Below are positions 1-64,000 of a stretch of 64,000 nt of DNA, in pieces. The notes beneath the pieces are model-generated. The model was not told where the DNA came from. It ran no database searches and saw only the letters and a list, made by a program, of their open reading frames with translations. The stretch is from an uncultured virus (IMG/VR IMGVR_UViG_3300010352_001897) (Duplodnaviria; Heunggongvirae; Uroviricota; Caudoviricetes), in IMG/VR virus record IMGVR_UViG_3300010352_001897. The stretch is one strand, 5' to 3'. The number at the start of each line of letters is the position of its first letter. The first letter of the stretch is position 1. The position numbers and the translations under genes were made by a program.

Positions 1-104
1 AGACACTATGCCATTGTATGATAAGGCTCTCATTGGAGGGGCTGATCATATTATGGCACATGCCGCAGTTGGGCAACTCAACCATAACTGCATTATGAAG
101 TCAT

Positions 105-461
105 TTGGAAATTGCCAAATTGTACATCATTCCTCTCGCCCTTTCCACGATCTATAGTGTGAGGGTGACTTTCAAGAAATACTTGGAAGAGAGGAAGGAG
201 TACAATAATGCGGTGGCCAATGACCCATATTATCACTCGCACTTTCGCGTTGGGGACATTGTATATGCAATGTTCATTGCAGGATGTCCTGTGATCAACA
301 TCTTCACCGCAGTCTTCCGAGCAATCCCTATGATTTGTGGCAACACATACACCTTCCTCTGTGAGACATTTGACTTTAAGCTGATCCCTGACCATACGCC
401 CAACAAAAGGATAAGCAACGTGGCACTGAATCTTGAAAAACGCACCAAAACTTCCATTTAG
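105..461 (+). CDS. hypothetical membrane protein
   Basis: 118-aa ORF with two hydrophobic stretches, co-oriented with neighbours. Confidence 0.55.
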   Translation: MEIAKLYIIPLALSTIYSVRVTFKKYLEERKEYNNAVANDPYYHSHFRVGDIVYAMFIAGCPVINIFTAVFRAIPMICGNTYTFLCETFDFKLIPDHTPNKRISNVALNLEKRTKTSI

Positions 462-511
462 TGGTATTATATTCTAAATACGTAATGAAAAATAAACAAA
501 AAGGAAATGAA

Positions 512-2140
512 ATGAATAGTTTAAAAGTCAATCAAATTTCAAATAAGTTTAATAGAAATTCTTGGGTACATGTGTTTCTTATGCTGGTTCTCATGTTTTC
601 AATGTTATTAGTGTCAAGAGTTGAGGCTAATCCAACAACTGCCGACTCTTTGCCACATTGGAAATTACAATGGTCAGAAGAGTTTAATGTTCCTGGTGCA
701 TTGGATACTTCAATTTGGGGTTATGAATTAGGGTATCGTAGGAACAATGAATTACAGTATTATACTAACAGCACTAAAAATGCGGTAGATACTGCAGGAT
801 ATTTGCGCATCAGACTAATGCGAGAATCTATAGGTGGGAAGAATTGGTCATCTGCAAGTGTAATCACTCAAGGTAAGAAAACATTCACTTATGGTCGCCT
901 TGAAGTTCGAGCAAAGCTTCCCCTTGGACGAGGATCTTGGCCTGCTATTTGGTGTATGGGTATTAATGGTACTTGGCCAGCAAATGGCGAAATTGATATT
1001 ATGGAATATGATTTAAACCAATGGGGAGGGGACAATAACTTAATTCGGCCATATAGAGTCGTGGGGACTGCACACTGGTCCAATTATACCTCACAACATA
1101 AGGCATATTCAAGAGATATTAAGATTGATGACCCAACAAAAGAGTTTCATACATATTCTATAGAATGGGATTCAGTAAGTATTAGATGGTTTTATGACGA
1201 TCAATTGTATTCTACTCTAGACATATCATCAAACGATTTCGATGAATTTCGTCAACCACAATATTTATTATTGAATCTTGCTTTAGATGAATACTCAGAT
1301 TCTCCAGGAAAAGACACTATGGATTATTTAATTGACTATGTTCGCTATTATCAATTAGACCCAACTACTGTTCGACATCTCCCACCAGTAGCATCATACG
1401 ATTACGTCAATAGAGCATATGCAAATGATACTGTTGAATTTTCTGTAAGTGTTGAAACAGATAAACTTCCTAACTTTCCTTTGACATATAAGTGGGAATC
1501 TGCGAAGATTTCACACCCTTATACAATTCTTACACCAAATAAACAATCTTCACGTTTGTTATTTCCAAAGCCAGGTGAGTATGTACTTTGGTGTACGGTG
1601 AGCGATAAGCAATATTCTAATTTAGCGTATCTCTTTTATGTTGTTGGTAGTGAAGCCGCAATGGCAAAACCATCCTCAACAACTTTTTCAGATTCTATTG
1701 TGGTTCGCTTAACACACACTAACCCAAACACAAAAATTTATTATACACTTGATGGTTCAGATCCAACTACAAGTTCTTCGGTGTATGATACTTCACATGC
1801 CTTTGTTTTTCATAGTAGTATTACATTAAAGACATTGGCGGTTGAGGTTGGATTTTACCAAAGTAAGGTTACAACTAATCGTTATACTCAGAGTTTGTCA
1901 AGTGTGGATACTACATACAAAACACCAAAACGCCCATTAATTGTATCAAACAATTCTGGAATTAAAATTCAAGAAGATAGTGAATTTACCGCAACTATAT
2001 ATAATCTTAATGGTACTATTCTGGAACACGGAAATAGTAATAATGGTGTATGGAAATGTGGTTCAATTAAGTCTGGAGTTTTTATTGTTCGTGTTCAGGG
2101 GGCTAATATTGCTCCAACTAATATTCGCATAGTTCAATAA
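512..2140 (+). CDS. secreted GH16 (laminarinase/beta-1,3-glucanase-like) glycoside hydrolase with PKD-like, FN3-associated/chitobiase-like and C-terminal sorting-like domains
   Basis: Signal peptide (..VFLMLVLMFSMLLVSRVEA), WSEEF, YGRLEVRAKLP, WPAIW, catalytic EIDIME (ExDxxE), IYYTLDGSDPT, C-terminal TIYNLNG..SGVFIVRV; start placed at ATG 512 after AAAGGA (track start 461). Confidence 0.9.
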   Translation: MNSLKVNQISNKFNRNSWVHVFLMLVLMFSMLLVSRVEANPTTADSLPHWKLQWSEEFNVPGALDTSIWGYELGYRRNNELQYYTNSTKNAVDTAGYLRIRLMRESIGGKNWSSASVITQGKKTFTYGRLEVRAKLPLGRGSWPAIWCMGINGTWPANGEIDIMEYDLNQWGGDNNLIRPYRVVGTAHWSNYTSQHKAYSRDIKIDDPTKEFHTYSIEWDSVSIRWFYDDQLYSTLDISSNDFDEFRQPQYLLLNLALDEYSDSPGKDTMDYLIDYVRYYQLDPTTVRHLPPVASYDYVNRAYANDTVEFSVSVETDKLPNFPLTYKWESAKISHPYTILTPNKQSSRLLFPKPGEYVLWCTVSDKQYSNLAYLFYVVGSEAAMAKPSSTTFSDSIVVRLTHTNPNTKIYYTLDGSDPTTSSSVYDTSHAFVFHSSITLKTLAVEVGFYQSKVTTNRYTQSLSSVDTTYKTPKRPLIVSNNSGIKIQEDSEFTATIYNLNGTILEHGNSNNGVWKCGSIKSGVFIVRVQGANIAPTNIRIVQ

Positions 2141-2236
2141 GAATGAAAATAAAATCTTTGTGTAGTATATTATCAAAGATTTTATTTTCAATGTTAATAT
2201 ATATATAATACTGGGGAAATAAAATTGAAGTAGAGA

Positions 2237-2497
2237 GTGTGTATTAATCTGGAAGATGACGCTGGAGTTAGTGAAATTTCAAGTATTAACGCAATACTTA
2301 AGTACAAGCACAATAGGTTCTTTGCTAAACTATACTTCAGAATTCAAGTATTTGAGGCCAACCAATTTCTCGTTGACATTATGAATGGTCCTAATGAGAG
2401 TGATCGGGTGGTATATCGCGTACAATTCAATCACATGACACCTGTCAATATTGAAAATCACATTGATAAGGTGTTTATGCGAAAATGTTTCATTTAA
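2237..2497 (+). CDS. hypothetical protein
   Basis: 86-aa ORF in plus-strand gene run. Confidence 0.45.
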   Translation: MCINLEDDAGVSEISSINAILKYKHNRFFAKLYFRIQVFEANQFLVDIMNGPNESDRVVYRVQFNHMTPVNIENHIDKVFMRKCFI

Positions 2498-2530
2498 CAA
2501 CACATAAGAAATAGCCAAAGGAAATAATAT

Positions 2531-2893
2531 ATGGAACGAGTAACCATTAATAGATGTTCTTTCTCTGAGTTATTTCATTTTGCTGAAAAGGAATATGGAA
2601 TTTCTTGGAATGAATGTAATAACTTATTTTTCAGCCAAGAACATCTCACATATCAGAGAATTAATAATGTCAATATTTCTGAATTGCTTGATGGAATAGA
2701 TTTGGCCGAATATGACCCAGACTATGAAAACTGGGATATTGATGGAGATTTTGAGAATTGGAATAGGGTGGCTTGGGCAGTGATTAATAAGGGGCGTGAT
2801 TTTGTTCTTAATCACGAGATTAAACTATATCTAATCATTGCACATTTTCTCCTCGTAAATAATGTAAACGATACCGAAATTGACTGCACATGA
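2531..2893 (+). CDS. hypothetical protein
   Basis: AAGGA SD; overlaps next gene at ATGA. Confidence 0.7.
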   Translation: MERVTINRCSFSELFHFAEKEYGISWNECNNLFFSQEHLTYQRINNVNISELLDGIDLAEYDPDYENWDIDGDFENWNRVAWAVINKGRDFVLNHEIKLYLIIAHFLLVNNVNDTEIDCT

Positions 2894-3123
2894 GTGAGAA
2901 CATCAACCCCAAAAAATCCCAAATAGTTAAGAAAAAGATAACTAAGGATCAAATTGACGAACAATATATTCTAGTTATTGAGGCATTAACTAAGATTTAC
3001 CAGGAAAGCAAACTTCAAACTAAAGCTAAAAGGGCCAATTGGGGAAAAGTAAAAAAGTTGACCCTTGAGTGCGAAAGTGTTAAGCTTGAACTACACACCA
3101 TGCTAGAGAACTATCAAAATTAA
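2890..3123 (+). CDS. hypothetical protein
   Basis: ATGA coupling with upstream ORF. Confidence 0.6.
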   Translation: MSENINPKKSQIVKKKITKDQIDEQYILVIEALTKIYQESKLQTKAKRANWGKVKKLTLECESVKLELHTMLENYQN

Positions 3124-3168
3124 AAAGTACATTGACGCACTAAACCAAATACAAAACTAGGAGAAACC

Positions 3169-3942
3169 ATGTTTAAGCATCTTTTTAGGGTATCAAAGTT
3201 CCCTTCATCTAACAACCCTATCACCAAATTCCTCTTTAAAAGGCAATTTCCCCTCTATGAAGAAGGCGTAACCGAATACTACTTCACTACTGGTAAGGAT
3301 AAAATTGATGCGCTACATTCTACAAATATCCTTACAGTTAAAGTAACGTCAAATAAATTGTTTAAGGCTAATGGTTATTATAATGAATTCGACACTATGT
3401 ATTATTGCAATAAGAAATGCATTTTGACACTTGGAATTACAGGGGACTATGCTAATCTTTTTGCGGAGCCTATCAGCAAGGATAGGAAAAACCAAATACT
3501 TCAAGCAATTGAGGATCAAAGAATTATTGAAAACGACGCCAAAGAACGTGCAAAGGTTCAAGCTGAACTGGACAAGATCCAAAGGCTTATTGATAGGGAA
3601 ACTCTTATTAAGACCAAAACCAAACAATTTCAAGACATAGTAAAACTCACCTTTGAGAATTTTCAAAACATTTTCCCATTCACTGATAAAGGAATATTCT
3701 TAGCCTCTAATGCCGGAACCTTGGCATATCTGAATATTCAATATGGCCCTAATGATTATCGTAGATATTCTTTTACCTACTATTCAAACAATGTTCTAGA
3801 AACATACATCAATGAAGCAATGGCAGTTGCTCTTATTGGGGACTATGTGAATACTTGTACAAAGGCGCTTAATGGGGAATGTAGTGCCGAAGCTTCTTTG
3901 CTTAATAAAATCTCTGAAATGCTGGACAGTCATAAAGCGTAA
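3169..3942 (+). CDS. hypothetical protein with central coiled coil
   Basis: AGGAG SD, 257 aa. Confidence 0.75.
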   Translation: MFKHLFRVSKFPSSNNPITKFLFKRQFPLYEEGVTEYYFTTGKDKIDALHSTNILTVKVTSNKLFKANGYYNEFDTMYYCNKKCILTLGITGDYANLFAEPISKDRKNQILQAIEDQRIIENDAKERAKVQAELDKIQRLIDRETLIKTKTKQFQDIVKLTFENFQNIFPFTDKGIFLASNAGTLAYLNIQYGPNDYRRYSFTYYSNNVLETYINEAMAVALIGDYVNTCTKALNGECSAEASLLNKISEMLDSHKA

Positions 3943-3967
3943 ACAATACTAAAGAGGCCATCTTCAT

Positions 3968-4351
3968 ATGGGATATTTCGTAGAATTCTCAGCCGAGTTT
4001 GATCATTATAATGGCCCAGGTATTGTGGGTAGGATTGAAATAAGGACTGGCACCCCTAGACATATTCAACAAACAGTAGTTCTAGTCTTAGGTGACGAAG
4101 AAGTTGTATTAATGACTGTGGCTCGCGACCAATGGGGAGTATGGTATGAAGTCATGAATGCACTCATTGATAATGAGGGAAAGTTGAGTCCTTATCTGCC
4201 ATCAACAACAATTGCCCAAGAGGATGGAACTCGATCCTTCCTAGATGCACTAATAAAGGCATTAACTCAGCTAAGAAATTGTAATGAAGTTGATACTAAA
4301 GAGGCCAAACTAATAAAAGCAAATGTCCAAGAATTTGAATTAGGAGATTGA
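3968..4351 (+). CDS. hypothetical protein
   Basis: GAGG SD, tightly packed operon. Confidence 0.7.
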   Translation: MGYFVEFSAEFDHYNGPGIVGRIEIRTGTPRHIQQTVVLVLGDEEVVLMTVARDQWGVWYEVMNALIDNEGKLSPYLPSTTIAQEDGTRSFLDALIKALTQLRNCNEVDTKEAKLIKANVQEFELGD

Positions 4352-4352
4352 C

Positions 4353-4577
4353 ATGGACGCTCTATGTGGGTTCAAAGTCTTTAATTGTGAGAACTTCCTC
4401 CCTGGTATGGGCTATCCGGAAATTAGTAGGTGTACTGTGCTCGCAGAAACCGCAGAAGTGGCACTAGGGCTCGCTCTGGAACAGTTTCCTAAGATGCCCC
4501 ATAACAACTGGACGGTGGACGAAGTCAAGCTCACAGGGCGCTCCCAGGTCCTTTTTGATATGCATGAAAGCCACTAA
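4353..4577 (+). CDS. hypothetical protein
   Basis: AGGAG upstream, abuts neighbours. Confidence 0.65.
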   Translation: MDALCGFKVFNCENFLPGMGYPEISRCTVLAETAEVALGLALEQFPKMPHNNWTVDEVKLTGRSQVLFDMHESH

Positions 4578-4784
4578 ATGAAAAATGCCGAAAAAGGGTT
4601 TAGACGAGTCACTGTTAGACTAGAAGTCGATTACGATCTCGAAATTCCAAATATTATGAAAATGGATGAAGTTAAAGATCTTCTAGTTCAATACTTCATG
4701 GATGAACATCAAATAGAAAGTACCGGCATCACCGTCCATGATAGAAGCGACGACAGACTCATTAGAACTAGGAAATTTAAATGA
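4578..4784 (+). CDS. hypothetical protein
   Basis: abuts neighbours. Confidence 0.6.
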   Translation: MKNAEKGFRRVTVRLEVDYDLEIPNIMKMDEVKDLLVQYFMDEHQIESTGITVHDRSDDRLIRTRKFK

Positions 4785-5116
4785 AAAAGCCAAAAACTCT
4801 CAAGGGAGTTAAAAGAGCAGAGTTCTGCCAAATGATCGTAAAGACTACTGCAAGAATCTTTGCCACCATGCTCAATCCAGGCTTCGTAGGACCTAATTGG
4901 AAATTCACTCCTGAGAATATTACTCGTCTAACTTGGACAGGCTTTTATGCATGTGGGTATGATAAAAACGATTTAATTGTATTATATCCAGGATTGCCAG
5001 ATACATTAACCTTGGAAAAGTTCTGGGAACAGGAAAGTCGCAAATACGCTAAAGAGCTAATTGAACACTCAGGGCTTAGTGATGTTAACACCATTAAAAT
5101 CATAAAAAACCTTTAA
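4781..5116 (+). CDS. hypothetical protein
   Basis: ATGA overlap, AGGA SD. Confidence 0.65.
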   Translation: MKKPKTLKGVKRAEFCQMIVKTTARIFATMLNPGFVGPNWKFTPENITRLTWTGFYACGYDKNDLIVLYPGLPDTLTLEKFWEQESRKYAKELIEHSGLSDVNTIKIIKNL

Positions 5117-5133
5117 TATAAAGAAAACTACAT

Positions 5134-5547
5134 ATGAGTGATCAATACTCCAAAATGGAAAATCCAACTACATTTCGTGTACCTTCGGGAAATGGCACTG
5201 AAGAGCATATTGTTCATGTTGTAGAGTATTATAGTATGGAGGGCGTGATCAATGCAAAATATGATGAGATAATGTTTTGTGTAGATCCTATTAGAAACAT
5301 TGATGTGGACTATTCAATTAATGGAATTAAAAGCGGAAACACTCTTATTAAGAAAACATATAACTCAGATGTGGTTATTGTAAAAATAGGAAATGAATAT
5401 AAAATACAGAAAAGTAGATTCTACAACGGGACTGTATCTGGACGTTCACTATCCGCAACCCCAAGCACAGAACAAACTACCCCACCCAAACAAAAGAAAA
5501 AACCTAACAAGAAAATAGCCCCTCCAATCGGAACGATCTATAATTGA
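5134..5547 (+). CDS. hypothetical protein
   Basis: 137-aa ORF in operon. Confidence 0.6.
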   Translation: MSDQYSKMENPTTFRVPSGNGTEEHIVHVVEYYSMEGVINAKYDEIMFCVDPIRNIDVDYSINGIKSGNTLIKKTYNSDVVIVKIGNEYKIQKSRFYNGTVSGRSLSATPSTEQTTPPKQKKKPNKKIAPPIGTIYN

Positions 5548-5609
5548 AGCAGAACAAACCGCTAAAGAATGCTTAAAGCAAATTTGGAATTAAAACAAAG
5601 AAATGGCTC

Positions 5610-5840
5610 ATGAGTGACAATTACATCCATAGAATAGATCATAATAATATAGTGAAAGGAATCCTGGAAGGCAAATTAATATATGCCGCCTGCCTAAGCT
5701 GTAATGGATCTGGACGCGAAAATTGGAATGAAAATGGAGTAGATGTCAGACCTGGAAACTCTAATGACCCAAATAGAGAAAATGGAAATTGTGAAACTTG
5801 TAATGGCCTTGGATATGTAGTTAGAGTTGATAATAGATAA
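5610..5840 (+). CDS. small DnaJ-type zinc-finger protein
   Basis: two CxxCxGxG motifs (CLSCNGSG, CETCNGLG). Confidence 0.7.
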   Translation: MSDNYIHRIDHNNIVKGILEGKLIYAACLSCNGSGRENWNENGVDVRPGNSNDPNRENGNCETCNGLGYVVRVDNR

Positions 5841-5872
5841 TTAAATCAAAATAATCAATAAAGGAAATCAAT

Positions 5873-6091
5873 ATGGAAGCCCTCGTCGCCCAGGTAGAAT
5901 ATCAAAAAATCAAATACGATGGAATTCACTGCTCCCAAAATTGTACACATCTCGAAAATGGACTATGCAATATCTTTGGAAGAGAACTGAATGAACCTAA
6001 ATCAAACGGATTCCCTAAGACTAGACTAAACGCCTGCATTGAGGCCGAAACGCTGGCTAAAAGATTGATTACCGAAATGGTGAGTGATTAA
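5873..6091 (+). CDS. hypothetical Cys-containing protein
   Basis: AAGGA SD, CxxxC..C..C pattern. Confidence 0.6.
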   Translation: MEALVAQVEYQKIKYDGIHCSQNCTHLENGLCNIFGRELNEPKSNGFPKTRLNACIEAETLAKRLITEMVSD

Positions 6092-6229
6092 CTATGAGCC
6101 TCCTAGGATACAGTTACGACTACACAAACCATAAAATCATCGAACACTATAGAGAATCAATTCCAAATAACTATGAATTAAGAGCTACATAGTGGGGAAT
6201 ATTTAAAAGAAGAACTCAATAGCATATGA

Positions 6230-6720
6230 ATAGGAGATTCCTTTAAGATTTATGGCGAAGCCTATAGAGAATTGAATGATATATGGCGAAGCTGTAGGGT
6301 AGGTGTTTTAAGATCTTACTGTGGCATTTTTAAGATTCCTTTAAGATTCCTTTAAGATTCCTTTAAGATTCCCTTAAGATTTATGGCGTAGCTGATTTAA
6401 TTGAATGTGGGTGAGTATGGGTAAAAGTGGTTAAAAAAGGGTCCTATGCTAAAAAATACTACTCGGAAATTTTAAGAAAACGCCGAAAACGAAATTAAAT
6501 TAATTTAATCATATTCACAAGTTATCCACATTCTATTAACATATGTGTTGATAAATAATGATTAATCTTCAATAATTAGTGCTTGATAAAATTTCACACC
6601 CTCTAAGTGCTCGCGCAATAAATCAGTCAGCATAATCTCAAAAATAAAAACTCACAATGAATCTCACAATAGTCTCAAAATAGCTTCGCAATATATTTCC
6701 CAATAACACTCAAAGGAACT
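6230..6720. other. candidate replication origin
   Basis: non-coding; perfect DnaA box TTATCCACA 6522-6530, near-matches 6511, 6533, 6546(rev); AT-rich tract 6491-6510; tandem repeats; strand composition changes across it. Confidence 0.55.
6329..6382 (+). repeat. tandem 11-bp repeat TTTAAGATTCC (about 5 copies), iteron-like
   Basis: directly visible; partial copies at 6235 and 6307; ATGGCGWAGC at 6252, 6283, 6383. Confidence 0.9.
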
Positions 6721-6787
6721 AGTGACAATCCTTTGAATTTTTATTACATTGTAATTGTAGTTGTTTCATTTTACAAGGAGTAATAGA

Positions 6788-7234
6788 ATGAGTGATCCGA
6801 AGCCTACTGGTATATACATGTTGAAGTGGTTGGATGCGTATGGTCGTGGAACTGGCGGTAATCATCCTTACCAGTATGATTTGCCCAAGGATGGAAAACC
6901 AGGAAATTGGCATTCAATCAAGAACAAGAAACCTATTAAGACATGTGTAAATGGGTTTCACTGTACCACTTTAGAGTCCTATAAATTCTATTCAGACTAT
7001 GGTCCTAGGTTGTTTATTGTAGAGGTTGCTGGATCTTTTGATTGTCATGAAGATGAGCAGAAGGTGGCCTTTAAGCATATTAGGATTATTCGTGAATTGC
7101 CTGTGAAGGGAATTAAGACTTATCACCCTGAGATTGATCATAAGCGTAAAGTTGACATGCCTGCTAACGTTGCACATAGGATTATATGTGGTAATAGTGG
7201 TATTGTTGGTAGGGACTCTTTTGCAGTAATTTAA
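6788..7234 (+). CDS. phage protein, paralog 1 of tandem triplet (GFHC..GPRLFIVE family)
   Basis: AAGGAG SD before ATG 6788; strong similarity to next two ORFs. Confidence 0.8.
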   Translation: MSDPKPTGIYMLKWLDAYGRGTGGNHPYQYDLPKDGKPGNWHSIKNKKPIKTCVNGFHCTTLESYKFYSDYGPRLFIVEVAGSFDCHEDEQKVAFKHIRIIRELPVKGIKTYHPEIDHKRKVDMPANVAHRIICGNSGIVGRDSFAVI

Positions 7235-7249
7235 GTGAGGAATATTTCG

Positions 7250-7684
7250 ATGAGTGATCCAAAGCCTACTGGCGTGTACATGTTGAAGTGGTTAACTAAA
7301 AGTGGACGTGGAACTGGAGGTCCTGGGTATTACCAGTATGACTTGCCCAAGGATGGAAAACCAGGGAAGTGGCATTCAATTGATAATAAGAAGAAAATCA
7401 AGGTATGTCAGAACGGATTTCACTGTGCTCCTATGAAGGAATATCGTAATTTTTCGGATTATGGTCCTAGGTTGTTTATTGTAGAGGTTGCAGGATCTTA
7501 CGATATTGCTGTAAATCAGAATAAGGCGGCATTTAAGCATATTAGGATTATAGAGGAAGTACCTGTCAATAGTATGGGCTCTGCAATGGATCGTAGTAAG
7601 ATGCCAAAATTGCTTTCTAAGGTAATTAAATCTCTTTTTTCTTATGAATTGCATGGGATTATTCGTCAAGGGGAATTTAAGTGA
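7250..7684 (+). CDS. phage protein, paralog 2 of triplet
   Basis: GAGG SD, same MSDPKPTG start as paralog 1. Confidence 0.8.
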   Translation: MSDPKPTGVYMLKWLTKSGRGTGGPGYYQYDLPKDGKPGKWHSIDNKKKIKVCQNGFHCAPMKEYRNFSDYGPRLFIVEVAGSYDIAVNQNKAAFKHIRIIEEVPVNSMGSAMDRSKMPKLLSKVIKSLFSYELHGIIRQGEFK

Positions 7685-8199
7685 GAACTTACTATGCATT
7701 GAAGTGGGTAGATTCTAAGGGTAGAGGAACTGGAGGGAGTCGTCCCTATCAGTATGATTTACCTAAGAGGGGGAAACCTGGGCGTTGGCATAGGAAGCAT
7801 AAGGAAGCTATTAGGTTATGTGAGAATGGATTTCACTGTACTGGATTATCGGACTATGCTGAATTCAGTGATCTTGGTCCTAGATTGTTTATTGTAGAAA
7901 TTAAGGGGAAATTTTCATCGTCACATACGAAGGTAGCTGTTGAGGCGATGCGATTCATTGTAGAGGTTCCAATTTCCAAGGATGAATCTGGTGAATTAAA
8001 TACAGAATGGATTGATGATTCTGGATTTGTAAGAGTTACTGATAGTATTTTTGCTAAAATCATAATTAAGTATGTTTTTAAATATTCCAATAAATTAGTA
8101 AATGGTGGAGTTATTATGGCATCCTTTAGTGGAGGATCTGGGACAATTGGTAAGGATATCTTGGGGAAATATTTTCCAATTTCATTGCCTAGCTGTTAG
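7681..8199 (+). CDS. phage protein, paralog 3 of triplet
   Basis: shares LKW..GRGTGG..YQYDLPK..NGFHC..GPRLFIVE. Confidence 0.8.
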   Translation: MRTYYALKWVDSKGRGTGGSRPYQYDLPKRGKPGRWHRKHKEAIRLCENGFHCTGLSDYAEFSDLGPRLFIVEIKGKFSSSHTKVAVEAMRFIVEVPISKDESGELNTEWIDDSGFVRVTDSIFAKIIIKYVFKYSNKLVNGGVIMASFSGGSGTIGKDILGKYFPISLPSC

Positions 8200-8230
8200 A
8201 CGTTGAGTGATTTTTGGGTTACATTGTGGG

Positions 8231-8387
8231 TAGGATGATTGAAAAGTCTCTAGTGAAGATTGCGTAGTCATTGTGAGATGGGAATCGCTTTGTCTTCATT
8301 AGTAAGGGAAATAGATTAAGTTCTTTGTAGTCTCTATGAGGCTACCCCTGGAGGATCTGTAGGAGTTTACTCTTACAGGTCCTTTTT
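8231..8387 (+). ncRNA. putative ncRNA cassette H (~155 nt)
   Basis: TAGACG-N17-TACATT (8197-8225), no ORF, intrinsic terminator 8352-8387. Confidence 0.45.
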
Positions 8388-8430
8388 GTTTTTGGTGCAT
8401 CTTTTGTTGCTTATTTGTTATAGTTGAGCA

Positions 8431-8961
8431 ATGCAAGCAAGAAAAATTTCATTAACTGACATTGAAAAGTATTGGAACTATGATTTAGGTACCAATGAAT
8501 TAATTCCAACTGAATATGCAATTATGAATAATAAAAAGACTAAATTGTTACTGGTAGGTAACTATAAGAAAATTCCGATAAATGGGATATATTACATGTA
8601 TCATCGAATACTATATCAATTATATTACAGATTTGAGAGACTAAATGAATGTGACCTAATTGATCATATTGATGGAAATTCGCTGAATAATGACATTAAT
8701 AATTTGAGAAGATCTAATAAATCTGAAAATGGATGTAATAGAGTATTAGCACAGAAAAACAATAAACTCGGATATAAGAATATTTCATTAGTTCCTGGAG
8801 GATATCGAGTATGTATTGCTAAGAAAGGCAAGAAAAGATATTCTAAATGTTTCTATAGCTTAGAATTAGCAATACTTCATCGAGATGAAAAATTGAAAGA
8901 ATATCATGGAGATTTTATGAATTTAGGATATTGTGAATGGGCAGATATTAAAGATGAGTGA
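8431..8961 (+). CDS. HNH homing endonuclease
   Basis: HRILY..IDHIDGNSLNNDINNLR..N with AP2-like C-terminus. Confidence 0.9.
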   Translation: MQARKISLTDIEKYWNYDLGTNELIPTEYAIMNNKKTKLLLVGNYKKIPINGIYYMYHRILYQLYYRFERLNECDLIDHIDGNSLNNDINNLRRSNKSENGCNRVLAQKNNKLGYKNISLVPGGYRVCIAKKGKKRYSKCFYSLELAILHRDEKLKEYHGDFMNLGYCEWADIKDE

Positions 8962-9112
8962 GTTAATTAGTATTATTGCTGATTTTAATATAATTGAGTG
9001 ATTCTTTATTTATTGAGTGCCCAGGGGATGATTTAATGGGATTGAATTTGAAGGTGCATTTAGTATAGAGACTCCGTTTTGTCAAGAGGGATTTTGTCTA
9101 GAATTTTCTACT

Positions 9113-9141
9113 TTGACAGATGGGTTTGTTTTGCTTACATT
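9113..9141 (+). promoter_or_regulatory. sigma70-type early promoter TTGACA-N17-TACATT (representative of roughly 30 in 8.2-32 kb)
   Basis: same consensus, often preceded by TACC, at e.g. 10536, 10811, 12704, 17248, 18964, 22263. Confidence 0.85.
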
Positions 9142-9147
9142 GATCTT

Positions 9148-9502
9148 GTCGAAAGGTTGGGAATGTCGAGATTCTCCAACTACACCTAGCTAACTTTCGT
9201 TAGGTTCGGCTATGACGAAAAGGAATGTTGGTGGGCCTTTAGTCTAAAATATTCCCCAACAGTGGTCCTACCAGATTTCAGTGTCTAGAAGTAGGGGGGC
9301 TTAGACCATAGGTAAAGTACTGAATATCTCTCACAAGTTGCTAGTGGGATGAACTCGCAGGGACTTCTAAACTCAAATTTAGATGTCCAAGTAATACTTG
9401 CGGATCAAATGTGGTCCGAAAGACCCCTTTGAGAGGCAAGTGAATAGATTGGTACCCTATTCTAGGAGAAACCTCTTCAGCCACCAACTGGAGAGGTTTT
9501 CT
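9148..9502 (+). ncRNA. putative structured ncRNA cassette A (~355 nt)
   Basis: consensus promoter, no plus-strand ORF of 60 aa or more, multiple hairpins, terminator 9467-9502. Confidence 0.6.
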
Positions 9503-9590
9503 GATTTTATACCTTGACAGACTTGTCGAATTGCCATACATTAGGGGAGTCAGGAAGAATTTTCTTCAACAAATTCACAGGAGGTTGCTC

Positions 9591-9824
9591 ATGTATGTTT
9601 TGATGAATAAGACAGGCACTGCTGTTTTCCTGGGATATTCCCCAACTGGCCGTATTCGTTGGGGGCAATTGGATGAATTGAAGGAGGAGCCTACTGGATT
9701 TCAGTTGACGATCTTCAAGGATCCTTCTTTGCAGATTGAAGTAATGAAAAATCAAGATTGTCCTGTGTTGGTGGTTGCCGAACCCTTGGAGAAGCTATTG
9801 GCTTTCATTGGAGGTGAACAGTGA
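9591..9824 (+). CDS. hypothetical early protein
   Basis: GGAGGT SD before ATG 9591. Confidence 0.75.
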   Translation: MYVLMNKTGTAVFLGYSPTGRIRWGQLDELKEEPTGFQLTIFKDPSLQIEVMKNQDCPVLVVAEPLEKLLAFIGGEQ

Positions 9825-10222
9825 GCCCTTTGACATTGACCTTTTTGGTGGGATTTATTGGGATTGCTTTCATCTATGCGGTGTATTCTCTCAACCTTCT
9901 CATCAAGAATGGACAGGTTCCATTGGAGAAGTCAAAAGTGATTGACCATTCCAAGGTGAATCCTGCCCCAAATCCTTTGATGGATGCTCGACTGGTGTTT
10001 GGATGTACTGCAATGGTTAGGGACTTTATTCCATGGGGTAATGGTGAGATTCATATTACTCACTGGATGGGGCCTGTTGACATCATTGGATACGATAATT
10101 CCAAGAAGTTGTATATGACATCTGTTGGGGAGTTCTGTGATGCTCGTCCTTTAACTGAAGAAGAGAAGACCAAACATGCTCGTAATTGGGCTCACGCATT
10201 GAAAATTGTTGAGGAGCACTAA
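9821..10222 (+). CDS. hypothetical protein with N-terminal TM helix
   Basis: GGAGGT SD, GTGA overlap. Confidence 0.75.
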   Translation: MSPLTLTFLVGFIGIAFIYAVYSLNLLIKNGQVPLEKSKVIDHSKVNPAPNPLMDARLVFGCTAMVRDFIPWGNGEIHITHWMGPVDIIGYDNSKKLYMTSVGEFCDARPLTEEEKTKHARNWAHALKIVEEH

Positions 10223-10223
10223 T

Positions 10224-10385
10224 ATGGGCTACAAGGAACTTTTCAAGAAGTACTTTGAGATGGGCTATTCGGGGCGTGAAGCTCAGAGGATGGCGAATCT
10301 TCAATTGAGGGATCGAGAGAAGATAAATAGAATGACTCAAAGGGAATTGGTAAAACACTGTATCAATAAGCCCTTGTGTATGTAA
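10224..10385 (+). CDS. small hypothetical protein (53 aa, MGYKELFKK..)
   Basis: GAGGAG SD; below ORF-track cutoff. Confidence 0.6.
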   Translation: MGYKELFKKYFEMGYSGREAQRMANLQLRDREKINRMTQRELVKHCINKPLCM

Positions 10386-10570
10386 GTCTTGGATGTTTAA
10401 TTCGTTGAGTGCGTAGATGGTCTCTATAGGCGGAATGACGAATTTTCGTTATTCCTTTCTATAGTCAACTTGAATAATGCATTTAGTATAGAGACTCCGT
10501 TTTGTCAAGAGGGAATTTGTCTAGAATTTTCCACCTTGACAGGGGACAATTCCTTACTTACATTGCTCTT

Positions 10571-10750
10571 ACCGAGACAGCACAAACATATTGGCCAGTA
10601 GAGAGACTGACCAGTGGAAAGGTTCCCGCGAGGATCTTTTAGATAATGTTTTGGGACATCTAGAGTAATCATTATTGCACGATTTCCGACGCAATTGATT
10701 GGTAATGATGGTTGGGAAGGCCCCTCTGAAGATAGAGGGGTCTTTTCTTT
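10571..10750 (+). ncRNA. putative ncRNA cassette B (~180 nt)
   Basis: promoter 10536-10564, no ORF, terminator 10717-10750. Confidence 0.55.
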
Positions 10751-10845
10751 TTGCCCTATTTTTAAGGCACTATCTAACGTATATGAGTTTAATGATCTAA
10801 AAATAGTACTTTGACAGCGTCGCGATTTTTGCTTACATTGATAGT

Positions 10846-11250
10846 GTCGAGAAGGGTAACTCATTGAGCAATCTCTAAACTATCTACCCAACTAAAATTG
10901 GATGATAGGGTTACCTAGTAAACCGATACTCGCTTCCGAGTGAAGTCCTAGTAGGTAGAAGGATAGCTTGAACGGACCTCTCGAATGTTGCAATCCCGCC
11001 TGATAGACGTAATCTATCACAAATTTGACCCTCATGTAGGGTTTGACATACGGAACACTAGACACGAAAACAATCCTGATCTATGTGTTGACCATTCTTC
11101 CCACCGAGTTGTAAACTAGGCAGGTATACGAACGGGAAGAACATTTTGAAAATGAGCCTAGTAACCATTCTGGGAAAAGTTGGCAAGGGATGGGCAAGGA
11201 AGTAATGGGCCAGCTTAAAACCCTCTCTGGGAAACTAGGGAGGGTTTTCT
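10846..11250 (+). ncRNA. putative structured ncRNA cassette C (~405 nt)
   Basis: promoter 10811-10839, no long ORF, hairpins such as TGATAGA/TCTATCA and TTCTTCCC/GGGAAGAA, terminator 11217-11250. Confidence 0.6.
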
Positions 11251-11330
11251 GATTTTATACCTTGACAGACTTGTCGAATTGCCATACATTAGGTGTACGA
11301 AGAATTTTCTTCAAACCCAAAGAGGAACCA

Positions 11331-11699
11331 ATGGAAATCCCAAAGACACTGTTCACAATTGCAACGGGATCTCGGCTTGGAGCCCACACCACTTGCATTG
11401 CCGCCACCATTGAGCAGTTGATCCAGGAGGTTGACAGTACTCTGGCCTGTGATGAGCAAATGCTTCGTGAAATCATTGAGGAATACAACGAGACTGCAAC
11501 TGCCATGAATCGACCCTTGTACCAAGGGCTTGACAGTGACTTTAGCTTTGCTTTCATTGTCAAGAATGACCCTCGCACCGACATGGGTGGCTGGGGTTGG
11601 GCATGGGAGTGGGTTGATTCCCTAGGGCGTGATGACAACGCATATTTGAACATTTCCGTCCATGTCTGGACTGGACACTACTTCAACACCGAGGGATAG
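11331..11699 (+). CDS. hypothetical early protein
   Basis: GAGGA SD before ATG 11331. Confidence 0.75.
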   Translation: MEIPKTLFTIATGSRLGAHTTCIAATIEQLIQEVDSTLACDEQMLREIIEEYNETATAMNRPLYQGLDSDFSFAFIVKNDPRTDMGGWGWAWEWVDSLGRDDNAYLNISVHVWTGHYFNTEG

Positions 11700-11768
11700 T
11701 ACCTTGACAAAGTTCTGATTTTGTTTACTTTAGGGTAAAGAGAATCATCTCTAACCAAGGAACGAAAA

Positions 11769-12182
11769 ATGAACAGGGACATTCTTCTCAATACCATCTG
11801 TCGATACCATTGGGTTGTTTCCGTCATTCGGGACACTCACAACTATCGAGCCAGCACGTTCACTTACAATCTCAAGGATCGGCCCTTGTGCGACCTGGAA
11901 CGTGAAGTGATCGAAATGTACAAGGTTTTGAAGGGTGAAATCATTCGGGCATTGACTGTTCGACTCAAGCAGTACGAATCCAACCGGAAGAGTCATGTGG
12001 AACAGAAGACCGCTGACAAGCAGTTCTATCGGTTCCTTCAAGCCACTGGCTACATTCTGGAAACGGATCCTTGGAAGCTCCCCATGCATCGCTTGTTGAA
12101 GATCTACAGTGTCTACTTCAAGGATCTGGATAAGCTCAAAAAGGACCTTGACAAAAAGAACCAATCCCCCTACATTGGGTAA
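11769..12182 (+). CDS. hypothetical early protein
   Basis: own promoter, AAGGA SD. Confidence 0.75.
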   Translation: MNRDILLNTICRYHWVVSVIRDTHNYRASTFTYNLKDRPLCDLEREVIEMYKVLKGEIIRALTVRLKQYESNRKSHVEQKTADKQFYRFLQATGYILETDPWKLPMHRLLKIYSVYFKDLDKLKKDLDKKNQSPYIG

Positions 12183-12209
12183 TAACTAGAATTTTCTAGG
12201 GAGGAAATC

Positions 12210-12494
12210 ATGGTCAGTCAATACGCAGATCTCAGCATTCGACACGTCACCAAAAGGGATGCTCAGTTTCTCAAGTCGGCAGTCTACCTTACCAATCCCC
12301 TTGAAGGAGTTGGACAGGTTTACCAATATGACAATGGAGTGTTCATTTCCCTGGGCGAAGAGGATGAACCCATCAGTGAGGAATTTTCCGAGCACTTCAA
12401 ACACCTTGTCAAGTGTTGCAGACTTGCCGGATGTACTCTGATTCGTCTTGATTTGGATGCTCCGATCAGCGAATATTTGCCGCTTCTGACTTGA
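12210..12494 (+). CDS. hypothetical early protein
   Basis: GGAGG SD; C-terminal GC.LIRLD.DAP pattern. Confidence 0.75.
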   Translation: MVSQYADLSIRHVTKRDAQFLKSAVYLTNPLEGVGQVYQYDNGVFISLGEEDEPISEEFSEHFKHLVKCCRLAGCTLIRLDLDAPISEYLPLLT

Positions 12495-12533
12495 TAACCT
12501 TTACAGTCGTCTCGATTTGAGTTACATTGTGGG

Positions 12534-12698
12534 AGTAAGGAAAAGGTAGCCTCGGAATCCACGGATACCGACTACGGAGCCTTTTAATTCAGGTAATGTA
12601 GAAGTTATTGACGGATCGAACCAAAAATCGAACCAAAAGACCCTTCTCTAACCTTTCCCCAGAAAACCCTTCCAAGGTAACACTTGGAGGGGTTTTTT
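12534..12698 (+). ncRNA. putative ncRNA cassette D (~165 nt)
   Basis: TTTACA-N17-TACATT 12500-12528, no ORF, ATCGAACCAAAA x2, terminator 12663-12698. Confidence 0.5.
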
Positions 12699-12738
12699 GT
12701 ACCTTGACAGCCCCTAGCTTTTTGCTTACATTGATAGG

Positions 12739-12890
12739 GAGTGATTAAAGGTGAGGTCCTTAAAGCTCCCTATGAGATACCTAGGTCCAGTACGCCTCTT
12801 GAAGGTTGGAAGCAACCTTAGGATAGTCATTTGATATAATACTACCTCCAAATGCCCCTTCAAGGTAACACTTGGAGGGGCAATTTGTTT
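12739..12890 (+). ncRNA. putative ncRNA cassette E (~150 nt)
   Basis: promoter 12704-12732, no ORF, terminal hairpin nearly identical to that of cassette D (CAAGGTAACACTTGGAGGGG). Confidence 0.5.
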
Positions 12891-12966
12891 GTGCCTTGAC
12901 AAAACTTCAGATCGACCTTACATTGATAGTGACGGAGAATTTTCTCCAAACAACAAGGAGCGCGTC

Positions 12967-13257
12967 ATGCAAAAGGGTACTTTTGTTTCTGTCTGGGATG
13001 GCGGATATGAGATTCGAACGGCCTGCGATTTTGACTATGAAAAGAATCTCATTGAAAATGTGGAATTCTCCGATGGTTCCAACGATGACAGGGTTGACCA
13101 ACTTGATCGGGAATATGTGGAGGATGCCGAAGGGAATGAGTATGAGGTCTGTACCGAATGCCATGAGAAGTTCCTGAAAGGCCAAATGTTCCCTAGCAAG
13201 GTGAATGATACGGTATTGGAAGAGAAGGTCGTTTGCCCCAATTGTCACGAAGAGTAA
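12967..13257 (+). CDS. acidic zinc-ribbon protein
   Basis: AAGGAG SD; CTEC and CPNC. Confidence 0.75.
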   Translation: MQKGTFVSVWDGGYEIRTACDFDYEKNLIENVEFSDGSNDDRVDQLDREYVEDAEGNEYEVCTECHEKFLKGQMFPSKVNDTVLEEKVVCPNCHEE

Positions 13258-13330
13258 TAAGTACCTTGACAAAGTCGTAAGAGTCCTTACTTTATTTTGA
13301 AAGGGGAAGTGTCCCTGGAATTGAGGCTAT

Positions 13331-13558
13331 ATGAAATTCCGTATAAATTCGGAAGTCTTTGTTCGTTTGGTTCGAGGTACAAGTGAACGTATGAGCATCA
13401 CTGCAACCCAAAAGAAGATGTTTGGATCCACAGGTACTATAGTGAAGGAGTTTGAAAATGGATATTTCCTAGTAAAACACAAAACAGGAGAATTCCTTTG
13501 GCATGAGTCTAGCCTAGCTCTGGATCGACTAGCGACAAGCTTTGGGATTAAGCCTTGA
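13331..13558 (+). CDS. small SH3/KOW-like hypothetical protein
   Basis: GAGG SD, beta-rich GTIVKE pattern. Confidence 0.6.
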   Translation: MKFRINSEVFVRLVRGTSERMSITATQKKMFGSTGTIVKEFENGYFLVKHKTGEFLWHESSLALDRLATSFGIKP

Positions 13559-13622
13559 CAGATTAATGGAAATGGCTTACATTGATAGTACTGGGGATGT
13601 TCCCAACTAAACAGGAATCACT

Positions 13623-13910
13623 ATGCACACCTACATTCTTCTCTGGTCCCATGACTGCACAGTGGAGATGTGCTATTTCAAGTCCAACAAAGAAGGGATT
13701 GAGGGATTGATCTTTGGAGGAGGAGAGTTTGCCAAAGACCTGGACGATGCGGAAAGCATGGGAATGGACAGAGATGAATTTGAAGAGTCCCATGAAGGTT
13801 GGACGTTTGTCCAGTCGGTGATCCAGAAGTTCGGACTGGACTTCGATCCTTGGAATGGGGACGTGATGATCGACATGGTGCCTGATGAGATCGATATGCA
13901 GATCGAGTGA
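13623..13910 (+). CDS. acidic hypothetical early protein
   Basis: promoter, leader hairpin, AGGA SD. Confidence 0.75.
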   Translation: MHTYILLWSHDCTVEMCYFKSNKEGIEGLIFGGGEFAKDLDDAESMGMDRDEFEESHEGWTFVQSVIQKFGLDFDPWNGDVMIDMVPDEIDMQIE

Positions 13911-13942
13911 GACATCTAATTGTGTTCCATAATAAGGACCCC

Positions 13943-14488
13943 CTATTGGGGTCCTTTTTGTAATGTTCCTAAATTAGCAAACTTCCCATGAAGTTCTCGT
14001 AGTTTTTCATTTCGATGAACAATTGCTTGCTCCAATCCGTCATTCGTATGTGGAAATAATTTACAATATCTTTTTCCATTGAAAAATATTTTAACTTGAT
14101 AATGTATGTTTTTGTAATAATGTGAATTATATGTCAATATGTTTTTGTATCCAGTTTTATTATTTCTTTGAGCATTGACATTCATTTGATTTTGGCTATT
14201 TGTGGCCAATCTTAAATTATGTACATTATTGTTTAGTTTATTATTGTCAATATGATCTATTTGAATTTCGTTTGGAATTTCATATAACTTATGATAAATC
14301 TGATATAATATTCTATGAACACAGTATTCTTTTCCTCCTAAAACTACTTTCAAATATCCCTTCTTATTACATCCTGCTAAACTATCCTTTTTTATAACAC
14401 CTCTTGAGATTGACCAATATAGTTGTCCATTTTTCTCATAAAAATATTTGTAAATTTCGGGCAGTGTTAATTGTTTTGTCAATTTCAT
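13943..14488 (-). CDS. HNH homing endonuclease
   Basis: HRILY..IDHIDNNKLNNNVHNLR..N; AT-rich insert. Confidence 0.9.
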   Translation of the reverse strand: MKLTKQLTLPEIYKYFYEKNGQLYWSISRGVIKKDSLAGCNKKGYLKVVLGGKEYCVHRILYQIYHKLYEIPNEIQIDHIDNNKLNNNVHNLRLATNSQNQMNVNAQRNNKTGYKNILTYNSHYYKNIHYQVKIFFNGKRYCKLFPHTNDGLEQAIVHRNEKLRELHGKFANLGTLQKGPQ

Positions 14489-14670
14489 CTAAGAATAATA
14501 ACAAATTATTCTTAGCTCCATTTTTTACTAGATGCTCAGTTCTCCTGAAAGTTTTTTAAGTTTCTTCATTGACTACCTTTACAAACTTCGTTCTTTGGCT
14601 TACATTGGTAGTATGAAAGGCGAGGTAAGGTACCGAGCCGAAGAGCAAACCAAAGAAAAAGGAAACTACC

Positions 14671-15114
14671 ATGTCGGATACCAACACCACCACCACCGAA
14701 ACCGTCAAGCCCCTCACCGTGAAGGAACTGGCCGCGAAGCGGAAGGCCATTCGCGAAGAGGCCAAGTCCATCACCTCCGCCCTGACCAAGAGGCGCGAAG
14801 ATGCCAAGGCCGAGGAGCAGGAAGCGGCCAAGAACCTCCTCAAGGAGATCGGTGAACTGGGCCAGTCCACCGTCGTGGTGGGCGAGGGCGACAAGGCCAT
14901 GACCTTGACCCTGGAAGAGGCTCTGGTCACCGGCAAGGTCACCACCATCACCGTGAACACTGCCGAAGGCCCCAAGGAACGCGCCCACACCGCCTTCATG
15001 GACGCCGCTCGCGTCGAGTCCCTTCGCAAGCTCCTGGTCCGCGCCAAGAAGATCCTCGCCAACGAGGAGATCCGCCCCAAGGCCAACCCGAAGGACAACG
15101 AGGCTTCCGCCTAA
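14671..15114 (+). CDS. hypothetical early protein, copy 1 (strongly GC3-biased codons)
   Basis: AAGGA SD, promoter and terminator; near-identical to 17912-18355. Confidence 0.85.
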   Translation: MSDTNTTTTETVKPLTVKELAAKRKAIREEAKSITSALTKRREDAKAEEQEAAKNLLKEIGELGQSTVVVGEGDKAMTLTLEEALVTGKVTTITVNTAEGPKERAHTAFMDAARVESLRKLLVRAKKILANEEIRPKANPKDNEASA

Positions 15115-15300
15115 AGTCCTCCGGTCGCACTTTTGAAGGAAGGAATCCAAAGGGGTTCCTTCCTTTTTTTGTTGTGTTTTTGAAAATCATGTAAAAATAA
15201 AAGCTAAAATTGGTTTTTAATAAAAAAATACCCTTGACTGATTTGTCTTTATTCCCTACTTTAAGTGTACATCATCCTTAATATTGAGGGGAGAACATTC

Positions 15301-16080
15301 ATGGCTTTTTCGACCCATTCTGATCTCTTTGAGGAACTTAATAACGGATGCGGACTCGTAAGGAAGAATCAGATCATTACCATTCTCTACACCCAATACC
15401 TTCCGCTTGCCCGTCGCGTGTCCTATATGTACAAGTCGCTGGGTTTCGATCTTGCAATGTCTTGTTGTCGGGTTGGATTGCTCAACGCAGTGGAAAAGTA
15501 CGATCTCACCTTTGGTGTTGATTTTGCCTACTTTGCAAAGTATCACATGAGATCGGTATGTCAAAAGGAAATGCGAAACGATCGGAATATTCATATTCCT
15601 GCCAATATCATGGCCATTATTGAAAAGTTGATTCGGGAAGGAGTTTTCTACAAGGATTCTGAAGAATTGACTACTCAGCAATTGGCTGACCGAGAAGAAT
15701 ACGGTGAAATGTACCGTAATGTATACTACACTCGCAGTGAAGAGAATACTGGCAGTGAAGATAATGAAGGCACTTATAGTGTCTTTGACGCTGTTGAGCA
15801 GGGGACCTTTGAATCTTCTGATTCGTTGACCTACATGAAGGAATTGAATTCGACGTTGGAGCGTTTGATTAATCGCCTCCCTGACATTGAACGTACCGTG
15901 GTCATCCACTCGATTGGTTTTAATAATGCCGACGAACTTGGAATTCGGGACATTGGTAAGATCATCGGTAAGTCCCACCAAACGGTCGTCAATCGCTACG
16001 CTAAGGCCCTGGGGATGCTCAGGGAATTGATGTTGGAGGAAGAGGAAGACTTGTTTGACAATATTGAAATGGGGAAATAA
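15301..16080 (+). CDS. sigma-70 family RNA polymerase sigma factor-like protein
   Basis: region 2-like GLLNAVEKYD..GVDFAYFAKYHMR and region 4 HTH IRDIGKIIGKSHQTV..AL..LR; GGGGAG SD before ATG 15301. Confidence 0.85.
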   Translation: MAFSTHSDLFEELNNGCGLVRKNQIITILYTQYLPLARRVSYMYKSLGFDLAMSCCRVGLLNAVEKYDLTFGVDFAYFAKYHMRSVCQKEMRNDRNIHIPANIMAIIEKLIREGVFYKDSEELTTQQLADREEYGEMYRNVYYTRSEENTGSEDNEGTYSVFDAVEQGTFESSDSLTYMKELNSTLERLINRLPDIERTVVIHSIGFNNADELGIRDIGKIIGKSHQTVVNRYAKALGMLRELMLEEEEDLFDNIEMGK

Positions 16081-16400
16081 TGAATCCTTACTTTTCGCCT
16101 CTATTCGGAATCACCTTTTTCGGAAACATGACTCCTACTGAAGCAATCATTGATATTGTTACAATGACCAGAGGACCTTTGACTGTGGAACTTCCCATAG
16201 TTATTGGAATTGGCTATGCTGAAGGAAAGTATCATTGTAGTGCGGTGGCGGAAAATGGGGACACTCTGGACATTACCAAAGATTCGATGTCGGATTGTTT
16301 GATTGAAGTTGGGGCTTTTTGTACGCTGAGGCTTGCGTACCTCATGGCAGATAAGTTTAAGGTGGCCCTTGAAATTGAAGCCTTGACATCGGGCGTATAA
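16080..16400 (+). CDS. hypothetical protein
   Basis: TAATG coupling to sigma gene. Confidence 0.7.
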   Translation: MNPYFSPLFGITFFGNMTPTEAIIDIVTMTRGPLTVELPIVIGIGYAEGKYHCSAVAENGDTLDITKDSMSDCLIEVGAFCTLRLAYLMADKFKVALEIEALTSGV

Positions 16401-16468
16401 ATATTTACATTGTAGGTTCAGAGTCCTTTGGTTTTTCTTTTGAGGTTTGATATGTAATTCGCAAATTT

Positions 16469-16747
16469 GGGAGTGTAGCTCAGTTGGTAGATGCAGTGGT
16501 CTTTAATAATAAGAGCACTGAATTAGAAATAATTCATGTGAATCCTGTCAAATTCGGGGAAACTCCAGAAATGGACAATCCCGAGCCAAGCCTAGTATAT
16601 AGGAAGGTGTAGAGACTAGACGGCAGGGGTCTGAACAGGTAGTGCTGAAGATCAAGGGATAGTCCAGACTACAACATGAAAATGGTCACAGTAATGTGAA
16701 GTAGTAAGTTAAGCCACGGGTCGTGGGTTCGAGTCCCACCACTCCCA
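16469..16747 (+). tRNA. tRNA-Lys(UUU) interrupted by a group I intron
   Basis: acceptor GGGAGTG/CACTCCC, T-arm GTGGG-TTCGAGT-CCCAC, anticodon stem GTGGT/GCCAC; spliced loop CTT|TTAA; CCA not encoded. Confidence 0.85.
16504..16708 (+). ncRNA. group I intron (IC3-like, 205 nt, no ORF)
   Basis: P AAATTCGGGGAA, Q AATCCCGAGC, R GTAGAGACTAGA, S AAGGGATAGTCC; follows U, ends in G. Confidence 0.88.
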
Positions 16748-16851
16748 CTAACCCTAGCTCAGAAATGGGCTAGGGTTTTTTGTACCTTTACAAAAATCCA
16801 GTAGGTGCTTACTTTAGTACTGAAGGTAATTCACCTAACCAAGGAGATACA

Positions 16852-16965
16852 ATGTTAAGACTTGTGATCCATCTGGTGGTTGTTCTGATCCTCTGTCGTA
16901 TCTTTGGGCCAGTCCTTGGGCTGTTGATCTACATTGTCATGCGAATGATTTTTAGAGGGTTCTAA
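16852..16965 (+). CDS. small hydrophobic membrane protein (37 aa)
   Basis: promoter, AAGGAG SD, MLRLVIHLVVVLILCRIFGPVLGLLIYIVMRMIFRGF. Confidence 0.65.
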   Translation: MLRLVIHLVVVLILCRIFGPVLGLLIYIVMRMIFRGF

Positions 16966-17282
16966 GATCAAGGTGTTTCGAGAGGTCACAGGTGCAGATC
17001 TTCTCAATGCCAAACTGTTCACTGAAGGAATCATTACCCAACTTACCCCGTCGCAAATTTTCCAATTGAGTGAGAAGGGAATCTATGTGAAACGGGTTTA
17101 AGTGTGAGTGAGTGAGTGCGTACCACTCCCCATTCGGCCAGGGGACCTATCAATGTATGGTAGGTTCCTTTTTTCGTCAATGTATGAAAAGCATTTAGTA
17201 TAGACTCTCCAATATGTCAAGAGGGAAAACGTCTAGAATTTCCTACCTTGACGAGATCTTCTTTTCAGCTTACATTGATATT

Positions 17283-17682
17283 GTCGAGAGGAAAGTAAAG
17301 ATCGAAATCTAGAATCCTAGGGCTTCCCTCAGGGCGGCTCAGATCTGGCCTAGACGTAGATGGTGAATGATGATCCACTGGGAAACACTCATACCACAAT
17401 CTAACTCGCAAAATGAAGTTAATGGGACTCTTATATCTTTAGGAGTTTCAAAAAAGGGTGAACTAATGCCAGGGCCGATAAGACTGGAAACTGAATCGAC
17501 CGTCCTCAAGTAGAATCTTCCAGGATTTGAAAAGGGAAAACAGCGCCCACCCTATGGCTGGTTAACTTCGACTCCTTGAGTAACGCTATCGAGACTCAAC
17601 AGAGTATAAAAGAGATAGCATAGAAAGAAAACCATCTCAACTAGAGAGCCTCCTGGGATCGCAACCTGGGAGGCTCTTTTTG
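17283..17682 (+). ncRNA. putative structured ncRNA cassette F (~400 nt)
   Basis: promoter 17248-17276, no ORF, many hairpins, strong terminator 17643-17682. Confidence 0.6.
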
Positions 17683-17911
17683 TTTTTTCTCTCGATTTAA
17701 TCTATCTGGATTAGAACGCGAACAGCTAGGTAAATATTTCCTACAGTCCAGCTATTATAGATTTTCAAATTTTTCTTTCTCAGTACCTTTACAAACTTCA
17801 TTCTTTGGCTTACATTGATAGTACAAGGGCAACGGTGACCGAATGATCCGAAGCCCCCCAGAGACAGTCCTGAATAATTCAGGGAAGCTCTGATTTGAAA
17901 AGGAAACTACC

Positions 17912-18355
17912 ATGTCGGATACCAACACCACCACCACCGAAACCGTCAAGCCCCTCACCGTGAAGGAACTGGCCGCGAAGCGGAAGGCCATTCGCGAAGA
18001 GGCCAAGTCCATCACCTCCGCCCTGACCAAGAGGCGCGAAGATGCCAAGGCCGAGGAGCAGGAAGCGGCCAAGAACCTCCTCAAGGAGATCGGTGAACTG
18101 GGCCAGTCCACCGTCGTGGTGGGCGAGGGCGACAAGGCCATGACCTTGACCCTGGAAGAGGCTCTGGTCACCGGCAAGGTCACCACCATCACCGTGAACA
18201 CTGCCGAAGGCCCCAAGGAACGCGCCCACACTGCCTTCATGGACGCCGCTCGCGTCGAGTCCCTTCGCAAGCTCCTGGTCCGCGCCAAGAAGATCCTCGC
18301 CAATGAGGAGATTCGCCCCAAGGCCAACCCGAAGGACGACAAGGCTTCCGCCTAA
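17912..18355 (+). CDS. hypothetical early protein, copy 2
   Basis: near-identical duplicate of 14671-15114. Confidence 0.85.
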   Translation: MSDTNTTTTETVKPLTVKELAAKRKAIREEAKSITSALTKRREDAKAEEQEAAKNLLKEIGELGQSTVVVGEGDKAMTLTLEEALVTGKVTTITVNTAEGPKERAHTAFMDAARVESLRKLLVRAKKILANEEIRPKANPKDDKASA

Positions 18356-18483
18356 AGTCCTCCGGTCGCACTCTTGAAGGAAGGAATCCAAAGGGGGTCC
18401 TTCCTTTTTTTGTACCTTGACGAAAACCTTAAATCGGTCTACATTAGACTTGTAGGCAATGATCTTAACCTTGGAGTCACAGT

Positions 18484-18762
18484 ATGATCTACCATGGAAT
18501 CTTGACTGTTGTTGAAATCCGTCGAAGCGAGATGACCAGGAAATTGCAAATCCATACTTGGAAGTATCCTGCGACTCCTGAAATGTATGACATGCCCTCC
18601 AAGGTCACCTATAGACCCAATTTTTGGAGAGCCTATGCCCAGGAAGGTGTAAAGATCAGTCGAGTGATCCGAACCCTAAAGAATATGCTGAAAAAGGAAC
18701 GCCTTAAGGAAATCGAAAAACATATTCAGTTCATGAGTGAACTTGAATCTTTGAGTGAGTGA
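18484..18762 (+). CDS. hypothetical early protein
   Basis: promoter, GGAG SD. Confidence 0.7.
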   Translation: MIYHGILTVVEIRRSEMTRKLQIHTWKYPATPEMYDMPSKVTYRPNFWRAYAQEGVKISRVIRTLKNMLKKERLKEIEKHIQFMSELESLSE

Positions 18763-18875
18763 GTGCGAGGCGACCTCATTCAGGATCTCGGGGTCCATAA
18801 TTAATGTGGACCTGAATGTCCAGAATATTGTGGACAATGAGATCCCTAATGTATGCAGATTTTTCATTTTGTCAA
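18752..18875. repeat. (GAGT)n plus three GGAY-N6-RTCC boxes plus antisense TTGACA-N16-TACATT, copy 1
   Basis: same architecture as 26140-26280. Confidence 0.75.
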
Positions 18876-19031
18876 TGTAGGAAAAGCATTTAGCATATAC
18901 TCTCCAATCTGTCAAGAGAGAAAACGTCTAGAATTTTTAGATGGAAATAATGAATTTCGTACCTTGACAGATTAGAAGTTTCTGCATACATTACATACAG
19001 ACAAGGGAATGTTTCCCTAGAGGACCATGAC

Positions 19032-19715
19032 ATGAACATCTACTTTCCAAAGACTGTCGGAGGAAATGCCAAAACTGGCTTGCTCACTTCCACGTCTTCG
19101 ATGGATACCTGTCCAGACACTTGCCCCTTGAAGGGAAAGGGTTGCTATGCTCGTTTCGGCAATCTGGCAAGGGTTTGGAAGAATGTTTCGGAAGGTAGCT
19201 ATAGCATTCCCTTTTCCGAATTCCTTTCCAAAATCAAATCCCTTCCTCCTAAATCTCTGTGGCGACATAATCAGGCAGGAGATTTGCCTGGAATCAATCT
19301 GGAGATTGACAATTCGATCCTTTCGCAAATTGTAAAAGCGAATAAGGGAAAGAGAGGATTTACTTACACTCACAAACCATTGACCAAAACCAATATTGGA
19401 TATATTCGTTCGGCAATTGAAAAGGGATTCACTATCAACATTTCCACGGAAACACTTTCGCAAGTGGATTCCGTTAAGGAAATGGGATTGCCCGTTGCTG
19501 TTGTTCTTCCTAAGGATACTCCATTGGATGGATCAATCCGGAAGGTCAATACTCCAAATGGAAATAGTGTTTTGATTTGCCCTCAACAGATCAATCCCAA
19601 AACAATGAATTGTGCGAATTGTGGACTTTGCGCGAATTCCAAGCGTAGCTATGCAATTGGTTTTGTTGCCCATGGTAATGCGCGAAATATGGCAAATGCA
19701 ATCACAAAGGAATGA
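19032..19715 (+). CDS. Cys-rich phage protein (gp88-like/DUF7227-like)
   Basis: GNAKTG, TCPDTCP..GCYA, WRHNQAGD, FTYTH, CPQQ..CANCGLC..GFVAHG. Confidence 0.75.
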   Translation: MNIYFPKTVGGNAKTGLLTSTSSMDTCPDTCPLKGKGCYARFGNLARVWKNVSEGSYSIPFSEFLSKIKSLPPKSLWRHNQAGDLPGINLEIDNSILSQIVKANKGKRGFTYTHKPLTKTNIGYIRSAIEKGFTINISTETLSQVDSVKEMGLPVAVVLPKDTPLDGSIRKVNTPNGNSVLICPQQINPKTMNCANCGLCANSKRSYAIGFVAHGNARNMANAITKE

Positions 19716-19718
19716 TCA

Positions 19719-19914
19719 AATGGAAACTCCCCACAAAATGGATCTTGCCGACAAGGGATTGCTAATGCACCTTCTGGGCAATTACAAACATTCAATCGAA
19801 TCGCAAATTGCGGCACATTCCGGAATCCATAATGATTCCAAGGAATTGGCTCGATTGAAAATGGAATTGGAAATGATCGAGTGTGCGAATGACATCATTC
19901 AGGACATACCTTGA
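19719..19914 (+). CDS. hypothetical protein
   Basis: AAGGA SD before METPHK. Confidence 0.6.
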
Positions 19915-20148
19915 CAGTCGTTCGAGAAATACTTACGTTGGATGGAAAGGCTAGTCTTAATGGCTAGTCTTTTTTCGGTAAGGTAGATTTTTGCATTTAG
20001 TATAGAGTCTCTAGTTTGTCAAGAGAGAAATTATCTAGAAAGATTCTACAGTAATCAACAAAAATACTACCTTGACACTATAGACGTTTTTGCATACATT
20101 AGTAATATCCAAAGGGCAATTCAGCCCAACCTCACAGAAGGATCCACA

Positions 20149-20763
20149 ATGCGACAGAATATCACTCAGGACGGACTTGTCAAGCTCTTCGAAAGTCTGG
20201 ATGGAACGGGCCACAAGTACATCTACATCGGGATGCGGACCACTCCCAGCCTCACCAAGAAGCATCGCGTGACAGGAGAATCCTTGGGAGTGGCTCTCAA
20301 TTGCCTCGGCATCGTGAAGGAATCCGAAGGCGTCTACTCCATCGGACTCATTTACGAAAATGCGGTCAACAACAAGCTGGAACGTGAAGGCTTCGAGCGA
20401 AACTTCGAGGTTGGAGAACTGAACTGGGGCAAGTGGGTCCCTGGATCGAAGATCTTTTTGACTCACACCTCCAAGGGCGAAACCGAAGAAAAGCTCTACG
20501 TTCGGCTCTATATGTACACGGACAACAAACTGTGCAAGGAATGTCGGAAAACCGTCTACTACAAGGTTCTCGCCGACGGGTCCGAAGTGGAAATGTCCCC
20601 TACCGAACTGGAAACCGCAAAGGGCTTTTTGCCCATCGAAAAGGAAAAGGAAGCACTGGTCGAAGGTGCCTCCCTGGATGCGGCCAAGCCCATCGTGAAC
20701 AGTGTCAAGGTGGAGAACTTCACCTATGTCAAAATCGGTGGAGTGGAATACACTGTGAAGTAA
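20149..20763 (+). CDS. hypothetical early protein
   Basis: promoter, AAGGA SD, GC3-biased codons. Confidence 0.8.
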   Translation: MRQNITQDGLVKLFESLDGTGHKYIYIGMRTTPSLTKKHRVTGESLGVALNCLGIVKESEGVYSIGLIYENAVNNKLEREGFERNFEVGELNWGKWVPGSKIFLTHTSKGETEEKLYVRLYMYTDNKLCKECRKTVYYKVLADGSEVEMSPTELETAKGFLPIEKEKEALVEGASLDAAKPIVNSVKVENFTYVKIGGVEYTVK

Positions 20764-20847
20764 TCCGCCTCACAAAAATACTTAAAACCCTACCTTTACA
20801 ATGTGGGGTTTTTTGTTTACATTGGAGGTGAAGGAGTAAATACATAC

Positions 20848-21054
20848 ATGGAAAAGAAAACCAAAATCCAGAAGATGCGAATTCCGTTGCCAAAGCAACG
20901 ATGTCAAGCATTCAAAGATCGTACCAAGTACGATAGAAAAGAGTCAAAGAAGGGTGACCGCAACAGTCATCCTTCTTTTTTTGTCCATAATTTTCAATTT
21001 AGTATAGACTCTCCAATCTGTCAAGAGAGAAAACGTCTAGAATTTTCTACTTGA
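20848..21054 (+). CDS. small basic ArfA-like protein; intrinsic terminator lies inside the CDS
   Basis: AAGGAG SD; RIPLPKQR..FKDRTKYDRK; terminator 20948-20982 precedes the stop. Confidence 0.5.
   Translation: MEKKTKIQKMRIPLPKQRCQAFKDRTKYDRKESKKGDRNSHPSFFVHNFQFSIDSPICQERKRLEFST
20948..20982 (+). terminator. intrinsic terminator within ArfA-like CDS
   Basis: AAGAAGGGTGAC-loop-GTCATCCTTCTT plus T-tract. Confidence 0.85.
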
Positions 21055-21098
21055 CATTTAACTATTAGAAAGTATTCTTACACACAGAGGAGGTGCTT

Positions 21099-21455
21099 AT
21101 GGCTGAATGGGAAGGAACCGAAGCAGAATCGTTCTCTGAAATGGTTGAATGCTTTGAGGAGGTTTATTATGATGAAGATGGTGAAGTAGATGAAGCCTAT
21201 GACAGTCGTGGACGTTGCAAGGGGTCTAATGGGATCCGAGTACTTTCTACGGAAAGGATTGATCTTCTTAAGGGTCGCTATGAGAAGGCAAAATCGGCCT
21301 CCGTCAAAGACACGATCCACTGTCCTACCTGCAACAAGCCCCATGTAAAGACAACCTACCATAAGATCTTTTGCGGGAAGGTGAAGTGTAAAGATACTTA
21401 CTGGAATACTGTAGATGATGTCAGAAGAGATCGAGCCAAGAAATATAAAAAATAA
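21099..21455 (+). CDS. zinc-finger hypothetical protein
   Basis: GGAGGT SD; CPTC and FCGKVKC. Confidence 0.75.
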   Translation: MAEWEGTEAESFSEMVECFEEVYYDEDGEVDEAYDSRGRCKGSNGIRVLSTERIDLLKGRYEKAKSASVKDTIHCPTCNKPHVKTTYHKIFCGKVKCKDTYWNTVDDVRRDRAKKYKK

Positions 21456-21525
21456 TCATTTTAGTACCTTGACAGAATAGTCTGTTTCACTTACATTAAG
21501 AGTACACCACTAGAAAGGTTGAACA

Positions 21526-21693
21526 ATGGATGCCCACAAACAGGCGCTTCACAATATGCTGGAAGGTCCTGGAGGATTCAAATGTCCCTGTTGCTGGCCA
21601 TATCATGGCAAGAAGGGAAAGAAAATTACCTCCAAGTTGATTCGCTCTCGCCTCAAGCACTCTTTCAAAAAGAGTCTCAAGGAAGTGGAATGA
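21526..21693 (+). CDS. small basic protein (55 aa, GPGGFKCPCC motif)
   Basis: promoter, AAGGT SD; below ORF-track cutoff. Confidence 0.65.
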   Translation: MDAHKQALHNMLEGPGGFKCPCCWPYHGKKGKKITSKLIRSRLKHSFKKSLKEVE

Positions 21694-21696
21694 ATT

Positions 21697-21930
21697 ATGG
21701 TCGGGTGTTTTAATAACTCTCCTGAGGATCAACATTTCCAGAATCAATTGGAATCCTATTTGGATTCTTGCGAGCATCATCCTAGATGCCCCTGCAATGA
21801 GGATTATGAGGGAGAACGGGAATACGATGAAGATGGCCAAGTGATTGAACCTGAATGTACTTGCGACTCCGAAAGGGAATCTGATTTTTGCGATGCACAG
21901 TTGGACCGATTAGATTTCATTGGGGACTGA
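21697..21930 (+). CDS. small acidic Cys-rich protein
   Basis: 77-aa ORF in operon. Confidence 0.55.
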   Translation: MVGCFNNSPEDQHFQNQLESYLDSCEHHPRCPCNEDYEGEREYDEDGQVIEPECTCDSERESDFCDAQLDRLDFIGD

Positions 21931-21940
21931 GGGAATTAAT

Positions 21941-22183
21941 ATGAAAGTTTTCAAAAAAGAAAAATACCAACTTGTTTATTTGGAGGTGACTGCGAAGACC
22001 TCGGGAATGAATATTCACGATGTATGTGGAATCTGTGGAAGAATCCTTAATAGAGGGTTTAATGCAAACAGTCCTCTATTAAATCCTAAAGAAAGAGAAA
22101 ATATCATATTCCGAATTGAAGGGGATATTATTGCATTGAATAGATATGGATTTAACTACACCTTGGACGATTTTTTCGTCTGA
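21941..22183 (+). CDS. hypothetical protein
   Basis: GAGGG SD before MKVFKK. Confidence 0.65.
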   Translation: MKVFKKEKYQLVYLEVTAKTSGMNIHDVCGICGRILNRGFNANSPLLNPKERENIIFRIEGDIIALNRYGFNYTLDDFFV

Positions 22184-22297
22184 GTTTTTACTAGTTTGTA
22201 ATGTGTAATTTAGTATAGAGAGTCCAATCTGTCAAGGGAGAAAACGTCTAGAATTTTCTACCTTGACGGCCTTCGATTTTCGGCTTACATTAATCAT

Positions 22298-22708
22298 ACC
22301 ACGGAGAACAGAAGGTTGCAAACTTCCAAGTATCACTCAGAAAGTCGAGAGTCTGAGGGTGGGAAGGATGTATTGTCTATTTGGCTGGACAGGCCCCTTT
22401 CAGCGGGGCCGGGAGTGGGTTCGATCCCCATAGCATCTGATCTATCGAGTCCTGTAATTTGCTGAGGTTTTAATCCTCACTCGTTTAGAAAAATGTACTG
22501 TACCGACGATCAATTTAGGTTGATCCGATCAAATCCGACCATTGGGTTAGTTAAGGAGTGTCATTCGGTGGACATTCCCCAAAAGTACTCGCCCCTAGAA
22601 CTAACACTGCCGGGATTTGGCGAAAGGCAGGACGAACGAAAGTTCTGTAAAAATCCTCCCAATATCGTTGGACTAAGAAGCCCTTCGGAGAAATCCGGAG
22701 GGTTTTTT
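22298..22708 (+). ncRNA. putative structured ncRNA cassette G (~410 nt) containing a tRNA-like domain
   Basis: promoter from 22263, hairpins incl. GAAC-GAAA-GTTC, terminator 22678-22708. Confidence 0.6.
22366..22439 (+). tRNA. atypical tRNA-like element (Glu-like body, enlarged anticodon arm)
   Basis: D-stem GTCT/GGAC, GGCCCC-TTTCAGC-GGGGCC, T-arm GTGGG-TTCGATC-CCCAT, imperfect acceptor stem, no CCA. Confidence 0.55.
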
Positions 22709-22798
22709 GTTTGTTGAAAAATACTACCTTGACACTATAGACGTTTTTGCATACATTAAGAATATGAGGAATGTTCCTCTAAGACAAGGAGAAAGCAA

Positions 22799-23113
22799 AT
22801 GTCCAAGATCATCGAAGCTCCCAAGACCATGGTTGGAACTGCCAAGAAGAAGGGATTCCCTGTTCGCTGGAACATGCCCAATGGCCTCCACGGCTTGGTC
22901 TGGCCTTCGGGACAGGTCACTCCCTACGCTCTGGAGCGCGAACGCGATGCGGCCTTGGATGGCTTCAAGGGCATGAAGGCTCCCGTGGTGGCCATCCATG
23001 AACGTGAAGAGTCCTACAGGATCGCTCGCGTCCATCGTCACCAGGAGATTCTCCCTCAGGTGGCTTCCATTGTCCGCAAGGTCCTCAGCGGGAAGATCTG
23101 GGATCGCAAGTAA
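22799..23113 (+). CDS. hypothetical early protein
   Basis: promoter, leader hairpin, AAGGAG SD. Confidence 0.8.
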   Translation: MSKIIEAPKTMVGTAKKKGFPVRWNMPNGLHGLVWPSGQVTPYALERERDAALDGFKGMKAPVVAIHEREESYRIARVHRHQEILPQVASIVRKVLSGKIWDRK

Positions 23114-23155
23114 TCTCAAGGCTCTTTCAAACGAGCCCTCAGGGATCCCTGAGGG

Positions 23156-24558
23156 TTCGTAGCTGCTTCAATAAATCTACGCAAAACTAGGCAAACCTGA
23201 GCAAAACTACTTGGCATTTTTAATAGAAATATCTAATAAATATTAATAGTAATGGAAAAGATGCGTAGTTATAGGCTTGAGCTAAAGCTCAATCAAAGTC
23301 AAAGGATTCTTTGCGCTAAGAGTGCAGGAACTTCTCGCTTTGCCTATAATTGGAAACTACGCAATCTCATTGAAAAATACGAAAAAGCTAAAACAGAAGC
23401 AAATGGAAGTAAGGTCAAATGTAACTTTGGCAATGCGATAGCATGGCACAAAGATTGGGTAAATCTCAAGGCTGAACTTCCTTGGATTCGTGAAACATCA
23501 AAGTGCTGTGGGCAAGAGTCGCTACGCGACTTGCAGATAGCATTTCAGCGATTCTTCTCAAAGAAGTCAGGTTATCCCAAGTTCAAGAAACGTGGACAAA
23601 GAGATTCATTTAGGCTGACAGGTTCAGTTTACATCGCATCTGACTATGTTCAACTTCCAAATTTAGAAAAGATTAGACTCAAGGAAAAGAACTACTCGAT
23701 TATTGAAGGTAAATGCTTGCTTTCACAAGCAACAGTTTCAAGACAGTGTGATAGATGGTATGTTTCATTTCTTCTACCAGAAACAGTAGAAGACCCTAAA
23801 TTTGCCACCTTGAATGAAATTGAAGAATCCAATATTCTAGGTGTTGACTTAGGTATCAAAGAGTTAGTAATCACCAGTGAAGGTGAGACATTCGAGAATC
23901 CTAAAGCATACAAGAAACATTTGGTGAAACTCAAAAGGTATCAAAGAATGGTTTCTCGTAGAGTTATAGGAAGTAATAACAAGAAGAAAGCAATAACTAA
24001 GTTGTCGCGAGTACATAAGCGAGTTGCGGACATCCGCAATGACACTGTGCATAAACTGACAAGTTCTTTGGTGAAAGCCAAACCAAAGATTATAGTTATT
24101 GAAACCTTAAAGCCAAAGAACATGTCCAAGAATCATAAACTGGCTTCCGCTGTCTTAGATTCTTCCTTTGGTAAGATTAAGGATACTTTAAAATATAAGT
24201 GTAGTTGGACAGGAATCCATTTAATCATGGCTCCAACCTTTTACGCTTCTTCTAAGTATTGTTCAAACTGTGGACATAAACATAATGAATTAAAACTGTC
24301 AGATAGAGAATGGACTTGTAGCTCTTGTGGAACACATCTTGATAGAGATGTGAATGCCGCAAAGAACTTACAATATCTAGGTCTTTGGATGATAGACAAA
24401 CATTCACCTTCGGGTGAATCTAGCGTGAGTTCCACGCAAAGTTACGCTTGTGGAGATGAAAGGTTACAGTTCCTTTTGGAACAGTGTTCGTCTATGAAAC
24501 AAGAATTCAAATCACAAAATAATGTCTTGCATAGTTTTGCATAGATTTGTTAGAACGG
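23156..24558 (+). mobile_element. non-autonomous IS607-like element (tnpB only), copy 1
   Basis: left end GG|TTCGTAGCTGC and right end GATTTGTTAGAACGG| shared with 45084-46526; subterminal GCAAAACTA/TAGTTTTGC repeats; no tnpA. Confidence 0.85.
23252..24544 (+). CDS. tnpB: RNA-guided endonuclease TnpB
   Basis: HTH RFAYNW, RuvC GVDLG / VIETL / DRDVNAA intact, CSNC-CSSC zinc finger. Confidence 0.95.
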   Translation: MEKMRSYRLELKLNQSQRILCAKSAGTSRFAYNWKLRNLIEKYEKAKTEANGSKVKCNFGNAIAWHKDWVNLKAELPWIRETSKCCGQESLRDLQIAFQRFFSKKSGYPKFKKRGQRDSFRLTGSVYIASDYVQLPNLEKIRLKEKNYSIIEGKCLLSQATVSRQCDRWYVSFLLPETVEDPKFATLNEIEESNILGVDLGIKELVITSEGETFENPKAYKKHLVKLKRYQRMVSRRVIGSNNKKKAITKLSRVHKRVADIRNDTVHKLTSSLVKAKPKIIVIETLKPKNMSKNHKLASAVLDSSFGKIKDTLKYKCSWTGIHLIMAPTFYASSKYCSNCGHKHNELKLSDREWTCSSCGTHLDRDVNAAKNLQYLGLWMIDKHSPSGESSVSSTQSYACGDERLQFLLEQCSSMKQEFKSQNNVLHSFA

Positions 24559-24742
24559 TTCAATTTTCAATTTGCAAATTGCGAATTTAGTATATAGAGT
24601 TTGATCTGTCAAGGGAGAAAACGTCTAGAATTTCCTACCTTGACAATATCTTCTTTTCAGCATACATTGATATTGTCAAGAGGACATAGAGCCTCTTCCA
24701 AAAACCCAACCAAACAAACGTCAAATAGAAAGGAGAGACGAA

Positions 24743-24913
24743 ATGTCCGGATTTGTTCCTTCCCTTTTCCTACTCGTCTCTTGCTTCTGGCTCTTGCCAT
24801 GTTTGACGAGGAAGGTCATTGCTTGGAGACTTCCAACCTGGAAGATCGGCAATGTGGTGGGTTCATGTGCCAAGTCTGCCTTCGGATTCCTATTTGACCC
24901 TCCATTCTTTTAG
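24743..24913 (+). CDS. small hydrophobic protein (56 aa)
   Basis: promoter, AAGGAG SD; uncertain, could be part of another ncRNA unit. Confidence 0.4.
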   Translation: MSGFVPSLFLLVSCFWLLPCLTRKVIAWRLPTWKIGNVVGSCAKSAFGFLFDPPFF

Positions 24914-25323
24914 CTGGGCCAGTAGGTCTTTCCCTTTTGAACTGCTTGGATAGCATACCAAGAAAGGCGGGGCGGAAAAATGAAATCGCGAGATCCCCCG
25001 AGAGAGTAAACGGCAAGTGTTCTACCATGAGGCGAAAAAAGATGGGCAAGTTATCAACGCCAAGAGTTTCCATCTTCTATTGGCAAAACCTACCTCGATT
25101 TTAAGACCTCCCATGAGGGTTCAGATCAAGAAGGGCTAAGGTACGCCATGAAGACACACAACAGGGATGGTCCCTAAACAACCCTATGCAGGGAGCTAGG
25201 CTCCCACGAAATTTTCAATGAAGGTCCACTAGATGGTGTCTAGTGGATTTTTCTGTTTTGTACCTTGACACAATAGACGTTTTCACTTACATTAGTAATA
25301 CACCACTAACCAAGGGAATAAGA

Positions 25324-25740
25324 ATGCTCCTGCCAATGCTTCAACAGAAGATCCTTGACAAGAAGAATCGGGACAAGTGTCTGTACGTTCCAGGAATTTT
25401 CCCCTTGTATATGAATTTCAATAGCGAAACGAAAAAGTATTACTTCAGCCCTGAGATTGACGAAACGTCTCAAGATGTAATTGCCATTCCGAATCTCGAA
25501 CAATTCAACAGCCTTAAAATGACGGATTTGCAGTTTTCTGATTCCTCGGATATTCATGTATATACCTCCGACTATGGGATTAGTCTGGCCTTTCGTAATC
25601 TCTATGATGACAAAAAACCTTCCCATCGTATCCTTAAGCAAACTTACAACGACAGATTAGTACAACTTCACCTCACTGCTAACTTCAACGTCAATTCCTC
25701 GATCTGGAAAAAGATCGCAACTAATTGGAAGTCTTGGTAA
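25324..25740 (+). CDS. hypothetical early protein
   Basis: promoter, AAGGGA SD before MLLPML. Confidence 0.7.
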   Translation: MLLPMLQQKILDKKNRDKCLYVPGIFPLYMNFNSETKKYYFSPEIDETSQDVIAIPNLEQFNSLKMTDLQFSDSSDIHVYTSDYGISLAFRNLYDDKKPSHRILKQTYNDRLVQLHLTANFNVNSSIWKKIATNWKSW

Positions 25741-25815
25741 TAGTACCTTGACAGATTAGTCTGTTTCACTTACATTGATAGTATGAGGAATGTTCCTCTA
25801 CACTAGGAGATAACA

Positions 25816-26142
25816 ATGCGACAGACTGAAATGGGACCCTCAAACATTTCTGGAATCTTCCTTGGAAATCGCACCTCTTTGGTTCGGGCATTTCCAGATT
25901 GCAAAGTCATCTTCCATAAGAACTACCACTATGTTTCTGGCTTTGTCGGGTTTCCGTCTGGTAAGTGGGTGTACTTTTGTTCCTTCGATGATCGCTATGG
26001 GGATTTCAAATATTACGCACGAACAGCGACCAACGAAAAGGACTTCAATGGTGGTCGAAACCATCCAACCCGTAGCAACAAGAAAGAAGAATTGTTTGCT
26101 CTTATCAAGGAACTTTCAACCCAACATCATCGCCCCACTTGA
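25816..26142 (+). CDS. conserved phage hypothetical protein
   Basis: promoter, leader hairpin, AGGAG SD; HYVSGF..VYF..RTA..KDF.GGRN. Confidence 0.8.
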   Translation: MRQTEMGPSNISGIFLGNRTSLVRAFPDCKVIFHKNYHYVSGFVGFPSGKWVYFCSFDDRYGDFKYYARTATNEKDFNGGRNHPTRSNKKEELFALIKELSTQHHRPT

Positions 26143-26280
26143 GTGAGTGAGTGAGTGATCAATCTCTCACTGAGTGAGTGTCTATTCAGGACTTCGATGT
26201 CCTGATTGTTCTGGATCTAGATGTCCGGAATAATCAGGACCTCTTTGTCTCTAATGTAAAGGAATTGAAATTTTTATCAA
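26140..26280. repeat. (GAGT)n plus three GGAY-N6-GTCY boxes plus antisense TTGATA-N16-TACATT, copy 2
   Basis: same architecture as 18752-18875. Confidence 0.75.
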
Positions 26281-26443
26281 AGTAGTATTTTCATTTAGTA
26301 TAGAGACTCTGATCTGTCAAGGGAGAAAATTTCTAAAACAATTTCCAGTATTTTTGCCTAACTCCCTTGACAGTTAAGATCCTACACTGTAACTTTCTCT
26401 AAGACATAAGGGAATGTTCCCTAGTCAAAATGGAGTCGAGACA

Positions 26444-27004
26444 ATGAACATTGCAAAAGATCTTTCCGACGTTGCGGCACGTTTGAAGTGTCCGGAAGTC
26501 AAGGATAAACAAACTGTGGAAATTGTCTGTAGATTGGTCACTCGTTTTGATCGGTTGGAAACGTCCGAAGCCTATTCCCTCATTCTGGAACAGATTCCGG
26601 GTGCGATCAATCGTTGGAAACAAGGGCTTGCTCACAATCTTTCTTCCGCCCTATGGTCGTCAGGAAGATTCGCCCTCCTGAATGCTTGCACCACCCTGAG
26701 AAATTATCGGCAAAAGACAGAAGGTACTTTTTCCCTTGATGCTTCCACGGATGAAACTTCCAACCTACACGAAACAATCGCGGGAAAATTGGAAACGATT
26801 GATTGGAAAAATGCTTTTGATTTCGTTTTCATTAATGCGGGATTCACTGATCGCGAAAAACAAATCTTTCTCGGATTGAAAGACGGAAAGACTTTGGAAC
26901 AACTGGGGAATGAATTCGGTGTTTCTCGTCAAGCGATCCACACTACCAAAACGGCAATCGAAACCAAAACCAAACGAATCAAAAGTTTGGTATTGGGAAT
27001 GTAA
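26444..27004 (+). CDS. small sigma-factor-like protein with region-4 HTH
   Basis: FSLDA..NLHETI, FTDREKQIF..GKTLEQLGNEFGVSRQAI; GGAG SD. Confidence 0.75.
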   Translation: MNIAKDLSDVAARLKCPEVKDKQTVEIVCRLVTRFDRLETSEAYSLILEQIPGAINRWKQGLAHNLSSALWSSGRFALLNACTTLRNYRQKTEGTFSLDASTDETSNLHETIAGKLETIDWKNAFDFVFINAGFTDREKQIFLGLKDGKTLEQLGNEFGVSRQAIHTTKTAIETKTKRIKSLVLGM

Positions 27005-27223
27005 TCAATTGGGATTATCAATTAATCCCTTTTTCAGTATTAAAAAAGGATCTATAGGTCCTTTTTTGTTTCCTACAATATCCTTGCATTTAGTATAGAC
27101 TCTTCGATCTGTCAAGGGAGAAAATTTCTAAAACTATTTTAAGATTGTCCCTTGAAACTTAGAACACTCAAACGTATCTTCATTACAGACATAAGGCAAT
27201 GTTGCCTAAACATAGAGGATCAA

Positions 27224-27412
27224 ATGAAGTCACCAATTAAGGCTGAAAATATCGACTTCGGAGATAAGTTCAGGGTGATTGATTCAAAGTATATCAATCA
27301 CTTTGGATTGATTGGTGTGGCTTCTGGCATAATTTTCGACAATGCAGTCCGCTTGAAGTTTCCAAATGGGGATGAATTCAAGTTCTATTTTACCGAAATC
27401 GAAAGGGTCTAA
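27224..27412 (+). CDS. small KOW/SH3-like protein
   Basis: GAGG SD; GDKFRVID..GLIGV. Confidence 0.65.
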   Translation: MKSPIKAENIDFGDKFRVIDSKYINHFGLIGVASGIIFDNAVRLKFPNGDEFKFYFTEIERV

Positions 27413-27607
27413 TATGAAAGAGGGAGCATTCCCTCTTTTTTTGTAGGTATTAAAAGACATTTAGTATAGACTCTTCGATCTGTCAAGGGAGAAAATTTCT
27501 AAAACTATTTTATGAAAATGTACTTGAACCCTTGACCTTCACTATAGTTAGGCGTATATTTGTTTATGTCGATAGGCAATGTTGCCTAGACAAACGAAAG
27601 TCCTAAT

Positions 27608-27820
27608 ATGTTCGCCCTCACTCTCGCCCTCGCCCTTGACTCTTCGAGTGTTGATACCATCAAGATCCAGGAGCCCTCCAAGGCGATCCGAGCCCAGCGG
27701 GAACTTACCATGCCCAATCGCCACGAAATTGTCTTGAAGGTGGCTCGCTCCGAAAATGCCCCTGAAAATCTGACCACTTGCTATTCCAATCGCTTCGGTT
27801 CTTGCTGGTCGGAGAACTAA
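27608..27820 (+). CDS. small putative exported protein
   Basis: promoter, leader hairpin, hydrophobic N-terminus. Confidence 0.65.
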   Translation: MFALTLALALDSSSVDTIKIQEPSKAIRAQRELTMPNRHEIVLKVARSENAPENLTTCYSNRFGSCWSEN

Positions 27821-27890
27821 AAAGAAAATTCAAAATCTTTAAATAGAGAAGGGAAGGAAACTTCCCTTTTTGTTTTGTTAGTATTGAGTA

Positions 27891-28409
27891 ATGACCAAAA
27901 AGGCAAATACCATTTCATTAAAAGAATTGAAAAAATATTTCTACATCGATGATGAATATAGATTACGTTGGAAAATAAAACCCTCAGCCAAAGTATATAT
28001 TGGAGATTTAGCGGGAGTATTAACGAAACAGAATGGAATACGAATTTATATTAAAGGGAAAAATTACCAAGCCCATAGATTAATATACCAAATGCACCAT
28101 AATCTCGAAACATTAAATGAATTAATTGAGATTGATCATATTGATGTGAATAGGATTAACAATAATCCGAATAATTTAAGAGAATGTACAACGCAACAAA
28201 ATGATTTCAATAGACTGAAATATAAAAATCGTACAACAAATTATAAAGGCGTTTTCAAAAGCAATTCAATTAAAAATCCATTTAGAGCTAGAATATGCCA
28301 TAATGGAGTAAACTATTCACTTGGTTCATTTTCAAATGAATTAGATGCCCACAATGCATATTGCAATAAAGCCAAAGAACTATATGGTGAATTTTGGAAT
28401 CCGGGATAA
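27891..28409 (+). CDS. HNH-AP2 homing endonuclease
   Basis: AHRLIY..IDHIDVNRINNNPNNLR; YKGV..LGSF..AHNAY..LYGEF. Confidence 0.92.
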   Translation: MTKKANTISLKELKKYFYIDDEYRLRWKIKPSAKVYIGDLAGVLTKQNGIRIYIKGKNYQAHRLIYQMHHNLETLNELIEIDHIDVNRINNNPNNLRECTTQQNDFNRLKYKNRTTNYKGVFKSNSIKNPFRARICHNGVNYSLGSFSNELDAHNAYCNKAKELYGEFWNPG

Positions 28410-28561
28410 GTTTAGCATATAGTCTTCGTATTGTCAAGGGAGAAATCTTCTAAAATTATCTTACACGATTACTTGAAACATGTAGATGTTCCTATAATGA
28501 TTTTGTATATTATGTTCAGACTTGAAGGAATGTTTCCTTAAGTCAGATTAGGGATCATCTC

Positions 28562-28783
28562 ATGACAACATATTGCTACCCCAACGCGAAAAGCAAAGCC
28601 GAACTCAAGCGATGGATTGCCGAAGGGAAGTCGGTCAGGTTCGTGCCTCAGGGGATGGGACCTGCCATCGGGCCAAACTTCACTGGAAAGATTCTGGACC
28701 TCATGGGACCGCACTATCCCGCTCCCCACAAGTGGTACGCAAACGTGGAACTGGTGGATGGAAAGGTGGTCAAGATTTCCTAG
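28562..28783 (+). CDS. conserved phage hypothetical protein
   Basis: leader hairpin, SD, terminator; GPHYPAPHKWYA. Confidence 0.75.
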   Translation: MTTYCYPNAKSKAELKRWIAEGKSVRFVPQGMGPAIGPNFTGKILDLMGPHYPAPHKWYANVELVDGKVVKIS

Positions 28784-28988
28784 CCCACATACACAAAAGC
28801 CCTCACAATTGAGGGTTTTTGTTTGTGTTGATTAGTACGACATTTAGTATAGACTCTCCAATCTGTCAAGGGAGAAAATGTCTAGAATTATTTTTAAGAA
28901 AATCTACTCAACATCTTGACCTTCACTGTAGTTAAATGTATACTTGTTTATGTCAGCGGGCAATGTTGCCCAGACAAGGAAACCAACC

Positions 28989-29357
28989 ATGTATTTCTCC
29001 ATGTCGAACACCAAAGATCCCAAAGTCGTCAACCTGTCCATCCGGGATATTTCCCTCGAAATGGCCATGGACATCATTTCCGTTCTCAATGAGGGAAAGA
29101 TCGTTGCTCTTCCCTTCGAGAATTCCTACGAAAACATTCAAGTACAGATGCATCCAAAAACCGAATCTGCCTACACATACGAAAACGAAAATGGCATTAT
29201 GAGGTACAACAAAATCAAGTGCATCAAGGATTTCCGCGAAATCACTGGACTGGGACTCTACGAAAGTAAGATTTTCACGGAATATTCCCCAGCTACGATT
29301 CAGAGACATATGATTCCTAAGCTGGAAAAAGTTGGGATTTTCGTCCAGCCTGTCTAA
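28989..29357 (+). CDS. protein with ribosomal L7/L12 C-terminal-like domain
   Basis: NKIKCIKDFREITGLGLYESKIFTE resembles the L12 KI.VIK.VRE.TGLGLKEAK motif; AAGGA SD. Confidence 0.75.
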   Translation: MYFSMSNTKDPKVVNLSIRDISLEMAMDIISVLNEGKIVALPFENSYENIQVQMHPKTESAYTYENENGIMRYNKIKCIKDFREITGLGLYESKIFTEYSPATIQRHMIPKLEKVGIFVQPV

Positions 29358-29566
29358 TCAAAGACATTCTCAAAGACCCTTAAGTGGGTCTTTTTTATAC
29401 CACATATGAAACAACATTTAGTATAGACTCTCCAATCTGTCAAGAGAGAAAATGTCTAGAATTATTTTTAACTTTCTTTATCTCAGCCCTTGACTAGAAC
29501 CATCATTTTTGATACATTACTCTAAGTGATAGGGAATGTTCCCTTCCAAACCTAGAGAGTAGCACA

Positions 29567-29812
29567 ATGGGAAAGAGCAAGCGTCCGACTCTGGATAAGT
29601 TCAGCCGTAAGGCCATCAAGGTGCAGGACATTCGCAGGCGCGAACTTCAGCGAGCGAACGAGGAGCCCATCCACTACGCTTTCCGGAATCGCCAACTTCG
29701 CAACCTTCAGAAGGGCGTCACATTGGCCGAATTGGTCTTTGTGCTGGTCTTTTTCTCGGGACTTGGCCTTGTGGGCTATGTCGCCTTCCACTTCCTTTCC
29801 AAGGTTTGGTGA
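29567..29812 (+). CDS. prepilin-like protein lacking a globular head
   Basis: QKG|VTLAELVFVLV class III signal motif, ORF ends 31 aa after cleavage site. Confidence 0.65.
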   Translation: MGKSKRPTLDKFSRKAIKVQDIRRRELQRANEEPIHYAFRNRQLRNLQKGVTLAELVFVLVFFSGLGLVGYVAFHFLSKVW

Positions 29813-29822
29813 GGGCTAATAA

Positions 29823-30044
29823 ATGCCTATGAGCTTCCCTAACATGGAATCCCTGCGAGCAAGGACCAAACAAAGAGGGTTTCGGGAACCTTTGGAAGGT
29901 GAGTCCGAAGCGGACTACAGGACCTCTTTTGCGGACTTCATGGTCAAGGTGGATATTGTGGAATCATCCGAAATCAGATCGGGCAAGGGTTGGGATGAGC
30001 AGGATCCTTCCGAATTGGTTGGACACTTACTCTTTTCCAGGTGA
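29823..30044 (+). CDS. hypothetical protein
   Basis: GAGGG SD, followed by terminator. Confidence 0.7.
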   Translation: MPMSFPNMESLRARTKQRGFREPLEGESEADYRTSFADFMVKVDIVESSEIRSGKGWDEQDPSELVGHLLFSR

Positions 30045-30260
30045 TTAAGAGGGAGAAGAAATTCTCCCTTTCTTTTTTGTTTAGGCCATCCTTGATTTAG
30101 TATAGACTCTCCAATCTGTCAAGAGGGAAAACGTCTAGAATTATTTTACTTTAATCTCATAAAATAGTAGACAGAAGGAAAATCACTCAGTATCTTTGTT
30201 TACATGAACCAATGAAGAATAGTTCTTCGGTTCTAAACCAACAAACAAGGACAAGCGACA

Positions 30261-30668
30261 ATGAGAAAGACTCGCAAAGACCTGATCGCAGAACTGGAAG
30301 CCCAAAAGGCCGCATTGGAACTGCAAATCAAGAATCTCAAGCGAAATCCACTCTTTCAGATTCGATTCAATAACGGAAACGTCTTCCGTGAACTGGACCT
30401 GTCCAAGTACAATTCCGATGAGATTGCCCTTCTGAAGGCTTACAAGTACCTCTTCGAGAACATGAACAAGAGTCAGGAAGAGATCGGAAGGGCGGTTCGT
30501 CAGTATTTCCAACATGGTGAAAAGGTCAGTACCGTTACCATCAACAAAAAATGGAACGTGGTCTCTCTGGTCAACAAGTATTCTTTCACCCAGTTTACCC
30601 GTGCCGTTAGCTGGTCCATGCACTTGGAGCATAAGGCAATGATGAACGTATTTTCCAACCTCAAGTAA
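30261..30668 (+). CDS. hypothetical early protein
   Basis: AAGGA SD, terminator. Confidence 0.75.
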   Translation: MRKTRKDLIAELEAQKAALELQIKNLKRNPLFQIRFNNGNVFRELDLSKYNSDEIALLKAYKYLFENMNKSQEEIGRAVRQYFQHGEKVSTVTINKKWNVVSLVNKYSFTQFTRAVSWSMHLEHKAMMNVFSNLK

Positions 30669-30837
30669 TAACCTTGAGGGAAGAATGGGAGGGAGTCCCT
30701 CCCTTTTTTCTTACTCACACCTAAAGTAATTTAGTATAGACTCTCCAATCTGTCAAGAGGGAAAACGTCTAAAACTATTTTCGTTCATCTTCACTATAGA
30801 TCTTGACATCATAGATCATTAAACGTATATTAATTAC

Positions 30838-31023
30838 ATGAAAAAGCTGATCCTCTTGATTGTGCTCTTGGTTGGTTATCTGTACGCTTCGGCAATCGCC
30901 AAAGGGTTTAAAGATTGCTTCCAGGAATCTTTCAACCAATCTACACAACAGATTGGAAAAGATCTCAACAAGGGAATCACCAAGCCAATCAAAAACACTA
31001 TCGCTCCAACTAAGGGTAAGTAA
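30838..31023 (+). CDS. small exported/membrane protein
   Basis: MKK plus hydrophobic signal, directly after promoter. Confidence 0.65.
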   Translation: MKKLILLIVLLVGYLYASAIAKGFKDCFQESFNQSTQQIGKDLNKGITKPIKNTIAPTKGK

Positions 31024-31024
31024 A

Positions 31025-31486
31025 ATGATTCGGAATGAATATCTTAACACCAAGTCCGGTTTCACTCCCAATTCCTCGGAAGATCGGAAATTCAATCACC
31101 AATTGCACATTGAATATTATTCCCAGTTCATTACCGAACAAACCAAATCATTGGCAAGAATCCTACTCAATCGCTTTCCCTACATGCTCTGCAATAATAA
31201 GGGTGAAAACAAAATCGAAGATTCTCTGAATTGCATTCAATTGAGACATTGGAATATTCTTGGAAATACTTTGACTATTGGGAACATGAATACTAAGAAA
31301 TGGAAGGAATGCGAATACCTTAACTCTCATTCGGAAAATCCAGGTAAACTCTACATTTCAGCGGCTGAAAAAGTATGCACTCTTAAGAATGCCGCAAGAA
31401 TGATTCTGCTCGAAAAGGGTTGGACCGAACATTGGGAATTGAACAAGTTCGGAAACGTGGAATGCTATCTGGTGAAAGGAAATTAA
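31025..31486 (+). CDS. hypothetical protein
   Basis: start moved to ATG 31025. Confidence 0.7.
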   Translation: MIRNEYLNTKSGFTPNSSEDRKFNHQLHIEYYSQFITEQTKSLARILLNRFPYMLCNNKGENKIEDSLNCIQLRHWNILGNTLTIGNMNTKKWKECEYLNSHSENPGKLYISAAEKVCTLKNAARMILLEKGWTEHWELNKFGNVECYLVKGN

Positions 31487-31488
31487 AA

Positions 31489-31782
31489 ATGAACTTTGAA
31501 AAACTTACCGTCGAAGAATTTACCACGTTGATTGTGGCTTGTTCCTATTCATCCATTTTACTATGTGCAAAGATCAATGATCGACTGATCCACATTTCCG
31601 CCCAAGATGCCCTAAATACCCTCAAAACAAAAGAGTATTCCAAATATGGAGAATTAAGCCTTCCGACGTTCTATTCTGAACACGGTGAATATAAGCCACT
31701 GTATGGGGTTTCTGGTCGCTGGAGATATACTTTCATTGACGGATTCTTTATTCGCACTGGAAGAGAAGGAAGGTGCTCTTAA
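31489..31782 (+). CDS. hypothetical protein
   Basis: AAGGA SD before MNFEKL. Confidence 0.65.
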   Translation: MNFEKLTVEEFTTLIVACSYSSILLCAKINDRLIHISAQDALNTLKTKEYSKYGELSLPTFYSEHGEYKPLYGVSGRWRYTFIDGFFIRTGREGRCS

Positions 31783-32007
31783 TAGGAATTCCAATCACAA
31801 TCCCTAGTATGGCAAAAGAATCACTATGATTCTTTTTATGTTAAAAACCATCATTTACCATAGAGAGTCTGAACTGTCAAGGGAGAAATTGTCTAGAATT
31901 ATTTTCAACTATTTTCATCTAGAGCCTTGACTTATGTTTCTTTTTAGCCTACATTAGTAACAGAACAAGGGCAAGATTGCCCACCAAACCAAACACGGAG
32001 TAGTATC

Positions 32008-32163
32008 ATGAAGAAGACCATCGCCCTCGCAACCATCGCTCTCGTCTCGCTCGCGGCCATCGCCTATGTCGCCCACAAGGCTTCGACTCCCAAGGTCGAA
32101 ACCATCTCCTCGGTGCAAATGGTAATCGTGGACGAAAACGAGTACTTGATCGTGGAACAGTAA
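32008..32163 (+). CDS. small exported protein (51 aa, MKKTIALATIAL..)
   Basis: GGAG SD, signal peptide; below ORF-track cutoff. Confidence 0.7.
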   Translation: MKKTIALATIALVSLAAIAYVAHKASTPKVETISSVQMVIVDENEYLIVEQ

Positions 32164-32190
32164 ACCCACCCTCACCAACTGGAGTCTACC

Positions 32191-33207
32191 ATGGCCTACG
32201 AAACCGCCCACCATCGTCGCACCACCTATCTGGGAATCGGAAGGGAAATCAATGTCCCTGTTGGCAAGTTCGACTATACCACCTTGCCCGATCTCAATTG
32301 GGGAACCTATGATCAGGAAATGACTTCCTATGTCGATATTCCGGAAGTCATCAACGGAAAGACGGTGATTACTCGGAAGCGTTATCCGTATCCCCATTCC
32401 AAGTTCATCATCAGAGACGATACAAACTATCCTCTCGGAATCGTCGGAAAGGATTACGTCTCTGTCCAGAATTCCGAAATATTTTCCTTTGTCAAGGAAC
32501 TGGGCGAATTCGACCTAGAAATGACTGTGGAACGTGCGGGAATTATGGAGGGAGGACGTACCGTATGGTGTCTTTGCAAGATGCCTTCCCTTTCCCTCGC
32601 CCTCGGCACGGACGCTCTGGAGTCTCGTCTACTCATCGCCAACGGACTCATCGGGAACCGTAACTATATGGTCGTCCCTGAGACTTGGCGTCCTGCCTGC
32701 TCCAATTTCCTTTCCATGATCGTAAGGGATCGAAAGAACAGAGTGGGACTTTCCAAGGGATGGAGCATTCGCCACTCTTCCAACCTGCAAGCCAGAATGT
32801 TGGAAGCTAAGGCGTCCATCATCCAAACCATCGAAGCTTGGAACACCACTAAGGAAATTGTGGAACTCATGGCAGGGACCAAGGCTCCCGATGATTTCAT
32901 TGTGGACCTGATCAACTCAACTTTCGGAGAAAAGAAGGGAAGCAAAAAGGGCGACACTCTGGCCGAAAATCGCAATAAGGCCATTTACAAGAACCTCGAA
33001 TCCGAAACCTCCAAGGGCTTGACCACGGAAGGCTCTATCTGGTCGGAATTCATGGCACTGACAGAATGGCTTGACCACGATTCGATCATCCGTTCGGAGA
33101 ACAAGGCCGAGGCACGATTCGAAAACAATCTCTTCGACGGACCTTCAATCCAAAAGAAGGAAAAGGCTTTCGAATACGCTTACGCTGTTGCGGCCTCTCT
33201 GGCCTAA
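32191..33207 (+). CDS. DUF932 family phage/plasmid protein
   Basis: RDDT..LGIVGKDYVSVQNSE, AG..GGRTVW, R..CSN, IRHS, TEWLDH. Confidence 0.85.
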   Translation: MAYETAHHRRTTYLGIGREINVPVGKFDYTTLPDLNWGTYDQEMTSYVDIPEVINGKTVITRKRYPYPHSKFIIRDDTNYPLGIVGKDYVSVQNSEIFSFVKELGEFDLEMTVERAGIMEGGRTVWCLCKMPSLSLALGTDALESRLLIANGLIGNRNYMVVPETWRPACSNFLSMIVRDRKNRVGLSKGWSIRHSSNLQARMLEAKASIIQTIEAWNTTKEIVELMAGTKAPDDFIVDLINSTFGEKKGSKKGDTLAENRNKAIYKNLESETSKGLTTEGSIWSEFMALTEWLDHDSIIRSENKAEARFENNLFDGPSIQKKEKAFEYAYAVAASLA

Positions 33208-33394
33208 TAGGGGCCTTCTAGGAAGGGTTAAGGGTTAGGGTTTAACACTCTAGCCCTTTTATTATGTCTAGGCTTATAGATAGGTCTATGCTGGAAGTAG
33301 TTGGCATATTGTTTTGACATTTAATTGTTAACAAACATTTTAGAAAAATTCCCCCTTGAATGTTTAGTATCTCTATGTTAAATAGCCCCTTACA

Positions 33395-33452
33395 AGGGTA
33401 TGGGGGGGACCCTCGGCTATATAGGGGGGTATGGGTACCTTAGAGGTGGGGG
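33395..33452 (+). other. G-tract cluster at the island/late-region boundary
   Basis: GGGTATGGGGGGG..GGGGGGTATGGG..GGGGG in non-coding DNA. Confidence 0.6.
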
Positions 33453-33608
33453 ATCTTAGCCGACTCCAAAAAAAAAAGACTCAAACTACCCCTACCTCAA
33501 AATAAAAAGAAAAACACATTATCAATTAAAAAGAGGGTAGGTTTAAAAAAAATTTTGCCAATACTTCACGGTAACAATAATTTCCGTAAATTTTTTATAA
33601 ATAACCAC

Positions 33609-34364
33609 ATGATAATATGTAATAAATGTGGAATTGAAAAACTAGAAACTGAATTCTATTACGATAAGAGTAATAGTAGATATGGTAAGACTTGTAAGGG
33701 TTGTTATAAGGTCATCTATAAAAATAAAATTGAACAAGGAATCATTGTTAATGATAAGGAATATGCCAGACAGTATAGGGAGAGCCACAAGGAATACTGG
33801 AAGAAATATAGAGAATCTCACCGAGAATATCATAAAACAAAAAGCACAGAATATTATAAAAACAACACTGAACATTGTAAAGAACTAATTAAGAAAAGAC
33901 TAAGTAATCCAATTAATAGAAAAAATCACAACATACGAGTGCAGAAATATAGAAAAACCAGAGCATTAAATGATCCTGAATATGCATTCAAGTTATCAAT
34001 GCGACAGTCAATTAAAAAGATGTTTAAGATTTATTCACTCAATGATAAACAGTATTCTTCTAAAAAATATGGAATTAATTTTAAAGAAATATTTGCCAAA
34101 GTAGGAGTTCGACCAAGTAAATCCCATCAACTAGATCATATAATTCCAATATGTGTTTTTAATTTAGACATTCCTGAACACGTTAGATTATTAAATTCTC
34201 CGAATAATTTACGATGGACATCTTCTAAAGATAATTTAGTTAAAAATGATATTATTAACTACGACCTAATTTCGGAGAATCCAGAGCTATTGAAAATTGC
34301 TAATTTTATTGGCATTACTAAAGAGCACCATAATACAAGTGGGCGAAATTTTAAGAAACAGTGA
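33609..34364 (+). CDS. HNH endonuclease with N-terminal zinc finger
   Basis: CNKC..CKGC, LDHIIP..NNLR..NLVK; TATAAATA before ATG 33609. Confidence 0.85.
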   Translation: MIICNKCGIEKLETEFYYDKSNSRYGKTCKGCYKVIYKNKIEQGIIVNDKEYARQYRESHKEYWKKYRESHREYHKTKSTEYYKNNTEHCKELIKKRLSNPINRKNHNIRVQKYRKTRALNDPEYAFKLSMRQSIKKMFKIYSLNDKQYSSKKYGINFKEIFAKVGVRPSKSHQLDHIIPICVFNLDIPEHVRLLNSPNNLRWTSSKDNLVKNDIINYDLISENPELLKIANFIGITKEHHNTSGRNFKKQ

Positions 34365-34391
34365 GTCTCATAATTATCTAATTTTATTTAA

Positions 34392-34613
34392 TTAGTTTAT
34401 TTCTTTCAATGTTAGGTATTGCATGTCGGAGTTTCTAATTGCTATTAGTGCTCCTCTGACATTGAAGATTTTGCCATAGAATTTCATATCTATGAGCATT
34501 ACGGTAGTTCCGACCGTAAATCCTAGTTCTTGGAGTCTAGAGCTTTTGCATTCGGTGATTATGTAATGGGAATGGAAGGGGTGTTTGAGGAAGTGTTTGA
34601 AGAAGTTAATCAC
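34392..34613 (-). CDS. FeoA-domain protein
   Basis: RLQELGFTVGTTV..FNVRGALIAIR pattern. Confidence 0.7.
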   Translation of the reverse strand: MINFFKHFLKHPFHSHYIITECKSSRLQELGFTVGTTVMLIDMKFYGKIFNVRGALIAIRNSDMQYLTLKEIN

Positions 34614-34819
34614 TGATTATCTTCTGAGAGAGTTTTTACCAATTCGATTGCTTCCTCTATTATTTCTTTTGGAACTTTAATTGAGTAGCTATTATCTACT
34701 GGATGGTCTTTGATTCTCACTTTAGCTGAGATATTCATTTTTCTGAGGGCATTATTATATTCCCTGAGGAACTCTTCCAATTCAAATGTAGTATATTCTT
34801 CTTTTAGGGTTATTTGCAC
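34610..34819 (-). CDS. hypothetical protein, paralog of N-terminus of 35622-36071
   Basis: LK..YTTFELE..L..N..L, H..D..YSI shared. Confidence 0.7.
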   Translation of the reverse strand: MQITLKEEYTTFELEEFLREYNNALRKMNISAKVRIKDHPVDNSYSIKVPKEIIEEAIELVKTLSEDNQ

Positions 34820-35625
34820 AGTCCATCTCCTGTGAAAAAGTTTTTTATTTTGGCTTTCTTGAGAATATTATCTAGCTCAGGATTCCATAGTTGGCAGGTC
34901 TTACCTTGTTTAATTTGTCTCAGTCTAATTAATTTTCTATATAGATCTCTTTCAGCCTTATTGTCTGATAGTTGGCTAGGGGTTCTATTGTGTTTTCTAT
35001 AGAATTTCATTAGGTCAGTGATGTCGGCACTTATCATTGTGCCTTGAATATTTGTTTTGAATAATTCAGGGAGGTCATATTTTATTGCCAATTCATCATA
35101 TTCAGGATACCAGATGCCTTGTAATTTTCCACTCTTAATTGAAACTAAATTTAATATGAATTTATTGGTCTTGGCGTCTTGTCCGAAGGAAGGAATTTTT
35201 CCAATTTGTTTTATTTTTTCAAGACATTCACTAAGAGTCTTTAGGGATTTTTCCTTATAATTAACATAATCGAATAGCTTTGGATCGTTATTGTCTTCAG
35301 CAATCACTTGTAATGAAGGATAAAAAACTCCAATCTTTCTATTTTTTGCCCTTTTTAATCTAGCTAGGGAGTTTCCTAATGATCTTTCAGTCTTATTATT
35401 GGAATATGACGAAGGGACTATTCTTTTATTATTAGTACTCTTAGATCTAATTTTTATAATTTTCTTAACCTTTTTAACTGCAACCTTTTCTAATTTGGCA
35501 GTCTTTGGGGATTTAGTGTTTAATTTATTATCTATCTGTTTAACATCATTTGACAGTGCAGTGACCATCATATTTGCAATACCCGTGGTCACATTTATTA
35601 AATGTTCGTCCAAGGTCATTGTCAT
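34810..35625 (-). CDS. hypothetical protein with helicase-associated-like repeats
   Basis: three repeats of PS..S..K.ER.L...L.RL..K. Confidence 0.65.
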   Translation of the reverse strand: MTMTLDEHLINVTTGIANMMVTALSNDVKQIDNKLNTKSPKTAKLEKVAVKKVKKIIKIRSKSTNNKRIVPSSYSNNKTERSLGNSLARLKRAKNRKIGVFYPSLQVIAEDNNDPKLFDYVNYKEKSLKTLSECLEKIKQIGKIPSFGQDAKTNKFILNLVSIKSGKLQGIWYPEYDELAIKYDLPELFKTNIQGTMISADITDLMKFYRKHNRTPSQLSDNKAERDLYRKLIRLRQIKQGKTCQLWNPELDNILKKAKIKNFFTGDGLCK

Positions 35626-36071
35626 CCTTTTTCCCCTAGAATCTTATTTACATACTCTGATGCATTATTTTTTTCTGCTCTTCTAATCATCTTATGTAGA
35701 ACTTCCTGATCCATAATATCTTGGAGTGTAGGGTAGCATTCTACGATCTTAGCAGTTCTTGGTGAATATCCTTCTGACCTTAACCTATCAATACACGTTA
35801 GTAAATATTCAGGTCCACAACTAGTAACCTGTAATTCACCCTGGGTATCATATTCGACAAGGATTAATTTTACTTTTTTCGGATGTGGTGTATTAGCTAG
35901 TTCAAATGCGTCATTGATAAATTCTTGAGTACCTCTAATTGAGTAGCCGCCATCTTCGGCGTGTTTATGGACTGCTACAGTAACAGTCTTTTGCTGAGAT
36001 TTCAATACTTCATTTAGAGCATGAAGTGCATTTTCAAGTTCAAATGTAGTATAGGTAGATTTTAGTTCCAT
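35622..36071 (-). CDS. hypothetical protein
   Basis: coupled operon. Confidence 0.7.
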   Translation of the reverse strand: MELKSTYTTFELENALHALNEVLKSQQKTVTVAVHKHAEDGGYSIRGTQEFINDAFELANTPHPKKVKLILVEYDTQGELQVTSCGPEYLLTCIDRLRSEGYSPRTAKIVECYPTLQDIMDQEVLHKMIRRAEKNNASEYVNKILGEKG

Positions 36072-36076
36072 TGTTA

Positions 36077-36598
36077 TTATTCCTCATCTTCAGAATCGAA
36101 ATCGGCCCAATCTTCGTCACTATCGTCATCGTGATAATCACGTTTCGAATTACTATTCTTAATTACCCTTTCTACCTCTATTTTGTCAGGAGAAGGGTAG
36201 CTCATTTCATCTTTTTCTTCGGCTGACAATTCAGGGTTTTTAATTTCATTTATCATATCTTCATCTGGGGTAATTTCAACGTCATAGGTGGTTCCATTTT
36301 CATCATAATATAGGACTTCATAACTTTCAATTTCATCTTCCATTCCTTCGTAATAGTGCAATTCTCCAAAATACTTTGTGGAATATTTTCCAACGTAAGT
36401 GTCATATCCGCCACGACCGTTCGGATAACATCTAAGGGTGACTTCTAGATGAAGTATCATGTTTCGTAATTCATCTTCATCTTCTGGCATTAATTCAAAG
36501 GAATGGTAATCATCGGCATCCCCTTCCATAGTTTTAACCTTAACGACGTAGCAATTCGTATTAGGAATTACTTTCTTGAGTATTTTTTCGATTTTCAT
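36077..36598 (-). CDS. acidic hypothetical protein
   Basis: AGGA SD, 173 aa. Confidence 0.75.
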   Translation of the reverse strand: MKIEKILKKVIPNTNCYVVKVKTMEGDADDYHSFELMPEDEDELRNMILHLEVTLRCYPNGRGGYDTYVGKYSTKYFGELHYYEGMEDEIESYEVLYYDENGTTYDVEITPDEDMINEIKNPELSAEEKDEMSYPSPDKIEVERVIKNSNSKRDYHDDDSDEDWADFDSEDEE

Positions 36599-36600
36599 GT

Positions 36601-36837
36601 TTACTTTCCTTCTGTTCTTTTTGTTGCCCAGACTAGGGCGTATTCTAGATTTGAGGCCCCTTTTCGAGGCCAGATTGTGGGGACAGTCTCAATCACGTAG
36701 TTATTGTTCATCATGGTTTTAGACCATCCAGAATCCCATAGAATGGAAAATGAAAGGTCATCTGAGGTGGGTCTTTCCCCCACTTCCATTAAGCGGTAGC
36801 CTTCAGGAGGTGTTGGTATTTTCATTTTAATCTCCAT
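36601..36837 (-). CDS. hypothetical protein
   Basis: operon context. Confidence 0.6.
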   Translation of the reverse strand: MEIKMKIPTPPEGYRLMEVGERPTSDDLSFSILWDSGWSKTMMNNNYVIETVPTIWPRKGASNLEYALVWATKRTEGK

Positions 36838-37304
36838 GACATTATTCTTTCGAAAAGACTTTTTGGCTTTGGATTTATTAATGATTTTAAATATTTTTCA
36901 TCATCAGGGATTAATTTTGAAACTAATAAGCAGTTATCTTCGTCAATTTCAAATTGTGTTTTTGGGAATTTATTTACTGTAACATATATGTTTTGTGACA
37001 GATAAGGGTGTTTATGACATATTATTAGATCATTTTTAAATGAGAGTTTTGTAATATCTAGTTCATAGCCTAATTGGTCAATTAGGGAAAATATCTTATC
37101 GACTATTTTATCTAAACTATCTAAATCCAAAGCACTACAATACTCATTACTTAGTCTAGGGTATTGGTATGTCCCCAATACATATTGAATGAAGTTCATA
37201 GGCGAGGAAACATTTAATGTCACTTCAAAGACAAAAGATTCTTTTCCAATTATTGAAAGATAACATAGGTGGTAATTATTCTTAAGATTAGTCTCTTTTA
37301 TCAC
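36822..37304 (-). CDS. hypothetical protein
   Basis: AAGGT SD, GTG start. Confidence 0.6.
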   Translation of the reverse strand: MIKETNLKNNYHLCYLSIIGKESFVFEVTLNVSSPMNFIQYVLGTYQYPRLSNEYCSALDLDSLDKIVDKIFSLIDQLGYELDITKLSFKNDLIICHKHPYLSQNIYVTVNKFPKTQFEIDEDNCLLVSKLIPDDEKYLKSLINPKPKSLFERIMSWRLK

Positions 37305-37396
37305 GCATTTACCTTTTCACTAGGGACGTTTAGCCAAGATTAACATTTTAGATGGTGTTCGGATGGTAACTTCCTCATAATTGTCTAAATACTATC

Positions 37397-37564
37397 ATGC
37401 CAAAAAACACACTAATTTCCACAATTTCAGCTTCAACTTTGTCCATTTCTACCGCCCTCTTAGTAAAATATTGGGACGTTGAGCAGGCCAAATTCCTATT
37501 AGCTCTTACTAGTTTGGTGAGCTTTGCATTTCTATCTAGCGCACTTGTAAGGATCTTCAAGTAA
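37397..37564 (+). CDS. small two-helix membrane protein (55 aa)
   Basis: TAAATA late motif just upstream; TAATG coupling to next gene. Confidence 0.55.
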   Translation: MPKNTLISTISASTLSISTALLVKYWDVEQAKFLLALTSLVSFAFLSSALVRIFK

Positions 37565-38808
37565 TGAAGATTGTGTATAAAGATTGCATATATGAAGCAA
37601 TATCTCCATCTAAACCAAATAAGACATTGACTAAACATAAAACTATTAATGGTGGTACTTCAATTGCAAGAAAACAATATTATAAACAGTTTACAACTAA
37701 TAAGGGAAATGTAGTTAAAGTATTTTTTAGATGGGATTTTGGAAGAGAATTAAGAATTGATTTTGCAGTGAACGATTCATATAATAATGATCCCTCTAGG
37801 GATTTTGATAGAGAAATCCTAAAAGGAGTATTATATGTAATCATAAAATATGTAAAAGAAAATCCACCTGAAATTATTTCATTAGCGTTTAATGATGAAG
37901 ACGGAAATAATAAAACTAGATATGATGTCTTTAAAAATATGCTTATTAAAAATTTAGAAAATTATGAAGAATTTAGCAACATACCTAATAGAGCCATATT
38001 ATTAAAAAGAAAAGATATTGAAACAATAAATGAAACATATTCTAACGAAAATTCAATATTGCGTGACTATATGAAAGATAGCAACATTGACATATATAAT
38101 TCAGATGTAAATTGGGCATATGTTAATTGGTTAAAAAATAACTATCCAGATGAACTAGTTGAGTTTAATTCCGATGATATGTTTGATACTGATGAATTTA
38201 ATAACAAATATCCAGAAATTTTAAAAGAATTCATCGAATCAATTAAAAACAATAGAAACGATGAATATGCTTCCGCAGTGGGACATTCAGGCTATACTAA
38301 AGCCCACATGTCTCTAGTAAGTAATCAAGTACTTCCTAGAAACACTTGGTTGATTCATTTTAGTAATGATGTTGATGATATTGTTAGGATGGGGTTTAAA
38401 TTTGGAGCTGATGATGTTTCGGATTTAGCATTAACTACACATTATTCTAATGAAACTAGAAAGAAGAATCCTGGGTATAATTTTGCATTCGCTCTACAAG
38501 ATCGTACTGATTGGAAATATGCATCCGAAAGTCAAAAATATGGCAAAGGTGCCGTAATATTTCAGAGTTCGGGTGTTCGTATGGATCACTATGGAGACTC
38601 TGAAGTACAAACAGTCTTCTATGGACCTAATGTTAAGGAATTTGTTTATGTGACTTTTAATAGCAATGGGGAATGGTGTGTTATTAGTAATGTTGGGAAA
38701 AAAATATATTGTAATGAGGATTTTGAAAAAGTGGTATATTGGGTAGTAAATAATTATCAACAATACAAAAACAAAATAGTTTGGAGGCTTAATGAAAATT
38801 GTGCATAG
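37564..38808 (+). CDS. late protein with N-terminal KIVYKDCIYE motif
   Basis: 414-aa ORF; motif shared with neighbours. Confidence 0.8.
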   Translation: MKIVYKDCIYEAISPSKPNKTLTKHKTINGGTSIARKQYYKQFTTNKGNVVKVFFRWDFGRELRIDFAVNDSYNNDPSRDFDREILKGVLYVIIKYVKENPPEIISLAFNDEDGNNKTRYDVFKNMLIKNLENYEEFSNIPNRAILLKRKDIETINETYSNENSILRDYMKDSNIDIYNSDVNWAYVNWLKNNYPDELVEFNSDDMFDTDEFNNKYPEILKEFIESIKNNRNDEYASAVGHSGYTKAHMSLVSNQVLPRNTWLIHFSNDVDDIVRMGFKFGADDVSDLALTTHYSNETRKKNPGYNFAFALQDRTDWKYASESQKYGKGAVIFQSSGVRMDHYGDSEVQTVFYGPNVKEFVYVTFNSNGEWCVISNVGKKIYCNEDFEKVVYWVVNNYQQYKNKIVWRLNENCA

Positions 38809-40411
38809 AGGTTTCATATATGAATCTACCATTTTAGAGGCATATACTGTAAATGATATTAAACAGAAATATGGAAACATTGTTAAAGATTTTTTAACAA
38901 AATCTTCACCTGATCTCGATGCGACGGATCAAGATGTTAATTCGTTCATTACTGAAATATACAATGTAGACCCAAGTTCAGATAAAAAATATCTAGGAGC
39001 TATTACTCAATGGGTATTGTCAAAAAGACCTGAAGATTTAGAAACTCAAATTAAGGACTATTTACATAAGTTTAAGAAATTATTAGATCTGAATCCTGGC
39101 AAATTTGGTAATGTTTCTAAAGAAATTTCAAAAGGAAAATACACTTTAGATCAATTGAAAAATTTAGTTAATGCTAATTCAGAATTATTAGGTAAAAATA
39201 AAAATATGCTAAGAATTGAAGATAAGGTTGGGAATTTCCCTCTTGTTGGGGAAAATGAAAAATATGTTTGTTATATGGTTGATAAGTGGGTGGGCGAAGA
39301 TCAAAGAAAGAATGTTGAGCAAATTGCCAGTGGGAAAGGCCAAGAAAAGCATTTTTGTTTTAGTGGAGATGTTGACTGGTGCGTAAAATATAAGAATTAT
39401 TTTGACGGATATAATCCTCCATATTATTATTTCTTAGAAAAAGCTACGGGTAAAGAATTTGCATTACTACACATTCCTTCTTTACAAATTAAAGATATTC
39501 GAGATTCGGCTTTGAAGGCCGAGGATTTTATGAAAATAAAAGACATAGTAATACCAATATTAGTTAAATCTGAGATGCCTTACGACAATCTAGATTATGG
39601 TGATTCTGACTTTTCAGTAATTCTTTCCAATATTACTAGTGAAGAATTTAAACAAATATTTAAAAATAATGTAGGAAAGTTAGTTCTAAATGCTATTGAA
39701 ATGACTGATCTTGTAATGTTAGATAAGTTATTCAATTCATACCCTGCAAGTGAATTAATGCAACAATGTGAAGAGGTTTCCCATAAATCTCAAATAGAAC
39801 AATCCGTGAAATGGCTAGTAAAGAACATGTCCATTTACCAACTATCAGACATAGCATTAAAGGGGCTATTGGATGAATTTTATGCTGATGAAGAAATATT
39901 ATTTGTTGATACTGTCAGAACTACTACTAGCCACAACGTGGCAAGTGCATATAATAGGCGCAACGAAATTGCCAAATGGATGATTGATGAAGAATATGTC
40001 TTACCAAATTGGGATATTACGATGTATGGCATGACATTAACAGTATTCGAATGGGCAGTGTTTTCCAAAAACCTAGGTGCAGTTGAAGCCTCATTGGCAA
40101 ACCAAAGTACTGATCTTAATACTAAAGGTTTAGACGGGGACCATAGACATGATGGAGTTACTCCGTTGTACTATATTGCCAATCTTAGCAATTATGAAAC
40201 AGATCATATCTTTAATTTATTGGTGAATGATCCTAGGGTAGATGTAAATGCTTTCCGTGAGGAATATGATTCTTCAACGGGGGAATATACTGGTCGTTCA
40301 GTATTGGACAATGCAATTGAGAGTCGAGTAGATATTTTGAAATCAAAAGGTGCAAAACATTATGATGAACTACCAAATACACTAAAAGCTAAAGATAGAG
40401 GGAATTCATGA
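38792..40411 (+). CDS. late protein with KIVHRGFIYE motif and C-terminal ankyrin-like repeats
   Basis: GVTPLYY..LL..DVNA..GRSVLD.A. Confidence 0.8.
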   Translation: MKIVHRGFIYESTILEAYTVNDIKQKYGNIVKDFLTKSSPDLDATDQDVNSFITEIYNVDPSSDKKYLGAITQWVLSKRPEDLETQIKDYLHKFKKLLDLNPGKFGNVSKEISKGKYTLDQLKNLVNANSELLGKNKNMLRIEDKVGNFPLVGENEKYVCYMVDKWVGEDQRKNVEQIASGKGQEKHFCFSGDVDWCVKYKNYFDGYNPPYYYFLEKATGKEFALLHIPSLQIKDIRDSALKAEDFMKIKDIVIPILVKSEMPYDNLDYGDSDFSVILSNITSEEFKQIFKNNVGKLVLNAIEMTDLVMLDKLFNSYPASELMQQCEEVSHKSQIEQSVKWLVKNMSIYQLSDIALKGLLDEFYADEEILFVDTVRTTTSHNVASAYNRRNEIAKWMIDEEYVLPNWDITMYGMTLTVFEWAVFSKNLGAVEASLANQSTDLNTKGLDGDHRHDGVTPLYYIANLSNYETDHIFNLLVNDPRVDVNAFREEYDSSTGEYTGRSVLDNAIESRVDILKSKGAKHYDELPNTLKAKDRGNS

Positions 40412-41001
40412 AAATCGTACATAAAGGCCACATATATGAGGAAGTTACAACAGATAGAAAATATGGAAAATTATTATCCGAATTAAAGCCCAATATTAAG
40501 TCAATATTGATGTTTAGAGCTAGGGACGCAAATGATAGTTATTTCGTCCCTTACGATTATGTAACATTGTCACATAAATTTGCAATAGAACATGCGGAAA
40601 GTAATCACGCATATACTGAAGACCCACAAATAGTAATAAGGGCATTAGTTCCAGCAAAATATCTAGCAGAAGCTAGCAACCCTGGAGAATGGTTCTACAT
40701 TGGTCCAAAAATTAAAGGAAGCATTGTTTACAAAACATTAGGCGTTGAAGAATATGAAGGTAACATTCCTGATCTTAGATATTCGAAAACGCTAAATGAG
40801 GAAGTTGTTAATGGAAGTGAATATGATATTGAAAGAATTAAAAGAGATCCAAACTATGACTATAAGAACTACGATGGAGTAATGTACAGAATAACTAGAA
40901 ATACTGACGTGGAACCTACTTCAATTAATAGAATTGCAATGACTGACGACAATGAGTTCTATGAAGCAAGAATTCAAATCTGCAAATCTAGCCTTGCCTA
41001 G
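40408..41001 (+). CDS. late protein with KIVHKGHIYE motif; 3' end formed by an IS right-end relic
   Basis: 197-aa ORF; last ~13 codons match the tnpB element right end. Confidence 0.75.
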   Translation: MKIVHKGHIYEEVTTDRKYGKLLSELKPNIKSILMFRARDANDSYFVPYDYVTLSHKFAIEHAESNHAYTEDPQIVIRALVPAKYLAEASNPGEWFYIGPKIKGSIVYKTLGVEEYEGNIPDLRYSKTLNEEVVNGSEYDIERIKRDPNYDYKNYDGVMYRITRNTDVEPTSINRIAMTDDNEFYEARIQICKSSLA

Positions 41002-41025
41002 TTTTGCATAGTTTTGTTAGAACGG
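40959..41025 (+). mobile_element. solo right-end relic of the IS607-like element
   Basis: CTATGAAGCAAGAATTCAAATC..TAGTTTTGCATAGTTTTGTTAGAACGG matches both full elements. Confidence 0.85.
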
Positions 41026-41029
41026 TGAA

Positions 41030-41245
41030 TTGTTTTATAAGTGGAGGCGATTAAATCCGAAGGCTATTTCATTAAATTATTGTTTTCCTAAAGACATTAC
41101 TGCCGAAGAAAAAGAGCTTATTCCATTCCTAACTGAAGTCTTTAAATTCTTTACAGATAATGAAGAATATACACTAATTAATCAAAATCATAGACTGGAA
41201 GCACTAAAAAGACTAGGTAAAACAAACGTGTTAATTAGAAAGTGA
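41030..41245 (+). CDS. hypothetical; possibly detached C-terminus of the 40408 gene
   Basis: opens immediately after the IS relic, no SD. Confidence 0.4.
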   Translation: MFYKWRRLNPKAISLNYCFPKDITAEEKELIPFLTEVFKFFTDNEEYTLINQNHRLEALKRLGKTNVLIRK

Positions 41246-41274
41246 TTAAATTGTCTTGATTAATAAATATTGGT

Positions 41275-41634
41275 ATGGCAAATAATTACACATTTTTTCT
41301 AGACGCAACTTCTAATGGAACATCCTTGTGGCCAGTAATATTAAGTCCTGATGACTGGGGAAGTGCATATCCTCCTTCAGATAGACCTGTTATGGTTAGA
41401 GCTACTGTCAACGGGACTGGGGCGGTCACTGCCACATATACTATTTATTTCGGATCAATGATGGCAGGATCCATTGTGTATGATACAAACCCTTCTGCCA
41501 CAATTATTCTATCAGGCACTACCGTAGATACTGGATCCACAATATTCACAATAATGCCAAATAAGTATTGGAAAGTAGTATTATCCAATTTAACAGGTAC
41601 AGATGCCAAAACTACCTGCGTTGCGGAGTATTAA
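41275..41634 (+). CDS. putative virion accessory protein
   Basis: TAAATA promoter, Thr/Gly beta-rich composition. Confidence 0.65.
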   Translation: MANNYTFFLDATSNGTSLWPVILSPDDWGSAYPPSDRPVMVRATVNGTGAVTATYTIYFGSMMAGSIVYDTNPSATIILSGTTVDTGSTIFTIMPNKYWKVVLSNLTGTDAKTTCVAEY

Positions 41635-41637
41635 GAA

Positions 41638-43174
41638 ATGGCCACAGTAATTAATAATCTGTCAGAAAAGGCAAGCCTTAAGGCCCCCTGATTCTTCCAC
41701 AACAGACACAATTTATATTGATAATTCTGGGAATAATGCAGTTTTAATAAAAACAATATCTAGGGCAATTGTTCCTTCAAATTCTTCACAGCCTACCACA
41801 GAAACTACATTAACGCTAACATCTCCTCAAGGATTAGCATTAAGATTTCCTAAAGGGACATTTTCGTCAAATGCCATAGCAAACGGCAGACGTGTAATTG
41901 CCGATTTAAGTTTTGGAATAAATTTCTCACACCCTGACATAGGACTAACCTTAAAACTAAAAGCAGGGAGCACCACAATATTTCAGTGGTATTTAGATCC
42001 TAGAACAGCGGGACGTTTCCCTTCTTCACTAAATTCATGCGTTGAACTACGAGGGACTGCATATAGGACAGGCGGTGCCGATAATGCCGTTTCGCTTAGA
42101 GTACATACTGATTGGAGAGTGACAGGATATTATGCAAGTACTCTTGCAGATGAAAACTCTCATGCAGGTGGAGGAATGGGATATGAAACTTATCCTGCGG
42201 CATTTGATAATACAATTGACCAGCCATTAACTCTTACTATGCAGTGGGATACAATTCCTGCGGCCAACTATGGTGTTATTTCTATGACTCGTAACAGATT
42301 TGGTTTCCTGTCGGGCCGTGCAACATATTACATATCATCAGTTTCCGGAATTAACACTAATACTCAGCTATTTGGAAACAATTTGGATATTGGAAACGGA
42401 ACAAATATTCCTAGAGGGGTGGCTACTAGTGGAAGTAAATTATTAGTAGTTGGGACGAATGGATATATTACTGTTTCGTATGATGGAGGTAAGAACTGGT
42501 ATACTGTTTACAAGTTAGCAAGTGGAGATTTGTATAGCGCAACATATGCAAAACATCTGGGAATGTGGATAGTTGCAGGTAGTAATGGTGTAGTATATAC
42601 AAGTACAGATTTAGACACTTGGACCGCAAGGACCGCAAACGTTGGAACTTCCTCAATCCTCAACTGTACAAATAATTCAACGAGAGGATGCATTGTTGTT
42701 GCAGATGCAACCACCAATAACTACAGTGTATCGTCAGATGGAATTACTTGGGCCGCACAGACTATTGGTACTTCTTTTAATCCAACTTGTGTAGTTACTA
42801 ATGGGGCAAATGTTCTGGTGGGTGGTCGTACTGGTAAATGGGCTTTTTATAATGGTACATCATGGACATATGGAACTACTGGAAGTAGTGATTTTAGAGC
42901 ATGTCAATATGATGCAACTATTAACAAATATGCTATGGCAGGTGCGTCTGGTGCTTTAGTGTATTCGACTGATGGCACAACATGGAATACGGGTACTTGG
43001 GTAACAGCAAATACAGGAACGTCATATTGCATGACAAGTAATGGAACCGTTGCAGTTGTTTCTGGAACTAATGGAAGAATTGATTATAGCACTGACATGA
43101 TAACTTGGACTCAGTCATTACATGCACAGGCTGGCACTTTCTGGGGAGATGTTGCTACATTATATGTTGAATAA
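41638..43174 (+). CDS. tail-fibre/receptor-binding-like beta-propeller protein, split by a +1 shift at CCC-TGA (41686-41691)
   Basis: 17-codon ATG ORF, then +1 frame open 41651-43174 with no ATG/GTG/TTG until 42119; repeated S.DG.TW Asp-boxes. Confidence 0.75.
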
Positions 43175-43188
43175 AATAATGTGACAGG

Positions 43189-44256
43189 TCAAACTGTCAC
43201 ATCTTCAAGCGTAATATCGGCATCATTAGAATTCCAATTCCCTGAATTAAATACTGACTTTATTTGATATGGATTAAAGACCACGTAATGAATATCACCT
43301 TCTTCTAGATGGGGCATTCCTGGAAATTTTAATGCAACCGTGGTATCAATTATTCCATCATAATCTAACCACGTAATAATTTGTTTAAGCACTTCCCCTT
43401 CGCCGCCCTTATCCATTACAATTGATGAATTATTGTCAGTTCTTAATTGATTAATTATACTCCTGGCACTAATAACTTCGCCACACACAAACAATTCATC
43501 ATCAATTTCTAATCCAAATTTATTAAATATTTCTATTAATTCCAAAGCCTTGCCGTTAATTTCACCAAATGCATCTTCATCATCTGGATCAGTTTCTTCA
43601 CATGTCACATCAAACATACTTTCATTTTTACTACCAATGATAAAAGGATTTTCCATTTTTAGATACACTGGCATAATATTTCCACAATTCTGCCTATACC
43701 TGTTGTCAAATTCTTTAGCAACAATGTCTTTCAAATATTCTTCCAATTTGACCCTAAGGGTGAGATTAGACAAATTAGTTGCGCCTGTTTTTGGAGTATT
43801 TTTATTTTTAATGTTAATGATTGTGTTTATTTGATCCTTAGAATATTCTTTTAATGTTTCGTTTTTTAGTTCTTCTATATCGTTGTTATTAATTACGTCA
43901 TATAACACATCCTCCAGTTTAGAATAAATGAAGTGATCCCTATGAGATTTAGCATCTGGACCAAGTTCACACCCATAGTGCCCCCCTGCATCATATGGAG
44001 ATGACGTAAAATAAAACCCCTTACCTACATTATTACCTTCCCTAGTAAAATTCATATCGAATGATGAAAAGTCATTAGTGGTTCCATGGTATACTATTCT
44101 AGGTTCTCCATTTGGCCAAGTTACCTTGGAATTACCGAACCAGGATTTGAAATTAGGACTAGTAGGTGGGGTAATTTCTTCATAAATGGCTTCATAAATG
44201 AAACCTTTATATGCAATTTTTACATTAGAGTGGTGATTGTTTTTATTAGTTGGCAT
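43189..44256 (-). CDS. ADP-ribosyltransferase-like (ART-PolyVal-type) protein
   Basis: FKSWFG.SKV..G.PR.VYHGT..FSSFD..GFYFT, YDGII, VVFNP.QIKS; KIAYKGFIYE near N-terminus. Confidence 0.75.
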   Translation of the reverse strand: MPTNKNNHHSNVKIAYKGFIYEAIYEEITPPTSPNFKSWFGNSKVTWPNGEPRIVYHGTTNDFSSFDMNFTREGNNVGKGFYFTSSPYDAGGHYGCELGPDAKSHRDHFIYSKLEDVLYDVINNNDIEELKNETLKEYSKDQINTIINIKNKNTPKTGATNLSNLTLRVKLEEYLKDIVAKEFDNRYRQNCGNIMPVYLKMENPFIIGSKNESMFDVTCEETDPDDEDAFGEINGKALELIEIFNKFGLEIDDELFVCGEVISARSIINQLRTDNNSSIVMDKGGEGEVLKQIITWLDYDGIIDTTVALKFPGMPHLEEGDIHYVVFNPYQIKSVFNSGNWNSNDADITLEDVTV

Positions 44257-44297
44257 GATTACTATTTATGAAGCATCATGCATTTCCATTCTCAAGA

Positions 44298-44945
44298 TTA
44301 AGTTTTAATCTTTTTCCACAGCAAATATAGATATTCCAACACCTTATTTCTATTATCTTCGGTTAGGATTTCATCAAGATATTCGTTAGGGTCGTCCAAA
44401 TAGAGTACTTTAATGAGAATCTCTTCCACAAATGGGGCGAAATCAAATTGAGCAACTTCTTCTCTGAACTTATTTGAGTTCTTTAAGTAGGATGAGATTT
44501 GGGATAGTCTTGCATTAATTTCATTTATGTCATTATTATATGCTGATGCGCTATTTCTATTGATCTTATTGGTATATGTTCCTTGATCCTTATATGTTCC
44601 ATTTTTAAATTGGAAGTGGTGTTCTAATTCATGTGAAATTCCGATATTATCTTTCTTCGTGAACTCTGAGTTTAATATTCTTTTTGGGAGAATTATTGTT
44701 TTTCCTACACTATCGTAGAAATAGTCATTAGTGTTAGTAAACATTACACTAAGGTCACCCAAATCCTGAGATATTGGTTGTTGGTATCTTTTTGCTAAAT
44801 CTTGAACTAGTGTTTTTCTATTAATCGTGAAAATCTTATCATGTACTGCTTTTAATATTAATTCCCTAATAATCTTCACATATCCAGCTAGCTTATCTTC
44901 GTATTTGAATGACTCTTCGTAGAGGTGATTTTTAAAAAATATCAT
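44298..44945 (-). CDS. putative zinc metallopeptidase
   Basis: HELEH plus downstream EINAR. Confidence 0.65.
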   Translation of the reverse strand: MIFFKNHLYEESFKYEDKLAGYVKIIRELILKAVHDKIFTINRKTLVQDLAKRYQQPISQDLGDLSVMFTNTNDYFYDSVGKTIILPKRILNSEFTKKDNIGISHELEHHFQFKNGTYKDQGTYTNKINRNSASAYNNDINEINARLSQISSYLKNSNKFREEVAQFDFAPFVEEILIKVLYLDDPNEYLDEILTEDNRNKVLEYLYLLWKKIKT

Positions 44946-44959
44946 ATAAATATTTATCT

Positions 44960-45083
44960 ATGATATTCCAAGAAGCCACCCTACAAGATGTTTTAGATTA
45001 CATTAGTACAACAAAGGACTATACTTTAGGGAAATATCAAGGTAAGGCATCTGCACTATCAGATCCTCAATTGGCGGTAGGGG
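44960..45083 (+). pseudogene. 5' part of a 180-aa gene interrupted by the tnpB element
   Basis: joins in frame with inverted 46527-46883 and 46884-46945. Confidence 0.7.
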
Positions 45084-46526
45084 TTCGTAGCTGCTCCGAT
45101 AAATCTACGCAAAACTATGAAAATTTACGGAAAATTGTGTAGATTTTGTGGTTTAAGTTTCACTTGAAAATGGAGATAAATATTTTTCTATGAGTCATCG
45201 CAGTTTCAAGATCGAGCTTAAGCTCAACGCAACTCAGCGGATTCTCTGCGCCAAAGGCGCAGGAACCTCTCGTTATGCGTATAATTGGAAACTGCGACAG
45301 TTAAGCGAAGCATACGAAAAAGCCAAGCTAGACGCCAACGGAGCAAAGCCGAACTGCAAGTTCGGCAATGCGATCAGTTGGCACAAGGAGTGGAACCAAT
45401 TCAAGAATGAGGCTCCTTGGATTCGCGAAGTTTCTAAGTGTTGCGGCCAAGAAGCGTTGCGCGACCTTCAGGTCGCTTTTCAACGATTCTTCGCGAAGAA
45501 GAGTTCGTATCCTAATGCGAAAAAGAAGGGTCGTCGTGACAGCTTCCGCTTGACGGGGACGGTCAAGGTTGGACCTGATTGGGTCCAACTTCCCAATATG
45601 GGAAAGGTGAAACTCAAAGAACAAGGATATACAGTTTCCGAAGGTTTTATTGAGATTGCGCAAGCAACAGTTTCGAGAACCGCAGACCGTTGGTTCGTTG
45701 CATTCTCGATTGACGACGGAGTCGAGGATCAGCCGTTGGCTGACCTCGCAACCGTCAATCTCGAAGATATAGTTGGATTAGACCTTGGAACCAAAGAGTT
45801 AGGGATCACTTCGGATGGCGAAGTCTTCGCCAATCCGAAGGCTTACAAGGCGCATTTGATGCGGTTGAAGCGTTATCAGCGGCGCGTTTCGCGCCGGAAG
45901 AAAGATTCAAGCAACAAGAAGAAAGCGATTGTCAAACTTTCTCGCGTTCATGCTCGAATCGCGAACATTCGTTCGGATGCTACGCATAAAATGACCACTT
46001 CTTTGGTGAAAACCAAACCGAAGATTTTGGTCATCGAAAGTTTGCGCCCGAAAAACATGTGCAAAAACCACAACCTTGCAGGGAGCATCCTCGATGCGGC
46101 CTTTGGCCGAATCAAGGTGATGCTCACATACAAGTGTAAGCGATCAGGCATTCGCCTGATCTCTGCACCCGTGTTCTATGCAAGTTCAAAGTTTTGTTCG
46201 CACTGTGGGCGGAAGTATAAAGACCTGCAACTCTCGGAACGAGAGTGGATGTGTAAGGGGTGCGGAACGCACCACGACAGAGATGTCAACGCCTCGAAGA
46301 ATTTACAATTCTTCGGCGCGTGGTTATTGGATTTGGTTGGGAGCACCCCAACCAAAACAGATACAGGAAGCCTCGGCTTTGCCGAGCCTACGGGGAGTTC
46401 CCCCGGAAGTTACGCTTGTGAAGATGAGAGGTTACAATTCCTTACGGAACAGTGCTCACCTATGAAACAAGAATTCAAACTACAAAACCATGCGTTGCAT
46501 AGTTTTGCATAGATTTGTTAGAACGG
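45084..46526 (+). mobile_element. non-autonomous IS607-like element (tnpB only), copy 2
   Basis: same ends as 23156-24558; GC-rich relative to flanks. Confidence 0.85.
45190..46512 (+). CDS. tnpB: RNA-guided endonuclease TnpB
   Basis: GLDLG / VIESL / DRDVNA RuvC motifs, CSHC-CKGC. Confidence 0.95.
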   Translation: MSHRSFKIELKLNATQRILCAKGAGTSRYAYNWKLRQLSEAYEKAKLDANGAKPNCKFGNAISWHKEWNQFKNEAPWIREVSKCCGQEALRDLQVAFQRFFAKKSSYPNAKKKGRRDSFRLTGTVKVGPDWVQLPNMGKVKLKEQGYTVSEGFIEIAQATVSRTADRWFVAFSIDDGVEDQPLADLATVNLEDIVGLDLGTKELGITSDGEVFANPKAYKAHLMRLKRYQRRVSRRKKDSSNKKKAIVKLSRVHARIANIRSDATHKMTTSLVKTKPKILVIESLRPKNMCKNHNLAGSILDAAFGRIKVMLTYKCKRSGIRLISAPVFYASSKFCSHCGRKYKDLQLSEREWMCKGCGTHHDRDVNASKNLQFFGAWLLDLVGSTPTKTDTGSLGFAEPTGSSPGSYACEDERLQFLTEQCSPMKQEFKLQNHALHSFA

Positions 46527-46898
46527 TGACGTGAACCTTAATATTGTGAAAATCAAAATCCAAGTCAGTATTAAGTTTCTTTGAAATCAAGTACGCCTCG
46601 TTAATTAGTGACTTTAGGTCGCTATTAATGATTGGAGTGAGCGTAATTTTAAATTGAGATAATTCATCCTCACTCTCCTTTTTATGGTTAGTAATTTTTT
46701 CGTAATAATAGTCCTTCAAATAGGATTTGGAAATTCTACTTAGAAATGCATTGCCAGCTTCCTTTTTGTACTTGGCTAATAAGTCAATATATCTCTTTGC
46801 GTGATCTAATGTTCTCATTTTAAAAAGAGCAAATTCATATTCGGCAGGAACAGTAAGATTATTGGCTAACAAGTAACGAATCACCGTTCTAACAAATC
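46512..46898. repeat. 18-bp perfect inverted repeats (46512-46529 and 46881-46898) flanking an inverted 351-bp segment
   Basis: GATTTGTTAGAACGGTGA and TCACCGTTCTAACAAATC. Confidence 0.9.
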
Positions 46899-46956
46899 CA
46901 GACCAATTGTATAATTTAATTTCACAGAAATTAAGTAAAACTTAATAAATAATTCC

Positions 46957-47439
46957 ATGGGCGAACACGGCTGGACAGACTCAACGGTGGTAATGGATGT
47001 AATCAATAGACTAGACACAAAGATGGACAATATAGTCGATCGTTTAGAGGGTAAAATTGATTCCAGCAATAAACGATTAGAACAAAAACTAGATAATAAT
47101 AACGAAAATCTAGAGAAGAAAATTAACGACTGGATAGCTAAAATTGATAGCGATTTCAGTAATGTTAGAAGTCAAATAAACGACCACGAAGTTAGAATTC
47201 GTAACCTTGAGAGTTATCGTAAAGACCAAATAGAAAAAGTCTTTAATATGTTATCTAGGGCGAACGAAAATGGATCCTTGGATGGAATTACTCCTGCCAA
47301 AAAGGAAGAGCCATTTTGGAAAAAGATGATGTTACATCCTATGACGCTATTCCTAATATTCTTGATTATTCTATTTGTCTTTGTTTCTGGAAATTTTGCA
47401 GGCATTACTGAATTAATAAAAACAATTACCGCTAAGTAA
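46957..47439 (+). CDS. coiled-coil protein with C-terminal TM helix (holin-like possible)
   Basis: heptad pattern, LFLIFLIILFVFV; TAAATA upstream. Confidence 0.7.
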   Translation: MGEHGWTDSTVVMDVINRLDTKMDNIVDRLEGKIDSSNKRLEQKLDNNNENLEKKINDWIAKIDSDFSNVRSQINDHEVRIRNLESYRKDQIEKVFNMLSRANENGSLDGITPAKKEEPFWKKMMLHPMTLFLIFLIILFVFVSGNFAGITELIKTITAK

Positions 47440-47470
47440 TATTTTAGTCGTTTTGGCATAAATATTACCA

Positions 47471-48838
47471 ATGAACTATGTGCATTTTTTCATATATGGT
47501 CCGCTGATTGAAGGTGGCTACGATAGTGGCTCAATTCCTGAAGGATCCGTATTTGTTAAAAACGTAATATTAGACACTAAGATGTATTTGACTCCATATG
47601 GATATCCAGTAATTACCTTTGAAAAGGGTAGATCTAAGGGTTCACTATATAAGATTCCTGCCGATAAAATTGCGGAACTTGACGGAATAGAGGGATATTA
47701 TAAGTCCGAAGCTAATGATCTGACAATTAGGAAGAGTTTTAAGTATGGTGATCTGGTAGTATACACCTATGTAGCTTCTAATAAGTTTTTAGACATTGTC
47801 AAAGAGTTTAACGTAGAGATTGAAGATGGCAATTGGTTGAATTTTTATAACAAACACTGGATGCAATATGAGGATCAAACTCCTCAAGAAATGTCTGGAT
47901 ATTTCAGTGCGATGGATATTGACGAGATTTGTAAGGAATTTGATGTAGATTCTATTGACGAGGTTAATACTCTACTAGAATCTTCAATTAGATATAGTAT
48001 TATGTTGGAAGCTAAGAATAATAAGGTCGAGAAAACTAATAAGAATCCTTCAGAAATGGACGTTACTGATGAAGATCCTCAAGATGCACCTGTCCTAGAT
48101 GATCTTACTGAACCTGACCCTACTGAGGCCCCTGCCGATGTAGTTGAACCAGAAAAGCCTGCAGAAGTTCCACCTCCTGAAGTGAGCACTGAAGAACCTG
48201 AACCATCCCTTGCTGATTTAGATGAGCCAGTAGAAACCCCTAAGGCCCCAACTAGCGCACCTCCTCAGCCTGCAACTATCCCGTCTACAAAAGAACTACC
48301 TCCTTCAGAAAAGAAAGAGGAACCTGAAGTTGCTGTCGAATGGAAAAAAGAAAAGCACTTAAGAACATTGTACAATAATTATTTCAAAGTATTTCCTAAG
48401 AATGGAAGTTCTAAGAATATTGATGTCAAATTTACAACCATTAAGGCAGATGCACTACATCCAGATTCAAAGTATCTACAGGCGAATGTCACATCAATAT
48501 GTGAATCTGAGTCCGCAAAGGGGAGATATTATAACCAATGGATGCAGTTGCGTAGGCAACGTATCACTCAAAATTGGAGTGTTGATCTTCCATGCGAAGT
48601 AAGGTGTAATTGCAAATCGTTCATCTATACTATGGCATATTCAAACGTTAAAAACAAGTCATTGGCAGGTGCAGTAACTAGGACTGGTAAATTGGATGGG
48701 AAGATTATTAATTACAACATTCCTTCAAATAAGACAAACCCTAATTACATTCCTGCATTATGTAAGCACTTGATGGCTTTGACTAATGAAATATTTGATA
48801 TGAATAGTGGTAAGGTTAATAAGTCAAATGTGGTATAA
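47471..48838 (+). CDS. gamma-glutamylcyclotransferase-like N-domain, Pro/Glu linker, SWIM-type zinc finger
   Basis: FFIYGPL..LDGIEGY; VRCNCKSF..CKHL. Confidence 0.7.
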   Translation: MNYVHFFIYGPLIEGGYDSGSIPEGSVFVKNVILDTKMYLTPYGYPVITFEKGRSKGSLYKIPADKIAELDGIEGYYKSEANDLTIRKSFKYGDLVVYTYVASNKFLDIVKEFNVEIEDGNWLNFYNKHWMQYEDQTPQEMSGYFSAMDIDEICKEFDVDSIDEVNTLLESSIRYSIMLEAKNNKVEKTNKNPSEMDVTDEDPQDAPVLDDLTEPDPTEAPADVVEPEKPAEVPPPEVSTEEPEPSLADLDEPVETPKAPTSAPPQPATIPSTKELPPSEKKEEPEVAVEWKKEKHLRTLYNNYFKVFPKNGSSKNIDVKFTTIKADALHPDSKYLQANVTSICESESAKGRYYNQWMQLRRQRITQNWSVDLPCEVRCNCKSFIYTMAYSNVKNKSLAGAVTRTGKLDGKIINYNIPSNKTNPNYIPALCKHLMALTNEIFDMNSGKVNKSNVV

Positions 48839-48867
48839 AAAAGGAGATCTTGACGATCTCCTTTTTG

Positions 48868-49212
48868 TTACGCTATCTTTATTTCTTTCGGTTTCTTAGT
48901 TTCGCACAATTCACTAGTAATTTCTAGGATTGAATCTTCATAGGTTGCCTTAATTGTTTCAGGATCATATGCATCACCAAGTACGAATGATCTTTCAAAC
49001 TTGGTTGTTTTGTCATGAAGATTTTTCTTAGTTGCAACAACTTTGATCACATTACCTTCAACAGTTAACGATACGTTTTCCTTTTTAGCACCTTTCAAAT
49101 CAATTCTCAATTTGTTATTACAAACTACGAATTCATCTGAAGTATCAAACAATGAGGAATTCTTTCCTGCGATGAATGGTCTTAGTAGTTCTAATACATC
49201 TCTACTGTACAT
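48868..49212 (-). CDS. small heat shock protein (Hsp20)
   Basis: DLKGAKKENV..FERSFVL..IKATYEDSILEI. Confidence 0.85.
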   Translation of the reverse strand: MYSRDVLELLRPFIAGKNSSLFDTSDEFVVCNNKLRIDLKGAKKENVSLTVEGNVIKVVATKKNLHDKTTKFERSFVLGDAYDPETIKATYEDSILEITSELCETKKPKEIKIA

Positions 49213-49227
49213 TTGGCATCTCCTTTG

Positions 49228-50190
49228 TTAATTGCCGTAGTATTCGTATGGCAAAGCCTGTGCCAAATTGTTTTTCTTATTAATTTCCCTATTCGCCAAA
49301 TTATCAAACCATTTTGAAACAAGGTCTTGTCTCAAATTGATATAGTATTCACTTGGATAGTTTTTTGTATGGTTAGGTCCTTTATAATACATTTGAGCAA
49401 TATCGTATGCCATTGCCGCCTCATACGGGTCATTAAATCTTCCAATCTTAACATCTTTACCTTTAATTCTGGTTGCGGCTACATATTGGGCATATTTTCT
49501 ATCACAATATCGTTTTATCCCTATTAGATCTTCCACCTTTTTATTGTTCAAAATTCCAGTAAAGCTAGGCTTTCTTTCACTTTCTGGCTTTGCCGGGACT
49601 TTCACATTAAGAATCTTTAGATTGCTTTTTGAAAAGTTTAATGGATTTCCGTCAATATGTTCTACCATATTGTATATTCGATCACCTAGCAAATACCTAT
49701 ATACTGAATTAGTTCTTAATTTATACTTATTATGAATGAAATAGATTTTCTTATAAGTTTTGAAATATCTTGCTCTGAAATAATAGGTCTTCTTAAGCAC
49801 TTTCATTATTTTTTCTTCATCTTCAAGATCAAATTTTAATACAACTCTCTGTCTGAATTGTTTAGCTTGAATGTAAACGTAGTTTTCATCCCTCTTTAGT
49901 AATACGTTTCCTTCAATCTTCTTTCTTTTCTGTCTTTTTATTCTCTGAAGAACAACTCTAGATACTACAGTAATATCCTTATTTTCTCTTTTGGTGACTA
50001 TTTTGGCAGAATGTCCATATAGCTTTCTCTCATGTAAGAATACAGACTTAAAGAATTTCAAATATGTTGGACATAATAACTCATAATCTTCTTTTTTTGT
50101 AATTGTACATAAAACAACTACCTTATTTGTTCTTGGAAGTACGCCTCGTAGGCTGTAAAAATGCTGTGGCTTTATAATAATCCTAGACAT
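49228..50190 (-). CDS. HNH-AP2 endonuclease-like protein
   Basis: VEHIDGNPLNFSKSNL; IGRF.DPYEAAMAYD; start moved to MSRIIIK. Confidence 0.75.
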   Translation of the reverse strand: MSRIIIKPQHFYSLRGVLPRTNKVVVLCTITKKEDYELLCPTYLKFFKSVFLHERKLYGHSAKIVTKRENKDITVVSRVVLQRIKRQKRKKIEGNVLLKRDENYVYIQAKQFRQRVVLKFDLEDEEKIMKVLKKTYYFRARYFKTYKKIYFIHNKYKLRTNSVYRYLLGDRIYNMVEHIDGNPLNFSKSNLKILNVKVPAKPESERKPSFTGILNNKKVEDLIGIKRYCDRKYAQYVAATRIKGKDVKIGRFNDPYEAAMAYDIAQMYYKGPNHTKNYPSEYYINLRQDLVSKWFDNLANREINKKNNLAQALPYEYYGN

Positions 50191-50236
50191 TACTAAAATA
50201 TTTATTTTATTAAATAAATAGTTTTCGAGGAATATC

Positions 50237-52315
50237 ATGAGAAAAGATTCACTATTAGAAGTTGATTTTGAGCATCTAGCTTGGTCCCCAGTGTCACACA
50301 AGATCCTAAAATCACTTCCAGGTGCTGTTAAGCCCATTGAAATGGCAAGAGGTAAGAATGACGTATATATTAAGGCTGAATGGGTCGCTGATAATCCTGA
50401 ACAGACTAAAGACATTACCAACTTTAAAAAGATTTTCGAAGAGATTGGTAAGAACAAGGGAAGTGGGACAAAGTTTAGTGAGGCTTTCTTACCTAAAGTA
50501 GATAAAGATTTTGGTAAGGTCCCTCCAGAGAAGCCAAAGGTCGTTGAAAAGGAAACACCTGAACCAGAAGTTGCGGAAAAGGAAACCAAGACTAAGAGCA
50601 TTGAAGATCTCATTAAGGAAATGGGATTGGATAATGTAGACGATATTGACAACTATGATGATATTGATTTGGAAAATGTGCCAGATGAAGTTATTCAGGC
50701 TGAAAAGGTAGACTATGTTCCTAATGAGAAATATAATTATTATGTCATCAATGAAGCAAATGGCATAATTGATAGTGGTTGGACTGACGAAGATTCTGCA
50801 AAGGCTCGTCTTGAGAGTATTATTAGCAATGGAGCCGAAGGGTTTTCTATTGAAAAATATGGAACTAAGCTATTTAAGAAGGTCGGAGATCCAACTACTG
50901 CAACCTGGAAACCTTTTGGTTCCTTTAACTTCTACGTATACGATTCTACATACGAAACGGTTGATTCTGGATTTGATGATGAAGAGGCCGCTAAGAGACG
51001 CATGTCTGAAATCAAGGACATTCTAAAGAATTATTCTGAGATAGATTCTGAGTATCGTGTGATCACTCGCGACGAAGCTTTGGATAAACTTGGCCTTGGG
51101 GTGACTTCTGAGGCCACTTGGGTGAATGTTGATGAACTAGTGAAGAAGGTCGAGAAGGCTCGCTCAGAGGCCCTCATGGAGTCTGTATTGACAGAACTAC
51201 AGGCGTCTCCTGCAAGTGACTTGGGAAGATTTTATCTAATCTTCAAATTTAGTCCAGACTTTGATCCAAATGACACCTCAAACAGAAATGGTAGTTCAGA
51301 AGAGTATTTCGAAAGAGACGTATTCATTGATAGACTTGTATCTGAAGATGGATCGGTCCAGGTAACTTCCAAGGACATGAGAAGAGCGGCTGATGATCTT
51401 AAGTTGCAAGGAACATATCAGAAGCTAGTTAAATTAATCAACCATACTTCAGAGTATTTGTATGATAATCTTGGATTTAATCAAAACGCAAATACTGGCA
51501 ATGGCGGATATAGTCAAACTGCAGGTGAAGTGGATAAGAATCCAAGCCCTAAGCTCGCAAATGAATACCTTAGAGCAATTGAAGATATTGGATCTGAACT
51601 AAAGGCCAAGTCAACCGATAGTGGAACTGCCCTTGCGGCATTGGGTGTTGCGTTCCGTGAATTGGCTAAAGAAGAAGAAGGAATTAGTGAGAAGATTAAT
51701 GAGATTATCAACTCAGGAGAGACTGCAGAAGCTATTTCTTCAAATAATACATTAAAACAGATTAAGGACATTATTCTTGAGAAGTGGGACGGGGCTGTTC
51801 AGAAGCAACTAATTTCCACTTTGGATAAGATAATTATACCTTACATTTTGGAACTTAATGATGATGCAGAAGAAAACAGAATATATACTGCAGTGTTGAA
51901 TATGCTAAAATCTGATTCAGCTTCTGGTGAGAAAATAACAAATAATCCATTTACTAGGGTGGTTGAAGTAGATCCAACTAATGTAAGTAAAGCCAAGAAG
52001 AATCGTGTACCTACTCCTGCAGAGAATATTGGTGCGGCAGGACTTCCAATTCTATTTAACAATAAGCTCAAAGAGTATAATAGCAAAATATCGAAAGCAA
52101 TTAGTTCTATTCAACAGGATGAGAAAAAGGCTAGAGATTATTATGCCGCAAATGGTTCTCAAAAGAAAAAGCTTGTTGCAGATGAATATCAAAAACTATT
52201 CGGCACTGTAATGAGTAATGACTTTAAGGACATTAGAGATGAGCACAAAAATAACGTCCTTAGTGCATCAGGTATGCAGGGTAAAAATTATGACTACCAG
52301 ACGGTGAGAAAGTAA
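50237..52315 (+). CDS. large acidic late protein with two internal repeats
   Basis: YV..IDSGWTDEDSAK.R / YV..VDSGFDDEEAAK.R; TAAATA and GAGG upstream. Confidence 0.8.
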   Translation: MRKDSLLEVDFEHLAWSPVSHKILKSLPGAVKPIEMARGKNDVYIKAEWVADNPEQTKDITNFKKIFEEIGKNKGSGTKFSEAFLPKVDKDFGKVPPEKPKVVEKETPEPEVAEKETKTKSIEDLIKEMGLDNVDDIDNYDDIDLENVPDEVIQAEKVDYVPNEKYNYYVINEANGIIDSGWTDEDSAKARLESIISNGAEGFSIEKYGTKLFKKVGDPTTATWKPFGSFNFYVYDSTYETVDSGFDDEEAAKRRMSEIKDILKNYSEIDSEYRVITRDEALDKLGLGVTSEATWVNVDELVKKVEKARSEALMESVLTELQASPASDLGRFYLIFKFSPDFDPNDTSNRNGSSEEYFERDVFIDRLVSEDGSVQVTSKDMRRAADDLKLQGTYQKLVKLINHTSEYLYDNLGFNQNANTGNGGYSQTAGEVDKNPSPKLANEYLRAIEDIGSELKAKSTDSGTALAALGVAFRELAKEEEGISEKINEIINSGETAEAISSNNTLKQIKDIILEKWDGAVQKQLISTLDKIIIPYILELNDDAEENRIYTAVLNMLKSDSASGEKITNNPFTRVVEVDPTNVSKAKKNRVPTPAENIGAAGLPILFNNKLKEYNSKISKAISSIQQDEKKARDYYAANGSQKKKLVADEYQKLFGTVMSNDFKDIRDEHKNNVLSASGMQGKNYDYQTVRK

Positions 52316-52349
52316 GAATATTGGTTTCTAAATATTCTTGAGGTAATAT

Positions 52350-53099
52350 ATGAAATGGGATGAAAACGATGAAAAGTATTGTGTTGAATTTGACACTGCT
52401 AATGTATTAGAATTGTTGCGTTGTAAGAGTGACCCTGCTTACTTTATTTTTAACTATGTCAAGATATTTAATCTTGACGAGGGAGTTGTTCTTATTAAGA
52501 AAACTAAAGTTGCATTGAGAATATTGGCAAGAATTCATAAAAATCAACGAATTAATATTAGATCTAGTAGACAAGTAGGAACTACTACAATAAATTTAGC
52601 ATACATTCTATGGAAATCAATATTTAATAGAGATTTGACAATAATGGTTGGTGGATATAACATTTCACATGGACAAACGCTATTATCAATGATTAAAGAT
52701 ATGCATAATAGGTTGCCTGAATATATGAAAAGAACAGTTACCACCAATAATTCCAAAAAATTAACATTAGACAATGGAACTTCGATTAGGATATTTCCTA
52801 CTAATAATGCCTCACATTATCTTAGAGGATATAGTATTAATTACCTATATACTGAGTTTTTGCCAACATCAAACAATATTGATGATTTTTTTAATCACAT
52901 ATTGCCTGTAATGTATTCACTACGCTCTTCAAAAATAATATTGGTAAATGTTGAAAGCAAAGTTTGTCGTAAGCTTTCACAATTCACAGTGTGTAGAATT
53001 CCCTGGCATTTTAATCCCAAATTCGATCATGACTATAAGAGAAATATGATTTCACTGCTCGGATATGCCAGATGGCACTCTGAGTTTGAGGCGTCTTAA
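52350..53099 (+). CDS. degenerate terminase ATPase-domain paralog
   Basis: RCKSDP.YFI.NYVKI, SRQVGTTT (Walker A Lys lost), YLYTEF (Walker B Asp lost). Confidence 0.75.
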   Translation: MKWDENDEKYCVEFDTANVLELLRCKSDPAYFIFNYVKIFNLDEGVVLIKKTKVALRILARIHKNQRINIRSSRQVGTTTINLAYILWKSIFNRDLTIMVGGYNISHGQTLLSMIKDMHNRLPEYMKRTVTTNNSKKLTLDNGTSIRIFPTNNASHYLRGYSINYLYTEFLPTSNNIDDFFNHILPVMYSLRSSKIILVNVESKVCRKLSQFTVCRIPWHFNPKFDHDYKRNMISLLGYARWHSEFEAS

Positions 53100-53998
53100 T
53101 GTATCTTAGTAATCCTGACCTTAGAGGTATTAGTGATGGCGACATCGAATATGAAGATTGGCAAATTAAAGAATTGGCCAAGTGTAAAAGAGATCCTTTA
53201 CATTTCATATTAACCTATATTAAGGTCGTTGATGGCGATAAAGGACTAATTCCATTTCAACCTAGAGAATATTCTATTGAATTTATTAAGAATATTCATT
53301 CTAACAATTATACCTTAGTTAAGTTTCCTCGTCAAAGTGGAAAGAGTATTACTGTTGCCGCATATTTGGTCTGGTATATTATTTTCAACAAGAAGAAGAA
53401 TGCAGTAATTCTAGCTCACCAAAAGTCTATGGCCACTGAGCAATTATCTAGAATAAAAGCCATGATTCAAGAAATTCCACTATGGATGCAACAGCCTGTA
53501 TTGAAGTGGAATGAAAGCTCAATTGCATTTGCCAATGACTCAAAGATCGTTTCTTCAGCAACTCAGCAAAAATCTGTTCGTGGATTTACCGTAAATTTCC
53601 TATATCTTGACGAATTTGCATTCGTTGAGCCTCATATTGCTAATGGCTTCATATCTTCAGTATTTCCTACAATCTCTTCCATGGAAAGTGCTAAGGTTGT
53701 TGTTACTTCGACGCCCAACGGCCTTAATCATTTTCATAAAATGTGGAGTGAAGCTAAGACACTCCTAAAGGCTAAAAAACTACTTGAGCCTAAGGATTGG
53801 AGAACTCTAGAAATACCTTGGGATGCTGTTCCTGGAAGAAATGAAGCTTGGAAGAAAAATGAAATTAATAAGATAGGTGAGGTCCGATTTAAACAAGAAT
53901 ATGAATGTATTTCATATGACGAAATAATTACAATTATTGACACCTTTACTGGAGAAATTCAAAAAATAAAAATAGGAGACTTATATGGAATGTTGTAA
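53099..53998 (+). CDS. terL: terminase large subunit N-part plus 30-aa split intein IntN
   Basis: PRQSGKS, LYLDEFAF, VTSTPNG, FKQEYE|CISYDE. Confidence 0.93.
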   Translation: MYLSNPDLRGISDGDIEYEDWQIKELAKCKRDPLHFILTYIKVVDGDKGLIPFQPREYSIEFIKNIHSNNYTLVKFPRQSGKSITVAAYLVWYIIFNKKKNAVILAHQKSMATEQLSRIKAMIQEIPLWMQQPVLKWNESSIAFANDSKIVSSATQQKSVRGFTVNFLYLDEFAFVEPHIANGFISSVFPTISSMESAKVVVTSTPNGLNHFHKMWSEAKTLLKAKKLLEPKDWRTLEIPWDAVPGRNEAWKKNEINKIGEVRFKQEYECISYDEIITIIDTFTGEIQKIKIGDLYGML

Positions 53999-55094
53999 AT
54001 CTTGTGGAAATTATTCATATGTTAGGATATGTGATCTGATGCGCCATATTAAAAAATGTGATAAATCTTGTAAATCATATAGTGAATATTTAATAAAATA
54101 TACATGTGAAGATAGTAAAATTCCCAAATGTCTAAGTTGCGAAAATGGCGTAAAAATAACTAAAAATAAAATATATAAATATTGTGAAAAATGTAATAAA
54201 GTTAAGTATGTTTCATTATTGTCAACATTAGCTAAAGATAGATATTGTGATATAACAATGAAACAAGAAATATTAAATAAAAGGAAAAAAACAAATTTAT
54301 TAAAATATGGAACTTGTGCCGCCTCACAATCAGAAGAAATTAAAAATAAAACCATTAAAACGAACATTATGAAATATGGAATTCCAACTACGTTGCAACT
54401 AATACAAGTTAAAACTAAAAGAAATGAAGCGTTTACTGTTAAGGCTGAATCAATCAATATGAAAAGATCTAATGCGTGGAACACGGATCTAATCAATCAG
54501 GCTTCTAATGCTAGAAAAAATACAGTATTACTCAAGTACGGAGTTGAATATATTAGTCAAGTAGAGGATATTAGATTAGTGTTGAGCAATAAAGCTAAAT
54601 TAAGATATCTTTCAAATGACTTTAAAATAAAATGTAAAGAATTATTATTTAAAAAATATGGCGTATACAATGTATCCCAATTGGCATCTGTGAAAAAATC
54701 AATAATTAATACTAGCAATATTAACTTTGGAGCAGATAATTACCTATCATCGAACATTAGAAGAAAATTAGAAGAAGATAAGAATAATTGGATCCCTTTA
54801 GAATTAATTAAAGATTTTGAGAAATATCATAGGTTATGCATAATTGAAACAAATAAACATATTCCAGTTCTATTTGCTAATTGGAATGGAAGGTGTTATT
54901 ATTCTAGTGTTGAATTGTTAACAAGTAGTATAGAATATAATAACCCTAAGTATCGAACGATTGATCATAAAATATCTATCTTTTACGGATTTGTCAATAA
55001 CATTCCACCTCAAATAATAGGTAATATTAATAATTTATGTATTTGTAGTCGAGAATATAACACAAAAAAGAACAAGAAGTGCCATGGAATATAA
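53985..55094 (+). CDS. free-standing homing endonuclease inserted between the intein halves
   Basis: Cys-rich N-terminus, KYG(V) repeats, TIDHKIS..NNL..N HNH motif. Confidence 0.85.
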   Translation: MECCKSCGNYSYVRICDLMRHIKKCDKSCKSYSEYLIKYTCEDSKIPKCLSCENGVKITKNKIYKYCEKCNKVKYVSLLSTLAKDRYCDITMKQEILNKRKKTNLLKYGTCAASQSEEIKNKTIKTNIMKYGIPTTLQLIQVKTKRNEAFTVKAESINMKRSNAWNTDLINQASNARKNTVLLKYGVEYISQVEDIRLVLSNKAKLRYLSNDFKIKCKELLFKKYGVYNVSQLASVKKSIINTSNINFGADNYLSSNIRRKLEEDKNNWIPLELIKDFEKYHRLCIIETNKHIPVLFANWNGRCYYSSVELLTSSIEYNNPKYRTIDHKISIFYGFVNNIPPQIIGNINNLCICSREYNTKKNKKCHGI

Positions 55095-56268
55095 AAAAAA
55101 CACCAGATTTAAAATATTAACACCTAGCGGATTTAAGAATTTTGATGGAATATCGAAATCTCCAAGGCAACAAGGGGTCACATTAATATTATCAAATGGA
55201 ATGTCTTTTAATTGTACTAATGACCATAAAATAAAAATAAATGGAAATTTTGTCAGTGCAAAAGATTCAAAAAATGGAAAAATATCTGACTTAATATATG
55301 TAGTTAATGTAATTCCCAACATTGAATATTGTGAATATTATGATATGCTAGAAGTTGAAGGTCATGAATATGTTTCAAGTGACTTAATATCACATAATTG
55401 TGAATTTTTAGGATCTGTAGCAACGCTTGTTGATGCTAAGTATCTTAAGGATTTGGGCTATAAAGTACCAATAGCCATTCTTGACGGTGACCGTCTAAGA
55501 ATATACGAATACCCTAAGAATCCTCAAGAAATGACTGACAAGGGATTTGAATATTTAATTACTGTTGACCCTGCAATGGGCACAATGCAAGATTATAGTG
55601 TATGTCAGGTTTGGTTGGTAGAATCTAATACTAAAATTAGGCAAGTGGCAGTATATGAATCAAATGACGTTCCGCCTAAAAAATACATTGAAAAGATCTA
55701 TACGTTAGCAAAACTATACAACGAAGCGGCAATTATTGTTGAAACAATGGAACAGGCAGGTGGGGTGATTATTGATGGACTTCATTATTCCAAGAATTAT
55801 CCTAATTTAATACATATGAATGAGAAGGGTCTTGGGTTTAATATGTCCCACAATCGTAAGATTGAGGCGTGTGTATATTTGCAAGTATATATGGAAAAAG
55901 GATTAATTGAAATTGTTGATCATAGGACAATTACCCAAATGTCCATGTTTGGTAAAAAAGGTAATACCTATAAGGCATTGTCTGATGGACATGACGACTT
56001 GATTACTCCTATATTGGCAATGTTGTATTATGTAAACAGTGCTTACTTCTATGGAAATATTGATGAAGAGCCAATATATAAGAAGAAAACTGTGGCTGAA
56101 GAATTTAGTGGCATTGAAGAAGTCACAGATGAGAATGTTAGAAACATTGTAAATGGTTGGCATGATCGATCTGAAAATGAAGAGTATGCCCCACTAATCA
56201 GTTCACCTAACAACCCTCATACCTTCAACAACAACCACTTCCTATACGGCCAAGACGTTAGATATTAA
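55084..56268 (+). CDS. terL: 105-aa split intein IntC plus terminase large subunit nuclease domain
   Basis: ILTPSGF, CT.DH, YD, SHN|CEFLGS; TVDPAMG..DYS, GHDDL. Confidence 0.93.
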   Translation: MEYKKNTRFKILTPSGFKNFDGISKSPRQQGVTLILSNGMSFNCTNDHKIKINGNFVSAKDSKNGKISDLIYVVNVIPNIEYCEYYDMLEVEGHEYVSSDLISHNCEFLGSVATLVDAKYLKDLGYKVPIAILDGDRLRIYEYPKNPQEMTDKGFEYLITVDPAMGTMQDYSVCQVWLVESNTKIRQVAVYESNDVPPKKYIEKIYTLAKLYNEAAIIVETMEQAGGVIIDGLHYSKNYPNLIHMNEKGLGFNMSHNRKIEACVYLQVYMEKGLIEIVDHRTITQMSMFGKKGNTYKALSDGHDDLITPILAMLYYVNSAYFYGNIDEEPIYKKKTVAEEFSGIEEVTDENVRNIVNGWHDRSENEEYAPLISSPNNPHTFNNNHFLYGQDVRY

Positions 56269-57359
56269 CGCCAAGCAATGGTAATATATGCAGTTCCTTG
56301 GGTACAGCTACCCTTATTAAAATAGATGTTGATAGGAGTATCAATGTTCAACTTATCTTCCATTGATATTGCATATTTTGCGGGGAAATATAGGTTGTTT
56401 TCAGATGCCATCATAAACCTGCCAGTATTTCCTTCAATACCTATTGATAATGTTGATTCCAAACTATTGAAACTATCTGCCACATAAACTTCAACATATA
56501 CTACAGTCGAGCCTGTAGGAATTCTTACTAATTCACTTATTGGAGATGATACTGCTGTGATTTCTACACGCATGTAATTATCTGATGCGGAAATGATCTT
56601 GTTTACCGTGTACGTATTATTAACACTACCAAGTTCAACAATTTCACCCATCTTCTTATTATAATCACTAATGCTTCCAACATATCCATCATCTACAATT
56701 TCTCCAACAGGTCTATTGTTCATTTTAATATTTTGACTAATGTGTTTAATGATTGCGGCGGCAGATACTGGAGGGTACAGTGGTGCGGTTGCTGTCAATT
56801 TTAATTCAGTTTGATAATATTGTATTTCCTCTCTACTGACCTCATCAACAAAGTCGAAAGAAATTCCATCTTCCAATGTTAGAATAATATCCCTTTCAAT
56901 ATTTACAGATTCAAATTCAGTTATTGCAAGGGTAATTGTAGGATCAAAATATGTTAAGATGTTTTCAACCATTTGGGAGAAGTCAATTAGATTCTCAGCA
57001 TACAATGTTAATGTGAATGAGATTTTCCATGTGGATGGTCGCCTATCTCTAAGTGAGATATTTCTATTTTTATCATATACGGTTCTTACATAGTTTTGTT
57101 GAGTAGTTCTGTTTGAATCTCTACTCATACCTGATAGGCGCAATCCCATAATTGGAATTTGGTGTTGCGATTCCTTTATTTTAGAAGTGTTTCTTATAAA
57201 TTGTGCAAAGTTTTTATTGTAGTGATGAACAATTGGTACATCAATTATTTTAGATACGTTGCCATCATCATCGAAACGATTAATTCTAATATCATTGAAC
57301 ACGTCAATGATGGCAGTTGTTACTCGTTCAATAACTCTAGGGTAATAATAGGGTACCAA
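56265..57359 (-). CDS. tail sheath stabiliser/completion protein (T4 gp15-like)
   Basis: YYP..IER...A..DVFNDI.I.R, VPI, Q.VE.IL.YF.P, RDI..TL. Confidence 0.8.
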   Translation of the reverse strand: MVPYYYPRVIERVTTAIIDVFNDIRINRFDDDGNVSKIIDVPIVHHYNKNFAQFIRNTSKIKESQHQIPIMGLRLSGMSRDSNRTTQQNYVRTVYDKNRNISLRDRRPSTWKISFTLTLYAENLIDFSQMVENILTYFDPTITLAITEFESVNIERDIILTLEDGISFDFVDEVSREEIQYYQTELKLTATAPLYPPVSAAAIIKHISQNIKMNNRPVGEIVDDGYVGSISDYNKKMGEIVELGSVNNTYTVNKIISASDNYMRVEITAVSSPISELVRIPTGSTVVYVEVYVADSFNSLESTLSIGIEGNTGRFMMASENNLYFPAKYAISMEDKLNIDTPINIYFNKGSCTQGTAYITIAWR

Positions 57360-58754
57360 TTAATCCTTCCAATCCCAACCTGAGAACCACAACATAGACT
57401 CTAGCTTTGTGGACTTAGGCGTCTCTGCAGGAGTTTTCTCTGGAGCTTTAGTGGTAGGTGTGAAATTGTTATCCATTGCATCCATGCCTGTGAAATCTGG
57501 CTTGATTCCATTACTACCGATTCTCCTGAATACGGTATTAGGGAATTCAATTGCGGCGATTCCATTTCCAGATTCACCTATTAATTTAGAGCTAACGCTA
57601 GTTCCAGAGGAAGGATTTGAATTTAATAGTTCAACTCGTTCATCTCTGCTAAGAATTGGTTCATATACATACCCAGGATGCATTGCATTTAAATTCTCAG
57701 CATTGTCTACTGTATAGACTAATTGAATTTTCCCTGGGAATTGAGTATATTCTCCTTTTTTGTCCGGAGTAATTATTGTGAACACGTATGCTCTCTGGTG
57801 AGTATGAATTCCTTTATTTGCGGTCTTAATATCGTTAGTTCTTTCAATTGAGAATGACTGAAGGAATAATAGAGAATAATCCACCTTTAGTGGTAAAGAG
57901 TAGTTATGTCCAATGTCAGTCTTAACTGAGTCTCTAATGTCAGCAGGAAGTGCGTTTATTAGTGTGTTAGGGCTTAGGGATATTGCAGGATTGGCACCAC
58001 TAAGTTCTGTGGTGTCATTGATTCCATAGGCCATATCATCACCCAAAGATGCTGATTTCTTATATGAAGCAATTACGTCATTATTATTGCTAACGTACCA
58101 ATCTATTGCATATTCAATACTCTCACAATCAGATCCTTGAATATACTTTTCCTTAATAATTCTTTTCCATTCTGCAATATTTTCTGAAGAATCTTTCGAG
58201 TAATTAATATACCCAATAAACTTATCGGCCAATTTAGTTGCAGATTCAGATACCGTCATATAACACTGAATTGCCATCTTATCAGATTCGTCAACAATAA
58301 TTGATTCATCAATAAACTTCTTAAAAATTGCCTGGAAATTCTTATTACTAAATTTGTTTGAATAGTATGGATTATTTGCATAATATTCAGTCTTTAGCTT
58401 CCCATTATCATCTTTTCTATAAGACTTTAGATTAGGGAATCTAAGAAAGTATGAAGTCTGGATCTTATTAGTGGTAAGTCCAGTACCCTTCATTAGTTCA
58501 CTGAGATATGGATATATCATGATATTTCTAATGTCAGTAGAAGAAGCATCCGCTGAAGTAGATTTTAAACCGTGCTTATAGCTTAGGGATGCATTTCCCG
58601 AATGTCCACCGCCAGTTCCGCTATTCCTAAGCATCTTTCCATTAAGTATTACTTGAAACCCTGCCTGGATATATTGCTTTGTTGGAAAGAATAGTGCTTC
58701 AGTGTGTGCTCTATCTAAGATTGCACCTTCTAGGGCTACCTTACTATACTGCAT
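57360..58754 (-). CDS. hypothetical late protein
   Basis: 464-aa ORF in structural operon. Confidence 0.75.
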   Translation of the reverse strand: MQYSKVALEGAILDRAHTEALFFPTKQYIQAGFQVILNGKMLRNSGTGGGHSGNASLSYKHGLKSTSADASSTDIRNIMIYPYLSELMKGTGLTTNKIQTSYFLRFPNLKSYRKDDNGKLKTEYYANNPYYSNKFSNKNFQAIFKKFIDESIIVDESDKMAIQCYMTVSESATKLADKFIGYINYSKDSSENIAEWKRIIKEKYIQGSDCESIEYAIDWYVSNNNDVIASYKKSASLGDDMAYGINDTTELSGANPAISLSPNTLINALPADIRDSVKTDIGHNYSLPLKVDYSLLFLQSFSIERTNDIKTANKGIHTHQRAYVFTIITPDKKGEYTQFPGKIQLVYTVDNAENLNAMHPGYVYEPILSRDERVELLNSNPSSGTSVSSKLIGESGNGIAAIEFPNTVFRRIGSNGIKPDFTGMDAMDNNFTPTTKAPEKTPAETPKSTKLESMLWFSGWDWKD

Positions 58755-58969
58755 TACACAACTCCGACGCTAGACTTCAAAGCTACAGTATTGAAGCTTT
58801 TAGTTTCTGGTATCTCAACCTCTACGGATTGATCACCAATTGCTTCAAACATTGAAGTTTTCTTGGAGCTAGCCTCTGTTAATGCTTTTTTAGGAATAAT
58901 TGACGATTTATCTATTTCATTAATGCTTTCAGTCAGTGCCATATAGTCGTCGGATGTTATGAATTTCAT
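58754..58969 (-). CDS. hypothetical late protein
   Basis: TAAATA plus GAGGG SD on minus strand. Confidence 0.7.
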   Translation of the reverse strand: MKFITSDDYMALTESINEIDKSSIIPKKALTEASSKKTSMFEAIGDQSVEVEIPETKSFNTVALKSSVGVV

Positions 58970-59037
58970 GAGTCCCTCTTAATTATTTATTTCGTTTAAT
59001 AGTAATCTTTATTAATAAATAAAAATCGGAGGTAAAC

Positions 59038-60126
59038 ATGTCAGCGTCGAACATTCCAGGCAAATTAAGATTCACTAATCAAGGCGGAGTAGTATTTGGG
59101 GATAGTGTTGCAAATGATGTTATTTTAGAAGAGGGGTGGTTGGCAATTAATACAGACTCAGATGTCATTAATATCCATGACGGAGTCACTAAAGGGGGAG
59201 TCTCACAAGTTCAAACTGTACCTTATGGATCAAAGGGCCTATCTTATGTTAATGGATCAATCATTGCTCCAACAAAAATAATTTGTGCAAATACCAATGA
59301 TAATAGGGGAAACAGTTCAGGGTCAAAATATAGAGGATGTTTTGCGACAAAAGACCTATTGATATCTGAATTAACTATTGAAAAAACCCCGTCATTGTCG
59401 ATTGGAGACACTGCAGAGGTAATTACAAATCCATATGTAATTGACACATACGTATGGGTGCAATCTCAATATGATAACTCGTATTTTTGGGCGTGGGATA
59501 AACTAATTAAAGGTGGACTAATTTATTCAACCAAATTTTATGATTTCCCTAATACATATGAAGGTACCTCAACGTGGATCTCAACAGGTAGTGGCAGAGC
59601 AATCACGTTGTCTTATTGGGATTCAACATCTCCAGTATCTCCAAGTAGATCTACTCTTGGAAGAAAACCAATAATTCCCGTCGAAGCCTTTAAGTTGGGA
59701 TGTAATTTCAGGTGGAGATTTGTGGGAGGATATCCAATGTTTGACACAGGGGCGACATTCTCAATTAGAATCCAAGTAAATGGTAAAATAATATCAGAGA
59801 TACCATTCACTAGAAGTAATTTATTTACATATAATCCAACATTTCCTACGGGAAATGTGCAAAAAGGTGGAGATTGGAGTGGGTGGTTCACGATTCAGCC
59901 TGATGCTAGGGCAGGTACTATGGGAACACAATACTCATCAAGGGGACATTCGTTAGGAGTATTAGATGCCGCCTCTAGTGCATCTTGGACTGTTGCCTCG
60001 GATACTGCAGTGGCATCAACTGCAATGCCATCTGTTGATCAGACGTTTGCAGTGTTGTTATATAGTTCCGTGACATCTCCTAATGCCGGTATTCATGACT
60101 ATTTTGAATTAGAAGTTGTGGCCTAG
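59038..60126 (+). CDS. tail fibre-like protein (Mtd N-terminal-like motif)
   Basis: EG.LAINTD..I.IHDGVTKGG. Confidence 0.65.
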   Translation: MSASNIPGKLRFTNQGGVVFGDSVANDVILEEGWLAINTDSDVINIHDGVTKGGVSQVQTVPYGSKGLSYVNGSIIAPTKIICANTNDNRGNSSGSKYRGCFATKDLLISELTIEKTPSLSIGDTAEVITNPYVIDTYVWVQSQYDNSYFWAWDKLIKGGLIYSTKFYDFPNTYEGTSTWISTGSGRAITLSYWDSTSPVSPSRSTLGRKPIIPVEAFKLGCNFRWRFVGGYPMFDTGATFSIRIQVNGKIISEIPFTRSNLFTYNPTFPTGNVQKGGDWSGWFTIQPDARAGTMGTQYSSRGHSLGVLDAASSASWTVASDTAVASTAMPSVDQTFAVLLYSSVTSPNAGIHDYFELEVVA

Positions 60127-60128
60127 AA

Positions 60129-61040
60129 TTACCACTGAGCGAAAGGCTTCTTTCCATACTTAGGATGGTTGGTAATATTTTTGGCCTCAGGTGGAACTTC
60201 CTCTGGTCTGAATAGTACGTCATCCTTATTATCTAGTTTCTTAAAGAATAGATCGGTATTGTCGGTTGGGATCACTGGACCGTTGTTTACAACAGACCCA
60301 ACTTCTAATGTATTTGTCTGATCAAACTTCTGTTGAACGTAGTCATTAGTATTCATAGAATCGCTCCTAACGTCAGTTGCCACTTCTTTGTGATCATCCT
60401 TATAGCCCTTAAGACCAAATTTAAAATAATAGCTTCTTAGTGAAAATGATAGCTCTGGAATCTTTTCGTTTACGTCAGTTATTACGTACAACTCCTCTAT
60501 CCATTCTGGCTTTATTAAGTCTCCTGCCTTTGGGAAGATTTGTTGTGCAGAATATCCATGGTAGTTGAAATCAGCATATCCTCTTTGAGATATCCAAGGA
60601 TTGTGTTTATTAGGATCTAATTCTGGGACAATGCCATTCTCTTTGAGATTTCTCATATTGTGTATGAAAAACATATCTTTGTGAACTATTACTGAAGTTT
60701 CATCTAACGATAATGCTCCAAATCTGGATAATTTCATCAATTCAGGTTGAACTACAGTATCACCACATACTTTAGTGTGAAACACTCTTATAATATCTTG
60801 AACCTGATTTCCCACATACACTGGCTTTTTAGTGGTCTTTAGAGTTGTAACATAATATATGGCTTGGGCACCCTTCTGTTCAACATATTGTCTAGCAATA
60901 TTGTTATAATGACTCTGGTTTGCAAATTTGTTATGTAGTTGGAAATATGGGTTGAATGAATCAGTTATATTATTATGCTCATCAGCTAATACTTCAGGTG
61001 CTCTCCTAGGAATGTAAAATGTCCAACCTTGCTCTTCCAT
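60129..61040 (-). CDS. neck/head-completion protein (T4 gp14-like)
   Basis: NPYF, LSRFG..LDE, PKAGDLI, LY.ITDV. Confidence 0.65.
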   Translation of the reverse strand: MEEQGWTFYIPRRAPEVLADEHNNITDSFNPYFQLHNKFANQSHYNNIARQYVEQKGAQAIYYVTTLKTTKKPVYVGNQVQDIIRVFHTKVCGDTVVQPELMKLSRFGALSLDETSVIVHKDMFFIHNMRNLKENGIVPELDPNKHNPWISQRGYADFNYHGYSAQQIFPKAGDLIKPEWIEELYVITDVNEKIPELSFSLRSYYFKFGLKGYKDDHKEVATDVRSDSMNTNDYVQQKFDQTNTLEVGSVVNNGPVIPTDNTDLFFKKLDNKDDVLFRPEEVPPEAKNITNHPKYGKKPFAQW

Positions 61041-61119
61041 ATCTAAATTATTTATTATGCTGGCGAAAATGCCATTTTATATGGGCCTAAAATAAATAAC
61101 ATTACGGAGAATTACCATC

Positions 61120-63204
61120 ATGGCAATAACAAATCAATTAAAAGGTGCGGCTGGGATAGAGTTCGTAACCAATGATTTAAGCGCAAACAGTGCGGTAGAT
61201 GACAATTCGTTTAAAGTCGGCTTGGTAGGATGGACTCCACAAGGCCCTTCAAATAAAGTAGTCAGCATTACTAATACAAATCAACTATACTCGATTTTCG
61301 GAACCCCAACTAAGCAGTCTAAGAACAATCAGTTACTTTATGCCGCAAAGCTCCTTTTGGACACTGGTGCGGTTGTTAAGGTTGTTCGTCAAATTGAAGG
61401 TGCGGTTGAAAATTTGGACGCAGTAGGTGTTGTGTTTAATTCAGTCAACCTTCTACCTGAAGAGATTGTGCTTTCAGGTGGATACTCTGGAGGATACTCT
61501 GGACTTCCAACCTATTCTGGAGTATATAGCGGATACACTGCAGTATCAAATCCAATTGACGTTGTTCTTGATAAACAGCCAAATATTGATATTACTGAAC
61601 TCCCAGACTCGAATTCACCATTTACTCTAGCATCTAGATATCCTGGATTCAAGGGATTTGCAGTAACTATTCAGACCTATTCCTACTTTGGAGTTCCAAA
61701 CGGTGGGGCTGATGAATCATATTTGGTGAGCGGAGTTCGTCCAGCTAACGTCGATACTCTAACCTCTAAGCAGATCGAACAGGACATTGAATTCACTTCA
61801 TATGTCATCGGTGAGGGGCTATATGACACCACTAAGGATAGATTCTTTCCATCCGAAACTTATGAGATCCTTGATGATTACGACACTCCAGTCACCGTGA
61901 CAGGCGTGTTTAAGAGGTATAATAGCGAAACCAGCGTATGGACCGTTAATGCTAATTTGACCACTTTCATCCACTCCTTTGGTATTATCAGAGTGTATGC
62001 AAGCACAACTAGCACAACTCCTGTGCAGGTAATCCCTTTCACCAGATACAACTATGTGACTGGCGGAAACAGACAGTTGAAGCTAAATGAAGTTACTAAG
62101 AGCAACACCATTGTTATTGGTATGATTAATGAAGGCTTCACTTCTCCTTGGATCGGTCAGGTTCCATATGTTATTACCAGAGCACCTGCAAATGGTTCTG
62201 TGATTTCGAGATATGTCACTTCTCCAGTATATCTACAGCTTTTGGGAGGCACTACTGTAACTGATACTTCTACTTTTGACTATGCTAAGGGCTGGTCATT
62301 GTTTAAGGATATTAGTGCCGTCAACCTTAACCTCCTATGTGCCGCAGGTACTACTGTAGGTAATTTCGGAAACAGATATGAGGCATTTGAGACTATCAAT
62401 ACTTCAGTAATCGTTTCCATGTTGGAAGTTTGTACTGCAAGAAAAGATTGTGTTGCAATCTTTGATCTACCTAAGAGACAGAACATCAGTGATTTGATTG
62501 AATTGGTTGAACAGTATGTTCCAAGCATTGGACAGGAATCTGGTGGATCTAATGCTACCTTTGAAAGCTTCTGGGGTGGTATGTTTGACGGTCGTCAGAT
62601 GATGTTTGATACCTTCAATAAGAAAGACGTTGAAGTAGCAATTACTGCATTTGTTGCCCAGAATTACACTAATGTATATTTGAAGAATTTCCCTTGGAGT
62701 ATTGTTGCGGGTACTACTAGAGGTAGTATTGCTTACCCTTCAAATAGCACTAAGTATCCACGTAGCTACCCTGAGGAAGTTGGGGCATTGTCCAGTGCAA
62801 GAATCAACTCTTGCAGAATGTTTGATGGTCAAATTCTTTGGAGTGAAGCAACTCTTCAGGCAAAGAATACTGCATTGAACAGAATGCACGTTGCTTCCTT
62901 GCTAGCATACATTTACGGAAAACATCGTAAACAGTTGACTCCATTCATATTTGAACTTAATACCCCTGAGCTTAGGAAGACTGTAACCAACCTAGTCGAG
63001 AGCAACATGGATTACATTAAGTCCAATAAGGGTGTGTATGAATATGTTGTTATCTGTAATGATACTAACAATACTCCAGAGACAATTGACAACAATCAAC
63101 TGATCGTTGACTTGGCAATTGAACCAGCTAAGGGTGTTGAAGTCATCACTTTCAGAAGCACCATATATCGTACAAACGGAATCATTGAAGCAGGCTTACT
63201 ATAA
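61120..63204 (+). CDS. contractile tail sheath protein
   Basis: GWT.QGP..FG.P, RKDCVAIFD, LNR.HV, FE.N, V.CN.TNNTPE.ID.N..V.LAI.P. Confidence 0.93.
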   Translation: MAITNQLKGAAGIEFVTNDLSANSAVDDNSFKVGLVGWTPQGPSNKVVSITNTNQLYSIFGTPTKQSKNNQLLYAAKLLLDTGAVVKVVRQIEGAVENLDAVGVVFNSVNLLPEEIVLSGGYSGGYSGLPTYSGVYSGYTAVSNPIDVVLDKQPNIDITELPDSNSPFTLASRYPGFKGFAVTIQTYSYFGVPNGGADESYLVSGVRPANVDTLTSKQIEQDIEFTSYVIGEGLYDTTKDRFFPSETYEILDDYDTPVTVTGVFKRYNSETSVWTVNANLTTFIHSFGIIRVYASTTSTTPVQVIPFTRYNYVTGGNRQLKLNEVTKSNTIVIGMINEGFTSPWIGQVPYVITRAPANGSVISRYVTSPVYLQLLGGTTVTDTSTFDYAKGWSLFKDISAVNLNLLCAAGTTVGNFGNRYEAFETINTSVIVSMLEVCTARKDCVAIFDLPKRQNISDLIELVEQYVPSIGQESGGSNATFESFWGGMFDGRQMMFDTFNKKDVEVAITAFVAQNYTNVYLKNFPWSIVAGTTRGSIAYPSNSTKYPRSYPEEVGALSSARINSCRMFDGQILWSEATLQAKNTALNRMHVASLLAYIYGKHRKQLTPFIFELNTPELRKTVTNLVESNMDYIKSNKGVYEYVVICNDTNNTPETIDNNQLIVDLAIEPAKGVEVITFRSTIYRTNGIIEAGLL

Positions 63205-63252
63205 GTGAGCCTTTTATTTGGTAAAAATAAATAAAAGAAAGGGAAGTTAAAA

Positions 63253-63924
63253 ATGGCATTAGACAAAAGAAATGGATACTTTGTAACGGCAATGTCCTCA
63301 CTTAGGGATCCTATACGCACCTCTCACTGGAGACTCCGTTTTAACGTACCTTTAATCAAGGCCGAAATCGGAGGGGATTTGATTCCTGACGTTAACACTG
63401 ATGATGATATTGCCGTAATGGTAAAGACTTCATCAGTGCCTAAGGTAATTATTAATTCTGTTGAATCTTGGTATATGGGTCAGAAGATTTATTTCCAGAC
63501 CAACACTGAATACGATAAGGAGAGTAACTTCAACATTCAGGAAACTGCAGATGTTAGAGGTTTCAGATTCCTAGGACAGTGGAGCGAACTAGCCCATAAC
63601 ACTGACCTATATCAGCTTGGATCACTAGGTACTTCGGTAATTAATCCAAATACTCAGAGAGGTGTTAACTTGGGCTCTGCTAAGTTCCCAGGAAATGCTG
63701 ATGGCGGTAGAAGTGTTGTTAGGAATAGTGGCTGGATGTTTCTTGAGCTATATGATTACACTACTGGTGAAACAATCCTTAGAGTTGAATACATTAACGT
63801 GTGGCCTTCTTCTTTGGGTGGTTTTGAGCTAGCGTATGAGAATCCTGATCTTGCCAAGTATACTGCAACATTTACTCACGATTACTATCGAATAATTCTT
63901 CCGAATAACGGAGTAATAGTCTAA
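63253..63924 (+). CDS. tail tube protein (T4 gp19-like)
   Basis: follows sheath; NVWPS.LG..ELAY..Y.ATF..DY. Confidence 0.85.
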   Translation: MALDKRNGYFVTAMSSLRDPIRTSHWRLRFNVPLIKAEIGGDLIPDVNTDDDIAVMVKTSSVPKVIINSVESWYMGQKIYFQTNTEYDKESNFNIQETADVRGFRFLGQWSELAHNTDLYQLGSLGTSVINPNTQRGVNLGSAKFPGNADGGRSVVRNSGWMFLELYDYTTGETILRVEYINVWPSSLGGFELAYENPDLAKYTATFTHDYYRIILPNNGVIV

Positions 63925-63925
63925 G

Positions 63926-63949
63926 AAAACCCCCGCAAGGGGGTTTTTT
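63926..63949 (+). terminator. intrinsic terminator
   Basis: AAAACCCCC-GCAA-GGGGGTTTTTT. Confidence 0.9.
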
Positions 63950-64000
63950 ATTTCTAGCAATAAATATAATTAATGCATCTAAACAAGAAAAATGGATATT

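Follow-up and report, generated by a model that had tools for sequence, protein, structure and literature searches.

An oriented 50-bp box at early-cassette junctions of an uncultured giant T4-like phage: a candidate backward-facing promoter-like element

Seventeen copies of an element about 50 bp long, all in one orientation, divide the early-gene island of an uncultured giant (jumbo) T4-like phage into gene cassettes. Our tentative reading is that a composite intergenic control module, with this element as its conserved core, may separate the early cassettes of a PeSL-type array; the element would have the layout of a promoter pointing backwards and serve also as crossover point. More broadly, judged from sequence, a promoter-like or factor-binding box that a phage regulator or sigma factor would bind remains the best class of explanation. 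An earlier note on this DNA had named such a binding site among its possibilities; it stands as a class, two sigma-like proteins being encoded in the island, and binding itself is a prediction.

Results

Occurrence and orientation of the element

The DNA analysed (the window, 64 kb) encodes gp15-like, sheath and T4-type terminase proteins. All 17 copies lie inside a higher-GC island of small early genes, the content of which varies among relatives. Searching the window with the core of the element, at most 3 mismatches being allowed, gave 17 matches, 17/17 on the + strand, while 100 shuffles averaged 0.10 matches and never yielded more than 1, which bears out the single-orientation recurrence previously described. 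A profile built on these copies and run over the whole 64 kb recovered all 17 at E <= 7e-14 and one further, weak and degenerate copy, inverted (- strand), at the right edge of the island (33333..33383, E 3.4e-5). Apart from these, no profile match below E 0.2 was obtained in the whole 64 kb. Within the window, the element is restricted to the island, as earlier noted.

The earlier note had proposed extending such a matrix scan to relatives. This yielded 13 further copies in four related metagenome contigs and 8 diverged copies in a distant relative, the 212-kb contig G002:C18 (tail sheath 59% identical), which encodes a T4-type set comprising gp23, gp20, gp32, a gp44 clamp-loader homolog, a RecA-family (UvsX-like) protein and a family-B DNA polymerase. 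There, 8/8 copies share the same orientation and are confined to the early island. Elsewhere in these 212 kb no copy occurs, implying that the element is not a general promoter class.

Conserved anatomy and minus-strand reading

The left edge of the repeat is sharp. Common to all lineages are ATTTAGTATAGAC, a CAAG/CTAG box at a fixed distance and GAATTATTTT; the copies at 18888..18937 and 31853..31902 carry the block A variants ATTTAGCATAT and ATTTACCATAG, respectively. In an alignment of 30 copies from five contigs (the 17 of the window and the 13 from the four related contigs), 17 of the 50 positions were invariant in 30/30 copies. The spacing from block A to block B is invariant, the right part being displaced by 3 nt in G002:C18, and 13 bases of block A are identical between the window lineage and G002:C18, whose sigma homologs are only 27% identical. 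Positions 12-22 are the least conserved stretch, 11 variable bp with an information content of only 0.3-1.6 bits. Invariance at 17 positions and fixed internal spacing across 27-70% protein identity suggest sequence-specific selection rather than mere homogenisation.

Read on the minus strand, an A/T-rich part (AAAATAATTC) comes first, then a -35 box (CTTGACA) and, last, an extended -10-like block (CTATACTAAAT), whose end coincides with the sharp left edge. None of the 30 copies departs from CTTG in the -35 box or from the T, A and T that make TATACT a TAnnnT hexamer, and substitutions sit at tolerant positions. Moreover, the -35-like box tracks the promoter flavour of each lineage: it is TTGACA in the window, and G002:C18 has TTGCAA or TTGCCA, the latter being common among its true promoters. 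The spacer between TTGACA and TATACT was confirmed as only 12 bp, as previously pointed out. Ordinary sigma-70 promoters have their hexamers 16-18 bp apart, with A at -11 and T at -7. In the other register, TTGACA-N17-TAAATN, 20 of the 30 copies of the window family have G as the key last base of the -10, 9 have T and one has C, and TAAATT is found in 8/8 copies of G002:C18. The phage's own promoter matrix scores the element at -7 to 14 bits versus a median of 31, making it weak as a host-type promoter.

Position between terminators and early promoters

The + strand of the island holds 35 promoters of the form tACCTTGACA-N17-TACATT, many of them preceded by terminator-like hairpins. Seventeen junctions carry the element and at least 8 terminator-promoter junctions lack it. 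The earlier description of the copies as usually following a terminator and always preceding a promoter proved accurate: a TTGACA-like/TAnnnT promoter-like pair lies downstream of 17/17 copies, with pairs at 27152 and 30168 and a weaker one at 28473 among them, and a terminator-like hairpin with T-run ends at most 30 nt upstream of 7/17 copies by a strict rule and of ~13/17 by eye. Copies without an upstream terminator are those starting at 9058, 24585 (where an IS lies), 28410 (abutting an HNH stop codon) and, doubtfully, 18888.

The host-type early promoter begins 4-27 nt past the copy. Its -35 starts 5 nt downstream of the first copy (9058..9107), and the second (10481..10530) stands between a terminator at 10432-10455 and a promoter at 10536. 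Canonical leftward promoters adjoin the element at three junctions of the window, as at 17193..17242, flanked by a leftward (17180->17152) and a rightward promoter (17248), and at 18888..18937, with a leftward promoter (18875->18848) just upstream. The cassette behind the copy at 22208..22257 opens with a tRNA-like gene (anticodon UCA, 22366-22439).

A backward-facing promoter-like box as the favoured reading

In the reading that we tentatively favour, the element would act as double-stranded DNA, its -10-like block ending at the repeat's left edge. About 12-27 bp separate this edge from the stem of the terminator before it, and the distance is preserved in G002:C18, at 17 nt from the T-run. 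RNA polymerase, together with one of two island sigma factors or with the host sigma and a phage factor, may dock at the element; we infer that it would either start transcription running into the end of the cassette before, with an antisense or insulating effect, or stay as a block. The next cassette would be expressed from its separate rightward early promoter. Candidate trans-acting factors are a sigma-70-family protein with regions 2-4 (15265..16080, + strand), which has a homolog in G002:C18, and an ECF-like two-domain sigma factor (26414..27004, + strand) encoded downstream of the copy at 26293..26342; a copy occupies the same junction in relative L110 and in G002:C18. The comparisons below indicate that the near-identical copies also act as crossover points, at which whole copy-to-copy units are gained, lost and reordered; the recombination would presumably be homologous and carried out by the phage itself. 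A more elaborate version, which we consider unlikely, is a self-contained shut-off or insulation circuit, in which the phage's own sigma would drive 17 backward promoters into the preceding terminator ends and so silence or insulate the early cassettes together, the boxes doubling as crossover and HNH homing sites.

Counting against a promoter, the leftward transcripts would be without evident product, and the conservation of block A would suit a dedicated DNA-binding protein equally well; to our knowledge, 13 identical bases exceed what any known sigma factor needs. The element may be an operator, or stoperator-like, an oriented site behind terminators for such a protein, stopping read-through or silencing or activating the adjoining early promoter, its promoter look being inherited or incidental. 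We hold this to be possible, if somewhat doubtful. It would be in line with the identity of the 13-base block across deep lineages, the conservation of non-promoter positions, the intergenic location, the orientation fixed with respect to transcription and the presence of a copy at only a subset of junctions; oriented multi-copy repressor sites are known in Cluster A mycobacteriophages (PMC9283540). Furthermore, the gaps to the next -35 in the window family cluster at 4-5, 13-14 and 23-27 nt, in steps of roughly one helical turn, although the significance of this spacing is overstated because the copies are not independent, and a moderate dyad about position 26 pairs 7.4 of 13 outer positions, versus 2.1-5.4 at 25 other centres. 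However, both the helical spacing and the right arm of the dyad (TCTAGA) are lost in G002:C18, where these gaps are, by eye, ~0, 21, 22, 38, 55, 57 and 57 nt, and the operator reading comes without a candidate repressor.

Turnover of cassettes at the copies

That the copies partition the island into gene cassettes, as earlier suggested, is upheld by relatives in which entire units, from one copy to the next, have been gained or lost. Two of them, 28842->29416 and 30095->30729, which start at the copies 28842..28891 and 30095..30144 and are followed by the copies 29416..29465 and 30729..30778, are missing from L110, and the alignments run through the copy on both sides. Gene order in relative L108 differs from that in the window. 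Among the joints shown for near relatives, 6/15 end at or within a copy, with the proviso that contigs also break at repeats; relatives' joints lie at 19916->19994 and 20037-> around the copy at 19995..20044, at 21046->21108 at the copy 20997..21046 and at 27511->28844 at the copy 27459..27508. PeSL arrays are characterised by mini-circles that arise when flanking motifs recombine; in this respect, comparison with unstranded contigs of an RNA library gave one contig with a copy-to-copy joint 22255->27508, which could be an assembly join.

The copies evolve in concert: for 12/12 window copies a paralog is closer than the ortholog, and the copy at 27088..27137 has its first 46 bases in common with that at 27459..27508 (identity 1.00 over 52 bases compared). 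A RecA-family protein, UvsX-like by position, and gp32 are encoded in G002:C18. As the earlier note had observed, no recombinase was found in the window: neither its ~95 ORFs nor 179/196 ORFs of G002:C18 gave a match to Phage_integrase or resolvase for a tyrosine or serine recombinase, the search covering phage sequence and host XerC/D lying outside it. Since relatives differ by copy-to-copy units and the copies evolve in concert, homologous recombination, as at PeSL cassettes, would fit these differences.

Local concerted evolution and copy-to-copy indels are also what might be expected of a selfish or structural repeat without regulatory role, held by gene conversion and serving as recombination homology or as target of free-standing HNH endonucleases. 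For two HNH genes, mutually only ~36% identical, the gene end coincides with position 1 of a copy, in the window at 28409/28410 and in L108 at 858; in the window, the most diverged copy (28410..28459) begins right behind the stop codon of the HNH gene 27891-28409. Nevertheless, most copies have no endonuclease gene nearby, and the invariant positions and fixed spacing discussed above argue against a repeat without regulatory role, which we regard as improbable. Some indels, namely HNH, TnpB and 30893-31487, do not run from copy to copy; the TnpB insertion (23154-24556), absent in relatives, lies 28 nt upstream of the copy at 24585..24634.

Other readings

A forward, factor-dependent promoter of middle-mode type, Mot-box- or PmSL-like, in which the TGTCAAG box 12 bp before TAGAAT would restart the next cassette, appears very unlikely. 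The box-12 bp-TAnnnT geometry does exist on the + strand, its orientation is directed at the downstream gene, a T-rich stretch and then A follow TAGAAT in most copies, and PmSLs have been described in phage nt-1 (PMC4122927). However, TAAAAC replaces TAGAAT in 4/30 copies, TCTAGA is not kept in G002:C18, the spacing of box and right part differs by 3 nt both among copies of one lineage and from lineage to lineage, and the box on the + strand is variable at the positions that a -35 would require.

The suggestion of a pdif-like site, at which XerC/D or a phage tyrosine recombinase shuffles cassettes, found little in its favour. The copies bound cassettes, and block A on the minus strand agrees at 8/11 bases with the XerD arm of E. 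coli dif, a likeness that could hint at a pdif-like site. Yet the would-be centre and XerC arm (positions 12-22) are the least conserved part, the 28-bp arm-centre-arm anatomy is missing, inner positions able to pair number 3/5 in the consensus and 2/5 in G002:C18, all copies are direct (17/17 in the window, 8/8 in G002:C18) rather than inverted pairs, and the recombinase search of both sequences was negative. We therefore disfavour this reading as extremely improbable.

Equally hard to credit is a fold-back, Frpo-like single-strand promoter or an attC-like structured recombination site: the pairing reported around 17177-17278 belongs to a larger inverted repeat (~17145-17290) that is real and folds well as single-stranded DNA (z = -3.66), but it stems from mirrored promoter sequences peculiar to that junction type and missing at most junctions, whereas, for the element by itself, neither strand surpasses its shuffles in folding (three copies, z -0.99 to +0.99) and RNAalifold gives 0 conserved pairs in 29 copies.

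Discussion

The OOP antisense RNA of phage lambda is transcribed from a backward promoter just past a gene's end into the 3' end of that gene. The element resembles it as a backward-facing promoter-like site behind a gene's end and differs in that OOP comprises one locus, the RNA of which has been mapped, whereas the 17 loci here are known from their sequence. In Mot-box promoters, the box lies ~12 bp upstream of a TAnnnT hexamer, a spacing that recurs on either strand of the element; in place of TGCTT, however, the box here has the sequence of the phage's own -35, and sigma factors are encoded by the phage itself. PmSLs and Mot-box middle promoters are mentioned for T4-type phages in the published description (PMC4122927).

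Stoperators of Cluster A mycobacteriophages are asymmetric 13-mers distributed genome-wide in temperate phages and bound by the immunity repressor (PMC9283540). They share with the element many copies, asymmetry, a location in short intergenic spaces and an orientation following the direction of transcription; the element differs in its length of ~50 bp and in keeping to a single island, in a T4-like phage of lytic type. Sites of the dif/pdif type, as presented for Acinetobacter plasmids, are 28 bp long; the inner parts of their arms are palindromic and conserved, the 6-bp centre is variable, and modules flanked by inverted sites (PMC6449649) move between replicons. Short repeated sites bounding gene modules are common to both systems, but palindromic inner arms, inverted site pairing and an Xer recombinase were not found for the element.

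The closest likeness is to promoter-early stem-loops (PeSLs) of T4-type phages, small early genes being bounded by a stem-loop terminator and a host-type early promoter, with insertions, deletions and reordering at these motifs among relatives and homologous recombination proposed as driver (Arbiol et al. 2010, PMC2839356; Comeau et al. 2014, PMC4122927). The island, too, is a plastic region of a T4-like genome with arrays of small unknown early genes; terminator stem-loops right upstream of sigma-70-like early promoters are repeated between small ORFs, and indels between related phages occur at the motifs (the two L110 units and the joints described above). Cassette seams may consist of a dedicated element without a site-specific recombinase. 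If the box is a counter-promoter or operator, the sigma factors that this uncultured T4-like lineage encodes would have a short DNA target, and a factor-dependent box would add a layer of co-ordinated control to cassette arrays. In the accepted PeSL picture of accessory-gene shuffling, as those papers present it, the recombining homology is simply promoter plus terminator. What differs here is a distinct box between the two, more conserved than either, with a promoter-like anatomy that faces backwards, restricted to the early island, retained in the relative with the 59% identical sheath and unchanged at every base of its core across lineages with only 27-70% protein identity.

A directly repeated element in the early-gene island

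The core pattern of the 50-bp element matched 17 times in the window, always on the + strand, compared to a mean of 0.10 matches in dinucleotide-preserving shuffles, and each of the 17 copies was followed by a promoter-like pair. This agrees with the earlier note, which had located the same copies in a single orientation, each before a promoter. When the 17 copies were turned into a profile and searched against the 64-kb window, all of them came back at E <= 7e-14; the only other match with E < 0.2 was a weak inverted copy on the - strand at the right edge of the island (33333-33383, E 3.4e-5), in keeping with the supposed restriction of the element to the island. The stretch holding the copies, at ~10 to 34 kb, has a G+C content of 0.39-0.46 vs 0.29-0.39 in the rest of the window.

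The window comes from a large T4-like myovirus: it encodes a sheath stabiliser like gp15 of T4, a tail sheath and a terminase of T4 type, whose large subunit consists of two pieces, an N- and a C-terminal ORF with a DUF7487 ORF between them (53099-53998, 53985-55094 and 55084-56268). The stretch 52555-63752 recurs without differences as an 11-kb IMG/VR fragment with a completeness rating of 4%, by which the genome would measure roughly 280 kb, about 84 kb of which were sampled here. The island consists of small + strand ORFs, mostly family-less, which are preceded by strong promoters of host type, 35 in all, sharing the extended consensus tACCTTGACA-N17-TACATT. Among its products are two sigmas, one of 271 aa from the sigma-70 family, comprising regions 2-4 (15265-16080, +), and one of 196 aa, ECF-like and two-domain (26414-27004, +), besides HNH endonucleases. 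It also holds a TnpB insertion and, separating ORFs 16080-16400 and 16780-16965, a group I intron (16493-16688; Rfam RF00028 at 72.7 bits); in the relatives the sequence at the intron is replaced. TnpB (IS605 OrfB) insertions lie at 23154-24556, ending 28 nt upstream of copy 24585, and at 45190-46512. Directly behind copy 22208 and its promoter lies a 74-nt tRNA-like gene with anticodon UCA (22366-22439; tRNA-SeC by ARAGORN). Its use as a stop-codon recoder was unsupported, as TGA terminates 33 of 103 chosen ORFs and late ORFs are not lengthened. A gene duplication (14556-15150 and 17755-18391) comprises ORFs 14671-15114 and 17912-18355, which have the same Pfam scores and the same matches in the related locus L088.

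Over the whole window, 14 of 24 occurrences of ATAAATA lie 9-28 nt upstream of start codons, before late genes and both TnpB genes (41263, 44269(-), 44946, 44957(-), 45176, 46945, 47458, 50214, 58990(-), 59015, 61055(-), 61092, 63227 and 23236). The late-promoter motif of T4 is TATAAATA, which ATAAATA before the late genes resembles. In several cases only 5-9 nt separate ATAAATA from the ATG, suggesting that late mRNAs may be leaderless. An ADP-ribosyltransferase domain protein (ART-PolyVal; 43189-44256, -) is reminiscent of the enzymes with which T4 modifies the RNA polymerase of its host. Three tandem DUF7666 paralogs are present in the window (6761-8199), and at least six in the distant relative G002:C18.

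Relatives carrying the element

Near and distant DNA searches of GenBank phages found nothing similar beyond a 38-bp chance match, and neither the sigma nor a structural protein had a protein match among the same phages. In IMG/VR, the exact element pattern matched once (L001), which was judged chance, and the right-half pattern not at all; a relaxed pattern of the invariant positions gave 40 single matches, none of which was scored by the element profile at E <= 1, and the species-genome collection gave no match. Only three near relatives of the sigma protein were found among 5.8 billion proteins, and the DUF7227 protein is widespread, without close relatives found.

Scanning metagenomes with a degenerate pattern yielded 36 loci from 10 contigs, and the window DNA is present in activated-sludge and wastewater runs. 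Nine of the 36 loci were compared with the window; the remaining loci were placed in the same phage solely by identical copy spacing. Four loci (L083, L109, L111 and L112) are 99.98-100% identical to the window, and L085 is identical save for its end, which departs at 21183 and is probably a chimeric contig end. Four others (L084, L088, L108 and L110) represent relatives with 66-75% DNA identity in genes and contribute 13 further element copies. These copies share 69-92% identity with their window counterparts (77-92% by blastn), so that the element is better preserved than the surrounding genes.

A more distant relative, the 212,780-bp contig G002:C18 (hereafter C18), was found by a protein search with TnpB, of which it carries four copies of 72-85% identity. 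It is a related T4-like phage with a sheath 59% identical to that of the window, gp23, gp20, gp32, a gp44 clamp-loader homolog, a RecA-family (UvsX-like) protein and a family-B DNA polymerase. Its binning in a MAG labelled Candidatus Omnitrophota is either a mis-binning or a hint at the host. The G+C content of C18 is 0.29 overall and, in 8-kb bins, reaches 0.36-0.37 in an island around 144-160 kb. This island holds homologs of the sigma and of the gene at 20149-20763 as well as eight diverged element copies, all in gene orientation. Outside this island, the conserved left-hand block of the element (block A) occurs at chance level, with 23 matches at <= 2 mismatches vs 19-32 in shuffles.

The element between terminators and promoters

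At the junctions, the preceding cassette closes with a terminator hairpin and a T-run, and then come the element, a gap, the -35/-10 pair and the gene. Although a promoter-like pair follows all 17 copies, at least eight terminator-to-promoter junctions of the island lack the element (e.g. 9468-9500 to 9514 and 11217-11248 to 11262), so the element is optional, an addition placed between the terminator and the promoter of a plain junction. In the window, about 12-27 nt separate the terminator stem end from the element, and every C18 copy has a conserved terminator hairpin (GGAATAAT...ATTATTCC TTTT) 17 nt upstream. The gap to the next promoter is 4-5 nt in eight copies of the window family, 13-14 nt in two and 23-27 nt in 20, and irregular in C18 (about 0, 21, 22, 38, 55, 57 and 57 nt by eye). 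With the gap to the promoter variable and that to the terminator kept, the element is coupled more firmly to the left-hand terminator than to the right-hand promoter.

A small 5'-leader hairpin often lies between the next promoter and the gene. This conserved hairpin (AGGGAATGTTCCCT, AGGCAATGTTGCCT, GGGCAATGTTGCCC) occurs after many island promoters immediately upstream of the ribosome site, for example at 26409-26422, in the 27170s and in the 28950s, and since its copies differ by compensating G/C changes, it may serve for control or processing at the RNA level. The idea that bidirectional terminators yield short hairpin RNAs was dropped, as just 1 of 29 was bidirectional in a crude test; TATAGACGTTTT as a promoter-spacer motif and TGTCRAGAGG as a motif downstream of the -10 were each found in only three promoters and likewise set aside.

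A putative control site with backward promoter anatomy

In the window family (30 copies), 17 of the 50 positions are invariant (T2-A5, T9, A10, C26-G29, A34, T40-A43, A45 and A46), and positions 12-22 are the loosest. The C18 copies retain the block A 13-mer exactly in five of eight cases, with one change in two and two changes in one; CAAG or CTAG stands at an unchanged distance and GAATTATTTT is kept, while TCTAGA is lost and the right part is displaced by 3 nt, also among C18 copies. Read on the minus strand, the kept parts follow promoter order, with an A/T-rich stretch, CTTGACA and CTATACTAAAT, and then the repeat ends sharply. CTTG of the minus-strand box is constant in 30/30 copies, with substitutions confined to the last three bases, and T, A and T of TATACT (TAnnnT) are equally constant (30/30), with substitutions in the centre. 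Moreover, the -35-like box is TTGACA in the window family and TTGCAA or TTGCCA in C18, where real promoters often have TTGCCA. The substitution pattern and this lineage-specific flavour favour a backward promoter. Leftward canonical promoters just left of the element at three window junctions (17180->17152, 18875->18848 and 26280->26253) make backward transcription from the joints plausible.

Several features argue against an ordinary host promoter. The minus-strand box and TATACT are 12 bp apart, exactly as the earlier note gave, and the hexamer in the 17-bp register, TAAATN, ends in G in 20/30 window-family copies and in T in 8/8 copies of C18. Against a matrix derived from the 35 promoters of this phage, element scores were -7 to 14 bits, vs a median of 31. 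Furthermore, 13 identical bases are shared across lineages whose sigma homologs are 27% identical, which exceeds what a sigma needs. We conclude that the element is best read as a putative control site in double-stranded form, with the anatomy of a backward promoter; its reader would be polymerase plus a phage factor, or else a dedicated binding protein.

The earlier note had also offered a fold-back single-strand promoter. In three copies, the single-stranded DNA of the element folded no better than shuffles on either strand (z -0.99 to +0.99), and RNAalifold found no conserved pair among 29 copies, so this reading was rejected. The fold noticed around 17177-17278 does exist (17145-17290, z = -3.66), but it stems from mirrored promoter sequence found at some junctions only.

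A pdif-like Xer site fared no better. According to PMC6449649, dif/pdif sites are 28 bp long, the inner parts of their arms are palindromic and conserved, the 6-bp centre varies, and the sites flanking a module are inverted relative to each other, whereas the would-be centre and XerC arm form the least conserved stretch of the element and its copies are all direct. No ORF matched an integrase/resolvase family among ~95 in the window, in line with the recombinase noted as missing there, or among 179 of 196 ORFs (>= 110 aa) in C18; a Xer of the host might still act. ECF-type and sporulation-sigma-type motifs, compared by eye, all had unfit spacing.

Cassette dynamics and comparison with known systems

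Compared to L110, the window holds two extra units running exactly from copy to copy (28842->29416, 574 bp; 30095->30729, 634 bp), and on both sides of each the alignment runs through the flanking copy. In L108, the homolog of 25816-26142 adjoins that of 21697-21930; in the window the two lie 4 kb apart in reversed order. Among the joints shown for near relatives from other studies, 6/15 end at or inside a copy, in a comparison that leaves out stretches without cover such as 27841-28507. This enrichment is only suggestive, since repeats interrupt contigs and alignments naturally end at conserved boxes. Other differences, namely the HNH gene 27891-28409, extra DNA before two copies in L110 and a change within 30893-31487, do not run copy to copy. 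The TnpB insertion is absent in two runs (joint 23153->24557) and the HNH gene 13943-14488 in one.

In all 12 window copies compared, a paralog in the same genome was closer than the positional counterpart in a relative, and neighbouring copies were most alike, a case of local concerted evolution. For two HNH genes of only ~36% identity, the gene end coincides with the first base of an element copy (27891-28409 at 28410; 313-858 at 858 in L108), and a third HNH gene (8431-8961) stops 97 nt short of copy 9058; HNH endonucleases may home next to the element.

For the promoter-early stem-loops (PeSLs) of T4-type phages, the picture given in PMC2839356 and PMC4122927 is one of homologous exchange at repeated regulatory motifs, and the cassette dynamics of the element match it. 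Proteins of homologous recombination, a RecA-family (UvsX-like) protein and gp32, are encoded by the relative C18. Altogether, the finding is real and well delimited, and the array belongs to the PeSL-type family of cassette arrays. Compared to PeSLs, the dedicated, deeply conserved, island-restricted box with its backward promoter anatomy is new, as are the two sigma genes that travel with it.

Follow-up and report, generated by a model that had tools for sequence, protein, structure and literature searches.

The question raised by this locus is how the middle of a phage gene came to lie backwards beside a TnpB element, and whether the guide of that putative nuclease was changed by a programmed switch or as a by-product. 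In the window, meaning the whole 64,000-nucleotide stretch of uncultured-virus DNA analysed here, a gene of a T4-like phage is broken by an insertion element, and its pieces are arranged as follows.

44960..45083, + strand: fragment A, codons 1-41 of a 180-aa phage gene, with codon 41 ending at 45082
45084..46526, + strand: IS1, a TnpB-only insertion element of 1443 bp, its ends set by comparison with a related viral-contig copy (L001), the second copy of the window (IS2) and another viral-contig right end (L006)
46530..46880, − strand: part B, the gene middle, forming an inverted spacer of 351 bp, 77% identical to residues 42-165 of homologue P0002
46883..46945, + strand: fragment C, the last 20 codons and the stop, translated as TVLTNPDQLYNLISQKLSKT before the stop

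The left GG overlap is at 45082-45083. As annotated, the ORF of fragment A continues into the element (60 aa; P0006, on five contigs), while a 134-aa ORF annotated at 46480-46884 (−) covers B and extends into the right end (RE) of IS1, the B-side ORF proteins P0001 and P0008 being present on three contigs and one contig, respectively. A promoter-like motif of the TAAATA type is located directly upstream of fragment A.

The pieces, taken as A, flipped B and C, run colinear with four intact homologues (P0002 and P0009, each 180 aa; P0003, 181 aa; P0004, 178 aa), and the DNA of one locus (L002) has the native order plus the same downstream gene. Because all four are colinear in the order A-B-C, the 354-bp segment is truly inverted in the window. 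Fragment A is identical to P0002 at 39 of 41 residues and C at 18 of 20, with both C differences falling inside the repeat arm described below, and the A/B junction restored by the flip matches P0002 (...LAVG/VIRYLL, with the slash marking the junction). A further search with P0002 as query returned nothing additional. A first-pass annotation had rebuilt a 180-codon gene by flipping this segment and removing the element, and had proposed that an intact version be sought in related phages; the homologues confirm the rebuilt gene with both junction frames, and the fragments indeed belong to one gene, broken by an element that carries only tnpB and has GG at each junction.

The inverted segment is bounded by an inverted repeat with these two arms.

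46512..46529, + strand: arm 1, made up of 15 bp from the RE terminus and the flank bases TGA
46881..46898, − strand: arm 2 (the ‘mimic’), encoding (V)TVLTN in place of the (V/I)TP... of intact homologues

The sequence GATTTGTTAGAACGGTGA at 46512-46529 (+) has its inverted copy at 46881-46898 (−) with 0 mismatches, as had been noticed in the first pass, and the 18-bp repeat is centred on a GG/CC dinucleotide. Allowing up to 3 mismatches, the 18-mer has four matches in the 64-kb window versus 0.09 expected, and none of 100 shuffles gave four; the other two matches (24544 and 41011) are REs of related elements. When five RE copies were aligned (IS1, IS2 and a solo RE of the window, together with L001 and L006), conservation ended after the GG at 46526 and divergence followed, which fixes the boundary and divides the repeat into 15 bp of RE and 3 bp of flank. 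Since the repeat thus reaches 3 bp (TGA) beyond the element, the element was present before the event.

Arm 2 is not native. In 4/4 intact homologues Thr-Pro stands where the window encodes Thr-Val, and the differing bases are those needed for the RE match; over the last 42 protein residues there are only two differences from P0002, on the two codons required to change for this match. Given Thr-Pro in all four homologues, bases copied from the RE created or completed the perfect repeat, and the idea of a pre-existing mimic is not supported. Length is conserved at arm 2 (4/4 homologues). In register, a P0002-like arm 2 site matches at 9 fixed positions of the 18, mismatches at 3 fixed ones and depends on wobble at 6, so that the protein-level constraint allows the ancestral arm 2 from 9 to 15 matches. 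Elsewhere in the gene, no chance match exceeds 11/18 (940 positions scanned), so the best available quasi-repeat was probably used.

With up to 3 mismatches allowed, none of the four other genuine RE ends has an inverted copy inside 2 kb, so the event appears to be one-off, and a recurrence of the mimic is not borne out (one of five genuine RE ends overall). No general likeness of target sites to the RE was seen by eye at three sites. A 17-mer scan of viral contigs gave seven loci, of which L006 and L011 alone are genuine right ends, L011 sharing its contig with L001. In L007 and L012 the 17-mer lies within annotated ORFs, and in L009 it lies at the overlap of two long ORFs in different frames, in each case without RE-like sequence upstream; L008 and L010 have the same upstream sequence as L007. 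These loci (L007-L010 and L012) were taken as chance matches on a rough, uncomputed estimate from the collection size.

IS1 begins with TTCGTAGCTGC at its left end and closes with ...TTAGAACGG at its right end, and its GC content is 47.5%, as compared with 33-35% in the flanks. The element and its relatives in the window contain the following.

45190..46512, + strand: tnpB, 440 aa, assigned by Pfam and relatives of solved structure
46350..46526, + strand: omegaRNA-like scaffold region, overlapping the tnpB 3′ end and stopping at the element boundary
23156-24558: IS2, the second full copy
40959-41025: solo RE remnant, 67 bp

The window thus holds two full copies and one remnant; two of these three are situated in terminator hairpins. 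The coding content of IS1 is tnpB alone, without a serine-recombinase TnpA, and no recombinase, resolvase, invertase or Y1 transposase domain was detected in 89 window ORFs of at least 70 aa or in the 60-aa ORF of fragment A. In TnpB, the Pfam domains HTH_OrfB_IS605, OrfB_IS605 (RuvC) and Cas12f1-like_TNB (zinc ribbon) have E-values of 3.4e-09, 1.4e-19 and 4.3e-20, respectively, all passing the curated cut-offs, and the TnpB of IS2 gives the same Pfam outcome. The best natural relatives of solved structure are ISDra2 TnpB (E 6e-49) and 8iaz (E 7.6e-49), which we take to be the structure of ISFba1 TnpB. Residues D198, E283 and D365 align to the RuvC Asp/Glu/Asp of ISDra2 TnpB (presumably D191/E278/D361 in its own numbering) and are invariant in 3/3 copies. 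The consensus fold of the scaffold, built from four copies, comprises 37 pairs, of which 7 show compensatory changes, and a hairpin is predicted 19 nt from the RE end, a left-end hairpin being putative as judged by eye; no Rfam match, RAGATH-18 included, was found at E ≤1 in 44000-48000.

A viral-contig scan with TnpB alone returned only L001, whose tnpB is 91% identical to that of IS1 and whose whole IS is 90.5% identical in nucleotides. Viral-contig scans with B, with the A2 alignment and with the TnpB alignment A3 returned no relatives, and blastn of phage GenBank with 44200-47500 gave no match. A genome-contig scan found only a Streptomyces TnpB (L005), which at 36% identity is too distant to settle the transposase type.

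The two sequences that can adjoin the RE in the two orientations are these.

46527-46542, + strand: present guide position, the 16 nt directly 3′ of the RE, TGACGTGAACCTTAAT, unique in the window at 0 mismatches
46868-46883, − strand: ancestral guide-position sequence, TGATTCGTTACTTGTT, now behind arm 2, which would adjoin the RE if B were flipped back

Both 16-nt flanks named in the first pass are present and differ between the orientations, the flank behind the RE being TGATTCG... in the ancestral form and TGACGTG... at present. That IS1 would take its guide from the flank 3′ of its RE is deduced from the TnpB literature (PMC11061315). The left flanks of all three complete copies end in GGG, as proposed earlier, and read AGGGG (IS1), GAGGG and GAGGG. 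GAGGG is among the two TAMs described for TnpBs of the IS607 type, where it occurred in 4 of 22 strains (PMC11061315). Because AGGGG differs from the GAGGG of the other two copies, the ancestral IS1 guide may never have had a cleavable target.

As the cause of the inversion we lean to a single event, either a template switch or recombination over short homology, that involved two imperfect inverted-repeat arms and probably both inverted B and made the arms alike. The element was inserted at ...AGGGG/TGA... between codons 41 and 42 of the gene. After insertion, a single illegitimate event would have joined two imperfect arms, namely the RE end with the first flank bases TGA (arm 1) and a site of partial match at the B/C border, 351 bp further downstream (arm 2). 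A double template switch is favoured, in which the nascent strand would copy the RE to ...GGTGA, re-anneal on the opposite strand at TCAC(C), copy B backwards while running 15 nt into the RE, and then switch back at ACAAATC so that synthesis resumes into C. In this model arm 2 would be overwritten without change of length, and the predicted product is exactly the present sequence, with B inverted, arm 2 replaced by a perfect inverse RE end, and the RE intact. The microhomologies of the switch are putative, the ancestral arm 2 being known from proteins. The same sequence would result if short-homology recombination were followed by heteroduplex correction. Either way, the 16-20 nt behind the RE, which would once have matched the empty site, would now be the reverse complement of the B 3′ end. 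On this reading the guide change is a by-product and not a programmed switch.

A second copy of the element could instead have been inserted, oppositely oriented, at the B/C border, homologous recombination between the two inverted copies flipping B before the second was lost with 15 bp left behind, although we regard this course as unlikely. The B/C-border minus strand would then have been a site like A/B (...GG/TGA...), and the loss would have proceeded via short direct repeats. Remnants do arise in this genome, as the two full copies and the 67-bp solo RE (40959-41025) indicate, and the minus-strand N-GG-N-G obtained 5′ of TGACGTG by back-translating the Thr-Pro of intact alleles resembles the insertion sites AGGGG and GAGGG. 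However, three events are needed rather than one, no left-end trace is seen from 46899 on, and the deletion must restore the native length exactly (4/4 homologues); because of this conserved length, the in-register coincidence needed is the same as in the simpler model. It is equally doubtful that the rearrangement was triggered by homing. TnpB would have cut the empty site some 16-22 nt from the TAM, just within B, and repair would have copied the element in from a co-infecting genome, a fault of synthesis-dependent repair on the guide side then giving both the inversion and the copied RE end. In favour, the rearrangement lies where the guide and the cleavage site of the element fall, the catalytic residues appear intact by alignment, the cuts of IS607-type TnpB are placed 16 and 22 nt away from the TAM (PMC11061315), and the product would be mechanistically the same as that of a template switch. 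On the other hand, the AGGGG of IS1 departs from the GAGGG of the other copies, and the resulting sequence would be indistinguishable from that of a replication slip. Two further readings were discarded: a 15-bp insertion footprint of a lost element is ruled out by the conserved length (4/4 homologues), and insertion on the B/C minus strand followed by inversion of B with the element would have kept the native Thr-Pro-Val codons.

The first-pass annotation had also suggested a one-off or reversible inversion between the RE and an 18-bp mimic, possibly by an IS607 serine recombinase acting in trans. A programmed or reversible inversion at a pre-existing mimic, by that recombinase or another invertase in trans and toggling the guide, is very improbable. 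The perfect 18-bp repeat centred on GG/CC and the GG overlap junctions in 3/3 complete copies would suit it, and the repeat, once perfect, could support occasional flipping by phage recombination. Yet the mimic is derived, with none at the four other RE ends, and cut-and-religate exchange at the overlap leaves the flanks unchanged (PMC4058570) and so cannot rewrite neighbouring bases; the window ORFs tested also lack a resolvase, invertase or Y1 domain. Moreover, every assembly has the present orientation, as far as contigs tell, which gives reversibility no support. Two JGI metagenome records (L003 and L004; 100% over 6372 bp) and a contig of Logan sample X1 (46498-47500, 0 differences), which may not be independent of the window, carry the identical arrangement, as does a contig of Logan sample X2 (46574-47096, 0 differences), and it is present on 4-5 contigs of the protein collection. 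No flipped form, strand-changing joint or empty-site joint was found among the joints listed for four runs, in contigs where a minority form would be invisible; runs X23 and X4 are without cover on 46547-47295. The present orientation therefore looks fixed in the sampled population as judged from contigs. That B is natively oriented in the true genome and was turned by the assembly is scarcely credible: the RE is repeated, with three copies sharing at least 30 nt, and Logan contigs break at 46498-46524, but the 18-bp repeat is below usual assembly word sizes, word-31 contigs cross the junction of inverted B with C with 0 differences in two samples, the two JGI records agree over the 6372 bp, and an ORF across the junction of the RE with inverted B is found on four contigs.

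The element can be compared with TnpB systems of two families. With ISDra2 TnpB of the IS200/IS605 type (PDB 8bf8/8exa) it shares the domain set, a full-length alignment (E 6e-49) and the RuvC acids, and likewise a structured RNA region reaches from within the 3′ end of tnpB to the element boundary, beyond which the next bases would form the guide. It differs in having no Y1 (HUH) TnpA gene in the window and in a C-terminal extension of about 65 aa. The TAM of ISDra2 is T-rich, whereas the window sites are G-rich (GAGGG/AGGGG) with GG at both junctions. IS607 transposition proceeds via a GG overlap dinucleotide with cut-and-religate exchange, according to PMC4058570. In likeness to IS607 TnpB (ISFba1; PMC11061315, which cites 8iaz once), GG is found at the left junction and right end in 3/3 complete copies (IS1, IS2 and L001), and GAGGG, at 2/3 left flanks, equals a reported TAM. 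In contrast, no serine-recombinase tnpA lies beside any copy seen, RAGATH-18 has no match at E ≤1, and the guide RNA region overlaps the CDS, while the reRNA is described there as CDS-independent (PMC11061315). IS1 could be a non-autonomous derivative of the IS607 family.

Quasi-palindrome correction in phage T4 reportedly follows Ripley's model. Template switching between non-identical inverted repeats is known to homogenise the arms and invert the spacer (PMC8604942). The present locus is similar in that one arm was rewritten (2 derived codons), the spacer was inverted and length was neither gained nor lost, but it differs in that the 351-bp spacer exceeds the usual short-range cases and in that one arm is a mobile-element end, so that an RNA guide changes. 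This length tells against a classical short-range template switch. Invertible phage segments (Mu Gin, P1 Cin and the cyanophage isomers of bioRxiv 10.64898/2026.02.14.705889) also lie between inverted repeats, and in cyanophage A-1(L) tnpB is within an invertible module, adjoining a repeat, as that preprint describes. Those systems rely on dedicated invertases or on repeats of 500-700 bp, and their two isomers are found side by side, whereas the window has an 18-bp repeat, no invertase gene, one orientation (in contigs) and a flipped segment inside a broken gene. Judged as a switch of the Hin/Gin/Cin type, the locus shows no invertase, a single orientation in contigs and recurrence at none of four other RE ends.

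As for the nuclease, the inversion probably weakens homing by IS1 TnpB, whose activity is putative, because the guide-side homology is now inverted. We think it rather improbable that the inversion re-aims the nuclease at wild-type competitors instead of disarming it, with the repeat perhaps permitting occasional flipping. The invariant Thr-Pro codons of intact alleles imply N-GG-N-G on the minus strand at the B/C border, and this motif lies immediately 5′ to the sequence now behind the RE, so the new guide could cut wild-type competitors at a second, TAM-like site. If re-aiming is true, conversion of arm 2 to the RE end, which is not a TAM (AACGG), would shield both protospacers in the carrier, and if flipping also occurs, a phage population could hold two guides against one gene.

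A new mechanism is unlikely; the rearrangement probably belongs to a known mutation type, fixed in an already broken gene. It would nonetheless be a natural case of TnpB guide exchange by local rearrangement of the flank with the element unchanged, and such one-step guide turnover would be a prerequisite for domestication of these nucleases. The locus also indicates that TnpB-only elements with GG junctions and GAGGG-type sites colonise T4-like phages of activated sludge, and that the ends of mobile elements can act as arms in quasi-palindrome template switching.

The gene segment beside the right end of IS1, a TnpB-only element, is truly inverted, judging from its homologues. With the 134-aa minus-strand ORF as query, three proteins were found among 12 candidates: itself, P0002 (180 aa, 77% identical) and P0003 (181 aa, 57%). 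A profile search covering 1.84 billion representatives (threshold, E up to 0.001) gave five matches, namely P0001, P0004 (178 aa, intact), P0005 (113 aa, N-terminal part only), P0006, which is the window's own fragment A, and, weakly, a 1392-aa protein. P0009 is a second intact allele in the P0002 cluster. Fragment A, the flipped middle fragment B and fragment C are colinear with all four intact proteins (P0002, P0003, P0004 and P0009), and the gene junctions, which match, read ...LAVG/VIRYLL... and ...KVHV/T... (slash, junction). The uninterrupted 180-codon gene that the first-pass annotation had rebuilt by flipping B is thus borne out. L002, DNA of the P0003 type, has the native gene order with the same upstream promoter-like sequence and downstream gene as the window.

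The inversion is very unlikely to be an assembly artefact, since a repeat of only 18 bp would not confuse these assemblers. L003 and L004, both JGI metagenome records, match 43513-49884 with 100% identity. An 18,982-bp Logan contig from run X1, a possible source of the window, covers 46498-47500, and one from X2, of another sample and study, covers 46574-47096, each with 0 differences; both cross the B′/C junction (B′, B as it now lies). The ORF spanning B′ and the adjoining right end is present on 3 + 1 contigs, and that from A into the left end on 5 contigs. Neither the flipped form nor an empty site was seen among the matches listed, all of them to contigs, in which rare variants are dropped, and reversibility of the segment is unsupported in the contigs examined.

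The 18-mer GATTTGTTAGAACGGTGA lies at 46512-46529 (+) and has an inverted copy with 0 mismatches at 46881-46898 (-), the perfect repeat noticed at first pass. It spans the right end, as had been claimed: in an alignment of five right ends, conservation ends after GG at 46526, leaving 15 bp of element and 3 bp (TGA) of flank. With as many as 3 mismatches allowed, 4 matches occur in the window versus 0.09 expected, a number reached in 0/100 shuffles, and the remaining two are right ends of related elements. The observation of this 18-mer and of an inverted segment beside a TnpB element is therefore real.

Mobile-element and nuclease features of the window
45084-46526: IS1, with GG at both junctions
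45190-46512: TnpB ORF of IS1, with all three Pfam domains
23156-24558: IS2, a second TnpB-only element, with a 430-aa TnpB, 64% nt identity to IS1 and 37% GC
40959-41025: solo remnant of a right end, about 67 bp long, differing from the 18-mer at 1 position; TGA again follows
43189-44256 (-): ART-PolyVal ADP-ribosyltransferase-domain protein, adjoining the locus
13943-14488 (-) and 27891-28409 (+): two HNH_3 endonuclease genes, elsewhere in the window

The IS1 boundaries follow from the right-end alignment together with the left-end start TTCGTAGCTGC, shared by three complete copies (IS1, IS2 and the one on the related phage contig L001). The nuclease is a TnpB, aligning full length with ISDra2 TnpB (E 6e-49) and 8iaz (E 7.6e-49) and retaining the RuvC acidic positions D198, E283 and D365, invariant in 3 copies. 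The L001 TnpB, at another site, is 91% identical; a 27-nt tandem duplication in its 3′ part (L001 3690-3745, SLGFAEP repeated; 449 versus 440 aa) doubles one hairpin of the omegaRNA-like region. The last 177 nt of the element have a conserved fold with compensatory changes in 7/37 pairs (4 copies), which fits a candidate omegaRNA scaffold stopping at the element boundary. An Rfam scan of this region gave no family at E up to 1. Terminator-like hairpins hold the IS2 and L001 copies, each in the 3′ arm; IS2 is inserted after GAGGG in a GC-rich one.

TAAATA-type motifs, similar to the T4 late-promoter motif, occur in the left ends just 5′ of tnpB (45168-45192 in IS1, 23236-23254 in IS2, 2480-2502 in L001) and resemble those at 44944-44959 and 46943-46956, which precede neighboring phage genes. 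Transcription of the element may thus go along with that of the phage late genes. A further right end is present in contig L006. Because right-end-matching contigs of runs X1, X2 and X23 continue into several unrelated flanks from 46527-46528, the family is multi-copy in the wastewater and sludge communities sampled. Runs from 2022 and 2025 contain IS1-like pieces with 0 differences. The solo remnant, flanked by ORFs 40408-41001 and 41030-41245, may interrupt a single gene. The GTTC... at its left edge is like both the left-end tip and a GTTCGT inside IS2, suggesting that the remnant derives from an internal deletion.

The host is a T4-like myovirus, with T4-type large terminase, gp15 and tail sheath (Pfam). 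GC is 38% in the window, and 47.5% in IS1 versus 33-35% in its neighborhood. The terminase looks split into a Terminase_6N ORF (53099-53998) and a Terminase_6C ORF (55084-56268) by a DUF7487 ORF (53985-55094), which may be a mobile gene that inserted there. With its TnpB elements and ART-PolyVal and HNH_3 genes, this genome abounds in selfish nucleases.

The inverted copy of the 18-mer (arm 2) had been taken for a pre-existing mimic, which does not agree with the homologues. The arm 2 region encodes V-T-V-L-T-N in the window, V-T-P-V-T-N in P0002 and P0009, I-T-P-T-S-N in P0004 and I-T-P-K-S-K in P0003, so that Thr-Pro, invariant in 4/4 intact homologues, is Thr-Val here. In the final 42 residues only two positions distinguish the window from P0002, exactly the two codons needing change to match the right end. 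By this comparison arm 2 is derived. A 15-bp insertion footprint is ruled out, since length is unchanged. A P0002-like site in register with the 18-mer has 9 fixed matches, 3 fixed mismatches and 6 wobble positions of 18, and the best chance match elsewhere in the gene is 11/18 among 940 positions. An imperfect inverted repeat, the best available, was thus plausibly present in the ancestor, and the event perfected it toward the right-end version.

An IS607 serine recombinase acting in trans, as previously proposed, would exchange strands at a GG overlap dinucleotide, the route described for the IS607 transposase (PMC4058570), and GG is at hand in the element. Cut-and-religate exchange swaps partners without rewriting bases beside the overlap, so native Pro-Val codons would remain; they are rewritten, and no recombinase or Y1 transposase domain was found in 89 ORFs of at least 70 aa and the 60-aa fragment-A ORF. 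The proposal is thus disfavored. The inversion was probably an ordinary one-off mutational event. In a double template switch, the likeliest mechanism, the nascent strand would jump from the right-end ...GGTGA to TCAC(C) at the B/C border, copy B in reverse and then 15 nt of right end, and return at ACAAATC, a route that yields exactly the sequence now seen. A related process in T4 is quasi-palindrome correction. Short-homology recombination with heteroduplex correction would give the same product. It is unlikely that a second element copy, since lost, gave the inversion, and a repair error during TnpB-driven homing is equally doubtful. A programmed switch is more improbable still; of five genuine right ends, that of IS1 is the only one for which an inverted copy lies within 2 kb (3 mismatches or fewer).

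The GG junctions and the GAGGG site are shared with IS607; a transposase gene and a RAGATH-18 RNA are missing, and the RNA region overlaps tnpB as in ISDra2; these mixed features allow no firm assignment to either family. In a limited search of literature on TnpB in phages, no account of flank inversion replacing a guide was seen. The closest phage case found has 500-700-bp repeats, coexisting isomers and tnpB beside a repeat, and makes no claim about guides in the part consulted (bioRxiv 10.64898/2026.02.14.705889).

The guide in TnpB systems is the variable stretch that follows the conserved RNA on its 3′ side (PMC11061315). Both flanks named as guides at first pass are found: the present one, TGACGTGAACCTTAAT, at 46527-46542, and the ancestral one, TGATTCGTTACTTGTT, now at 46868-46883 (-), behind arm 2. 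In this genome both protospacers are preceded by AACGG, right-end sequence, rather than a GGG-ending pentamer. Two TAMs are reported for IS607 TnpBs, and one of them, GAGGG (4/22 strains), is the left flank of 2/3 copies (IS2 and L001). IS1's own site is AGGGG, so its empty site may never have been cleavable. Because guide-side homology is now inverted, homing of the IS1 copy is probably impaired. On the boldest reading, an improbable one, the new guide would still find a TAM-like site on the minus strand of wild-type alleles, N-GG-N-G as predicted from their Thr-Pro codons.
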